Shown here: positions 1 to 64,000 of the stretch, piece by piece
Position numbering within the stretch: the stretch's first letter is position 1
Layout of the letters: each line of letters opens with the position of its first letter
Source: Haliotis rufescens
Lineage: Eukaryota
NCBI RefSeq assembly: GCF_023055435.1
Contig: NW_025963779.1
Location: 49,848,001 to 49,912,000, forward strand
Direction: 5' to 3'
DNA length: 64,000 nucleotides
The notes under the pieces: generated by a model
Databases searched by the model: none
What the model saw: the letters and a program-made list of their open reading frames with translations, nothing else
What the model was told of the DNA's origin: nothing
Translations under genes and position numbers: made by a program

Positions 1-212
1 GGTTCGGCTCCACCGTCCATTCTGAAATAGGCAAAATTACGCACCATGAGATTATGGATCACACATGGCAAGAGATGGTACTTGTTCTCATACACATGCA
101 TAGAATATGGCGATGTTAACCTGTATATAAGCAGAAATAATAGTACTGACTTTCCTGAAACGTGTGCAGTTCTGATGACCTGATGCGATAAACAGTCATT
201 TTTTCCTGCCAT
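1..212 (-). CDS. Possible 5' coding exons of an unidentified gene running off the left edge
   Basis: Minus-strand ATG at 212; exon 212-151 ends AA|gtcagt; acceptor tttcag at 22 and exon 21-1. The phases join to give MAGKNDCLSHQVIRTAHVSGKMDGGAEP. No recognisable domain. Confidence 0.35.
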   Translation of the reverse strand, partial: MAGKNDCLSHQVIRTAHVSGKSVLLFLLIYRLTSPYSMHVYENKYHLLPCVIHNLMVRNFAYFRMDGGAE

Positions 213-284
213 TTCTCCTGAAAAAGGGTTTTATCATTAAGAATTGTACACTCAAATATCTAGTGGTTTCTTTTAAATATGTGT

Positions 285-500
285 TTGTTGTTTAACATTA
301 TATTCCAGCTATATACGGCGGTCTGTTTGTTTATAATGGAATCTGGACCAGTCATTCAAGTGATTGACATCATGAGCATCGATCTACACAATTGGGATAG
401 GATGACATGTATCAACGAGCCTGACCACCAGACCCCGTTAGTCCTCTTACCACAGGATGGGCCAGTTCTAACACGGGTCTCCAAAAGACGTCAGATGTGA
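285..500 (-). mobile_element. SINE-like interspersed repeat, family 1
   Basis: Matches 62573-62803, 58995-59205, 7412-7640 and 16180-16290 (aatattccagctata..ggtctgt..tctggaccag..catgagcatcgatc..aattgggata..cctgaccac..cccgttagtc). Confidence 0.8.
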
Positions 501-2744
501 AATATTAAATGTATTATCATCAAGGACCGGTATTATTATCATTCAAGAACTAAGAATGAGCTCTGCACCATACACGTGCTCGTGGGCATCATCTCAGTAC
601 CAAAAGTCTTTGAGCCTTCATCCCATATTTAGATGACGCGTGGGACAACTGACACGTTCACTGCATATAGCCCGTCAAACTTAAACTAAAACGTCACTAG
701 TAGTGACAGGCTATAGCCAGGTGATGTGACACGATAATAATAGAAACATTACAGAAACTACTTCAACAGATTCTGATTTACCTGTATATATATATAAACT
801 GATGGCGGAACCATTGCCTTGCTATATGACGTCACGCACAATGACCTCCAATGTCATAATGGATGATGTTCACTTAAACTGAATCGAAATACCCCAGAAA
901 AGCAACAAATCAACATGCATGATTTACAGTATAATGTATACATATGTATATAACCAGATACACTGAAATATATGACTTAATCTGCACTTCGTGCATGGGA
1001 AAGTTAACATCGAAACACTTACATGCGGATTCTCTGTTATCGCTGAAGTTGGATTTATATTTGTGCGAGTGACTGGTATTTCCATGTTTCTATTATTAGA
1101 TCAGTCATGTGACTTATTTCGGCATGTATAATGACCTGATTATATCACTCCGCGACAGGCTTGGTATTGACTGGGACGGTTGTTGGAAGGCTGCCAGGCG
1201 GACTCTCGCTCTAGATTGGTTACGTCTGCGCTAGGCCTGGATTTTCCAACATACTTCCTTGTAAATAGGTTTCTCGAGGAATTGAGTCACGCAGATATTT
1301 TATGACCTTCACCTCTGTTCTTGTAGTTTCTCTATTCAGCCCAACACGCTTGCCCTATTTATATACTGGTATATACGCATGTTTATCTTCGGAATCGTGT
1401 ACTACCTCTAAACATAATATGTCTAAACGAGACTATAAAAAATATGAATAATATCATACTTTCTAAAATAAAACTATAATTTCACCAGAATGTCGTTAAT
1501 AGAGGACAAACAAATGTATTGTATCATCGCCATACAGTTTTTAAACAAGGTGAGAAAAGGAATTTAAAGTTTGAAGGAAACCCGAGCTATACACTAGAGC
1601 GTGATGCAAGGGAAACAACTCTATAGTTCTAATGGCTGGTGATTCTCAGTTCACCCGGTCTTCCAACTACCGTCGCATAGCCCTAGCCGTGCTGTGAGCG
1701 ACAACCGCCATGATAAGTATCCTCAATCTGTGTATTGTTCTCTTATCCGGAGATATGATTTTGAGCAGGATGCACGCCACAACATTCGTGACAAAATAAT
1801 TAATAAAAACTGCCAGCTTGCATCTGCAAGGACAAGATAGCTGTGGTTGCCGGTTGCACACAGAACTCGTGTAATACTAATACAAGACGTCTGCACGTGA
1901 TCTGTATTGGCCTTTTTGTTAGCTTTGTACTGAAAACAAACAATACGAAATACAAACAATACGAAATTTATTTACACATTTACAATTCAGATCATGTACA
2001 CATGAATATTGGTCATGGTGACATCGTTTTTGAGTGATATGAAACACCCAAATCATCTTATTAGATGCCAGTAAGGACATACATGATGATGTAAACTTCA
2101 TTGAGAAACAGTCACACTCGTCTTTTTCAACTGTTACATGACGCTTGTTTGTCTCATTGTCAATGTATTCTTGACTTTCATACATGTGACATATTCATAT
2201 CATCAACAAATAAAGTCAAATGTTGCGACCATCCCCACACTGACATATCCATCAATGTTTCACAGCTCCGGGGTCCTCATGGTCTGTATCTAACTGTTCT
2301 GAATTCTGAATTCTTTTTCACATGAAAAAAATACTGATATACCTTTACATACAATGTAGACATAATACAGACAGATAGACAATGCTCAGATAAACAGGAC
2401 AGAGTTGTCCAGCATTCTGAATTTATTGCTTGTATTCACAGTACATGGGATAGTGTGGTCACATCTATCTCGGTAAATGTTGAAGATGATCGCAACAGCA
2501 CATTCATGTTGACAATCAACAAATCAGTGCTGCTGATTCCAGAAGACTAGATGGAGGTGCCATCATTTCCTTGAAATACAAACAAAATAATCCCACATGA
2601 ATAGACATAGATTGCTTGTACATTGAGGCCTCATATCACTGGCAAACACGTTTCCAAGTATATCTGTGGTCGCGTGCATAGAATTCAATGTTTGCTACAT
2701 GGCACTCTCAAAAATGATGTCCTAATAATAAGCAGAAACATGCT

Positions 2745-5700
2745 TTATGAAACAGCTATCCTCAAAGCACCGCATCCTTGCTTCTGTATGCTACCCCAAT
2801 CTTCTGATCAAACTGAAAGAGACAAAAGAATTATCATAACCAAAATAAATAATGCGTCACTTGTAATACACACTATGCCATGTCATTTTCACTATTACCA
2901 CACAGAATACCTAATATATCTACGTTATCTTATTATCTTTACTAACTTCTTCAACTTGAAATGGTGTCATTATGAGGTAGCCCGGCCACCATTCAAATCA
3001 ATCATTTTGTGTTCCTAATTCCGTATAGAATAATTACAGTTCTTCCTACCAAAACATTTCCGAACGACTGTTGTAGTACCCTTATCCATAGACTTCTCGG
3101 TTAACTTCGTAAAGGAGACTCTGAAACTAAATTGTAAATAAAATAAAGATTCACCACTTGGAGTGACGTGAAATTAATGAATAAAACAACTAACACATGT
3201 CATCATGTTTGAACATAACATGCAATTGTACTGTGTCCTTGTATGTTTATTCAGATAGAAATACTGTATCATTCAGGTAACATTATAGGTTACTCTGTTT
3301 CTCAATCTCATTAAAATCAGATCTTAGTTCTCGCTACCGCTAAACAAAGATCTGAGGACATCCCATTAGGGGTCACGTCAGAACGACCTTTCATCCGACC
3401 AATCAAAGCGTCGCTTACCAGATCATGAAAGTGACAGTCGGAATGTGATTTCTGATCTTGCAACCTCGAAAACTTTTACACGGGGTATTCCGAACGATAG
3501 TTACGGGCTTGAGGACTGAATCCATACAATCTAGACCATCTATTAGCTATTCCAGAATGTTTTTTTGTTCAGGTTTCAATTTTTTTATCGAGAATTTGTC
3601 AAAATATGTTTCAAAGCGTAGTCGCCAATTTGAAATTAGTGTCGTAAAGCACGAGAAAGCTGCCTTCTGATTGGCTAATGTGGACTTCTTGTCAGTCATT
3701 TCAAAGTTCGCGCAAGGTTAGTCTGACGTGACCGTAATGGGATGTCCTCAGATCTTTGTTTAGCGGTAGCGAGAACTAAGATCTGATTTTAATGAGATTG
3801 CTCTGTTTCTCGCAATGTCAATCTCGTTGTGATGCCATAAAGAAGAATAAAGGGGTGCAGATGTCACAAACCTTCTTCCATCTCTCTCGACAATACATGA
3901 CCCATTTGGCCTCTTCATGTAAGATGCCTTTAATTTGGCATCAGTGACTTCGGAATAAGGACGCCATACACACTGGATCTCATCAAACCACTGCCACTCG
4001 TATGCGCCTTGGTCTTCTGTATAAAACATGGGGGGATGACTGGATTTATTCTATGAGGTTAACAATCACCTGTATCTGTATTTCCACATATCCCTTTGAA
4101 AAGGTTAAATGTAGGGGGCTGGGTGATGGAAATAGGTGTTGTTTTATTGGTGTCACATATGAACACGAGAAGATATAACTTTTATCGACGAGTGTTGATA
4201 TAATTGTATTTGATATAAAAAAGACACAAGGATCAGATTCTATTTATCTAACATTATTCTTCCAACTGGTTCTGTTGTAGACAGTAATGAGCAGTGTGTT
4301 TGTGTAAAAAGCACTGCTAACAAGGGGCCTGTTCCACAAAGCGATCTTAGTGCTATGATTGTCGTTAGCCTATGTTAAAGTATGGGAGTTACGATCATCT
4401 TAGCGCTAAGATCGTTTTGTGGAACGGGGCCCTGCTTCAGTAGCGAAAGATTAGGGATGTCATTTGATTGTGACGTCATGGTAACCGATGACGTCACAAT
4501 GGTCTTTAAAGAATTGTGATGCAATTGCATTTCAGCGATATCATTTAGGAGAGATTTCTTGATCTTATCCAAGGATATGTCCTCGGGGGTCAGGTTTGGA
4601 TGATAAGTTATATATTTACGGTGGTAAAGACCGGCCCAATTTCCCAATTATTTCTAAAACTGGCAAAACGAAGTTATTTGAGTAAGAGGTTTGTGTATTT
4701 TCTTCTGGAACAAACTCACCATGTGATGGTCTGAGTGTTGCGTCTGCATCTGATGCGTTTTGTCTTGGGGTCGCTACATACTGCAAGGGAACCCTGTGGG
4801 GGCAGAATAAGAATATCAGATACAATCCCCAAAATACTGCATGGACATATGCAAAAGTCCTGTTTAATCGTAATCAGACCTACCTGATTAAAACATCGTA
4901 TTTGTCGTTTTCCCCATATCTATAATCGCAAATGCTTTGATTCTCCCAGATGACCTGAAATAGTTTTAAAGTCGATATATACATGTATGAATATAACAAG
5001 ATCTACTTGAGTACACAACCTAATAAAAGATCCTACGAATCCATGTGGGATTGTAGCCTTAAATATTTAACTTTTGAAACATAAACATTTACCTTCAACT
5101 GATTGGATGAAGGATGTTTATATTCAATTCTTTCACAAGATATCATTTTCGTCTCAGCAACACTCTTCTTTGAGAGCTTTCCACAATGTTATCGCATGTA
5201 TGACATGACGTACCAGTACTCTGCCTTCCATTTTTCTTATGACAGTCCCCAACAGGCCATCACAGCTGCTCGCTTCCATGTCAGGCCCTGTTTGAAGAAC
5301 AAAGAAGCGTACTCAGATGATGATGTTAAGACATGTTTATTCAGAATGAAAACTGCTTTAACTGGAAACGTGCCATGCTGTGTCATGCTGTCCAAAGCTG
5401 TAAGCACATACACAATACATCATATGTACCTCCGTGATATACCTGTACTCCTACACTGATGTGTTCCACTCCATCTGGCAGGCGATTAAGTCTCCTGGAT
5501 GCTAGTCTGGGTATATTTCTCACCTCTTTGTACCTGCATTCCTATACTGATGTCTTCCAATCCATCTGGCAGGCGAGTAAGTCTCCTGGATGCTAGTCAG
5601 GGCATATTTCTCACCTCTCTGTACCTGCATTCCTATACTGATGTGTTCCACTCCATCTGGCAGGCGAGTAAGTCACCTGGATGCTAGTCTGGGCATATTT

Positions 5701-8700
5701 CTCACCTCTCTGTACCTGCATTCCTATACTGATGTGTTCCACTCCATCTGGCAGGCGAGTAAGTCACCTGGATGCTAGTCTGGGCATATTTCTCACCTCT
5801 CTGTACCTGCATTCCTATACTGATGTGTTCCACTCCATCTGGCAGGCGAGGTTGGTCATCCACGAGTAACACATCGTACTGTTCGTTTGCACCATATCTG
5901 TACCAGTGGCATTGTCCGTTGTCCCATAGCACCCACATGTACGCTACAAAAATGTATTGGTTCAGTGTGACTTGCCCCAGATAGGTCAACAAAACGTTAA
6001 AACCTTTGTTCTTCAACTAACAGTAACAAACACACTGAAAGCACAAAATAAAAGTGGTCACTTTTTTCCTAAATCCCAACAACAAAAAGTATTGCTAAAT
6101 ATTCCTCTGGATATATATAATTTGTATTCAATTTGGTTCCCAATAACAAATGCAAATAACATGTTGTATGTAAAGTATTTAAGTAAACGAGAAGAAGATA
6201 AAACTTTATATGACTGAAATGAGAAGTACGTTTTATGAACTATGTGTTTCGTACTTTCTATCAGATGGTTCAACCATGATAGTCAGTACCAGTCCACACA
6301 CCTCCCTTGATGGCATGGTTGACGATTGTCCCTGTCCCCTCACAATCTTCGTTCTTCCACTGCCAGTCTGGGCCTCGGATCACTCTTTTCCCAAGGGGTG
6401 GGAGGTCATCCTTCACATTGACGTTGTCAAACATGTTCGTAGCTCCAAAATCCATGTCAAGATTATCGTTGACTTTCTGTATAACAGCTGTCTAGTCGTA
6501 ATGCAAAAACAAGTACCAATGCAATATCTAGATTAGGGAACATAACATATTGAATAGATATACATCATTTGGGGCATGAGTAGGCTTAAGAAGCTTCATG
6601 TATATAATATGTAGACCAAAATCTATAACTTTAGACCCTTCAGACGGGTAGAAACCTGTTCTTGCTCACCAGGGGATTCGATAAATATATATCACGTTAT
6701 GGATCCACCGTGTAAATAAACGTTCTATAGTCATGGAACAGTTGGCTTGTTTCTTTTGAGACATTTTGTACAAAAGAACATGATAGCAATGCGTATGATT
6801 AAATACTCTAGACGACCAGTGACATGCAACTGTAATATCTGACAATGTACATGAGCTTGGAATCCATTAATGACCGGATTATGTTATTAAATTACTTTTT
6901 CGGCACTTGACAGATCCGGGCAAACAGCGTCAACAATGAGGTCAATGTCCTTTACTCTGGTCAGTCGCATGGTACTGTCCATTTCTACAAATTTGATGAT
7001 TTGTGCAACGAGGATCTGAAAGTATAGTCATTCACATTAATAATTCATGTGTGCGTGCGTGTTAGCGTGTGTGCGTACATGTATAATCATGATTCGTTTT
7101 TACGCAAGCGTTATATAATTTTATAAATAGGATATTGACATACCATGATGTACTCCCTTTCAAGTTCAATACTAGGAGTGAGTGAGTTGGGTTTAACGCC
7201 GCTTTTAACAGTATTCCAGACGTATCACGGCGTGTCTGCTAATGTGGGAGGCAGGTCTTAGACGTTTACCACTTTGGTGAAACCCACGAGCACGGGTATG
7301 GTGCCGACAAACATAATCGGTGCGAACCGGGTTTCGAACCCACAATCATAGGTTTCTGACTGCCCAAGGGACGCAACTATGCACAGCGAATTGCGGCGCC
7401 TTAGACGACTGTCCATGTTAGAATTGGTCTTCAGCAACCCATTCTTTTTGTAAGGGGTTAGCGGGATCGGTTCGTCAGGCTCGCTGACTTGGTTGATGCA
7501 TGCAATCGTATTCCAGTTGCGTTGATCGTTCTTCCATGATATCAGTCACTGGATGGTCTGTTCCACACTCGATTATTTAAAGACCGTTGTCATACTGTTG
7601 GAATATTTCTAAGTGCAGCGTTAAAAACAAACAAACAACTAAACCACAGTTTACTCACTTGTATTCTCTGGTGGTTGCATATTGTCTTGACATCATGAAC
7701 AATCATTCCATTACACACATCAGCAGTCGACTGCATCATTTTCTGAAAACGATTTAGTGGCCAGATAGATATATGATAGGTAAAATATGATAGACAAAAT
7801 AGCAGGGCCCTAAACTAATACTGAAGAATATACTTCATGGAGAAACATTTTCCCCGTTAAAATAGATCCCCGGCACTGCTGGTCACAGATTCGATTACAT
7901 TGAACTGGCTGGTCGTGATCAATGGCTTGGCTGGTTTCCTGTCGTCAATCGTTGATGTTTTCATTTACAGGTTTGCCTGGTCCAGACTCAACTATTTCAA
8001 GACCGTTGTGATATATATGGATTATAGGTCACAAGTTTCACAACGAACAATTAATCTACAAAACATATACATAAACCTTTTCTGCAAGTCCATGCGGTAC
8101 AAATATGATTGGGCTGACAACGCGTCCCGTTATAGGGTTCATCACCATCTGCATCAGTGTCGCCATAAAGTGACGGAATCCCTGCATCGAGAAACTTGTA
8201 CAGTTATGACAGAAAACAAAACTCCACACATGAACTTGATCAAACGTGCGCACGGTACATATTGATAGATATACGATAAATGTAAATTAAATCCAGCCTA
8301 CTTTGTATACAATTGTACAAAAAAGCTATCATAATACAAAATATAGATTATAGAAAGTGATTCTATGATTATATTATAACATCCTTCGATTACTTAAACC
8401 ATTAAAAAAATAAAAAAATGATAACGTCCTTAGATTATTGGCCTACTGTACACACTTATTGTAACATAGGAAATCTTTACTGAGACCTAAAGATCATGAT
8501 TTTATCATCTCTTTACTTATATTATGGCAATGTTGTTGCTGTGTTGGCATTCCTGAAATAACGTACTGGGTATCAGGTGCAAACGTCAATATTATTCATA
8601 TTGATTGCATGTAACTATATATTCCCATTCCATGCAATCTTCTTATTAGAGAATGAGTGAGTTGGGTTTAACGCCGCTTTTAACAGTATTCCAGTTATAT

Positions 8701-11700
8701 CACGGCGTGTCAGCTTAATGTGGGAGGAAAGCCCGAGGTGATGCTGGTCTCAGACGTTTACCACTCCGGTGAAACCCACGAGCACGGGTATGGTGCCGAC
8801 AAACCTTGAAACATAATCGGTGCGAACCGGGATTCGAACCCTCAATCATAGGTTTCTGACTGCCCAAGGGACGCAACTCTGCACAGCGAATTGCGGCGCC
8901 TTTGACGACTGGGCCACCCGTGTCCCCAATATTCTTATTAAAGAAATACACATTTTGAGCATTAAGTCAACATGTTTTCTCTGGAAGAAGCCACTTTTCT
9001 CTGTTTTCACAAAATGTTAGAGAACATGTACAACATGGCCAGATTTGTTTGTAAAACCTGCGGCAAAACTATTTTTCCCAGTATTTCTGGAGCCAATATC
9101 AAATGGTCAGTGTAAAACATCATCATCTGATAGTTGGCAACAAGCAGCGAATCCAAGGCCTTTCTCTAAGCATGGAGTACCTGTGTGTCCTGTATTTGGT
9201 CCAGTTTGTTAGATGTTATTCCATCTGTCACGACCACGATGCGAGGTGGAACTTTCAGATACCCTCCGAAATCACAAACACCTCCTGCATTGGAATGTTC
9301 AATATAGATCAATCATGATGTTAATGTTGTGTGACGTTCGCACGTTTTGTGTATCAGTGGGTTGTATGAACATGAAATTGATGCGTGTTATAATGGGGAG
9401 AATGTAAGTTTGTTTTTGTTAATCGGATAATAAAATCAAGTTCAACTTACCTTTAGTAAGAGCTGCTACACAGACCAGCATGTAGTGGAGAAAGGGTGAG
9501 TATCCGCCGAATTCCATATCCTCTATTGTAATAAATATGAATACCAATCATATACACATATATTAGTATTAACATAATTAATTCTACACCTTAAAGTATA
9601 AACATTATTATTTTCTCACAAAGGTTTATCCGTATCTTTCTTACAAAGGTTTAATCCGTATCTTTCTTACAAAGGTTAAATGCGTATCTTTCTTACAAAG
9701 GTTTAATCCGTACCTTTCTTACAAAGTTTTATCCGTATCTTTCTTACAAAGGTTTAATCCGTATCTTTCATACAAAGGTTTAATCCGTATCTTTCTTACA
9801 AAGGTTTAATCCGTATCTTTCATACAAAGGTTTAATCCGTATCTTTCTTACACAGGTTTAATCCGTATCTTTCTTACAAAGGTTTAATCTGTATCTTTCT
9901 TACAAAGATTAAATCCGTACACGATATTATGATTTGACCGAAAACTTTCTCTTCAAAATTTACTATAAACTAATGGTAATCAATGGTATCAAGCATGAAC
10001 TATTTTGTTTTTGTCAAACATGTTTTTTCAGGATAACACCATGGTACTAGACAACAAGACGCCTGTTTCTACATTCTTGTTGACACAAGAAATAGGTCAT
10101 TAGACCGCAGACACCAGCATCAACGTAAGCCATTACACAGTTATCACATCTAATCATGTAAGCCTTGACCTTGACCCTTGACATGTGTAAAACAAATTTC
10201 CCTCACGGTTTCAAAAATAGTGCTGCGACGGCCTTCAAATTCTGACTAAACCTAAAAGAATCTCAATTTTCTTTGGTTTCCTAATTAATAGCCATTATAC
10301 CTTTAAGACCATCAATTAAACAGTGTCATGCACCTTAAGAATAATGAACGAAGAAGGTTTCTACATAGCTCCACCAAAACTCGTTGTATGGAGGTGCTTT
10401 GTTAATGCTATGATGTAGGTAGGAAACGTTTCCCAGCGGTACATCAGTATCCTCACCTACTGCATCCCTGAGGCTTTCATAGTCATTTGAAAAGTGATGA
10501 AGTACCCCGGGCCTTCCTCCTAGAGTGAGAAGGCAAATATTTTCTTCCAGACCGAATTCCTCGGCGTTGTTCTCGGTACCTTGAAGACAATAATTATATG
10601 TTTTAGGCAATGCGATTTCCGTATATTGAAAAATCCTACTGTACGTTATAAACTACTTGTTCTGTCAGTACAGAATTATTTAGAAAAGAAAATAAGAATA
10701 CTTAACACTTGTTTATATAGTGATAGAAACAAAATAGCTATAAAACACGTAAAATGTGTGACTATGTATGAATAATGCAATATTCACTTATCAATTAGCA
10801 TATTGTTTTATGTGTAAGTTCATTGAATGAAATTTTCATAAAACATACATAATTTATATTATGTAGACATATATACTCTGCACCACTACAACCAAGGAAA
10901 ACCAATCAGCGGTGGAGGCATACCGTCTATGAAGCTGTGTGCAATGCTCTGCAGCCTCTGCAAACCAAGCCTCCCCATGTCACCAGAGTTATCCAAACAT
11001 AACAATGTGTCTGTTCCCTTGTCTGTTTTTGGAACAGCAGAATTTTCTGCAAACATAAAAAAGATAGTCACAGCATTCTACCACTTGCTTCAGGACACGC
11101 CAAGAATAATATTTCTCCCTGTACTATTTCATTTCCAGATAAGGGCGTTGGAGTAGCCTTGTGGTTAAATCGTTCGCACGTCACGCCGAAAAACGGGTTC
11201 TATTCCCCACATTGGTACATATACAATGTGTGAAGCCCATTTCTGGAGCCACCCGCCGTGATATTGCTGGAATATTGCTAAAAGCGTTGTAAAACCATAC
11301 TCGTTCATTCATTTCCAGATGAGCGAGAACGTCCACTCACCACCATGGAGAATGTGCTCCACATCAGACCACCTGTTACCGCTGCCCTCCTCTATAACTT
11401 CCCTCAGCTGCTGCAGGATACTCATCGCATGGCCGTCAGATTCAGCAGTTGTTTTGGATACCGTTATATCGAAACTGAAATTGATTACAAATAAGCATGT
11501 CATAATACCATACCTCCACACAGACTGCCATACCTCCACACAGAAGCAATTGGCTTAATACATAAAGCTCCTTTAGTCCGGACTGATGCCGATTTACTAG
11601 CCCAATGCAATACCATACCCCCGTTTAACATGAATACCCCACTCAGACACAGTATACTGATCCCGAGCCGACCAGTCCTTGTTTTAGCCCCTTGACGCCG

Positions 11701-14700
11701 AGCACCAGACAGGGTAGTACCATCCCCTAACGTCTTTTGGTATCACGCAGCCGGGGATCGAATCTTCCGCTCTATCACTAGACCACGGAGGCGGTCATGT
11801 AATATTTGGACCATAGTGTACTTAATAATATGTATACATACATACGAAACATCTCCCCGCATTATATACCTGAATAAGATTGTGTGTTATCAAGACGAAG
11901 CCCATCGCGATCAGAGTATGACAAAAATGCTTTGCTAAGCATGGCAGTATACCAAGCCAATGCATGAAGATAACGTACCAGAAAACGTAATGGAAAATCC
12001 AACGATGTTATTTCCTAACATAAAAACTTTCGTCTACCAGTATATATACCTTAAAATTTGGGCCGCTAATGCGTCGTAACTATGAAGAGGAGCCTTCTTC
12101 GATTTAGTTTCAGAACTCTTTAGATTGACATAATTCCTATCAGATAGGTCTTTTTGGTGACGATTTTCCCCCATTCCGAAACTAGTGTCTGTCTTCCAAG
12201 TCCTGTCATCTGCTTCTGCTCGATCTGCCCAACCTAGGGCCGAGTCGCTGGCTGTCAGTCTTTCCTTCCTCGTGACATCGACGTTGCGGCCATTCTCTTC
12301 GTTCATCTGATTTTCGCACTGTACCTCCTTTGCGCTTGCATAAAACATCTCGTAGTCCGCGGAAGGAGAAATGGAACTTGTCTTAGAGCACCCCATAGCA
12401 TTGGCATCCTTCAGTCTTCCACCATACGAGTCACCATCAATGTAGGGCGCCTCGTACTCAGATTCATATGTTGGCAGCCCTTTCTTGTAAGCGTGTAATG
12501 TCCCCAGTCCATGTTCTTCTGAGCTAGCCTTACATTTCCCCGTAACCTGATTTCGATCACTCTTCTGGTTTGAGCTGATTGGTGACAATTCATGGCCGAT
12601 TTCATCCTCTTTATGCTTCCGAGAGTTGAGATTATTCTCAGGAGGTTGTCTCTGATCGGACATTTCTGTACGGGGGGAACAATATGTCCCCTCTTGTTCC
12701 TCCACATCACTGAGCTCATATACGACGCTCTCAATGGAACTGTAATGTAAGGATGTACATTGTTTACTCTAATTATCTCCAACTCCACCAACTCCAAAAG
12801 ATGCACATCTCTAAACTGAACTTTATACAAGCATTAATACATTTTATGCTGAAAATATTCACAGACGCAACGATACAGGATATAGTTTAACAAATTATTA
12901 TAAATATAAATGACATTTAATTATGAAGGGGCAATTTGGCTTTCTCATATGAGCTCTATTATTCGGTGTCCTCCAGAATTCGTGTTGATTGAAAACCAAA
13001 TTTACAATCAAAGTGATTTTGAAACAGCATCAACGTCTGGTTTCCTCCAAAACGGATATACCCATTTAACTTCCAAGTCGTGATCGTATCCGTAACGTGA
13101 GCAAATCATTGCCACATCAGTTTAAGTCAAATTCAAGACGTTGACGTCAAGGATTCCTTTCAGTTCTACCGTACGGCAAGTGCTACTGCTTATCTATGCA
13201 GCTGCCTTCACCCCACACCCAAGCATAGCTAAAATACTCACACGTCAATGTATTCACTAACCTCGGGGTAGTACATGTTTTTCTCTTTATGCGTTCTCTG
13301 CATATATCATGTTGAGGTGTGCGCTTAATGAGTGATGTACTCCATGACAATGGTTATACAAACCTTGTTTTGTGCAACTGAGACTTGTTTGAGAAACACC
13401 ATCGATTGGCATAGGACGGGGCGGACATGTTCACCAGTCGTATCTTCATCTCTATCCCACCATGGGACAAGTGGGACAGAAAACGCTTGAAAATATTTCT
13501 TAGTCCCGGTGCATTCGTTCTCATGGCTTTCATTGAATGTTTGTCCTCATGTTGAACTATGAACGTGATGGGGCTCAATCTGACGTTAATCAACTTCGCA
13601 TTGAATGTCTGGAACATGGCACTGACGAACTGAAACATGTGACCATCGGCTGTGTCAACATGGAGACTCATGTGCCGTTCGAAGTCTTCTGAATGGTTTT
13701 TGGGTGCCAACGTGATAGATGAGCAGACAGCGTGTTCGGTAATAGGGTCCTCCCAATACGCTGACATGAGGCACTCGCCATCTGAAGAACAACGTTAACG
13801 TGTAGAAAATGTTCCATACATATAGATACAAAATGGTCTAAAACACTGATGAATCCTATAAACTTGTGAAACATAGTCATAAAGATGCCGAAACTTTATG
13901 TGGTTAAAAGACTGTTTCGTGCAATGTAGATTTCTGTCGAAAGTATTGTTTCTAATCCAGTTTGTTACATTCCACATCCTTAGATTGCTTAAAGCCTAAT
14001 AGTGGATAGACGTCTTTAGAAGGTATATAGCCAAAATACAAACATGCATCATTGAACATCTTAGTGTCGATAGCTTCGTTACTGTAGAAATATGAAATGA
14101 CTTTAATATAACAATACCACTAGTAGCAAGCAACCCTGTATTGACATGAAAAGTGAAACATGATCAAAGCTATCAACACACAATGTCATTTAGAAAGTGG
14201 TCAAATGTAACATGATATATTTGGGGAAATACTTTCTGTCTTTCAGACGGGGCTCAACCCAAAACAAGTACGAGAATCTGTACTTTACTAAGAAAGTGTA
14301 CCAAATATAACATGTGTTACATGATCAAAACATTGAAACACAAAAAAAGCACACCATACTTGTGACCTTTGGGAAGCGAGAAAGATGCAATATAGGAAAG
14401 CATGTTACCACATAGAACACTGTATTATCTAGGATTTTATGTATTACCAGTCCGTCACCTTTAATGGTCTTGTTTGTACTGAGTCTCTCCAGTAGAGTAT
14501 CATCAAAGCACAGGTCCACAACTGGCGGACACATGGGCGAGCGAACAATAGTCTTGCCTCGGATTTCACGGCAATGTACCTCAGCCATAGCCTGAAGAAC
14601 ACGGGGGACATTTCCAATAATATTAAGTAGGCACATAAAACTAACATTCAAATAAACCCCCATTCTTACATCAGATGACATTTTGAACGTGCATTGCCTT

Positions 14701-14815
14701 ACATAGTGATTTTGGGGGTCGGCGCTTGGGTGGACACCCCAAACCCCCACTGAAGTTACATATGACCCAAGCGGACACCATACTCACTCACTCACTCACT
14801 CACTCTTACCTCCAT
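2745..14815 (-). CDS. Gene A: multi-exon ~950-aa protein; N-terminal unique and low-complexity region + VWA + 2x MIB/HERC2 + WWE
   Basis: Phase-consistent GT-AG exons: 14815-14810, 14591-14459, 13781-13400, 12739-12050, 11474-11341, 11046-10924 (DTLLCLDNSGDM), 10579-10457, 9522-9451, 9284-9181 (RIVVVTDG), 8181-8077, 7742-7659, 7015-6896, 6491-6302 (LGKRVIRGPDWQWKNED), 5943-5797 (WVLWDNGQCHWYRYG), 5287-5214, 4954-4884 (VIWEN..YRYG..KYDV), 4793-4720, 4016-3872 (YEWQWFDE..WRPY), 3120-3050, then a last exon from 2812 or 2803. The 5'-most exons and the last exon are less certain. Confidence 0.8.
3303..3800. mobile_element. MITE with ~85-bp TIRs and 10-bp TSD (Mutator-like)
   Basis: TIR caatctcattaaaatcagatcttagttctcgctaccgctaaacaaagatctgaggacatcccatt is mirrored at ~3735-3800. 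TSD ctctgtttct at 3293-3302 and 3801-3810. A second copy lies at 31435-31993. Confidence 0.9.
4324..4432. mobile_element. Short palindromic MITE (PIF/Harbinger-like GGG(G)CC ends)
   Basis: ~32-bp imperfect TIRs ggggcctgttccacaaagcgatcttagtgcta / tagcgctaagatcgttttgtggaacggggccc. Confidence 0.7.
5430..5850. repeat. 91-bp tandem repeat x~4.5 made of gene A exon end + splice donor
   Basis: Unit ctcacctctctgtacctgcattcctatactgatgtgttccactccatctggcaggcgagtaagtcacctggatgctagtctgggcatattt. Minus-strand AG|GTGAGA donors at 5797, 5706, 5615 and 5524. Confidence 0.95.
7176..7410 (-). mobile_element. tRNA-derived SINE, family 2
   Basis: Near-identical to 8654-8925; minus-strand B box GGTTCGAAACC; (CTCA)n-type tail. 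Confidence 0.85.
7412..7640 (+). mobile_element. SINE-like repeat, family 1
   Basis: Reverse-orientation match to 62573-62803; ends in an (AAAC)n tail; abuts the family 2 copy head-to-head. Confidence 0.8.
8654..8925 (-). mobile_element. tRNA-derived SINE, family 2 (full-length)
   Basis: Minus-strand head GGACACGGGTGGCCCAGTCGTCAAAGGCGCCGC...GAGGGTTCGAATCCCGG with A and B boxes, then a non-tRNA body and an ACTCACTC tail. Other copies at 7176, 47432 and 60054. Confidence 0.85.
9618..9920. repeat. 26-bp minisatellite x~11-12 in a gene A intron
   Basis: Unit ttacaaaggtttaatccgtatctttc. Confidence 0.95.
11143..11312 (+). mobile_element. tRNA-derived SINE, family 3
   Basis: Head gggcgttggagtagccttgtggttaaatcgttcgc..gggttctattccc; body caatgtgtgaagcccatttctgg..ccgtgatattgctggaatattgctaaaagcg. 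Copies at 46316-46481(-), 58465-58549(-) and a degenerate one at ~20000-20125(-). Confidence 0.85.
11596..11797 (-). mobile_element. tRNA-derived SINE, family 4
   Basis: Homologous to 17428-17640 and 26995-27072 (ccccactcagacac..tatactga..ccgag..ccttg..tttggtat..gaccacggaggcggtc); minus-strand tRNA-like head GACCGCCTCCGTGGTCTAGTG...TTCGATCCCCGG. Confidence 0.75.
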
Positions 14816-17427
14816 GTCAGAATGTTGAGATCTGATTGGTTCATGTGATCTTGGTAAAATACCATGTATCCCACCTTGGAGGGAAATAACTTTCTGTTCG
14901 GGAGAAAACATCCCTTATGCCCCGCCACGAAGGAAACAGACTGCACGTGGATTTCTGGCTTGTGGTATAAAACCTAACGAGGCACGCATAAAACCACATA
15001 CACCCCGAGTGGTGCTGCCACAACTTATAGTAAATTTCACCTCGATCCATGAATAATTTAGAAGGCCAAATCTACATGTTCAATATGGTTGGTTTGAACT
15101 TGGAAGTCTGCCAAATTCGCACATATACGACAATACAGGACACGCGTTCAAGAGCATATAAGGTACATCATATATCAAACTTATCCAGGTATTGGGAAGA
15201 TATATTGATCAACTTTATAGGTCGAACGGCTACCGAGGACATATCGAATGACCGATGGACGACGGGCAGACGAGCGTCAAAATTAAATAAGCTCAAATGA
15301 ACATTCAGTTTAGATAAGCTAAAATACTCCAACTACAGACCGAAAACTATAAGTAATACGCCAAAAGAATCGGACTGTGGTCAGGGTATTAGTATTTCAG
15401 TGAAAATATATATATTCGTTTATGAGAGAAAGCCTGTCTCCATACAGTCTTTAAGTTGTCACACAAACAACGTCCATCAGACTTACTTCCTGACTCGATC
15501 CGTTGAAGTAATATGTAATATATTTATCCAACCCGGACAACCATTAAAAACAGTTGAAATTGGATATGAACGAGTTACTTCCCTTGTCTGTAACAATTTA
15601 ACTATACTGCCATATTGGTATATTTTACTATTCAAATTAAGCTTTATGGGTTGCTAATTCAATATGTATTGAATGTTGACAGTGTATGGTCCACTGGGGA
15701 ATGTGTGTGCTAGACTCCGTGGTGAACTTGCGAGAAGGAAGGATATCGTCAATATACCGAAACTGTCAGTGATCAAGGACACATAAATGTTATAGCATAT
15801 GCAGCCTTAATTGGTGGAACTCTGCTGCCACACTAATAAACGAACTGATACAAGTCAAAATATACTGACATAATAAACTTACCTGAAACTTAACCAGACA
15901 GATCGACTAGAGGTTCTCAATGTTTCTCTTGTTGGGCGCGAGGTTAGGGTTTTCCGGTCTTCTATTTATAGACTTGGTGTAGCTCCAGGTCCGATTCTTA
16001 GAACACATTCCTATGTGTCTGTTCCCCATACAAAAGCCATGCATGTCTGCAAGTTGTCACATGTGTTGTTATTGGTATAATGTACAATATATTTTTCAAT
16101 ATAATTGTTCATGATTCTTATTTGTTATTCAGTGGTCAACCTAGCTTTATTCAGATTAAATCATGTGAGTTTGTCTTGTTTATGTGAAGCTGCACTCAGT
16201 AATATTCCAGGTATATGATGGTGGTCTGTAGATAGTTGAGTATCGAACCAGACAATCCAGTGATTAGCATCATGAGCATCAATCTCAGCAATTAGGATAC
16301 AATAGCATGGATTCCATGGGCGGATACAGCTTTTTTGAAAAGGGGGGGGGTGCACAAAGATCTATTTATTGTCTTTGGTGGTAATTTATACAGAAATAAA
16401 GATTTTTTTCGAACTAAAAAGGGTGTATGTGCAACCCCGCAAATCTTATGAAACATCCAAAAGACAAGCATATTTTTGTAAATCACTGTTTTTGAAAGAT
16501 TTATTAATAAACAATATTAATGTAATGCTTGTTCAAAAATAATGTGTGATTGTTGTTAAATTCTGAAGTCTGAAATATTCAAGATGTAACATGGCAGTTT
16601 GCACATAATGAAATCTACACTAGCAAACATGTTTGATTGGCATTCTAGAAGTTGGTGAGTAAATATGAAAATGTACAAGTTTATGGATAGCAACTTCTGG
16701 TTTATTGCATTTTGATATAAGGGTTTGGAAGCCTGAGGTCTTCCATTAACTGCCCGACGAAGGAGTGCAGTTGAAAAGACCGAGGGCTTCTGCAAATGAT
16801 AATACTCTGAAAAAGAGCGTTACCGTTATTATAGCTGAAATGGATGGAATTTGTTATCAAATAAAAAGATACATTATCACATTTCTGATAATATGCGGGC
16901 GGTTTAATGATAATTCTATCCGTTATAGCTAAAATGTAGATCGTTACACAGTTACCAAGTTGGAGTGACTACAACAAAGTGGAAAATACATGTACATGCA
17001 TATGCACGTTCCTTACTGAACTCTGGCGTCATTGCCTGTGTGCTATTTGTTATATTACTGTACATCTGACTTCATTATCTGTGTGCTACTTGTTATCTTT
17101 TACCTGTTGTAAATGTTAATCTCCTGCTTATCACAACATATCATGCATATATACCACTCTTCACTTGGATGTAGTCCCTCTAGCTCCATAACGGTGTAAG
17201 AATCTACATTGAAGCATCGCTATATGCAATAAACCAGTTGTTAACCATAAAGTTTTACGTTTCGAGTCATGACTCCTGGGGGAATGATGACATGTAATCA
17301 CCCAAGAGTCCTACCATCCAATTCTCATTTAATAGGAGGAATGAAATCGGGTTTAACGTTGCATCCAAGATTATTGCACTTATATAGCAACGTGCATGGA
17401 TGTGCGTGCGTGCGTGCGTGCGTGCAT

Positions 17428-17640
17428 GCTAGCCCACTGAGATACCATGCCGCCATTTAACATAAATTCCCCCACTCAAAGACAATATACTGACTCCGAG
17501 CTGACCTGTCCTTGTTTAAGCCCCTTAATGCCAAGTGCCAGTCAGGGTAACAAGTACCATCTTTTACCGTCTTTTGGTATGATGCTCCCGGAGAACGAAC
17601 CCCGGACCTACCGTTTTACCACAAGACCACGGAGGCGGTC
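17428..17640 (-). mobile_element. tRNA-derived SINE, family 4
   Basis: Colinear match to 11596-11797. Confidence 0.75.
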
Positions 17641-20600
17641 CTCTCATTTAATAGGATCTTACAGGCTTAGAAGTAATAGGGCCTATTTATTGGCTCAGAA
17701 AGGGTTACGCCTTACAGCCTGGCATGTATCAATCAGATGCATTACAGTATATCTGCTATCATAATACATATATACCCATAATTATCAAGTGGCCTCTAAA
17801 GAATCATGTTTTAGAATTATTAGGTCCCTGTATTTTGTTTGCCAGAGGCTGCTGAGGATGTATATATATGGCAACAACCATGCCAAAAGAAACTGCCTAC
17901 ACTGTCATAGCTGATAGTGTGTAATCCTAGATAACTTGACTGATGGTAGTGCCTTCTGCCACGGTTTCCCTCGCCCAAACCCAGTTACATGCCCCATAAA
18001 CATTCACTCACCCACAAGCAAACACAGTTCCATGGTTTACCAAGTCATGGGATTATATAATCCTCTGGCTCCATAGATTCATGAAAATACTGAAAGTTTA
18101 TTACAATCAGGTCAAGAAACAGATTTAACTTTGAATTTGCATCCCTTTCATTTTCATAGATAAGACTAAAGTCAGACTGTCAAACCTGATCAACACAATC
18201 ACATAAATACATTGATAGGAGTGCAAAAACAAAAAATTAAATACTTCTTGAACCTCAATGAAGAACACAAGACTATTGAAAGTTTTAAGTTTAAATGGTA
18301 ATTATAAAAAAATTATACTGAACAGTGTTTGAGTTATCCTGCCCTGGAAACAAGATAATTACCATACTTCCAGATGTGCTGATCGTATTATATTCCCACA
18401 ATTGCCAAATACTCCCAAGTACTTGCATGCTGATGCTAAGAATAAGAATTACCATCATTACCAATGAGAAACTCTTGACTAGATTTTGATATGCAATTTA
18501 CAGAAATATATAATTTTGATCCAAGCTTCCTTACATTATGATCAAAAGAACATTTTGTAACAAAAAGTGTCCGCATGTGCTTGCTAAAACAGAAGCAGCA
18601 CTTTCACCCCAAACCACAATGATAAATCTGAGCCGTGACCATGTGGAACTGTGTTAAGGTTGTGCTCTAACACTGAAAATAAACACACAAGTCAAGGAAC
18701 ACACACTTCAAAAAAGATAGGATTTTATTCTTGAATGTATGAACACAGACATGGGCAATTTGATACACATGAATTATTACTGTGGGTTTATGCTTTGGGA
18801 TCTTGTTCAGATGTGTCGACTTGATACAGAGTTCTGAATTACGCAAAATCATACAATGTAAACTGTCAAGCCATGGTAGACTAAAGAGTAACATCAGGAT
18901 AATTAGCAATTCAATGTGTTTGCTCTTATTGCTCAGTAACATTAAACTGATACAGGTGTATTAGTCATTAGTTTCAGTCTTTGTTAAATACACTATGTAA
19001 CATTGGTAGAGATCAGAGGCAACTGAATAGAACATAATAGGGAAGGTAACAAGTGACACTGCACAATCAAACACACTTTACAAAAGTAAACTGACACAAG
19101 TCATCATAATCTGAGCTATTAGGTCACTAGCAAGCCGATATGTAACATTGTAATGCAAGTTTACCATGAGAAATTCTACATTGCTGAAAGCAGCAAACAC
19201 ATAGACCATTAGTAATATGAAGCATGCAAAATTGTCAACATAATGCAAAAACACATACAAATTATGGGATGTACATCTTAGATACACATAAGAAATTCCA
19301 AGTAATCTACAACTGATGAACTAAACCAGAAAATATTGGGAAGCATATTGTGTAAACCATGTTCAGTGGAACACTCACAAGCCCAAGCTGTTACAGATGC
19401 CTGCTGACTGGACTCTCTGACCAACTCTTTTTGCCATATACAGTCAAACACTGTTGTGTCAAACTTAGGTTGTCTCTAAGTAAAGGCTTGGGTCCCGCGT
19501 ACTCCTTCTTTAGTTATCATATTCGGTTGTGTGGAACCTCGGTTGACTCGAAGTATTTACATAGGTCCCTTCAACTTCAACTCAACAGAGTTTGACTGTA
19601 TCACAACTTTCAATAAATTCATATCATTTAAAGAATGAAAAATGTCGTTACTGTCAAATCAGGACTGCCTTGGCTCTTTCAATAAAATTACATGCTGTAA
19701 TGTTATGATGCATCACATATTCATCAATGAACAATGATGAATTACTAGTATATACTTGTAACAAATATTTACATAAAGAATTCTAAAACAAATAAAACCA
19801 CATGTAGACAGTTGACAAAAGTAAAATTGAATATAAACATTGATAGATGATGACTTAATGTGTATTGTAAGTGTAGATAGTGTGTTGTTTCCACATACAT
19901 TTCCACATGAAGACTGAACACTGACAAAGAACTTTTAAGATGCACAACCACCTTAAAAGATTTTTGAAAATGTTGTATACCATAAATACAGTGAGTGATT
20001 TATTTTATCATTTTCTAACATCATGATGGTGGGGGGTACCAAAATGGGCTTTGCACATTGTATCGATTCTGAGCCTTCCGCATGACGAGCCCACACCTTA
20101 GCCATTAGGCTGCTCCATCGTCCCAATAAAATCCAACCAGCAGGCATCCTTAGTCATGTTAGATAAAGGATATAATGATGTTATACTCACATAACAGGAT
20201 AACCAACAAATATATTACTGGGGTCAAGTTTGTTCAGTTTCTAAAGCCTTGGAGTCAAAGCAAGTTGGAACTATTGAGTAGGTTTTCATTTTGTACTACC
20301 AATAATATAATTGTTCCTTAGTGCCTGTTATCATTGCCTATCTACTACATCACTGATGCACTGCACCATTGCAATCTTGCAGTGCTAGCTAGATCAGTTC
20401 ATTCAAAGAAAAGAATGAAGCACTTTTAAAGAAATAACAACATACCCCTCCAGGTGTTGCAGGACCTGCAACATTTCCACTGTGCAGTCTGTGGCAAAAT
20501 AGTGTTAATACATGGACTATAATGAGTTTACCAGACTGAAAGAAATCTTACTGGACTCAGGCTTCAGACTAATGGCACACTGTCAGTTGTGTTCTAGCTT

Positions 20601-21755
20601 ACTATAAGATAGGAAATCTGTATCCAACAACATGAAATAATTGCTACAACATTCTAAGAGATTTTAACATCCGACAAAATTATTTTCCAATTTTGCAATA
20701 ATGTCACTTTGTAATGTTTTTTTGGAAATATACATCCCTTACTAAGTATGGTAAATGACTCTTCTTGAAAAAAACATGACAGTCATATCCTAGCATTATA
20801 CAAAATAACAAAATAAAACAGTTCTTTAATTCATTTTGAACCAATGTCTCACTAATATACTACCTGGCAAAATATAGATCTTTTTCACAACAGAAAATGC
20901 AGACCACAAAAAACACATTAAGTTACGAACATATAAGATAAATAGTAACAGTTTCGAGTTGATGTATGCTGACATTTTATACATGATATATACGCAGATC
21001 TAACAAACAGATAACAGAAGACAGTTAACAAATTTGCTCAACTTTGACACCTATTTCAAGTTCCAATAGAACATATTTCATATTGCACACAAGAATTTTA
21101 GGCATGGTCATACATCATCAAAGAGTATTGACAAACTGTTCAACATATGCTAGATCAGTGGACACACAGGACATGGTAGCTGGACAAAAGTGCACAAATC
21201 ATTTAAACAAAATATCACGAACAGATTACACATCAACATGGAGAACCAGATATGTCAGAAACACACAAGCCTATCAAACATGGCAGTACACATGGCACAT
21301 GCTGTTGGGTTTTCCCAGCTGTTTACAGGATACCTCCCCCAGGAACACAGTCATTTCCAAGAACTTCACACATCACTTGCCGCAAGTGTATTAATTGGCA
21401 TGAACGGCAATAAATGAGTTTCAATGCACATTGTAATAATATGAACAATAATGTATCGCTTAAGTGAGTGAATGGCTATCAACAATCTTCAAGCAATATC
21501 AAAACTGTTAATGATCAACTTGGGCCAGGCAAACCAGAGGCTGGTGGCACAACATGCACTTCCATACAATTGAGGAATAATTACTTTCATTGTTTTGTTT
21601 GAGGAAAACAAAATGTCATGTTAAGTTGAATCACTATCCTGCCACAGGGACTAAATACTTGGCTAAATCCTCAACACAGTGTACTGCCTCCCAAACATGG
21701 CTTGGCTGCCCACACTGAGGTGAGACTATCTCCAGCCATTACTGTAGTCCTTACA

Positions 21756-22125
21756 TACCAGACTTGCTGGTTCATGACAATAGTATGTGTGTACCAGCTT
21801 GTGTACCATCATAGTGGACATTTCTAGCAGACTTGCTGGTTCATGACAATAGTATGTGTGTACCAGCTTGTGTACCATCATAGTGGACATTTCTACCAGA
21901 CTTGCTGGTTCATGACAATGGTATGTGTGTACCAGCTTGTGTACCATCATAGTGGACATTTCTACCAGACTTGCTGGTTCATGACAATAGTATGTGTGTA
22001 CCAGCTTGTGTACCATCATAGGGACATTTCTACCAGACTTGCTGGTTCATGACAATAGTATGTGTGTACCAGCTTGTGTACCATCATAGTGGACATTTCT
22101 ACCAGACTTGCTGGTTCATGACAAT
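21756..22125. repeat. 69-bp minisatellite x~5.3 downstream of the ZNF stop (probable 3' UTR)
   Basis: Unit taccagacttgctggttcatgacaatagtatgtgtgtaccagcttgtgtaccatcatagtggacatttc. Confidence 0.95.
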
Positions 22126-23192
22126 AATTCTGCAAAAAAGCAACACATCATACAGCCCATCAAATACTTGTTGAAAACAATGACAAAATGAAGTTAATGA
22201 AATCATTACTGCAAATCGGCAAGCAGCATCTTACATGTGGTCAGTATTATGTATCTACTAACCTAGCATGCCAAAACAGGCAAGTACAAATACAGTTTAC
22301 ATTACTTTACAACAGGAGATAATACAGTGCATACTAGTACAGTGTAATGATTATATACAATTCAACTAATGTGGTACCTTGCTACTGTGCAGACTATACA
22401 GGTCATTTATCAATCCCAAGAAAGTAAACATTAACTGACCATGGCAATTGTTTATTGGTAAACATAACCAGTGGTGAAGGTTATATATTATGCAGATATT
22501 ATGACATGATCTGACATCAGAGCTCAGCATTACAGTAAAATGTCAATTATTTACAAAACATAAATATACCACTTTGTGAACATGATTACCAAGATTATTG
22601 GAGATAAATGTTTCCAATCAAAGATTCACAATCATCTACCATGATTACACTACACAGAATTCTAGGCTCTAATCCAACTGATTTAGTACAATCTTTTACA
22701 ACCTACAACATGAATTATTCTACTGTGACCAATGTTGGCTGACTGAATACTGAATTCTTGAGGGCATATCAACATGTACCAGACTAAACCAAGACAACAG
22801 TTTACATTACTAGTCCAACTTTAACTTGTGGAATTTTTTTAGTTAAAAAAATATGATTTTGAAACTTACAATGAAACAGTTTTGAAAAGAAGTAGATAAG
22901 CAATAAGGTAACCAAAAACCTTTAAAATAATCATGTCTATAATCATGTACAAAGTATACGTCCCTCAAAACAGACTTTCAAAATGAAGCATGTGAATATT
23001 AAACAACAAAATTTTGATGACAGAATATTTTTCATTTCATTATGATTGCAACCTGACACTTGAAATCATATGGTCAAGGGGAGATAATTACTACTTCAAA
23101 CTGAACTTCCTCAGGGTCAACATCATCCATTGTTTGTTGGATATCTTTTCAGTCATACACCTTCTTTTGCAACATCATCACGTTAAGAAGAT

Positions 23193-26100
23193 TCAGTTCT
23201 CATAATCGTCATCAACTGGTTCCTGCTTTACTTCTACAATAAAATCTTCATCTTTCCCATTATTTTCAGTGAGCATATTCTTATCAGGGGAACTAGCACG
23301 CGACACATCTTTCTCCGAACCATCTGAGTCAACAGGGCTGGTCATGGTCTGCTGTATCTGGGGGGGAACATAGATCCTCTCTTGCAAGTTCTCTGGTGTT
23401 TCAGTATCAGGATCTTCAGTACTGGATGTGTGGCCAGCTGTCATCTGTCCATCTTTGTCTTCTGTGTCCTTGCTAGGTGTCATTTCAGATGCACTATAAT
23501 CATTGGAGGTGTCGGGGTCCCACATACTTTCAGTTTTAATGCTGACACTATCAGACTCCGATTCGCCTGCATCTGATGTGGGTGGTCTGAGAAAATATAA
23601 ATTTTTGGGATCTCTTTCAGGATGACTCGTTTGAACATGTCTTCTCAAATGTCTATCAAGAAAATAGAACTTTTCACAGAAGTAACACCTGTAAACGCGC
23701 CTCCCAGTGTTATCTCTTTCTGCTTCCACTGCACGACCATCATTTAATGTAGAGGTAGGCATCAATAAGACATTCATGTCAATATCCATTTCTTTTGGGT
23801 GAGAACTTCTGACATGTCTTCTTAAGTGCTGAGATGTGCCATAAGCTTTGTCACAGAAATAACAGCCATAGGGTCTCTCACCTTTATGCAACTTCATGTG
23901 AGAGTGTAAAAGTTTGGATGTGGCAAATTCTTCCAGGCAGACAATGCACCGGAAGTTTTGCTCTCTCTTGCCATGGATCTGCATATGACTTCTAAGATGA
24001 GATGCCTGCAGAAAAGACTTGCCACAATCTTGACACATGAATGGCCTTGCCCCAGTGTGACATTTAATGTGAGTTGCTAGAGCATATGGTGTTGAACATA
24101 TTCTGCCACAAAAGGGACATTTCAGATCCACAGCAACAAGCTCTTCAGAATTTGATCCTTCGTTGTCCTGTTCCTGGTCATTCTCTCTGGTCTCTCCAAA
24201 CTCATCTGTCATTTGATCATCACTTTCAACAGGTTCCTTTTTGATCAAAGGCAACTCTTCCCCCATCTCTTCAACAGGGGTCATCTCTTCCTCAATAAGC
24301 TTTTTCATGCCAGAACCCTTTGATGTTCGATTTGATGTACGGGTCCTAGAAGAAGATGGGTTTCCTCTTGCCTGAGCTAATAGTTTCCCTGATGGAGTTT
24401 TCTTCAGTGGAGAAAACGAAATGGTGCAATCGTTTGGATCTGCAGGAATAAATTCTTCAGGATGCTTATTTGCATTTTCCTCCATCTCTTTCTCCTTTTT
24501 CTCATGCATTTTGATATGATTCTTCAAGTTGTTACTTTTGATAAAGCCTTTTCCGCAGAGATGGCAGACATGAGGCCTTTCACCAGTGTGCAACTTGACA
24601 TGGTTACGGAGGGTTGTCGCAAACTGAAAAGCCTTCCCGCATATTGTGCATGGAAAGTCCCTCTGTCCAGTGTGTATCTTGATGTGCATGGATACATGTC
24701 CTCTCTGAGTGAAGGACTTTCCACAAATTCCACAAGTGAATGGCTTTTCCCCTGTATGAATACGTATATGAGCCCTAAGATCAGACTTACTGTGGAACTT
24801 CCGACTACAAAACTCGCATTCATTCTTCTTTTCCAAGGCTGGACGATCATGACACTTTCTCATGTGTGTATCATAGAGTGCACTTTTGCTTCTAAAGGTC
24901 TCTTTACAATATTTGCACTCATACAGCCTCTTGCCATTCTCATCAACTGGAAAAGACATCTTTGAAGAATCTTCATCAACATTGTCACCCTCAGTAGGAT
25001 CACCATCAGCAACATCCGGCAACATATCTCCATGCAATTTCTTGTGTTTGGATAGTGTTGCCCTGTGAGAAAATTCAGCACCACACACCCCACACTTGTA
25101 GTTTTCCGGGCTTGTGTTACCAGAGCATGTTGTGGTTCTCAGGTGATCATTCAGCATCACCTTGGAGAAGAATACCAGGCCACAAGTACTGCAGAGAAAC
25201 ACCTTGTCCTTCTTCCTAACTATAGCTTCACATGTCTTCCTCATATGTTTTGCAAGTGACTGCTTGTGGTGAAAGAGCATTCCACATCCAGTACAAAACA
25301 GATTCAACTCTTCAGTTTTCACTTCAATTTCCCCTTTACAATATTTCTGTTTGTGGATTTTTAATGAACCTGAAAGTGAATATTTCCGGTTACATTGATC
25401 ACATTCATACAACTGTGCCTTCTTCTCATTTACTTCATCCACTGACAGTGGAGGATTACTTTCAACTTTCCTCTCATGTAGGCGTTTGTGTTTGGTGAGG
25501 GTGTAGATATCCCGGAATCCCTTCAAGCATACATCACACTTGAAAGGTTCTTCCCCAGTGTGCAGATATCTGTGTTTCTTCAGCGCTCCAGCTCTTGAGA
25601 AGGATGACTCACAAAAGTCACATTTAAACCGCTTGTTTGTCTGATGGACCATCAGATGTTTTCGGAGGTAATCCCTAGCTTTGAATGCTTTGTTGCACAA
25701 AAAACATTCATGTATTTTGTCAACTACATGTACACATTTTTTGTGTGTTCGAAGCAGACCCATTTTGACAAATGTTTTACCACATAGATCACATTCAAAA
25801 AGTTTGTTTTCAGTGTGGTATTTTCGGTGCATTGAAAAAGACGAGTTATCTCTGAATCTTTTGCCACAGAGGAGACAGAGAAATGGCTTTTCCCCTGTGT
25901 GCACCCTAGTGTGTCTGTTCAAATTCATATTGGAGCTGAATGACTTTTCACAGTACCTACATGCAAAAGGCTTCTCTGAAGAATGCATGGACAAGATGTG
26001 AGCTTTCAGCCTGAAGGGTTTGAGGAATCTTTTGTCACATTGGTCACACTTGTATCTCAGGTCTCCTTTGTGCTTGCGAACGTGGTAGTTGAGTGTGCTA

Positions 26101-29100
26101 GAATGAGCAAAGGACTTAGCACAGATAGGACATACAAACTTTTTTGGAAGTCTGTGGCTGGACATGTGACCTCTCAGGGACAAAGGTGTTGCAAAAGCTA
26201 CTGGACACAGTCGACACTGATATGGAGTTTCACTGTTGGGTGCAACAGGAGTTTCTTCCGGATTGTATCCTGGAGAGAAAACAGAATATATGAGGTAAAA
26301 TTTTCTTGAACCTACCTATTTGTATAAACACTAGAAAAATTTCCTATTTAAACTAGACATGTTTACATTACATAAAACACCATCTACATACAATATCTCT
26401 ATTCATATTGATAATGAAGTAGTTCAATTAACATGATTGTAAAAATCAGCCTTGCACAGTTTAATAACATTGTTTTGATCTATACTCCAGTAAGGTTTAA
26501 ATTAGCAGGTGCAATCAATAAGGGAGTGAAAATGGCTTTTTCTGCTACACAAAGAGCAACATGACTTCAGCAAGTATATTATCAAGTGTGGACCAGAAAA
26601 ATATGTGTTTGATAGTATTAGTACGAGTCCATGTGCAATATCCACATGGTTAAAGAATACATGTCAGACACCTGCAATGTTTTCACCAACACACAAATAT
26701 TGCGTATTTGATGTAATGTGCCATGACAATTACTTCCATATAAATCAAATGCCAGTATTGATCTCATTCATATATAATTTATTCAGAAAAAGGCATAGAA
26801 ATACAATATCATGAGCTGAAATATTGACAGAAGTAACGCAAAACCTTCAACCATAAACTTATTTTTGCTTCACCAATGTTATGGGCGAGGTAAAATAGGG
26901 TTAAAATTGTGTTCCAAGATTATTTCACTTCCATAGCAACTTTCATGAATGTGTATGTGTGGCTGCTTGTGCTAGTCCTGACCTATGATGGTATTTTAGG
27001 GCTAGCCCACTGAAATACCATGCCTCAGTTTCACATGGATACACCACTCAGACACATTATACTGACTCCAAGTAATTAAAAAAAATACAACTTAAAACAT
27101 TATATAATAAATTGTAAACTTTTCCTATCTCACACTATGCATTTCTTCTTTCTTCAATCCTATGTGGAAAGGTGCTTGAACAGAGTTTCCAGCGTCTAAA
27201 AAACATTTCAGACCAGCATCCCAGCATCACCATGGTCACATTTTCCAAAACACTGCATTGTGTCGTAAAGACAATAACTCGTGAGCGGGAAAACACAAAA
27301 AACTGGTGATACGATCCCGATACGTTAGTTAGGGTAGGTGGAACCCTGCTTGTTCATGTACAAGACGACAGAGAGATTGTCCGACTGGATTATGAGGTAT
27401 GAGTCACGAAGGAGCTCTGACCAATAAGACACTGCCAGGATGACTGCCTTGAACTTGAGTTTGTTGATGTGAAGTCGCTTCTAGATGGACAAACGCCCTG
27501 CTACCTGTAGATCGTGGAAGTGCGCTCCCAGGCCCAAGCTCGATGCGTCAACAAAGAGGTGTAGGTTCAGGATGAATGGAGGCAAAGAGACTTCATCGCA
27601 AACATTTGATGTTACCAGCCACCACTGAAGGTGCAGACGCAGAGGAAATGGTAGGGAGATCTTCATGAAGGGCTTGAGGAAGCACTGGATTGCCTGAAGG
27701 TGAAGTTGAAAGTGAGAGCTTGCGCTGAAGTGAGAAGGCTGAGGATCTGTTGCCATTGACGTAGAAGGAGCGTTTGTGTGCCCAAGGCAAGTGATCTTTG
27801 GATCTTTGATCATTGATCCAGAGGAACAATCATCTTGCCCAGGCGGGTGTTGAAAAGGGCTCCCATAAACTGGGTGGGGACAAGGGGATGAAGAAATTCC
27901 AAACAGCAGCACCTCAGCGGTGCTCCCAATGTATGGAAACATGAAGGTACGCGTCCTGTAAGTTGAGACTGACCATAAAATCTCCAGGACGAATGATTGT
28001 CTGAAGAAGAACAATTGATGTCATGTGGCAGGTCCTCCAGGTGTAACGTGTTAAATGCCTTCATGTTGAAAATGAGCCGAAGCTTGAGACTGTCTTTCTA
28101 CGAGATGAGAAATATTGACAAGAGGAACCCTGAAATTGAGGGAACCGGACCGAGACATTCTATAGCACATCTTGTAAGCAACATGCCTGTGGTTTCCTCG
28201 AAGAACGGAAGCTGGCTGGCTGGACACTGGCAGTGATATATTGCAAACGTCATCTGTGGAGCAGTCAGGGGCCATCGGTAACCAGTCTGTAGCATGAGCA
28301 GTGAGCAAGAAGGGATCGTCCAAGATGGCCCAATTACCAGCAAAGAGTCTTCCTTCACTGGTGTGTCGATAAAGGGTACAACTTGAAGTTCCCAGTCTTC
28401 CCGAAGCTGAGGCAAGTCACTTGTTAGATGAGTTGCCTGCTCTGGCAGACTTGCTGATGTTCTTGGGGCAAGAGAACGACACAGTACGTCTGGAGGAGGA
28501 CTCACTGTCTCTCACGGCCTAGTCCACAGCCACAGGAGCTTGAATATCCACTAGGGGTGTCACGATAAATCGAAATATTGCTATTGGTGAGCACTTAAAA
28601 ATTGTATCGATTTCAGTTAGAAATAACGATAGTTTCAACTGTATTTACCATATCAATAAAATACATGCAAATGCTGTTCAAATTTGTTTTTCTTTTGATC
28701 ATGAGTGGTAGTAATTTACACATGGTAATGTCGAAGTTTCTTTTTCTTAACTTATTAGGGTAAAGACAAAACAAATCTGTCATATCTCAAACTTTACTCT
28801 TTTCTTTTGTTATGGTTCAAAGGAAACTTCAGTTCCAAGGTTTAATTCAACTTTAAAATCCATTTAAAATGATACACTGAAAACTATCTATATTTATCGC
28901 AATAGTTGCCTGCAATATCAATAGTAATCGCAATAGTTATTTCCAGACCAATAGTCACCCCTAACATCCACTGAGAACTTTACGGAGGTCCTGTAGGGCA
29001 GGAACAAAGTGCGGGCAGGAACAAAGTGGGGGCGCAGACGCTCTACCTTCTGTTGGTTTTCTAAGTGCTGTCACTGTAGACACAGGAGACACAGGAGACA

Positions 29101-32100
29101 GACCGACACCTGAAGACTGTACCCCGCTGAACATTTTTCTGTGCAACGTCCTAAATGAGGTCCGCAAAGGGATTCTGAGATGACAAGGGGAGCTGGTACA
29201 AACCGGCTTAGAAAGGATCATCTTCATGGCAATGTTGAAGAACGTCCCTGCATTGTAAGGCCGTGACCGAACCTGTGTGACATGGGATGAGGTCGAAGAC
29301 AGCCTTGATCTTATCCTGAATCAAAAGTACCTATACAGTACTAGAGCAGCGTCAGCGGGTTCAAAACACGATGCAGGGGTTGTTGATGATCCTTATCTTT
29401 GTCAGCAGGTGCATGATCCACAATCTCTGGAAACGGGACAGCTGTACCAGAAGGAGCAGACAGTGTGGGATTCGGAGTGGAAGTCGATTTATCTAGCTCA
29501 TTACTCCTCCGAACCAAAGTAGAAGGTGAACCCTGATGACCAGTAGCAGCGGATCTTTGTTAGTCACCATCAACAGAGGAGCGCTGTCATCTGTAGGCGA
29601 AGAGGAGCTATCATCAGCCTCTGGAACGACTTGTGAGGGAGCGTGAGACGCAAGGCTGCTGGTAGAAGACCTTCAACCAAAGGTGTGGACCAAAGATGTA
29701 GACGATGGTCAATGTAGACGATGCAGTGAGAGACCCTTGCAAACGTCAGTAGAAATCAGCGGGCTGATGAAGACAAGGCCCCGGGGTTCTTCAGCAACAG
29801 ACTGTTGAGGCGGTAAGATAGCAACATCTTCTGAAAGGAAGCTGTCTGAAACATCATCGGCCACCAAGAGGGCAGACGGAAGGTTCCGGAGGCGCTGCCA
29901 CTGTATGGATGGGACAGTCTTGACTTCTTTGACTACTTGGTAGACGATATGTGCTTGACGGTGTCCTTTGATTTCTTGTTGGAGTCCTTCGACTTTCACA
30001 GTGATCCACCTCGAGTTAATGTAACTTGTGAAGATATACACTGAATGATTCCTCCGAAAGATGATTTATTAATAAGCACCTCTTGTCACAAGTACTATGG
30101 CCACGGCAATCACAGCATAATTGTGAGGGTTCAATGTCGAAAAAGTATGCCGGCACTTCACAGACAGGCCGGGCAAAGAGGATATTTCTTGCTCATATTC
30201 ACAGATGTAATCACCATGTAAATCACCATGATGTAGGGAAATCAGTTAAACATATATACATATTCTCTAACAATGACAGTACATGTCTCCACTGTGGCGA
30301 TGTGACCATGGTGATGCTGGGATGTGTTTGGGTGAATCATTTTTCTGAGGTTGGAAACTCTGTTCAAGCATGTTTCCACATAGGATTGAAGAAGAAAGAA
30401 GAAATGCATAGTGTGAGATAGGATAAGTTTAAAATATTATGGGTAAAGAACATATAAATAACAGATTAACACCCGCATGACAAAAGACATATTTTTCGGT
30501 ACTTCATACCTGGCATAGCTGCAAATTCCAGCTTCCCAGTATTCAAGTGTCCCTGCTCAGAAGGGGTTTCCCCTTCTCCAAACACATTCATACCTGGAAA
30601 TATACAATGATAAACAAGATGAATATGTATTCATCATTCGTTAACATGTCTCAACAAATCCATATCAGAGATGTCACATATACTAACAAGAGTTTGCCAC
30701 TAACGTGGCTATATCCCCCGCCCCTGTTGCAGAATTTATGGCATAATTAAATCTAAACAAACCCTAACCTTTTTTAACCGAGGCCGAACTTGTCATGGAA
30801 ATTGCAAAAAAAGGAAGAGTTTGGAACCTAAGTCCATCTTGTTGCCTTGGAAACGTAAAAAATAAAAGAATTTAAAACTTCTAAATAGCAAAAGGCACCA
30901 GTTCAGCATGTACTGACAAACCTGCAAAGTTTCATGAAAAATATTGATTGGTTTATGAGTTATGCTCCGGAAACGAACCCTACCCTCACAGAACCTAAGT
31001 CCTTCTTGTTGCCATGGAAACGTAAAAAATAAAAATTTCTAAAATTTCTTAATATCAAAAGGCACCAGTTCAGCATGTACTTGACAGACGTGCAAAGTTT
31101 CATGAAAAAATACTGAACTTTGTTGGGCGGGGGATAATAATGAGGTTCTTTCCTTTATCCATAAATAACATAGACAAGCAATTGTCAAATATTTTGTAAG
31201 TATATATCAGTAGCTTTACAAAAGAAATACATACAAACTGTGATCACTTAGTTTGTGTTTGTTTGGAGACAGGAATGAATTCAGTCATGTCCACAACTCC
31301 AGGTTCATGATGATAGTGATGTAAATGACAGATACCTTAGTACTATCAGCGAGACCTCAGCATGCTATGACTTGCTACATCAGTTATGTTTCACATGTCT
31401 TACATTATTATATAATTTTGCAGCAAACTCAGCCCAATCTCATTTCAGATCTTACTTCTTGCTACCGCAAAACGAAGACCTGAGGACATCCCGTTTTGAG
31501 TCACATCAGAACAACCTTTCATGCAATCAATAAGAACGTCGCTTACCAGATCAGGAAAGTGACAGTCAGAATGTATTTTCTTATCATGCAAACTCAAAAG
31601 TGAGTATTCTGAAAGAAGTTGGCTTTAGGAAGTAATTTGTCAAAATTATTGTCTGTGTCTCGCTTCTGTATTGGATAAACATTTCAACAGAAGAATCATA
31701 CAATCTAGGCCATCTATTAGGCTTTCCAGTATGTTCTTTTGTTCCCTTTTCAAATTTTTAAATGATAACTTAAAATATTTTTCAAAGAGTAGTCTGGAAG
31801 GGATGTTGCCAGTTTGAAACTCGTGCCGAAAAGCTTGAGAAAATTGCAGTCTGGCTGGCTGATGTCAACTTCTTGTTAGTCATTTCATTGATTGGTCAAG
31901 GTTTGCGAAAGGTCGTTCTGGCATGACCTGTAATGGGATGTCCTCAGGTCTTTGTTTTGCGGTAGAAACTAAGATCTTATTTTAATGGGATTGTGAAAGG
32001 GCCAATTAGGAGACACAAATGCCCACATTCATAGCCCAAGTCTGTGAAGGATCCTACTCGAATGAGCTGTAACAAAATCAAAGTCCAAACTTCAGTAAAA

Positions 32101-33095
32101 CTGGCAATAACTAACCTGAATGTTCATCACCAAAGAAAGGTGGCTCTGTATTTGATGATTCAGAGATGGTGGGATTAGGTGAGGGGGATTGCCCAGTGTG
32201 CTTGGACTGCAACCGAATCAGCCCAAGTAGTTTGCTGGTTTTCATTGCTGGGGTCATTTGTTTCTTCATCTTCATCTTCCGTCTCTTGAGGTCTTGAAGG
32301 TAGTTGAATGGTGTGTCTTGTCCCGCGGCAAGAGGAAAGGCCGGGTTATCGGAATCTTGACTTTGGCTTTCCCCAGTACCAGACTCTGACTCAGAAGCTG
32401 TGGATGATGCTGAAAAAAAACAAAAGGAAAAGAAGATAAAACTGTCCATAATTATGATCATATCTGAACCACTGATTACATCTGTCAGAGTATGTTGACA
32501 TGCAATCAATTACATCCCACCTTGTCACCTTAACTACTAATCTCAATGTTGAAACATCTAACAAAACATTTGCAATCAACCTCTAACATGTTTACTATTG
32601 ATACTGATTAAAATGATTACGAGTGCCAGGGATTTATCTAGGATTCGACACCAAGTGCCATACAAATTGGGAAAACAATCATGATATAACTGAAAATTTT
32701 ATTTGTTTTAATGTTCTTATTTTTATAAGTTCTAATAAATTGGGAATTTCTACTGTCATTTGCTGCAGACTTATGGCCAAATATAGGCCTCTCAGCGGGC
32801 CTAGATAAATCCCTGAGTGCGTAAGAAGAAATAGATTCTCAACAGCTTTAGTCATTCGATATCACCAACACCAAATTCTAAAAGAGTGAGTCAGTTTGGA
32901 TTGATGCCACTTTGGACAGTATTTCAGGGTGTCAACTTGATGTATGAGGAAAGCCTGAAGTGATACCAAATTCTGAAAGTTGAGACACTGTATACATGGC
33001 ATATCACTGATAAGGTACATCAATTACATACCCTGACCATTTTCCACACTATCTTCTTCAGATGCCAGATCTGTTTGAGTACCTGCCTCAGCCAT
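23193..33095 (-). CDS. Multi-C2H2 zinc-finger protein (~1172 aa, 23 fingers)
   Basis: Exons 33095-33032 (ATG preceded by an in-frame TGA; MAEAGTQTD..), 32409-32116, 30593-30510 and 26269-23193, all phase 1, total 3519 nt. The last exon contains the 996-aa ORF with Cx2C-x12-Hx3H fingers and HTGEKPF/HTGERPH linkers. Confidence 0.92.
27114..30430 (-). mobile_element. Degenerate, internally deleted DIRS-like retrotransposon
   Basis: ~130-bp inverted terminal repeats at 27114-27241 and 30300-30430 (cctatctcacactatgcatttcttctttcttcaatcctatgtggaaa). Minus-strand RNase H-like remnant LHLFVDASSLGLGAH at ~27500-27570. Many stops. Confidence 0.7.
28552..28963. mobile_element. hAT-like MITE nested in the DIRS remnant
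   Basis: Ends TAGGGGTG..CACCCCTA; 8-bp TSD atatccac / acatccac (1 mismatch); AT-rich interior inside GC-richer retroelement sequence. Confidence 0.8.
30684..31140 (+). mobile_element. Helentron-associated (HINE-like) element with ~165-bp internal direct repeats
   Basis: Starts aacaagag; inverted motif atcccccgccc (30713) / gggcgggggat (31125); two core copies gaacctaagtcc..ggaaacgtaaaaaataaaa..aaaaggcaccagttcagcatgtac..gcaaagtttcatgaaaaa. Confidence 0.6.
31435..31993. mobile_element. Older copy of the 3303-3800 MITE
   Basis: Same TIRs (caatctcatt..gaggacatccc / gggatgtcctc..aatgggattg) and a colinear, more diverged interior. Confidence 0.85.
32627..32815. mobile_element. MITE with perfect 16-bp TIR and 5-bp TSD (hAT5-like)
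   Basis: cagggatttatctagg ... cctagataaatccctg, flanked by agtgc on both sides. Confidence 0.8.
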
Positions 33096-33281
33096 TGTTC
33101 AAAGAATCTGTAAAATACAAGCCATGTATTGGAAATTATATATGATGAAAACATTTAAAAATTACATGATATAGATACAACTCAAATATATAAGTCTGTC
33201 AACATTCAACCTTTATTTTTCTTTTAATCAGGATGGTTCCATGATTGGCAATGGCATAGTTTCCAATTCATACATCATGTA

Positions 33282-34139
33282 CCGTATATTGCTGTGTATA
33301 AGGCGACCCAACGTATAAGACAACCCCCTGTACACACCTTCAAAATCAACCCAAAATCCTATACTCCATGTATAAGGCGACCTGGAATGAAGCACATCAC
33401 AAGTGCGCACACAAACCTTATATATGCAATAAAAATATGTTTATCTTGCGTTGTTTTTTCTACGATGATTGGTCGTGTATGTAACTCCAGCACATGTTGC
33501 CATTTTGTGTTTACACGGTACGACCCCAAATTTGTGCCCATAAAATAAAATTCATTTATGAAGTAATAAGATATAAGAGACAATGGTGAGTAATTTAATC
33601 GCCAATTAACTATGTTGTAACTAACTATGCTTATGTTTTTATGTTTGCTTCGCATTCAGCATGTTTGTTCCACAATCACTTATACACACCGTCTCCAACA
33701 GTTGTTAATACAACTGTAAAAACAGCGGGAATTGATTTCAGCTTCACCGGTTATCACGTTAGGTCACATGTGCAATATGCAAATGCTTACCGGTACTTCC
33801 GGCTCTCTACTCATGGATGTTGATTGTTTTACCGTGTCAGCTGGTTTGACAATCTACATCGAGGCGAGGGTCATTTCAACTTTATTTGCAGAAGTTATTA
33901 AACCTTATTCAAGGAAAAGAGATACAAGTCATGTTTATGTAAGGAAATAGTTATTGGAAAAGTTATTTAGAACGAAAAGCGAAGTTTTATTGTCAAATGC
34001 TGGGCTGGCTATGGGACGTCGGTTGACATCGCCAGTGGAAAAAAATGTGAGATCTTCGACTCCGTGTTTAAGACGACCCCCCTTCTTAACCCCCTCATTT
34101 TAGGTACGAAAAACTCGCCTTATACACAGGGATATACGG
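33282..34139. mobile_element. Non-autonomous Tc1/mariner (pogo/Tc2-like) element
   Basis: 25-bp TIR ccgtatattgctgtgtataaggcga / tcgccttatacacagggatatacgg; TA TSD; internal subterminal gtataag(g/a)cgacc motifs. Confidence 0.85.
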
Positions 34140-34267
34140 TATAACCTGTGACAAACAAGAGGCCTAGTTCACCCGACCAGGTACATAATAGTGCCAGGTC
34201 ATGGATTAGCTGGGGTTTCAAACTAAGAGTATTAATCCATGGTAGCAGGCAGCTAAGACAAAAATTA

Positions 34268-34531
34268 AACAAGGGCAAAAGTGAGCGTTGCTCACGAATA
34301 CCCCCGACCCGCCTAGTGTGTCAGTAGTTTCAAATTTAATAGCTAGGATAGGGTTTGGGTTTGAAAAATTCATTAAAAAAATGGAAAATTAATCAAAACA
34401 AAAAAAAATCTTTTCTTTTGACTGCACCCCTCCATATGACACAGATTATATGTACTAAGTTTGAGATGAATCCACTGAATAGTTTAAGAGAAATTGCGCA
34501 GACAAAGATTTCGGACGGTGGGGGGTATAAA
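34268..34531 (+). mobile_element. HINE-like element
   Basis: aacaaggg start; atacccccg / ggggggtat inverted motif; core tgtactaagtttgagatgaatcc..agagaaattgcgcagaca. Confidence 0.5.
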
Positions 34532-34540
34532 AAATGGAAA

Positions 34541-37500
34541 TTAAGTTAAATCTAAATAATTTTTACATTTGTATACTTATCCTGCATTACTCCTTAATGC
34601 ATTCACTGCTTACTTTACGACAACAAAAAGACAGCGCTCAGGGATGGTCTTGAGCGAAGAAATATAGATGTTTCTGCTTTTCACTCCTGCTTTTTGCATG
34701 GAAAACTGCCGCTGTCATGTGACCTTGATGACAAATCACCTTCCTCACATCACTGCCTGTTGTCCAAGCTTAATTACAAACGTTTTGAGGTTTCTGAAGC
34801 CAAATTGGGGAGGCAAGTCTGCACCGAGTGGGTCCTTAAAAATAGTAATGCAGGATAAGTATACAAATGTAAAAAATATTTAGATTTTACTTAACTTTTT
34901 ACTTATCCTGCATTACTCCTTAATGCATCTGTATCGGACGGTTTGGAGATAAGGGTACGAATAACCGTATCCTCGAACCACGCCTAGTTTTGGAAAGGCG
35001 GATGAAAACTTAAAGTGCTCACACTGGGAACAAGATAAGTTCACCCTCATCTTTATCTCCACAATTGTTGATATTGGTGGGATAGTGAAGGAACGATCGG
35101 GTTGGCCTGGTAGTTTTCTTTATAAAATCCCAGCACAAACGTTCAAATTGGACCAGGGTGATGTCGATTGTACGAGCTCGCTCACCCGTGCCGCCGTGGC
35201 TAAAGCCAAGAGATATATTGTTTTCTTGGTGAGGTCATAAAAAGAGGATGCATTGAGGGACTCGAAGGGGGGGGGCCTCGCAAACCTCAAAGTACCACGT
35301 TCCAAGTCCCAAGCAGGGGGACAGAGCTTGGCCTCCTGATCCTCAAGCCTAAATGAGCGTAGTAGGGCCTGTAGTTCCAGGACCTTGGTCATTTTGCCAA
35401 CACGACCAAAGCGGCCACCGAAGTATTAAGTGCTACCAAATACGTAGTAATGGTGCTTGTAAGTGTTTCTTGGTATGCAAATGTAGGAGGCATTCGGCTA
35501 AGAATTGTGGTGACGCTGTAGTGGGGTCTTCGGTTTTTTCCCTTGCAAAAAGTTTCAAACAATCCCCACTTGTCATTGTATAACCCTCTGGTAGAGGGCC
35601 GATGAGCGAAAGCTATAGATTTAGCTGCCCGTGCCAAATAGCACTTTGCACTTAACGCCTTTTTAAGACGAACCAAACGTGAAGACAAAACCTGTCTGGC
35701 ATTGGCTGAGGCAATTTGCTGTGAGGATGGATGAGTAGGTTGGGCCTCTGTGGGAGGGGTATTGGATCGTCTTCTGCTAGACTTCCGAGTTTGACGATCC
35801 ACCCTCACGCCGTCCACCAGGAGGCGACCAAAGTCACAGCAAGATTCCTGTCTTCTTGATCTTTTGTATCACCATGAGAAGTAGAACAAGTGGCAGAAAA
35901 GCATACACTTTCCAAGGGATGCTGAATGCATCCATCGCCCAAGCCTTGCGGATCAGGTAATGGGGAGACATACGCCATAATTTGGTGGTTTTGGCAAGTT
36001 GCAAACAGGTCAATGTTTGGTTGCCCGAACCTCTGAAGCACCAATGAAATGCCTCTCTGTGTGAAATTCCCACTCAGTGGGAGCCACCCTGTCTGCTCAG
36101 GACAAAACATCGGCCAATATGTTCCGACATCTGGGGATGTGCTGAACTATGAATTGTAGCTCCAGCCGCATCCAGTAGATGAAAGAATCTCAACGTCTGT
36201 TACAGAAGGGAGTGAGTGCGTTGTCTCTTGATTGCACGGGCACCACACCACTGTACTGTCGGTTGTGAGTTGGGTAGACTGTAGCTGCTCCTGTCAATGT
36301 TTCTCCTTTGAGATGGTCAGAATGAGCCCTTCCAAAACTCTAGACGTGCCAAATCTGTTGTGCCCATGGCCACAACCTGGCCATGTAAGCGAGCAACCCT
36401 GCTGGGAACCAATTACAAACAAGTGTAAATTTGAGGCTAGCCTGAATAAGGAGACGTTCGACTATCAACCACCAGTTGATGTCCTCACTTGAGATGGTAG
36501 ATTGCAAGCAGCATACAGGTCTTTGAGACAAATGTGTGCAAGTTTTGTAAAGGGTGAAAAAATCAACTTTGAGAACTTCTACTTGAATCGTACCTTGCAA
36601 GGACCGACTTGAAAAAAATGTTCGAAAACGAACCACTGCCAGCTCCCATGTAGACTAAATAAAAGCACTCATCAACCGATAACCAAGATACGAGTCCGTA
36701 CAAATGCTCCTGTTCTTATATCAAGGTGACAATGAAGGGAGGGGCCTTGTACTCTTGGTGTGCCTCTATATTGCGCATGTGGACACCAGCCTTCTACTGA
36801 AGATAGTGACTCGGTCACATTCACATACAGGATATGTGTCTGACCGAAGGTTGGAGCATTATGTACCAGTAAGCATGCCAACCATCCTGGTACAATGACC
36901 TTGCACCGCCTCCATTAGGTTAGCTGACCTGATTCCGGTGTTCATAGTCAAGGATCTTGACCCCTGATATTTAAATCACACTGCGTATGAACTCGAAGCC
37001 GTAAAATGCCGGAGGCGAGGTACGAGCTCCACACAACAGACTGTCCACAGTGAACTGTGTGGTAAACCGCCAAGTGGTGTTTCCGAGTTCTGTGCAGGAC
37101 ATGTGACTTGGCCAGTGTAGGTGCAAAATTGATCTCTCTGAAATTTGTGACACCTGGTGCTGCCTGTAAAATGATTCCCACAGATGGATACCCGGCAGCA
37201 TATAAATATTCTGTCCAATGTTCAATCTTGAAGGTGTGAAGTTCTTCAAGTTTGGTACAATTGTCTTCAAGACGCCCAATGAAACAAATTCATCGAGAGT
37301 GCTAACACCTCTCCTTGAAATGGTTTAACGTTGAACGTACCTCATTAAATGGGAGAATTGGCGGGAAAATTTATAGATCCCTCAGCATGAGACCAGTCGC
37401 TGTCGAGCGTTGAGGAAAAAAAGAACCTATGTTGTATGCAGGACATTTTTACCACAGTTGTAAGGGGTCTAGAAAATTGTCTTTGGTTTCACTTAGATCT

Positions 37501-39212
37501 TGTTCCCCACTTGGAGAAAACCTGAGAAACATGCTCCATGCTTTCGTAATTAGATACTTAAATGTGCGCATCCGCGACCTGTTCGTTGAACGGGGATGCA
37601 AGCTGATCAAGGTTGACGTAGGGACCTGCACTTTTTTAAACTTGGGATTTGACAAGTCCGAAGAATCGGAACAATGTTGACACACTCTCCCAGAAGGCTT
37701 TGAAGACCCATTTAGTGATAAGGATTTATGTGACAATGTCCACATACGTGCTGGTGTACCAGCGCTACCTGAAAAAGTATGAGCTGTACCAGAACGCGCG
37801 TTAGGCGCTTGGTATATGTTAAGCGCCAGTGTAGAAGCTAACATTTGCGCCATAATTGTAGCTGATGCTGGCGTCTGTACATAGGCATAGGCACAGGAGA
37901 CAGGTGTGCCATAGACTACTTCCACATGGATTGCAAAAAGTTTTGCATCCAATTGGTGTTCTGGAACGGTGCTGATGCCTGTGCGTACATCTGCTGCGCT
38001 GCTGCGCTAAGCTGATCATGTGTCGCTTGCGTGATGGGACAGGCTGTAAGCCCTAAGGCTGATGTCATGGTAGATGCGCCAGGGTGGTAGGCAGGCACTG
38101 CGCAAGCCCTCGAGACGCTATGCTCATCGGTGATGACTGGATCATGGCTTGCGCCTGCACTACCCTATCACGCCGTCTTGAGACGCAGGCATTCGTGTCG
38201 CAGGGATCATAGTACTGGGTGTCCCAGGCGCCTGAAAATTAGGAGTAGGTACGATACTCACAGTAGCCTCCGTCAAATGTTGACATCGGCGGAGGATGAA
38301 CATATGCAGTCACGATGAGGGGAGTCATAATACCCACCAAAGATACGGGCTGCGTAGTAAAGACAGAAGAATGTCCAGAGCTGGCATCTATCAATTGTGA
38401 CATCTGCCTCGCCACTCGACAGGACTGCTGCAAAATATGTTTGTAAGGAGAGAGAAGTGCACAAAAATTACATTTAAAGACTGCAGAGCAAATCTGCGTG
38501 CAAGCCATACAACGTGAATGAGGATCTTTGGAAGATTTTTTCCACGGCAATTAGTGCCACGCGCAAGCATAAGTTACGCAAATAAAGAATTGTTGATAGA
38601 AACAGAGTTGGAAGATTGCTATAGAATTACACAATATTCTATCAGCAAATAATTTTAAAAGTTGAAAGTGTATACAAGGATTGATACACACAAACCCTAC
38701 GTAACACAAAGCTACTAGTATTTAAAAACACATGAATATGTTATACATACGTAGCTAAGAATTGTAAACAATTTGACTACCCTTGCAGGTAAACAGTTGT
38801 CACACAAATTCAAAATAATGGGAAACGAGCCACAAGGCGGGGAAAAAGTCAAAGTCTTTTTACGCCAAATTCAACCACATAAAACAACACAAAATTCGTG
38901 AAAGTATTATTAAAGTATACATCACCCATTGTAGATAAAATTTAGAATTATAGCCGAAGCTGAAGGTCTAAATTTATCCAACTTGAAGAGCTCCGCCTAG
39001 ACACGTCCTTGCTGTACGGCGACAGGCAGTGATGTGAGGAAGGTGATTTGTCATCAAGGTCACATGACAGCGGCAGTGGTCCATGCAAAAAGCAGGAGTG
39101 AAAAGCAGAAACATCTTTATTTCTTCACCCATGACCATCGCTGGCGCTGTCTTTTTGTTGTCATAAAGTAAGCAGTGAATGCATTAAGGAGTAATGCAGG
39201 ATAAGTAAAAAA
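34541..39212 (-). mobile_element. DIRS1-type tyrosine-recombinase retrotransposon (ORFs pseudogenised, ITR+ICR intact)
   Basis: ITRs 34573-34762 and 39023-39207. ICR 34845-34929 is complementary to both outer ends. No TSD. Minus-strand remnants: gag-like Cys-rich DPHSRCMAC..C..C (38550-38430), RT/RNaseH (~37300-36150), methyltransferase-like FGQPNIDLFAT..AWAMDAFSIPWKVYAF (36060-35880), recombinase PPAWDL..PPFE..LTKKTIYLLALATAARVSEL (35330-35175). Confidence 0.92.
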
Positions 39213-41199
39213 TAATCTGTTTGGGGATATTTTTAATTAATCCAATCTTGGAATTGTGGCTGACTAAAAGCCTCCAAGAAGAGTTAGAACACTAAGATAA
39301 AAAAATAAAATAAATCCACAGATTGAGCATGTTGAGCACTGCATAGGCATGGTCAGTGTCTGCAATATGTGCAGAAGAGTCTAAAACAAAAATTACCAAG
39401 TTGCACAATTTTATATATTAACATGATTAGTGAGAGAACTGCTTTCATTTCATCAAATGAATATGACAAAAAACAAACTTCTGACACTTTGGCATCTCAC
39501 CATGATGAAAGTAATTCAAACTAAAGCTTAAATTTTCAACTGAGGACACTCGGTTCAGATCTTACGTTGTTGAACTGTCTCAGTGTTAGGAAGCTCATGA
39601 AAGTTTAAAATGTCTCAAAATATTTTCAAAACAATATATACCCAGTGGGGATCTTGGGTCCTTGAGGTTCTCCGCCATTGTATTTGAATCAAGTAAATGT
39701 TTTGACAAGGCTCCACTGACTCGCATTCTTAATTTCAAACACTGTTTATGGCTTTGGCTATGAAAGCATGTTTTCTTATAATAATCTGGATGAAAAACAA
39801 AGAAGAAAAAATGATGACCAAAACACTGATATTTCTAATCATGGCCTGACATAAACTCAGATGGGATTAAGCCGGGATTGATGCCATTGAACGACTCATG
39901 AATATATAGGCCCAAAACATAAATAAAAATAATTATTGAAATAAATTAGACAACATACCTTTACAACAAGTGTATATATAGATCTATATGGCTTACAGCT
40001 GTTAACATAATAATTCAGTATTGAAGGTAATGATATTGATAAACACAAGACTACATCATCAGTGTGAAGTGTGATCAAGCATGGATTTTCAATATGTGGA
40101 TCAATCCAAAATATTTCTGTGCTGTTGATCTGTTCTTAGCTTAGATTGAACAATCTTGAATTTCAATGTTGTTGGTCAACTAAATTAATAAATTAACTGT
40201 CCTGGACTCAAAGAGTAACATGGCTGGGGCCCATTAGCAATTCCTAGTCCACATTGTTTGTCTGCATAGCGACAACTAAAATACTATGATGTAAATGAAT
40301 CGAGCAGTTAATACTTACCCTAATTGTCGTTTGAGCAAAAGACTATTGTTTCTACTACTAACCCCAACATGTGTCTACATATTATTTTCAATAGCTTGTT
40401 TTTAGACGAAGTAACATATAGTATATGTACAAATATTAGCTAACTTAAGAAAACCAACAGAAATCTTACCAGACTCAAAACTCCTGACTAGTGGTTAAAA
40501 AGGCTATAATTACTCAGTTGACCTAAGCAGATGCAGCAATGCCTCAGTTTCACTCAGGGCACTAGTTTCACACCTGACCGCACAAAGTATATTGTCTCTT
40601 TAAGCTTTTCCATATTATTTCTTAACTTGAATTGTCATAACCGTAAGTTTGCCACACCACAATACACACTTGACAAATCACAAGAGGCTTTAGAGGTAAA
40701 TTGAACAAATGAATAAAGTGAACTTTGGCTCATATGTTTGCGGCATTATGTTACTTGGCAGTTGAGATAATTGTATCGTCCATGCTAAATACAAACAATC
40801 TTGACAAACTAAACTCCACAAGTGAAAATCTAAAAACAATTGCATTTATGATGTTCATGCTTGTTCCTCAAATAATCACCATAACCAAATTGGGATTTTA
40901 AGGCATTTGTCATGTTGATTACACATCTAAAATTATATTTATGGACAAGGCAATATGACAAAGATAAATTTATCACGGCACCTGGCAACATCCACTGGCC
41001 CACTTTGGGCCGAAATACTTCAGACATTATAATTTACAGAAACAACCTCCAATTTACAGACAGCAAATTAATTTGCAATTAGCATGATGTTCAAATGTCT
41101 TTATATTTTAATCAAATTCTCTGTCTATATATCGAGATATCGAATCATATGTAACATCTAACAAAACACGTTTAGAATTTTCCAACCCAAAATGGGCCC

Positions 41200-41760
41200 C
41201 TTATGATAACGAAACCAGCGGGTTCGCTCGCTCATTGTCTGCACTGGAATAGAACGTGGGACACACACTAAATACAACTCTACACATTTCAAACATCCGG
41301 CATATAGGCACTTGGTAGCTAAAACAGCTACCATATAGGAAGGATCTGATATAAAACCTTTCAGAACGCTATCTGTATCGATTTGAAGACGTCTAGGCGA
41401 AATGGGAAGTCACCAGATGGTTGTTTTGGTTCGGGGGTCACCTGAATATCGGTCGTTAGCATGGAAACTACGTGATCAAATGCATCCCAACTCACCTTAA
41501 ATGTCGAAATAAGTCCTTTAGTTAGTCACGACATATGAATGAAGGTAATATGAAATCACAGCACCCCAATATGGGTGTTGAGAATCGAGCAAAGTCTACA
41601 CCCAGACCCGTCGAGACAATGTCTGCTGAACCATCTAGGTCACACTGCGCGTGCGTGAAAATCGATTGGGAGTCGGATCGGCTTTTGCTGCGAAAGCGGA
41701 TCGCGTGTGTAGGTGGTGTTTGGCTGGTAGCCCACATATCATATACACCATACACAGGAA
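41200..41760 (-). promoter_or_regulatory. CpG-rich putative promoter and first non-coding exon of the ZNF gene
   Basis: Abrupt CpG enrichment; minus-strand donor AAG|GTGAGT at ~41496; tgcgcgtgcg (NRF1-like) at ~41646; CCAAT on the minus strand at ~41665. Confidence 0.5.
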
Positions 41761-43894
41761 TCTCAGAATGAAACGTCTCTAAAAATGTAACACCTTAGTT
41801 CTGCCACATCTTGGGTCGTTATGCATTTTATACGCCACATGTGTGGTTTGTGTACCACGATTCTGAAGTGATGATATCCTGTTGTTAGTCCGAAAATGGA
41901 CTGCATGTTGATTCTTCTGTCGCATTAATTATGATCTATATATTTTGAAACAATACCAAATAGATAATTATAACAAAGTTTGTTCGATATATGATCAGAA
42001 CATATAGATACAAACATTTGATGTAGGCCTGGGTATACCTCAATCATTTAAATTGATCGATTAATGGAACGGATTATTTAAGAGAAAATAAATCTTTAAG
42101 AAAATACGAATTTCATTTATAAAATAAAGTTTAAATAAATGTCCCGACATACCATGTAATCACCGTTAATAATTTCTTAAATTTACTACTCGTATATCTA
42201 ATGTTGAACAAAAAGATTAAAGAATAAAAAACAAGGATATTTATTTCACATAGGAAACACATCTAACTCTTTTTATTTGTGTATGATGGGTACAACCCAC
42301 CCCGACCTCCTAAAAAATGATAAAAGAAAAATCGTATCTTCGCTTTGCAGATGCTTATACATCTTATTCAGTTATTTCAAAATAGATTTATTGCGAATTG
42401 ACGTAATGCAAAATATTTCATTTCATCCGATACATCCACTAACAACATCTATTAATGACGCTATGTATGCTTTATTATATATAATTTACATATATTTGTA
42501 ATATTTTACTTTTGTTTACGGTCTATATATAACAGAATATAGTTTTGTATTTCAATAATATAAATATTCCAAAACAATGGAATACATTATTATTATTTAT
42601 CATAGTCACCAAATATATGTTCTATTATTTAAACACCCAGTGCATAACCATTTCCGCCCGCGTCTGGAGTTGATCAGCTCACCATCAATACGTGAATGCT
42701 GTTTCACCTACCGAACAGCTCTCACATCTGTCTAGGTCAACTGGAACATATCGTGAACCGTTTATCTTAGTGTGCACATTCTAGGGAAGACCGCCCATAG
42801 TTTTATTTTCGCACTGGCAAACCCTTAAACCATTGAGCAGTTTGAGCCTATTTCAGCCGTGGGAAGTGCGTCAAGAGCACGACAGGGGGCTTGGCTGCAA
42901 GGGAGGTAACTACAGTCAAGCACGATTTCTGCCTAACGACTGCGAGAGTGGGCAGGGTTTAACGCCGCTGACGGGAATTTTCCACTCATATCACCGCGGG
43001 AAACACCAAGAATTGGCTCCTCTTCTGACAAATGATTCGATCCGTCTCCATGGAAATGGGACAGACAAAGGAGAGTTTGGGGTTGTGTTAAGTCTTAGCC
43101 GGAAGCTATTTTGCGAAGAGCAACATGTAGGTAGTTAAACTGAATAGCCATATATATATATATATATATATCTCTCTCTCTTTGGACAGAGCTTTTTATG
43201 CATGGTCTCTATGCGCGTGTGTTTAAATCATCAAAGGAGTTTTGTGATTGAATGTTCATTAAGAATATTTACCTTTTATTTATTATAAATTATTTTATCA
43301 TAAATTAGACTTTGAGATATCAGTATAGATACATTTATTGTTATTGTTCAAGTATGTTCCCAAATCGATTGTTTATATGATACAGTCAGAGACCATATAA
43401 TAGATACAATACTTTTTTTCAATATTACAAAATACACATTAAGATATCACAAATTTCATGATGTTCATGTGTATTTGTGATATCACTAACTATTTTACGA
43501 TATCCATGATTATTTTTTCGAATTGATTTTGTGATGAAACAAGGAATTAAGAGTACAAAATTAAATCATAGGGTTCACATTGCCGCGCCCGCCTCACACC
43601 TGGGAAAGAAGTTACAGTTGTATTGTCATCTGAACATGTGTGCGGAATAAGCAACAAGATCAGTGGACTGCCAAGGTGTGCTGACGGCCAGTCTCGTATC
43701 ATGACCAAATGAGAAATGGATATCCATCACCTTCACAGTGTATGACTGAGAGTGAGAGTGAGTTTGAGTTGAATTTGCTTCATATCTTTCTATACAGTTG
43801 TGACAGAAGGATCGGAACAGCGACAGGGATCCAGTTTACACTTACCCAGAATGTCACATGACAGCTGTATATAATTATTGTCACCTGTAGTAAC

Positions 43895-45385
43895 CGCATC
43901 GAAGTACGATGACACAATTACTAGTAACCAAGTCCCAGGATAGAGGACTTACACTATCTGTCACCCGGTCGAGGTACGATGACACAAAAATGACCAAGTC
44001 AGTGATAGAGGACTTACACTATCTGTCACCCGGTCGAGGTACGATGACACACAATGACCAAGTCAGTGATAGAGGACTTACACTATCTGTCACCCGGTCG
44101 AGGTACGATGACACACAATTAACCATCTTCCCGAGTCAAGGGAGCTAACTGACTATAAAAGTCCAGTTTCCAACATTGCCGAACCAGGCTGGAATCAATG
44201 AGTTATATTTTGGCTGGACTAACGAGTATATGCATAGTCCAATCAAAAGCGCGTAACGAAATCGTCATCCGGTTCGTAAAATGCCGTGCACATTTCGGTC
44301 GAATGCAGGATTTGCAAATTATATGTACCGCCAGATCGGCGTCAACAGATATTTTCCAAATCTTTTCATGTTTTTAAGCAGGGTGCTCACGTGATTTGAT
44401 GCACTTTGCGAAGTAAGACCCGTTTTATCACAATATAGATCTTGATTATCTTTTAGATGGTCTTGATGGGCATTGCCATTTTATTTGAAGCGAGAAGTGG
44501 AATCTGAGTGGTCAATAGCAGGGCCATACATCGTAATGGTTACTGGTGGCGCTACGATCGAGCCCAGAAATTTGAGCCTAGTTCGGCAAGGGTGGAAACT
44601 CGAACTTTACAGTCCGTTACTTCTCTTTCCTCGGGGAGATGACAATTAACAAGGTCACCTGATAGATGATTCACATTGACAGTCACCCTGTCGAAAATAC
44701 GATGACACTCAATTAACAAGGTCTCATGATAGATGACTCACGAAGGAGGTCACCCTGTCGAGGTACGGTGACACTCAATTAACAAGGTCACATGATAGAT
44801 GATTCACGATGGCGGTCATCCTGTCGAGGTACGGTGACAAACAATTAACAAGGTCTCATGATAGATGACTCACGATGGCGGTCATCCTGTCGAGGTACGG
44901 TGACAAACAATTAACAAGGTCTCATGATAGATGACTCACGATAGCGGTCACTCTGTCGAGGTACGGTGACACACAATTAACAAGGTCTCATGATAGATGA
45001 CTCACGATGGCGATCACTCTGTCGAGGTATGTTGACACTCAATTAACAAGGTCTCATGATAGATGACTCACGATGGCGGTCATCCTGTCGAGGTATGGGG
45101 ACACTCAATTAACAAGGTCTCATGATAGATGACTCACGATGGCGGTCACCCTGTCGAGGTACGGTGAGACTCAATTAACAAGGTCACATGCTAGATGACT
45201 CACAATGGAGGTCACCCTGTCGAGGTACGGTGAGACTCAATTAACAAGGTCACATGCTAGATGACTCACGATGGCGGTCACTCTGTCGAGGTACGGTGAC
45301 ACACAATTAACACGGTCACATGATAGATGGCTTACACTAACGGTCATCCTGTCGAGGTATAAAGACATAGAATTATCAAGGTCAC
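43895..45385. repeat. 64-66-bp minisatellite split by a MITE (43895-44123 x~3.5; 44642-45385 x~11)
   Basis: Shared core gtcgaggtacg(a/g)tgacac..caattaac; right-hand unit caattaacaaggtctcatgatagatgactcacgatggcggtcatcctgtcgaggtacggtgacaaa (66 bp). Confidence 0.9.
44124..44641. mobile_element. Mutator-like MITE, ~65-bp TIR, 9-bp TSD
   Basis: catcttcccgag..gtttccaacattgccgaaccaggct / agcctagttcggcaagggtggaaac..ctcggggagatg. TSD acaattaac at 44115-44123 and 44642-44650. Confidence 0.88.
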
Positions 45386-45779
45386 CTGAGAGATCGCTCA
45401 CCATTGACCTGCCCAGGTATTATTTATACGAATAGTCAGTGTGACCATCCGATAGCTCTGGGTACTTAAGGGATAGACCATTTGATATTATGGTCGGTCA
45501 CTAATGTGGATCTATCCTTTGAAGTACTAAAAGAGTGCATGCAACCACAGTGTTAACTGAATGACTTAAATCAAACTTAACACAACCACAACTACAACTT
45601 CAAACACTGAGTTGAATCGTTGGAGCCATCAGTATACTTTGATTGTGTTCCATCACCTTTCTATCAAGTCAAACAGTGATAGGCTTCGAAGTTCGTGTAC
45701 AATAAAAAAGAAAAGAAAATAACTTTATTCACTCAAGGCTTAGTCAAAGCAAACGAAGAGTGTACATAGGTGTATTGTT

Positions 45780-46130
45780 ATATATAAACAAATATACAAT
45801 AGTTGTTCTATTAATGTGTACAAAGAATGTGACGAAAGAAAGAAAGCTTTCTCAGATAAAATATGTTTTTACATTGAAAGAAAGGAGTCATTTTGAAAAT
45901 TGATGGTCAATTAATGTTATAAGAAGATAGGAAGCCTCTTCTTGTTTCATTGAAATACACACCATTAAGCAAGTGATCGTATTCATCTACAGTGTCATTT
46001 GATGGACATAATATACATTTGTGTCTCATGAGAGGAGTGTTGTCCCGTCTATCTGGCCTGTCTCCAGAATGTATCATGAATTCATATATCAAAATGAAAC
46101 TATTTCAACATCATATGATAGGATGAGAGG
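45780..46130 (-). mobile_element. Degenerate LINE ORF2 C-terminal fragment
   Basis: ORF 45907-46092 (RHKCILCPSNDTVDEYDHLL..F..TR..FL) resembles the R-C-x2-C..DE-H C-terminal motif of non-LTR retrotransposons. Confidence 0.5.
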
Positions 46131-46315
46131 AAAACGTTTGATAAGCAAAAATGAACACAAAGCATCATATCAATTGACCTACGTACACATAGTGTACACA
46201 TTTGAACACATATAACCTGTTTGGCACGGAACATTCGTGTAAACATTGCTGAAATATATACAAGAACACTCGCATCAGACAATGTTACATTGATTGGATC
46301 TATCAAGCCACATGC

Positions 46316-46481
46316 GTGAGTGAGTGGGTATGGTTTTACGCCGCTTTTAGCAATATTACAGCAATATCACGGCGGGGGACACAAGAAATGGGCTTCACAC
46401 ATTGTACCCATGTCGGAAATAGAACTCGGGATTTCGGGGTGACGAGCGAACGCTTAAACCACTAGGCTACCCGACCGCCCC
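46316..46481 (-). mobile_element. tRNA-derived SINE, family 3 (full-length)
   Basis: Reverse match to 11143-11312; head GGGGCGGTCGGGTAGCCTAGTGGTTAAGCGTTCGCTCGTC. Confidence 0.85.
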
Positions 46482-46705
46482 TTCAAGCTACATGAGGTGA
46501 ATTATGTGCGGAAGTGGAGAGAACCACTGTGATACTCCAACATATAACACCTGATACGTCATGTCCACAAACAACTGGTTGATAGCATGAGCACCAATAT
46601 ACGGCTTTGTGGTACAACAAAACACAATCATGCACTGCCACCACTCAATCGCAATGTCATCGTGGACACTTGCGACAAACACGGGATGCTGGTCATGAAG
46701 ACATA

Positions 46706-47327
46706 CTCTGCTCTACGTCTCCTACCACTGGGGCGGGGTTTAGGGTGTAGAGCCAACCTCTGCTCTACGTTTCCTACCACTGGGGCGGGGTTTAGGGTGT
46801 AGAGCCAACCTCTGCTCTACGTCTCCCACCACTGGGGCGGGGTTTAGGATGTAGAGCCAACCTCTGCTCTACGTCTCCCACCACTGGGTCGGGGTTTAGG
46901 ATGTAGAGCCAACCTCTGCTCTACGTTTCCTACCACTGGGGCGGGGTTTAGGGTGTAGAGCCAACCTCTGCTCTACGTCTCCCACCACTGGGGCGGGGTT
47001 TAGGGTGTAGAGCCAACCTCTGCTCTACGTCTCCCACCACTGGGGCGGGGTTTAGGATGTAGAGCCAACCTCTGCTCTACGTCTCCCACCACTGGGGCGG
47101 GGTTTAGGGTGTAAAGCCAACCTCTGCTCTACGTCTCCCACCACTGGGGCGGGGTTTAGTATGTAGAGCCAACCTCTGCTCTACGTCTCCCACCACTGGG
47201 GCGGGGTTTAGGGTGTAAAGCCAACCTCTGCTCTACTTCTCCCACCACTGGGGCGGGGTTTAGGGTGTAAAGCCAACCTCTGCTCTACTTCTCCCACCAC
47301 TGGGGCGGGGTTTAGGGTGTAGAGCCA
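46706..47327. repeat. 52-bp G-rich minisatellite x~12
   Basis: Unit tgctctacgtctcccaccactggggcggggtttagggtgtagagccaacctc. Confidence 0.95.
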
Positions 47328-47431
47328 GCATTACATCCTAATCGACTTCTTTTCTAATTTTGTTATGGTATAGTTGGTTGTTGCTCATCACTGTAGTTCT
47401 GTCCTCTGATGTCATAGGAATTTACCCGTAA

Positions 47432-47670
47432 ACGGGTGGATCGGTCGTCTAAGGTGCTGCGATTCGCTATACTAGAAACCTATGATCGCGGTTTCGAGTC
47501 TTGGTAGACCTGATTTTTTTTCTAGGTTTGTCAGAAACGTTTCCGTGCTCGTGGGTTTCACCAATGTGGTACAAGATCTGCATCGATTCGGGCTTTCGTC
47601 TGTCATCAAGCTGTCTCGCCCTGATATAACTGATATACTGTTTAATGCAGCGTTATACCCATCTCACTCA
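47432..47670 (+). mobile_element. Diverged family 2 SINE
   Basis: acgggtggatcggtcgtctaaggtgctgcgattcgct..agaaacctatgat..ccgtgctcgtgggtttcacc..ctcactca; reverse match to 8654-8925. Confidence 0.75.
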
Positions 47671-47801
47671 GTACATGGTTTACCACCTTTCTACTCAGTA
47701 CTGTAGAAAAACAGTAGAAAAACAGTAACCAAACCCCGGTGTTTCTACAGTTTCAGTTACTGTTTTTCGGCAGACCTGGTTGTCGGTCTGGAATGGATGT
47801 G

Positions 47802-50800
47802 TTACTGCTGGAGCGATTCGGCTGCTCTAAGATTTGCAAGTTCCCCGTCAACTAGAGCTGAAATTAATCACAAATACAATGTTCACATTTCACTCAAACA
47901 TCTTTGCAGCTTTGGAATATCTTTAATTTGAAAGCATTTCTTAATTAAGCATCTATAACTTTGTGTTGTGTTTTCCGTGTCACTGAAGACACGAACATTC
48001 AATATACATAACATAACATAACTCAAACAATTACATTTTTCTATCAAACGAAATGTTCGCTCAAACATTTGTTTCACTTTTAAGGACTTCTAAGTGCAGT
48101 TGCAGTTATCAGTATAATGAAAAGTGATACTTACGGTGTCTTTGTACGTCATGGCGTACGTTTCCTTCTAATGATTTTTCTTGCATAGATTTGAAGTATA
48201 GCCGGTAGCTGAAAATTACAAAAGAACAAAAATATGTTATTTACAATTATGGCTCATTAGCATGATATCAGTAGTAACTGTAGAATATTCATTATTTACC
48301 TTCCATCCCGTTTCTTCACTAAGCACGTCCCGTCCTTCTTTCTGTTGTACTCCTGCTGAATCTTTACCTGCAGGTCGTCCTGGTACAGACGCCACTGCCG
48401 CCCGTCTTTCCACCTCCACACGGTCGGGCGAGAGTCCTCCTCCACCAGCGGACTTTCCGGAACTGAAACAGTAATCATTCTCTCGAGCCGCGCGGTACAT
48501 CCGCTCTTACAGAGCTGCTAGGCTAAATTATAATGTGTAATATATGTCCACGGGTCCTAGGAGATATATCTCCATTTGTCCCATGTCATATATGTCTCAG
48601 CTGTCTCATAACAAACCCCTGTAGTCTAGATGTTAGGTGGCACTAGCCCCAGTAAGGTGTATCCACACGTGCACCTGTAAAACACATACCTGTGTCCTGG
48701 CCTCAAGCCTCAGTAAGGTGAGACCACACGTGCACCTGTAAAACACATACCTGTGTCCTGGCCTCTAGCCTCAGTAAGGTGACACCACACGTGCACCTGT
48801 AAAACACATACCAGAGTCCTGGGGTCGAGCCTCAGTAAGGTGACACCACACGTGCACCTGTGAAACACAAACCTGAGTCCTGGGGTCGAGCCTCAGTAAG
48901 GTGAGACCACACGTGCACCTGTAAAACACATACCTGTGTCATAGGGTCTAGCCTCAGTAAGGTGAGACCACACGTGCACCTGTACAAAACACACCTGTGT
49001 CCTGGAGTCGAGTCTTCAGTTGGGTGGCACTCTTTGTACCCGTGTACAAAACATGCCTGTGTCCTGGGGTCGAGTCTTCAGTCAGAAAGAACTATGTGTA
49101 CCTGTGTACAACACATGCCTGTGTCTTGGGGTCGAGTCTTCAGTAAGGTGGTAATCTGTGCACCCGTGTACAACACATACCTGTGTCCTGGGGTCAAGTC
49201 TTAAATAAGGTGAAACTCTGTGTTGCCGTGTACAACACATGCCTGTGTCTTGGGGCCGAGTCTTCAGTAAGGTGGCACTCTTTGTACCCGTGTACAACAC
49301 ATGCCTGTGTCCTGGGGTCAAGTCTTCAGTAAGCTGACACTATGTGTACCCGTGTACAACACATACCTGTGTCCTGGGGTCAAGTCTTCAGTCAGGTAGC
49401 ACTCTGTGTATCTTTGTACAACACAGGCCTGTGTCCTGGGGTCAAGTCTTCAGTAAGGTGGCGCTCTGTGTATCTGTGTACAACACATACCTGTGTCCTG
49501 GGCTCAAGTCTTCAGGTAGGTGACACTATGTGTACCGGTGTACAAAACATACCTGTGTCCTGGGGTCAAGTCTTCAATAAGGTGGCACTATGTGTATCTG
49601 TGTACAACACATACCTGTGTCCTGGGGTCAAGTGTTCAGTAAGATAGCATTATGTGTACCCGTGTACAACACATACCTGTGTCCTAGGGTCAAGTGTTCA
49701 TTAAGATGGCACTATGTGTACCTGTGTACAACACATGCCTGTGTCCTGGGGTTAAGTCTTCAGTAAGGTGGCACTCTGTGTACCTGTGTACAACACATAC
49801 CTGTGTCCTAGGGTCAAGTGTTCAGTAAGATGGCACTATGTGTACCTGTGTACAACACATGCCTGTGTCCTGGGGTCAAGTGTTCAGTAAGGTGGTACTC
49901 TGTGTACCTGTGTACAACACATACCTGTGTCCTAGGGTCAAGTGTTCAGTAAGATGGCACTATGTGTACCTGTGTACAACACATGCCTGTGTCCTAGGGT
50001 CAAGTGTTCAGTAAGGTGGCACTCTGTGTACCTGTGTACAACACATACCTGTGTCCTAGGGTCAAGTGTTCAGTAAGATGGCACTATGTGTACCTGTGTA
50101 CAACACATGCCTGTGTCCTAGGGTCAAGTGTTCAGTAAGGTGGCACTATGTGTACCCGTGTACAAAACATACCTGTGTCCCGGGGTCAAGTCTTCAGTAA
50201 GGTGGCACTATGTGTACCCGTGTACAAAACATACCCGTGTCCTGGGGTCAAGTCTTCAGTTAGCTGACACTATGTTTACCCGTGTACAACACATACCTGT
50301 GTCCTGGGGTCAAGTCTTCAGGAAGGTGGCACCATGTGTACCCGTGTACAACACATACCTGTGTCCTTGGGTCAAGTCTTCAATAAGGTGGCACTCTGTG
50401 TACCTGTGTACAAAACATACCTGTCTCCTGGGCTCAAGTCTTCAGGTAGGTGGCACTCTATGTATCTGTGTACAACACATACCTGTGTCCTGGGGTCAAG
50501 TCTTCAGTTGGGTAGCACTTTATGTACCGGTGTACAACACATGCCTGTGTTCTGGGGTCAAGTCCTTTAGGTAGGTGACACTATGTGCACCCGTTTACAA
50601 CACATACCTGTGTCCTGGGGTCAAGTCTTCAGTTAGCTGACACTATGTGTACCCGTGTACAACACATACCTGTGTCCTTGGGTCAAGTCTTCAGTTAGGT
50701 GACACTATGTGTACCGGTGTACAACACATACCTGTGTCCTGGGGTCAAGTCTTCAGTTAGCTGACACTATGTGTACCCGTGTACAACACATACCTGTGTC

Positions 50801-53001
50801 CTGGGCTCAAGTCTTCAGTTAGGTGACACTATGTGTACCGGTGTACAAAACATACCTGTGTCCTGGGGTCAAGTCTTCAATAAGGTGGCACTATGTGTAT
50901 CTGTGTACAACACATACCTGTGTCCTGGGGTCAAGTGTTCAGTAAGATGGCACTATGTGTACCCGTGTACAACACATACCTGTGTCCTAGGGTCAAGTGT
51001 TCATTAAGATGGCACTCTGTGTACCTGTGTACAACACATGCCTGTGTCCTGGGGTTAAGTCTTCAGTAAGGTGGCACTATGTGTACCGGTGTACAAAACA
51101 TACCTGTGTCCCGGGGTCAAGTCTTCAGTAAGGTGGCACTATGTGTACCTGTGTACAACACATACCTGTGTCCTGGGGTCAAGTCTTCAGTTAGCTGACA
51201 CTATGTTTACCCGTGTACAACACATACCTGTGTCCTGGGGTCAAGTGTTCAGTAAGCTGGCACTGTGTGTATCTGTGTACAACACATACCTGTGTCATGG
51301 GGTCGAGTCTTCAGGTAGGTGGCAATATGTGTACCCGTATACAACACATACCTGTGTCCTGGGGTTAAGTCTTCAGTCAGGTAGCACTCTGTGTATCTGT
51401 GTACAACACATACCTGTGTCATGGGGTCGAGTCTTCAGGTAGGTGGCAATATGTGTACCCGTATACAACACATACCTGTGTCCTTGGGTTAAGTCTTCAG
51501 TCAGGTAGCACTCTGTGTATCTGTGTACAACACATGCCTGTGTCATGGGGTCGAGTCTTCAGGTAGGTGGCAATATGTGTATCTGTGTACAACACATACC
51601 TGTGTCATGGGGTCGAGTCTTCAGGTAGGTGGCAATATGTGTACCCGTATACAACACATACCTGTGTCCTGGGGTTAAGTCTTCAGTAAGGTGGCACTCT
51701 GTGTATCTGTGTACAACACATACCTGTGTCATGGGGTCGAGTCTTCAGGTAGGTGGCAATATGTGTACCCGTATACAACACATACCTGTGTCCTGAAGTT
51801 AAGTCTTCAGTAAGGTGGCACTCTGTGAATCTGTGTACAACACATGCCTGTGTCCTGGGGTCAAGACTTCAGTAAGGTGGCACTCTGTGTACCCATGTTC
51901 AACACATACCTGTGTCCTTGGGGTCAAGTCTTCAATAAGGTGACACATTGTGCAGCCGTGTACAACACATACCTGTGTGCTGGGGTCAAGTCTTCAGTAA
52001 GGTGCACTCTGTGTATCTGTGTACAACACATACCTGTGTCCTGGGCTCAAGTCTTCAGTTAGCTGACACTATGTTTACCCGTGTACAACACATACCTGTG
52101 TCCTGGGGTCAAGTCTTCAGTAAGGTTGCACTCTGTGTACCCGTGTACAACACATACCTGTGTCCTTGGGGTCAAGTCTTCAATAAGGTGACACATTGTG
52201 CAGCCGTGTACAACACATACCTGTGTGCTGGGGTCAAGTCTTCAGTAAGGTGCACTCTGTGTACCTGTGTACAACACATACCTGTGTCCTGGGCTCAAGT
52301 CTTCAGTTAGCTGACACTATGTTTACCCGTGTACAACACATACCTGTGTCCTGGGGTCAAGTCTTCAGTAAGGTTGCACTCTGTGTACCCGTGTACAACA
52401 CATACCTGTGTCCTTGGGGTCAAGTCTTCAATAAGGTGACACATTGTGCAGCCGTGTACAACACATACCTGTGTGATGGGGTCAAGTCTTCAGTAAGGTG
52501 CACTCTGTGTACCTGTGTACAACACATACCTGTGTCCTGGTGTCAAGTCTTCAGTTAGCTGACACTATGTTTACCCGTGTACAACACATACCTGTGTCCT
52601 GGTGTCAAGTCTTCAGTTAGCTGACACTATGTGTACCCGTGTACAACACATACCTGTGTCCTGGGGTCAAGTCTTCAGTTAGCTGACACTATGTGTACCC
52701 ATGTACAACACATACCTGTGTCCTGGGGTCAAGTCTTCAATAAGGTGGCACTCTGTGTACCCGTGTACAACACTGAAGGCTCGACTCCATGACTCAGGCA
52801 TGACCGTGAGACAAACACATACCTGTGTCCTGTAGTCGTCCAGTCTGTGGGAACCTCCACTCTGTACCCAGGTGTGGTGGCTTCGGATCCTTTGCGTTGA
52901 GGAGCGGGTCGCTGCAACACCATTGCAGTCAAGGCGTGTCATCTCGAGTGTGAAGTATTGATGAAACTGTTTGGTATCAATACAGCTAATGTGATGCTGA
53001 A

Positions 53002-53033
<32 letters not shown>

Positions 53034-54349
53034 CTGTGTTTGTGTGTGTGTGTGTGTGTGTTTTGTAACAAAACAACAAACAAACACACTTTTGAATATA
53101 CCTAACCTTAATATTTCGTTTCGAGATATATACTTGTATGTTATAACATCACAAAAGCCGACCGTGTGCAAATTTGGCATTGTTGAAAACATTTCAGCAT
53201 CAATATCCTACCACATTTCTGTACAAAATGTGAAAATGTACCAACACATTATGTTCTATATGTTTGTAACAAAGTCAAATAACTCTTCGTACTCACCATA
53301 TTTCCAGTTCGTATACTCCATCCTTTCCAAATCTATGGGTTGTTATGTTACCGTTATTCCACCGCACCTGATGATGATAGGATACAAAGATGTGTTGGTC
53401 CAAGTGAGATACAAGCGCATACAAATAAGTTGTCTCCACAGCTGGACCTTTCTATTTACTTGTAAACGGAGTTTGTTCAAAAGCCAAAGGGCCAATAATC
53501 AAAATGCTTTTTAGTCCTTTGTAAATGATTCTGTAAAGAATCGTCCGTCGGGTGAAGTGAAAATATTTGTAAAATTGTGGTGGATTATTTTATGATATTA
53601 TTCATTTTATTTATTCTGGTTCTTTTTTTTTCGACGGGAGGGGAGGGGGGAAATGGGATACGACAAAGGTTAACTGCGCTTCACATTTTGATCTTGTATT
53701 TTCATCATTAAAATTGACGTACAGTCGCGACTGGGTGAATTTTTTCTACAAAAGTACTTCAGCCATTTACAAAATATTGTTTTTGGATACAATCTGTCTG
53801 AAAAGTTTCTGTAAGTTTTGTCCTCTTGCCGGCCGCCGTCATATACTCGTTTTAAGTTCAACACGTATTTGCTTGTAATAGGAAACAGATTACAGCTGAA
53901 CTGTTCACTTTTGCTTCCAACTCTATCCTGTTCATCTACACTCTGTTCATTTCATCGCGGTTATATTCAAGTTTGGACGCTGGTGAGATGATTCTGCACC
54001 CTGCATCAGCCAGTATGTGACCGACGATGTCCCAGCGTAAGTAGATCTACTGCATTTATCCAATATATTGGCTTTCTTCGGTGTCCCTGCTTCTACATGA
54101 TAATGTTCCATGATAGTTCCGGGCCTTTGGATATTGCATGGTGCAAGAGAGACACTAAGTCTTGTTAATAACCCCTACCTTCACTTCCTGGTCTCCCCTC
54201 CGCCTGATGACGACACCGGTGTTACCATCTACCCCGTCCTGGTTCAATGACTGCCAGCCCCGACCTGACATAGCATCACAAGCAAATCCATAATTCATAC
54301 TCCCTTGTCGAGTATACGGTTTATCCTGTTGTAAAATACACACACAGAG

Positions 54350-54387
<38 letters not shown>

Positions 54388-57300
54388 GGGGGGGGGGGGT
54401 GTAGGGGGTAGAGGAGAGTGCTAAAGAACGTTACATTTTTTTATAGGTATTTCACAGCACAATTTTCCATTACGTGAGACATATCAAGAGACGTCAGCAA
54501 GTCCTGAAAAACATGGCTCTGAGTATTAGAGATCATTTTCAACAACATAACACGAGGATTCTCCAAGAAGCATTTGCCAATGTTATCTTAAGATGTCATA
54601 AGCCGCACATAAGAACAGAATTACATACTGTACCGGTACAGAGATGCTTTTAGTATGTGGCGTTAATACTATCAATGTTTTCTTCAGACACAAGGATGAT
54701 ATGGATATCCCCAGAACAGTCCGATATCATTTACAACGGAAGTCAACGTCAGAAATGCGCAGTATGAAATGTGTTCACCTCGTTTTACTCTGACCCCAAG
54801 TTGGAGGAACTGATCTGACTCCGGGATGCGATGACGTCCGTCAACTGTAGCTACATCAAAGACACCATTTAGGTTGTAGCGGTACCGGTTCCTCTCGCCG
54901 CTGTCCCAGAGTACCCACACCCAGTCTGGAAGGTAACATGATCATGATCATTATGAAAAAATACACCGGGATTTTTTACATATCTATAAGGAACATATGC
55001 ATTCCAATCAACGAAAACTGACTTCAAATCGTAACATAAGCACAACATTCATATAACATGAAGAACATGACCACATACTGTCACAATTATTTTTGAATTT
55101 CTTTTATATCAGAATACTGTAAGAAATCACTTTATCCACGAACATCATTCTAAACTTAATAAGCATGTTTTAAGTCAGATTTTAACTTTGTTATGGTTTC
55201 ATTCAAGCGTGCCGTCGAAATTAGGGCATTTTGCAAAGGAAAAGAGCAGGAGCTATAGGTGGAGGCGAATGTTCCGAATATGGCGTCGATATTGACTCTA
55301 GTCCAACAATGGCAATAGAACATGCTAAAATTGAATGTGATTTTAAATTAAACTGCAATTCCAAAAAATAAACTTTCCAAATGGTATGTCTGTGTTTACG
55401 TGGCCATGGCAACCCGATCAAGGAGTCTTACTTTCGTTCTCATCGTGGTTGATGATGGTGCCCACGCCCTGCAAGTCCTGATCCTCCCACTTCCAGTCTT
55501 TACCTCTCATCACTCTGCTCCCAAGGGGTGCTAGGTCAGGGTTCTCGTACACATTGTCAAAGTCGTCAGGTTTCGCGTCTTCATTCTTACTTTTGAGCTT
55601 CTCACTCACAGCAGCTACAATCTCATCCTGTCAGAAGAACAACGACAGGTCTCAACAGATGTAACCTCAAATAAGACACGTCTTTAGGTAATTGTCCCAA
55701 TTAGGTTACGATTAGATCTGACTAGATTATCGATGCATTTTGGCGATTGTGTGAGTGGCGGGTGCTACCGGGGCGCAGGACATGTTTATCCTTTTCACGA
55801 ATACCTGGTGTCATCAATAATTTTCAGTGATCCATTCATATCATTTTCACCGCTGTTTTGCCGTTTACTCCCAATGGTATCTGTTTCGTCGGATAATTGG
55901 GACGACACGCTGGTTTTATCTTGGGTTGACGTTTTATATTTAGGCGTGTCTGTTCCGTGCATCACCTAGCTACAAGTCAGTTACGGCTATGTACACATGC
56001 TTCTTTTTCTCAATATACTACTGAGAGTTTGTTCAGGACAATTCGTCTGATAAAGATATATTGGGCGCGTTATGGAGCCTCCAGTGCATCACTTACCATG
56101 TCGCTCGGATTGACTTCGCCCACGATAGCATTAGCTACAGCCTCTATCGCCTGCTGGACGTTCGGGAAGTCGTCCTTACTGGAGCGGACACACGCATAGA
56201 TCTTGCCTATACTGTCCTGTAATAGAATCATATTATTTCTTCAGTCATCATGCACGTATGTATTGTATTTACACTTCTAAAAGCTACAAGCAGGTAGTAG
56301 TTCTCAAAGGGTCGTCAGTGGGTTACACTATCGAGTTCAACGTCTGTCAGAACATTTTTCCAGAAAAAGTATTCTATCGACTGAATAGATCACTCTATGC
56401 AGAACATTGTTAGTACCTGTATTTGATAGTAACGTATCAGCTTTGGTATATCCTCTGCCTCTGCCACCTGCCCATTACCAAGTTTGGCAAGAGACGTCAG
56501 CAAGTCCTGAAAAACATAGCTCTTGGGATTAGAAATTGGTCCTCAGCTTCTATTCGTCGATTGTGATACCATTATGTTCATGTTTAATACATAAAACCCA
56601 GGAAGAACAACTAACACACATAATGCACAGAACTAATGGCATATTCCTGGACTGCAGTCAACATCAGTCTTACTGTATCAGCGTCGCCGACTGGAATCCA
56701 GACAATGGGAGAGGGCTTGGTCTTGTGTTTCTTGGATCCTAGTTCCATCATGAGATTGATGATGGGAACTTTAGCCTGAAACATATACCTAACATATTTT
56801 CAATTCAGTTATCTACTAAAAACGAGATAATACATTCCACAGTTTGTCTGTAAACTTGAATTGAAAGTATATATTTTATGAAAACGATAAAACGAGATCT
56901 GCCACGTTTCTTTTCCAGGTCATATATATATGCCTTAATAACAATCCTTTATGCTTGGAACTGAGACCACCTATTCCAGAATTAAGTCAATAACACGTTG
57001 AATATGTCAGAAGGAGCAGCATTATATTATTGGTGAAAATAACGCACGTTTGCTGACTGGATGTCGGGGCCGAAATCTTGACTTTCGTCTGTCAGTTTTC
57101 CATCAGTGATCACAATAATCCTGGGACGGAGTCGGTGAACTTTGGTCACAGTAAGCACACCACCTAGTCGAATTAAATTCAAGGGGCTAAGCACACATTG
57201 ACTTTCACAATAGTCACCAATGAGTTAATATATATTAATGTTCCTGTAATTTGTCTCTTGTAAGGGATTGACAAAGTAAATATCAACATACATTGCCTCG

Positions 57301-60300
57301 TCATCAAATTGTGATATTGTTATATGGAGTAGTATATGTTATGTGACAGTATCACCTTTCCCCTGGATAGCTGCCAAAGCGACGATCAGCATTTCAAATA
57401 GTGGTGACCTGCCTTCTGGTTTTAGTGAATCTGAAGACAGAGACAAAAACATAAATACGTTTAACCAGTTACATTATTATATACTATGTCTGAGGTAGTT
57501 GAGTGAAGGGCAAAATCTAGATACTGACCGAGAGCATCTCTGACTTTGGAGTAGTCGTTAGTAAGCTGCTGGACCACCCTTGCTCGACCAGACACGCTGA
57601 CCACAGCAACGTTCTCCTCCAGAGTATGATTCTCAGCGATATCCTCAAGACCTGTACAGAGAAAGGTGGCTTGACTTTGTGCCTCAGCTGTGTGTGGATA
57701 ATTGAACTGTAACTGAATAGTGTTTTACGCGCAGACAGTAATATACCTGGTAAGTGACTGTAAATATTCTGAGTTACAGACGGTGATTGAATATAAAACG
57801 TCAACGCCAGAGAATAACCATCCTTGATTATCCGAAGAAACAGATTCCATCAGCTAAAATGCAAAATAGCTGTGAAAATTATATGAATGCATAAAGAAGT
57901 AAGTGTTTCTTGCATGGCGCCCCCCGAAAGCTTGGGGATTTGGCCAAGAAGTTAAACTTAACCTTCAGGTGTAAAGATGATCTGGTATCGTTCAATAATG
58001 GTCAAACAGCCAATTCGCTTTCACTGATTTTGAATTGTAATATAAATATATATTAATTCAATGTAAATATCAATACTAACGTCTGATATATATTGGAATA
58101 AAACCAAACTTTGAACTAATCAGACGTTAGTAATGATATTTAAATTGAATTAATATATATATTATATATATCATTGGTAATACCTACGTAAACTTTGGGC
58201 GCAAGACATTTAGACCAGCAGTGGACATCACCATGAGCACCACTTGTGCTCCCCTTCTTGCTGTTCTGTGTCTTAATGCATTTGACGTGGAATTTCTGCT
58301 CGGGTTGGCAAAGTTGGTAATTTGGCTATGAAGTTACCTTAAGCTTCAGGTAAATCGATGATCGTTCAATAGTCATCAAATAGCCAATTCCCTTCCACCT
58401 ATATACCTACCTGCACTAGAAATAAAGGAATTCAGTGATATCCCCTCATCTGTTTCATATTTAGTGAGTGAGTGAGTGACTATGGTTTTACGCCGCTTTT
58501 AGCAATATTCCAGCAATATCACGGTGGGGCACACCAGAAATGGGCTTCAGTTTCATATTTAGATCTGAAGATACAGAGTGAACACACTCTCAAAACGTTA
58601 ACTCCCCTTGTCAAGCAGCTTTCCAGCAGCTTTGTTGTCTACAGTCACAACTTTGGAGGTACAACCTAGCATGCTCATATGGTCGACATATGGAGGATAT
58701 TTCGAATTTTGACGCATCAGAGAAAAAATAATGTCCCATGCAATTACGTATCTCGACTTGAACCATATTTTCCCCTGCTTTTTCAGGTGAACAGTTTGAC
58801 ATGCCATAGTTTGCATGTGCTTGCGACGGGGACTAATGGTGGGAAAGGACACGCTAACATTTTCCCGACCAGCTGTTTTCATTACGTTTTGAGAGTGATG
58901 CATGAATACATGCTTATCATAGTTGGAACGGTAACACGGATACTGCACTTTGCAGATATTTCATATGATTATGGAACCCGTAAAAATCTATGGTAGAATA
59001 GGTCTTCATCAACCCATGCTTGCCGTAAAAGTTGACTAACGGGATCGGGTGGTCAGGCTCGCTGACTTGGTTGATGCATGTCATCGATCCCAATTGGATC
59101 GATGCTCATGATGTCAATCACTGGATTGTCTGGTCCACACTCGATTATTTACAGACCGCCGTCATATAGCTGGACTATTGCTGAGTGAGGCGTTAAACAA
59201 CAAATAAATCATATGATTATGGAAATGGTCTTGTCGCTTTTATATAAGTTTTACGATCCAATCCGTCACGGCTTAGCTATGCAGCATGTTTAATATTGCG
59301 CGAACCAAATGTTCAATATCAACCTACCATCGATGAATGTGTCGGCGATGTCCTTCATCTGTCGGAAGGCGTCTCCAGCCATACTCTGGGAGCAGTCGAG
59401 GCAGAGGATGGTATCAAGAGACTGAGCTCGAGGGGAATTATCTGGTGGCACAGGTCGCATATGGCATTAGTACGTACAGACATAATTAATAAAAGTAATT
59501 ACCTCGAAGTTAACCAACTGCAGTAATTGTATCTTATATAGTGATCAACCTTTTGACATCCAAGTGTTATTTGTTTCGACAATCATGCTTACAACTGTCG
59601 TATTCACTGCTGATATTAAATAGCATTAACCCTTTACAGCCCGTCCTCCATGTAGACAGCAATCCCGGCGCGGTTGTGGGCTCCCGTTTCTTAATGTCTA
59701 GATGACGTCAAACTGATGCCAATATTCACACTATGAGGGGCCAGAGACCACCCACCATGGTTTTGAATCCATTACTTACCATCTTCAAGGGCTGATTGTG
59801 CCGACTTCTCTATTGCCTTTAGGCTTACTTCAGAGTCGCGTCCAATCGCTGACTTAGCTATTGCCATCAGTCTATCTGTTGACGCCCCTGAAAAGACAAT
59901 ATTGATATCACACATGATATGTGTTTTTAAATTCAAGGTGTTTTGTTTTCATTGTAGTTGTTTCACAGACTTCTAAATGCGAGCTGTAACCAAATACCCC
60001 AGGGACTATTTGTTCCTCACACATATCCGTGCATACATTGTATTTGTTGTATTAGTGAGTGAATTGAGTTTAACGCCGCTTTGAACAGTGTTTCAGTTAC
60101 ATCACGGCGTGTCAGCTTACTGTGGGAGGAAGGCCTCACGTTATGCAGGTCTTAGACGTATATTTTATTATAGAAGACTGGGGTCATGATTGCTATACCA
60201 GCTGGTGCTTACCTTTAACTTTTGGCTTTGCACCACCAGCAGATGTGGCAAATCTGTTGACAGAAATACAGTGATAAAACAACTGCCACTGAAAAAAAAG

Positions 60301-63067
60301 GCTCAAGAAAAAAGCAGAGCATTTTGACTGGTGTATGTTAATCGATGTTAACTGCCGGGTAAAAGAAATTCTACACCCATGTTTGATGGTGGCTAAACCT
60401 GAAACAAACGAGAAATGATTATTCGATTATGTACAGTAAAATACGGTTATAACGAACACGCATATAACGAACTGACCAATATGACGAACTTATTTTTCAG
60501 TCTCGACCATTTGTTGTATAAATGCTGTATACATGCTTATAACGAACTGCGGTTAGTACGAACTAAAATTAATGGTCAGTTCGAGTTCGTTATAACCGTA
60601 GTTTAATGAACTTGTTATGGGTATCATGGTTGTGTTTCTGCCTTAAGTTTGCATTGTTCGATGACTGTTTTCAGCCTTGTAACGTTTTGATAAAATTTGT
60701 AATGTTTCGATCAAATCCAATTTTCAATATACTTTTTTTTGTCCGTCGGCTTAGTTCCCTTTACTCGAATACCATCTGATTTGGGGTGTTTATATTGTGG
60801 AAATAACATATTTGAAGAAAATTATTATTTCTTTATTTGGGATTTGAGATTTTTACAGAAATTCTTTCCTTACTGTTGGACACCTCCTTCTTCATGGGTT
60901 GCAGGATGAGGAGGAGGCTTGCTCCCTGTGGGATCGGTGTCAGTGTGATCGACGCCTGGTGACGTCGCAATGGGACGAACGTCAGATTGATGACGTCCTG
61001 TACCTTCCATACGGCCTTGCTGCTGAGCTCCAGTGAATACTGTCGATGGTGTTTGGGATTCCGCTGTTCTTTGACTTGAATTTAAAAAAGTGTTAATGAT
61101 GATCTTCTACATAGTGTTGTGACCAATAACTGTTGCAAGTTATTCCCAGTTCGCCCCAATTATGTTTCTAGGTTTGTCAGCACGGATTCATCGTTGGGTT
61201 GTCCTCCAACATTAGGCTGACACACCGTGATACAACTGGAATACTATTCGGTGTAACACTTACTTTGTAAAGCNNNNNNNNNNNNNNNNNNNNNNNNNNN
61301 NNNNNNNNNNNNNNNNNNNNNNNNNNNNNNNNNNNNNNNNNNNNNNNNNNNNNNNNNNNNNNNNNNNNNNNNNNNNNNNNNNNNNNNNNNNNNNNNNNNN
61401 NNNNNNNGGTTGTTTTTTTTGGTTTTTTTAATTTATTTTATTTATTTATTTATTTTATTTTATTTTTTTTATTTTTTTTGGGGGGGGGGTTGTAAAGGGG
61501 GGGGGGGGCGGGGGAGTCAGCTTAATTTAATGGAACTACTCACGGTTGATGAAACACGTTTTCTGGACGATGGGTTTGAGCAAATGCAGCGGTGGCCGTC
61601 ATGGTGCCTGGTGGAACGTTGCTGCCAGGCAGATACATCCAAGTGGGTCCATCGTTCGTGTGCTTTCCCTTGACTTCTGGAGTTTGACTTAGTGTGCCAG
61701 CCTCTGCTACTTCATCAAAATCAGCTAGGGTATTAGTTTCTTCTTTCTTAAGTTCCTGCAACCCTATACTTATGCTCTTCACTCTGTCTAAAATTGACTT
61801 GATCTGGCTTTCTTGTGCAAGTGGACCTTGCTCCTTTGAATTCAATCTGTCGTGCTTATCAGCATCTTAAAGGAAAACCATTATTATCATAAGTTGTAAT
61901 AAATACTGCAGGTTTTGCATCACCGTGTGATGCGTAAGTAAATATGAGAGGCTTGCTTTTACCTATACTTAACACTTTACATTTACTACAGATACATGTT
62001 TCTTAATCGAGTTTTTGACTAGTACTATAAAACCAGACTAGTACGAGCAGCCACACACATGTTACATAAGTGATCGTATATATCTTGAACGAGACGTTAA
62101 TCCGCATGCCATCTCACTTCTATATCCCGTTAATTAGCCTGTGTTTTATAGTAGAGCACATCAGTGGTACAATGTCAGTGCGACTGATAGGAAGATAGGA
62201 TGATGGACTTGAGGTATTATGGAATGGAACGTATTTTCATCTCTACTACAAAAAAGTCAATGCTGTAAAAGAATCTGATTTAAAACACTATATTAGAAAA
62301 GGACAGAAGGAATGCTGAATGTATGATGTTTGTTGACAAGACAAGACAAGAAGTTTATTGTATGAAAGGCCTCCGGCCCATATACAAAGTATAAATACAC
62401 ACAATGTATACATACTTTCAACATACATGTGCGTTCTAGGAGACATTTGTATTTACAAGTTCTTGCCGAATATTGAGTGCTTGATGGAGAAATTGAGCTA
62501 CACTGTAGATTACACCGGAAGATTGATTAGACATAAGTGATATAAGGGATGTGGTACATTGCTGTTTAAGGTATGTTTGTTTAACGCCGCACTCAGCAAT
62601 ATTCCAGCTATATGACGTCGGTCTGTAAATAATCGAGTGTGGACCAGACAATCCAGTGATTAACATCATGAGCATCGATCCACGCAATTGGGATACGATG
62701 ACATGCATCAACCAAGTCAGCCAGCCTGACCACCCTATCCCGTTAGTCGCCTCTTACGACATGCATGGGTTGCTGAAGACCTCTTCTAACCCGGGTCTTC
62801 ACGTATCGGAATGCAGGAATGAAGAGTTGAGCCTTGATTATACTTTCAAACATTTGCACTATATTATTGTTTGAATCCAATAAGTAATACAATGTATTTA
62901 TGAAACAGCACCCGACACCGTAAATGCATGTTATGACTTGTATGTTACTATTGTCACAACTGATTTCACAACTCGTTTAAGTATATAAAGCCATGATATA
63001 AGTGCGTGTACCTGACCTACAGTACAGCTCGTCGTCCTCCAGTTCGTCGGCCCGTGCTTGTGGTCTG
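47802..63067 (-). CDS. Gene B: paralog of gene A; low-complexity N-terminus + VWA + 2x MIB/HERC2 + WWE (>=780 aa, 5' end unresolved)
   Basis: Phase-consistent exons: 63067-63012, 61865-61544, 61074-60874, 60253-60213, 59887-59780, 59441-59328 (DTILCLDCSQSM), 57651-57529, 57430-57356, 57163-57048 (RIIVITDG), 56775-56674, 56506-56417, 56216-56097, 55627-55432 (LGSRVMRGKDWKWEDQD), 54925-54779 (WVLWDSGERNRYRY), 54264-54179, 53367-53297, 52911-52823, 48462-48300 (VWRWKDGRQWRLY), 48208-48135, 47857-47802 (TAA). Exon sizes 123, 120, 147 and 71 are identical to gene A. Confidence 0.85.
48655..52773. repeat. ~4.1-kb 62-bp satellite (~66 units) in a gene B intron; each unit copies the upstream exon end and donor
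   Basis: Unit gtgtacaacacatacctgtgtcctggggtcaagtcttcagtaaggtggcactctgtgtaccc. On the minus strand, CAGGACACAG|GTATGTGT equals the predicted junction at 52823. Confidence 0.95.
53002..53060. repeat. (TG)n microsatellite
   Basis: Direct observation; another (TG)n followed by poly-G at 54353-54400. Confidence 0.95.
55690..55990 (+). mobile_element. Penelope-like pLTR/3' relic
   Basis: ggcgggtgctacc..gcaggacatgtttatcctt..acctggtgtcatc resembles molluscan Penelope-type terminal repeat sequence (from memory). Confidence 0.4.
58046..58160. repeat. AT-rich 42-bp inverted repeat (hairpin or foldback MITE)
   Basis: Arms 58046-58087 and 58119-58160, 2 mismatches. Confidence 0.8.
58465..58549 (-). mobile_element. 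5'-truncated family 3 SINE with perfect 13-bp TSD
   Basis: TSD gtttcatatttag at 58452-58464 and 58550-58562. Confidence 0.9.
58995..59205 (+). mobile_element. SINE-like repeat, family 1
   Basis: Reverse complement of 62573-62803. Confidence 0.85.
60434..60608. mobile_element. Tigger/pogo-like MITE
   Basis: ta|cagtaaaatacggttataacgaac ... gttcgttataaccgtagtttaatg; repeated internal tataacgaac motifs. Confidence 0.75.
61274..61407. other. Assembly gap (134 N)
   Basis: Run of N inside a gene B intron. Confidence 1.
62573..62803 (-). mobile_element. SINE-like repeat, family 1 (best-preserved copy)
   Basis: Five copies in the window. It shares a 3' tail motif (gtttaacgccgc..caatattccag) with families 2 and 3. 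Confidence 0.85.
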
Positions 63068-64000
63068 CTGGGGACAAAGACCATTAGATGTCACAAGGGG
63101 AAGTCTGCCGTGTTAGACACATACCTACATCTCTGTACGTGTGGACCAACATACAGAATGTAATAATTCGAACAAAAGTGACTCATTTCAAAATATATAT
63201 AAGATGTTTATAAGCGTTTATCATTTAAGCCCTTATGATGACGTCACACTATTCTTGATGCAGATTCTGAGCTCGGGACCACCATAATATGGCATAATTC
63301 GGATAAATTATTCGAATTTCTTAATTCTACTTCCAGAGCCAACAGATTTGAGTGATTTATCCAATACATCGGCAGGCTAAAGTCAACGGATACAAATAGT
63401 ATCCGCTTGGGTCATTTACGGAAACATGTGAAAATAAAAAGGTCCGGTAGGTACTACTTTCATTCATTACAAACATGGCGTAGCCCTTGTCTATCGGCTG
63501 TCGAGTCAGACATGACCATCGGGAACCTGGAGAAATCACTTGGATAAAAGATTCAACAGTTGAAGAAGTTATTCTTGGTTCAGATCAAGAGGACTGATTA
63601 TGTGCGTCTGGCAATAATTGACTTAGACAGTAGCCAGGAAACTCTTGACCGACGTTGTTTCTTCGTCGCCGAACTGGTGATCCGTCAGACTGCTCACGTG
63701 CAGAAAGTTGAATGAAAGCAAATATATGTAGTTTTCATAAAACGTTTTTTTTCCCGACTGACAGATCACTAATGTTATGACGTAATATATTAAGGCGCAC
63801 ATTCCAGGAAAACCTGCAAAGTTTAGGTAAAAGTTACTTATAATATGTATAACTATATAAATAAAATTACTTTTGTAATACTAATATAAATATACTTATA
63901 TAAATAAATATATAAGTAAATATATTACCTATAATATATAAATTTAGGTACAGTTTGTGAGAGATGAGAATACGTTTTTCGAATAAAAAGGCGATCATGC

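What the first reader, a model, noticed from the sequence alone, without database searches (positions are those of the whole stretch)
2745..63067. Paralog pair with an unusual VWA - MIB/HERC2 - MIB/HERC2 - WWE architecture and no catalytic domain
Seen: two ~20-exon minus-strand genes (A 2745-14815, B 47802-63067+) that appear in the ORF track only as fragments. They share domain order, intron phases and several exact exon lengths (123, 120, 147, 71 nt) despite strong protein divergence. Known: MIB/HERC2 domains are substrate-binding modules of the E3 ligases Mind bomb, HERC2 and HECTD1. WWE domains occur in Deltex, RNF146, HUWE1 and PARPs and often read ADP-ribose. Both usually sit with RING, HECT or PARP domains. 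Here none is visible and B stops about 18 aa after the WWE. I know no named protein with this layout. Inference: a lineage-specific intracellular adaptor or decoy family linking ADP-ribosylation and ubiquitin (possibly Notch or immune) signalling.
Basis: partly seen in the sequence, partly recalled or inferred. Interest (0 to 1): 0.85.

Follow-up and report, generated by a model that had tools for sequence, protein, structure and literature searches.

The report
Abalone vWA–MIB–MIB–WWE adaptor gene array
The two genes are real and intact, but they are two members of a tandem array of about 21 fast-evolving red abalone genes for enzyme-less scaffold proteins, whose domain layout has already been catalogued (never studied) in a brachiopod among expanded invertebrate immune/apoptosis adaptors.

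Summary
Observation confirmed. Gene A has 18 coding exons (14588-3015, 980 aa). Gene B has 24 coding exons, 20 in the window and the first four up to 3.8 kb past its end (1096 aa). Both are intact GT-AG minus-strand genes with the order N-terminal α/β domain, linker, vWA, MIB/HERC2 x2, C-terminal WWE. No RING, HECT or PARP domain is present.

The shared exon lengths (123, 120, 147, 71 nt) hold, and 11 consecutive intron phases are identical. The assembly gap lies in B's intron 6.

They are not a pair. The genome is Haliotis rufescens, and about 21 paralogs lie in roughly 490 kb of one chromosome. Each has orthologs in other abalones, all annotated "uncharacterized protein". The core also occurs in caenogastropods.

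The layout is not new. Kaur et al. 2021 (eLife, supplement) list CARD+TRADD-N+coiled-coil+vWA+MIB+MIB+WWE proteins in Lingula.

It has no Pfam match and a ferredoxin/RRM-like fold. Elsewhere in molluscs it is fused to STAND-NTPase/ankyrin proteins. It may be a divergent TRADD-N, which was not proven.

Likely function: a non-catalytic immune/apoptosis adaptor (inferred). RNA evidence could not be obtained. The scan had not noted this family on other DNA.

The parts
3015..14588 (-). Gene A coding span: 18 exons, 980 aa, intact
   Evidence: Ortholog-guided GT-AG model with no internal stop. It is 68.7% identical over its full length to H. rubra LOC124280423 (P0055).
14459..14588 (-). A exon 1: start codon and N-terminal beta extension of the N-domain
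13364..13781 (-). A exon 2: core of the N-terminal alpha/beta domain (no Pfam family)
   Evidence: Profile hits in 21 cluster genes. No Pfam match.
12050..12739 (-). A exon 3: acidic, Ser/Thr-rich linker
11341..11474 (-). A exon 4: linker before the vWA domain
10924..11046 (-). A exon 5 (123 nt): vWA start; the MIDAS motif reads D-x-S-x-D here
7659..10579 (-). A exons 6-10, rest of the vWA domain: 10579-10457, 9522-9451, 9284-9181, 8181-8077, 7742-7659
   Evidence: The TDG motif is kept.
6896..7015 (-). A exon 11 (120 nt): helical linker between vWA and MIB1
6302..6491 (-). A exon 12: first half of MIB/HERC2 domain 1
   Evidence: Pfam E 6.6e-5.
5797..5943 (-). A exon 13 (147 nt): second half of MIB1 and start of MIB2
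   Evidence: Pfam E 7.9e-5.
5440..5850 (.). 91-bp x 4.5 tandem repeat that copies the end of exon 13 plus its splice donor into intron 13
   Evidence: TRF; repeated exon-end translations.
4884..5287 (-). A exons 14-15 (5287-5214; 4954-4884, 71 nt): rest of MIB/HERC2 domain 2
   Evidence: Pfam E 3.8e-4.
4716..4793 (-). A exon 16: linker
3015..4039 (-). A exons 17-18 (4039-3872; 3126-3015 including the stop codon): WWE domain, with the stop 13 aa after it
   Evidence: Pfam WWE E 1e-3; terminal exon conserved in paralogs.
47802..63067 (-). Gene B, exons 5-24 (the part inside the window). Exons 1-4 lie at window-equivalent 67840-64297 in L001.
   Evidence: 24-exon GT-AG model of 1096 aa with no internal stop. 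It is 92.5% identical to H. cracherodii P0063.
61274..61407 (.). Assembly gap, inside B intron 6 (between exons 61865-61544 and 61074-60874)
   Evidence: Ortholog residues 436|437 are contiguous across it.
56417..59441 (-). B exons 10-15, vWA domain with canonical MIDAS D-x-S-x-S: 59441-59328, 57651-57529, 57430-57356, 57163-57048, 56775-56674, 56506-56417
   Evidence: Pfam VWA_2 E 3.8e-3 and 1.3e-3 at colinear profile positions.
56097..56216 (-). B exon 16 (120 nt): helical linker
53297..55627 (-). B exons 17-20, two MIB/HERC2 domains: 55627-55432, 54925-54779, 54264-54179, 53367-53297
   Evidence: Pfam E 1.4e-6, 1e-4, 0.074 and 6e-3.
52823..52911 (-). B exon 21: linker; the exon whose 3' end and donor seeded the satellite
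48676..52773 (.). 62-bp x 66 satellite filling B intron 21
   Evidence: TRF.
47802..48462 (-). B exons 22-24, WWE domain and an 18-aa tail with the stop: 48462-48300, 48208-48135, 47857-47802
   Evidence: Pfam WWE 23.5 bits, over the cut-off. Best PDB sequence match is DTX1 WWE 8r5n..

Best explanation
A and B are two intact members of an array of about 21 tandem genes, roughly 490 kb long, on a Haliotis rufescens chromosome. Each encodes a cytoplasmic multidomain protein with no enzyme domain. The order is: an N-terminal ferredoxin/RRM-like α/β domain, a disordered or coiled linker, a vWA domain with a mostly intact metal site, a helical linker, two MIB/HERC2 peptide-binding domains, and a C-terminal WWE domain.

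Shown here: the gene structures, the domain order, the lack of a catalytic domain, the array, orthology across abalones, and fast divergence with conserved cores.

Inferred: the proteins are signalling adaptors of the invertebrate immune/apoptosis type described for lineage-specific TRADD-N expansions. The WWE would read ADP-ribose-type marks, and the MIB domains and the vWA would hold protein partners. The N-terminal domain would couple the protein to partners that carry the same domain (STAND-NTPase/ankyrin proteins) or to ubiquitin ligases acting in trans.
For: Gene models and reading frames.

Domains: and on full-length relatives. In every one the only Pfam families are VWA/VWA_2, MIB_HERC2 x2 and WWE, with the WWE ending within about 5-20 residues of the C-terminus.

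Array: 16 complete colinear copies, 1 truncated copy and 1 copy cut by the edge of the fetched DNA lie in the 344 kb examined. Genome-wide, 21 N-domain exons lie on C1:49.46-49.94 Mb. All 14 WWE-exon hits fall on the same stretch.

Species and annotation: the contig length of 94,228,061 equals that of H. rufescens XP_046350xxx 'uncharacterized protein LOC1241313xx/1241314xx'.

Orthologs: B is 92.5%, 67% and 62% identical to its H. cracherodii, H. rubra and H. asinina counterparts. A is 69% identical to its H. rubra counterpart.

Constraint: pN < pS in the 14 paralog pairs printed (those with the lowest pS, of 60 compared). Examples are g03-g12 (554 codons, 0.22 vs 0.64) and g02-g08 (520 codons, 0.19 vs 0.67). 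The MIDAS motif D-x-S-x-S is kept in 13 of 16 copies and the TDG motif in 11 of the 12 copies where that exon was found, the twelfth reading SDG.

No signal peptide or membrane segment.

Context: the N-domain is also fused to nSTAND3 plus ankyrin repeats (Nucella P0047), to ankyrin repeats (Haliotis P0031, P0039) and to vWA (Pinctada P0044). The Lingula proteins with CARD+TRADD-N+coiled-coil+vWA+MIB+MIB+WWE are listed among TRADD-N expansions that the authors propose act in immunity or apoptosis (PMC8195603).
Against: No expression or splice-junction data for A or B could be obtained. No functional datum exists for any member.

Binding of ADP-ribose by these WWE domains is untested, and the family's consensus at the position I recall as the adenine-contacting Gln of RNF146 is mostly Glu (the RNF146 numbering is from memory).

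A's metal site is altered to D-x-S-x-D.

The N-domain could not be tied to TRADD-N by sequence. By structure the evidence is weak: 1f2h scored Z 4.7 at rank 14 with one model and was absent from the top 50 with the better model. The Lottia protein that carries this domain is not in the stored part of Kaur et al.'s TRADD-N table.
Confidence: 0.55

Rival explanations
1. Substrate-receptor subunits. The proteins recruit targets through the MIB, WWE and vWA domains for a separately encoded RING or HECT ligase, so they belong to an E3 complex and are not signalling scaffolds.
For: In MIB1, HECTD1 and HERC2 the MIB/HERC2 domains are substrate-binding modules. The best PDB sequence matches of the family are MIB1 4xi6 and HECTD1 2dk3/3dkm. 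The WWE is most like that of DTX1.
Against: No ligase gene was seen in the array. The only other gene found in the window is a C2H2 zinc-finger gene. This reading overlaps with the best explanation and is not exclusive of it.
Confidence: 0.2
2. Decoys or inhibitors. As catalytically dead look-alikes of MIB/Deltex-type ligases, they would soak up ADP-ribosylated or ligand proteins, or pathogen effectors.
For: No catalytic domain is present. Paralogs have diverged rapidly, to 12-32% identity in the N-domain and 30% in the core, as expected for genes in a conflict.
Against: The layout with a vWA and an N-terminal adaptor-like domain is conserved from brachiopods to gastropods. That argues for a positive signalling role. 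No evidence bears on the decoy idea directly.
Confidence: 0.1
3. Developmental (Notch-pathway) regulators that bind Notch ligands through the MIB domains.
For: The MIB domains resemble the MIB1 region that binds Notch-ligand tails.
Against: About 21 rapidly diverging tandem copies is not the pattern of a conserved developmental gene. The ZZ, ankyrin and RING parts of Mind bomb are absent. Canonical MIB1/MIB2 genes exist elsewhere in the genome.
Confidence: 0.04
4. Decaying pseudogenes, or artefacts of stitching unrelated exons together.
For: A and B themselves were not found among the database proteins retrieved. One truncated copy lies at C1:49689194-49690811, and one N-domain exon carries a TAA.
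Against: Frames of 980 and 1096 aa stay uninterrupted across 18 and 24 GT-AG exons. Full-length orthologs exist in other species. pN < pS. Family proteins P0041, P0086 and P0088 (1076-1648 aa) sit on Logan contigs of 3.7-5.6 kb, too short to hold introns, so these contigs look like transcripts.
Confidence: 0.03

Closest known systems
[quoted passage not shown] 4-source data 1
   Same: The C-terminal module is identical in content and order (vWA, two MIB/HERC2, terminal WWE). It is preceded by a linker or coiled coil and a small α/β domain in the same position. Both are lineage-specific multi-copy families in marine lophotrochozoans, and both are unstudied 'uncharacterized proteins'.
   Different: The abalone proteins have no CARD or other Death-like domain. 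Their N-domain could not be shown to be TRADD-N, and its G-[S/C] turn motif has decayed in most array members (A has S-P, B has R-C). The abalone array is larger (about 21 copies) and strictly tandem. I could not fetch the Lingula sequences for a direct alignment.
Mind bomb (MIB1/MIB2) E3 ligases
   Same: MIB/HERC2 domains occur in tandem. They give the best sequence matches among solved structures (4xi6).
   Different: There is no ZZ finger between the MIB domains, and there are no ankyrin repeats and no RING fingers.
WWE-domain proteins Deltex (DTX1/2/4), RNF146, HUWE1 and PARPs
   Same: They share a WWE domain. The best PDB match of B's WWE exon is the DTX1 WWE.
   Different: There is a single WWE at the extreme C-terminus, with no RING/DTC, HECT or PARP catalytic domain. 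Ligand binding is untested.
Other intracellular vWA-plus-effector tandem families in the same genome (scan notes s1-805544, s1-816307)
   Same: These are also tandem arrays of intracellular vWA fusion proteins in abalone.
   Different: The C-terminal module differs (GIY-YIG-like). They lie on other DNA. I did not examine them.

Membership tests
TRADD-N + vWA + MIB_HERC2 x2 + WWE proteins (Kaur et al. 2021, Lingula) | vWA domain N-terminal to the MIB domains | tested here: met
   VWA_2/VWA hits in B's exons and in all full-length relatives. The MIDAS motif is kept in 13 of 16 copies.
TRADD-N + vWA + MIB_HERC2 x2 + WWE proteins (Kaur et al. 2021, Lingula) | Two consecutive MIB/HERC2 domains followed by a C-terminal WWE | tested here: met
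   The stop codon shortly after the WWE is conserved.
TRADD-N + vWA + MIB_HERC2 x2 + WWE proteins (Kaur et al. 2021, Lingula) | TRADD-N domain: RRM-like β1-α1-β2-β3-α2-β4 fold with kinked helices and a tiny-residue+Ser/Cys motif at the β2-β3 turn | tested here: inconclusive
   The AF2 models (pLDDT 75 and 84.5) show that topology, with each helix broken in two and G-[S/C] at the hairpin turn in non-array members. There is no sequence link. 1f2h scores only Z 4.7 in one search and is absent from the top 50 in the other.
TRADD-N + vWA + MIB_HERC2 x2 + WWE proteins (Kaur et al. 2021, Lingula) | N-terminal CARD or other Death-like domain | tested here: not met
   No Death-fold Pfam hit in A, B or their relatives. 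The segment before the α/β core is predicted as β-strands.
Mind bomb E3 ligases | ZZ finger, ankyrin repeats and C-terminal RING fingers | tested here: not met
   None in any family member. They are present in the true MIB1/2 hits.
Deltex / RNF146 / PARP WWE proteins | WWE coupled to a RING-DTC, RING or PARP catalytic domain | tested here: not met
   The WWE is terminal and no such domain is present.
Deltex / RNF146 / PARP WWE proteins | Binding of ADP-ribose, iso-ADP-ribose or PAR by the WWE pocket | not testable with these tools
   Only sequence similarity to the DTX1 WWE is available.

The most novel reading that the evidence does not exclude
The N-terminal domain is not TRADD-N. It would then be a new mollusc-wide homotypic adaptor domain that links STAND-NTPase/ankyrin sensors (Nucella P0047; Haliotis P0031, P0039) to ADP-ribose-reading vWA-MIB-MIB-WWE scaffolds. 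This would be an undescribed signalosome that joins NLR-like sensing to ADP-ribosylation and ubiquitin signalling, diversified into about 21 specificities in abalone.
Probability: 0.2. Interest if true: 0.7.

Novelty: new variant of a known kind. Interest (0 to 1): 0.5.

Why it matters
The module vWA-MIB-MIB-WWE is shared by brachiopods and gastropods, so it is an old lophotrochozoan invention, and it has never been studied. It joins a probable reader of ADP-ribose marks to peptide-binding domains known from ubiquitin ligases.

An array of about 21 genes with 1:1 orthologs across abalones and 30-70% protein divergence fits the pattern of a diversifying immune repertoire. Abalone suffer economically important infections (withering syndrome, herpesvirus, Vibrio), so the array offers a concrete set of candidate response genes.

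The shared N-terminal domain also gives a testable link to STAND/ankyrin proteins.

Tried and rejected

N-domain identity, all without a clear answer:
- Pfam gave nothing, even at E up to 10.
- The ESM Atlas gave no usable hit.
- A profile against PDB sequences gave nothing.
- Foldseek's best E-values were 0.017-0.046.
- VIA-align's best Z was 5.9-6.3, to generic ferredoxin-like, RRM-like and eIF4E-like folds.

Other blanks:
- The Lingula homologs were not retrieved by the word-indexed protein search.
- No paper mentions the LOC identifiers, or TRADD-N together with abalone.
- A first all-pairs dN/dS script timed out and was rerun.
- Logan fragments belonging to H. rufescens paralogs each map to a single exon, so they say nothing about splicing.

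They were built only inside the sandbox, to check reading frames and to compare them with proteins already returned by the tools.

Considered and rejected: secreted matrix vWA proteins, because there is no signal peptide and the domains are intracellular; and a retrocopy at C1:49.948 Mb, because its long open frame merely reads through an intron.
Full report
**What the window is.** The window is G000:C1:49848001-49912000 of a 1.33-Gb assembly. Proteins found with a profile of a window exon sit on a contig of exactly the length of C1 (94,228,061 bases). They are RefSeq "uncharacterized protein LOC1241313xx/1241314xx" of Haliotis rufescens, the red abalone.

**Checking the observation.** Stop-free minus-strand fragments of region A and region B match each other colinearly at 37-59% identity. 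Pfam was scanned exon by exon, by reference.
- In A, MIB_HERC2 halves lie at 6273-6491, 5705-6016 and 4883-5002, and a WWE start at 3763-4050.
- In B, VWA_2 lies at 59293-59466 and 57464-57724, at consecutive profile positions.
- In B, MIB_HERC2 lies at 55421-55630, 54687-54941, 54158-54430 and 53296-53451.
- In B, WWE lies at 48299-48517, above Pfam's cut-off.

Full-length guides came from orthologs: H. rubra P0055 for A and H. cracherodii P0063 for B. With them I placed GT-AG boundaries.
- A has 18 coding exons, from ATG 14588 to the stop at 3015-3017, giving 980 aa.
- B has 24 coding exons and 1096 aa.
- B starts about 3.8 kb beyond the window. Its exons 1-4 lie at window-equivalent 67840-64297 in locus L001.

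Neither model has an internal stop.

Intron phases agree for 11 consecutive introns, and the proteins are 30.6% identical over the vWA-to-WWE core.

These joined models were built only in the sandbox, to check frames and identities.

**The assembly gap.** The N run at 61274-61407 lies between exon 6 (61865-61544, GT donor) and exon 7 (61074-60874, AG acceptor). In the black-abalone ortholog the two exons encode adjacent residues 436 and 437. The gap is therefore intronic and hides no coding sequence. Only the intron length (469 nt as assembled) is unreliable.

**Not a pair.** I searched B's exons against 344 kb of contiguous sequence around the window (C1:49618001-49962000). The search finds the same exon series (vWA 1-6, helical linker, MIB1a/b, MIB2a/b, WWE), in the same order, in 16 complete genes on both strands. 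It also finds one truncated copy and one copy cut by the edge.

Genome-wide, a profile of the N-terminal exon finds 21 copies on C1 between 49.46 and 49.94 Mb, and only five weak hits elsewhere. All 14 hits to B's WWE exon lie in the same stretch.

Each of A and B has its own ortholog in other abalones. B is 92.5% identical to its H. cracherodii ortholog, 67% to H. rubra and 62% to H. asinina. A is 69% identical to its H. rubra ortholog. The duplications are therefore older than these species, and the proteins change fast.

In ungapped, alignable core segments, pN is below pS in the 14 paralog pairs printed, which are those with the lowest pS of 60 compared. Examples are 0.22 vs 0.64 over 554 codons and 0.19 vs 0.67 over 520 codons. 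The estimate is biased towards conserved segments, and dS is saturated. It still argues for constraint, not decay.

**No catalytic domain.** In 17 of the 19 full-length relatives scanned that carry the family's core, VWA/VWA_2, MIB_HERC2 x2 and WWE are the only Pfam families. These relatives come from four Haliotis species, Littorina, Batillaria, Babylonia and unlabelled transcript-like contigs. The two exceptions each carry one extra sub-threshold hit, and no member has a RING, HECT or PARP domain. The WWE ends within about 5-20 residues of the C-terminus.

In the array itself, the terminal WWE exon is followed by a stop within a few codons in at least 14 paralogs. B has one further 17-codon exon. 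The protein has no signal peptide and no hydrophobic segment.

Upstream of the vWA, every paralog has a short first coding exon and a conserved exon of about 420 nt (A: 14588-14459 and 13781-13364). These are followed by an acidic, Ser/Thr-rich linker. The domain has no Pfam family.

A profile search of 1.84 billion representative proteins found 52 hits at E up to 0.001. Every one whose source was looked up is molluscan, apart from one fish fibronectin-repeat protein at E 4e-5. Most are the vWA-MIB-MIB-WWE proteins. The same domain also heads other architectures:
- a Nucella protein with an nSTAND3 NTPase and about 20 ankyrin repeats;
- Haliotis ankyrin-repeat proteins;
- a Pinctada protein with a coiled coil and a vWA;
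- short proteins of Lottia and Babylonia.

AlphaFold models (pLDDT 75 and 84.5) give a β1-α1-β2-β3-α2-β4 sandwich. Both helices are broken in two, and an extra N-terminal strand pair is added. Structure searches return only generic ferredoxin-like, RRM-like and eIF4E-like matches, with Z at most 6.3 and Foldseek E at best 0.017.

**What is already known.** Kaur, Iyer, Burroughs and Aravind (eLife 2021, PMC8195603) describe lineage-specific expansions of TRADD-N domain proteins in marine invertebrates. They propose that these act as adaptors or switches in apoptosis and immunity. Their Figure 4-source data 1 lists four Lingula anatina proteins that combine CARD, TRADD-N (DEDD2 clade), a coiled coil, vWA, MIB_HERC2 x2 and WWE (coiled coil before the vWA in two, after it in the two that also start with a coiled coil), and relatives that stop at the vWA. 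The main text never mentions WWE (0 occurrences in the main text).

The paper describes TRADD-N as an RRM-like sandwich with kinked helices and a tiny-residue+Ser (sometimes Cys) motif at the β2-β3 turn. The mollusc N-domain occupies the same position in the architecture. It has that topology, and it carries G-[S/C] at that turn in members outside the array. Most array members have replaced the motif (A: S-P; B: R-C).

Against the assignment, no sequence method links the two. TRADD-N itself (1f2h) scores only Z 4.7 in one search and is absent from the top 50 in the other. The Lottia member is not among the five Lottia entries in the stored part of the authors' table. I rate the assignment at about even odds.

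**How it most likely works.**
- Shown: an enzyme-less, cytoplasmic protein with four kinds of interaction module, encoded by a large, old, fast-diverging tandem array.
- Established for the domain families (general knowledge; the structure matches are): MIB/HERC2 domains bind peptide motifs of ligase substrates, WWE domains of RNF146/Deltex type bind ADP-ribose derivatives, and vWA domains bind partners through a metal site. That site is kept here in 13 of 16 copies, and A has D-x-S-x-D.
- Inferred: the proteins are adaptors that gather ADP-ribosylated and/or peptide-tagged targets. Through the N-terminal domain they would couple to proteins carrying the same domain (STAND/ankyrin sensors) or to ligases acting in trans, in an immune or cell-death pathway.

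The rivals are a substrate receptor of a separate E3, a decoy, a Notch regulator, and pseudogenes. They are weighed in the Rival explanations section.

**What could not be done.** RNA-seq support for the junctions could not be obtained. The only transcript-level hints are RefSeq models of orthologs and three family proteins of 1076-1648 aa on contigs of 3.7-5.6 kb. Those contigs must be intronless, and they come from other species.

**Verdict.** The finding is a new, CARD-less, massively tandem gastropod variant of a catalogued but unstudied lophotrochozoan adaptor family. It is moderately interesting. The scan had not noted this family elsewhere.

Noticed in passing
window 48676-52773: A 62-bp x 66 satellite fills B's intron 21. 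It begins right after exon 21 (52911-52823), whose end and donor it copies. It is the subject of scan note s1-805603.
   Followed up: partly
window 5440-5850: A 91-bp x 4.5 tandem repeat copies the 3' end of A's exon 13 together with its GT donor into intron 13. Each copy re-encodes the start of MIB2. It is the subject of scan note s1-805665.
   Followed up: partly
window 23193-26183 (-): A single 996-aa open frame between A and B encodes a protein with many C2H2 zinc fingers (Pfam zf-C2H2, zf-H2C2_2).
   Followed up: partly
window 46706-47327: A 52-bp x 12 tandem repeat (96% matches) lies about 500 bp downstream of B's last exon.
   Followed up: no
window 7065-7376, 8618-8966, 60020-60151, 62439-62753, and many introns of other paralogs: A short interspersed repeat recurs in both orientations in introns across the array, and its translations recur in the ORF lists. 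It is probably a SINE.
   Followed up: no
G000:C1:49689194-49690811 (-) and C1:49512038-49512424 (+): The first is a truncated copy with only MIB1 and WWE exons. The second is an N-domain exon with an in-frame TAA. Both are likely dead members of the array.
   Followed up: no
protein P0005 (H. cracherodii, isoform X3 of B's ortholog): This annotated isoform ends just after MIB1 (919 aa, no WWE). It would be a shorter product lacking MIB2 and WWE.
   Followed up: no
G000:C568:56702-737546, C46:26338707, C168:7810609: Five weaker hits to the N-domain lie outside the array. They are probably the ankyrin or STAND-type proteins that share the domain.
   Followed up: no
protein P0078 (eukprot transcriptome, 1348 aa): This protein is made of about 15 consecutive MIB/HERC2 domains and nothing else.
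   Followed up: no
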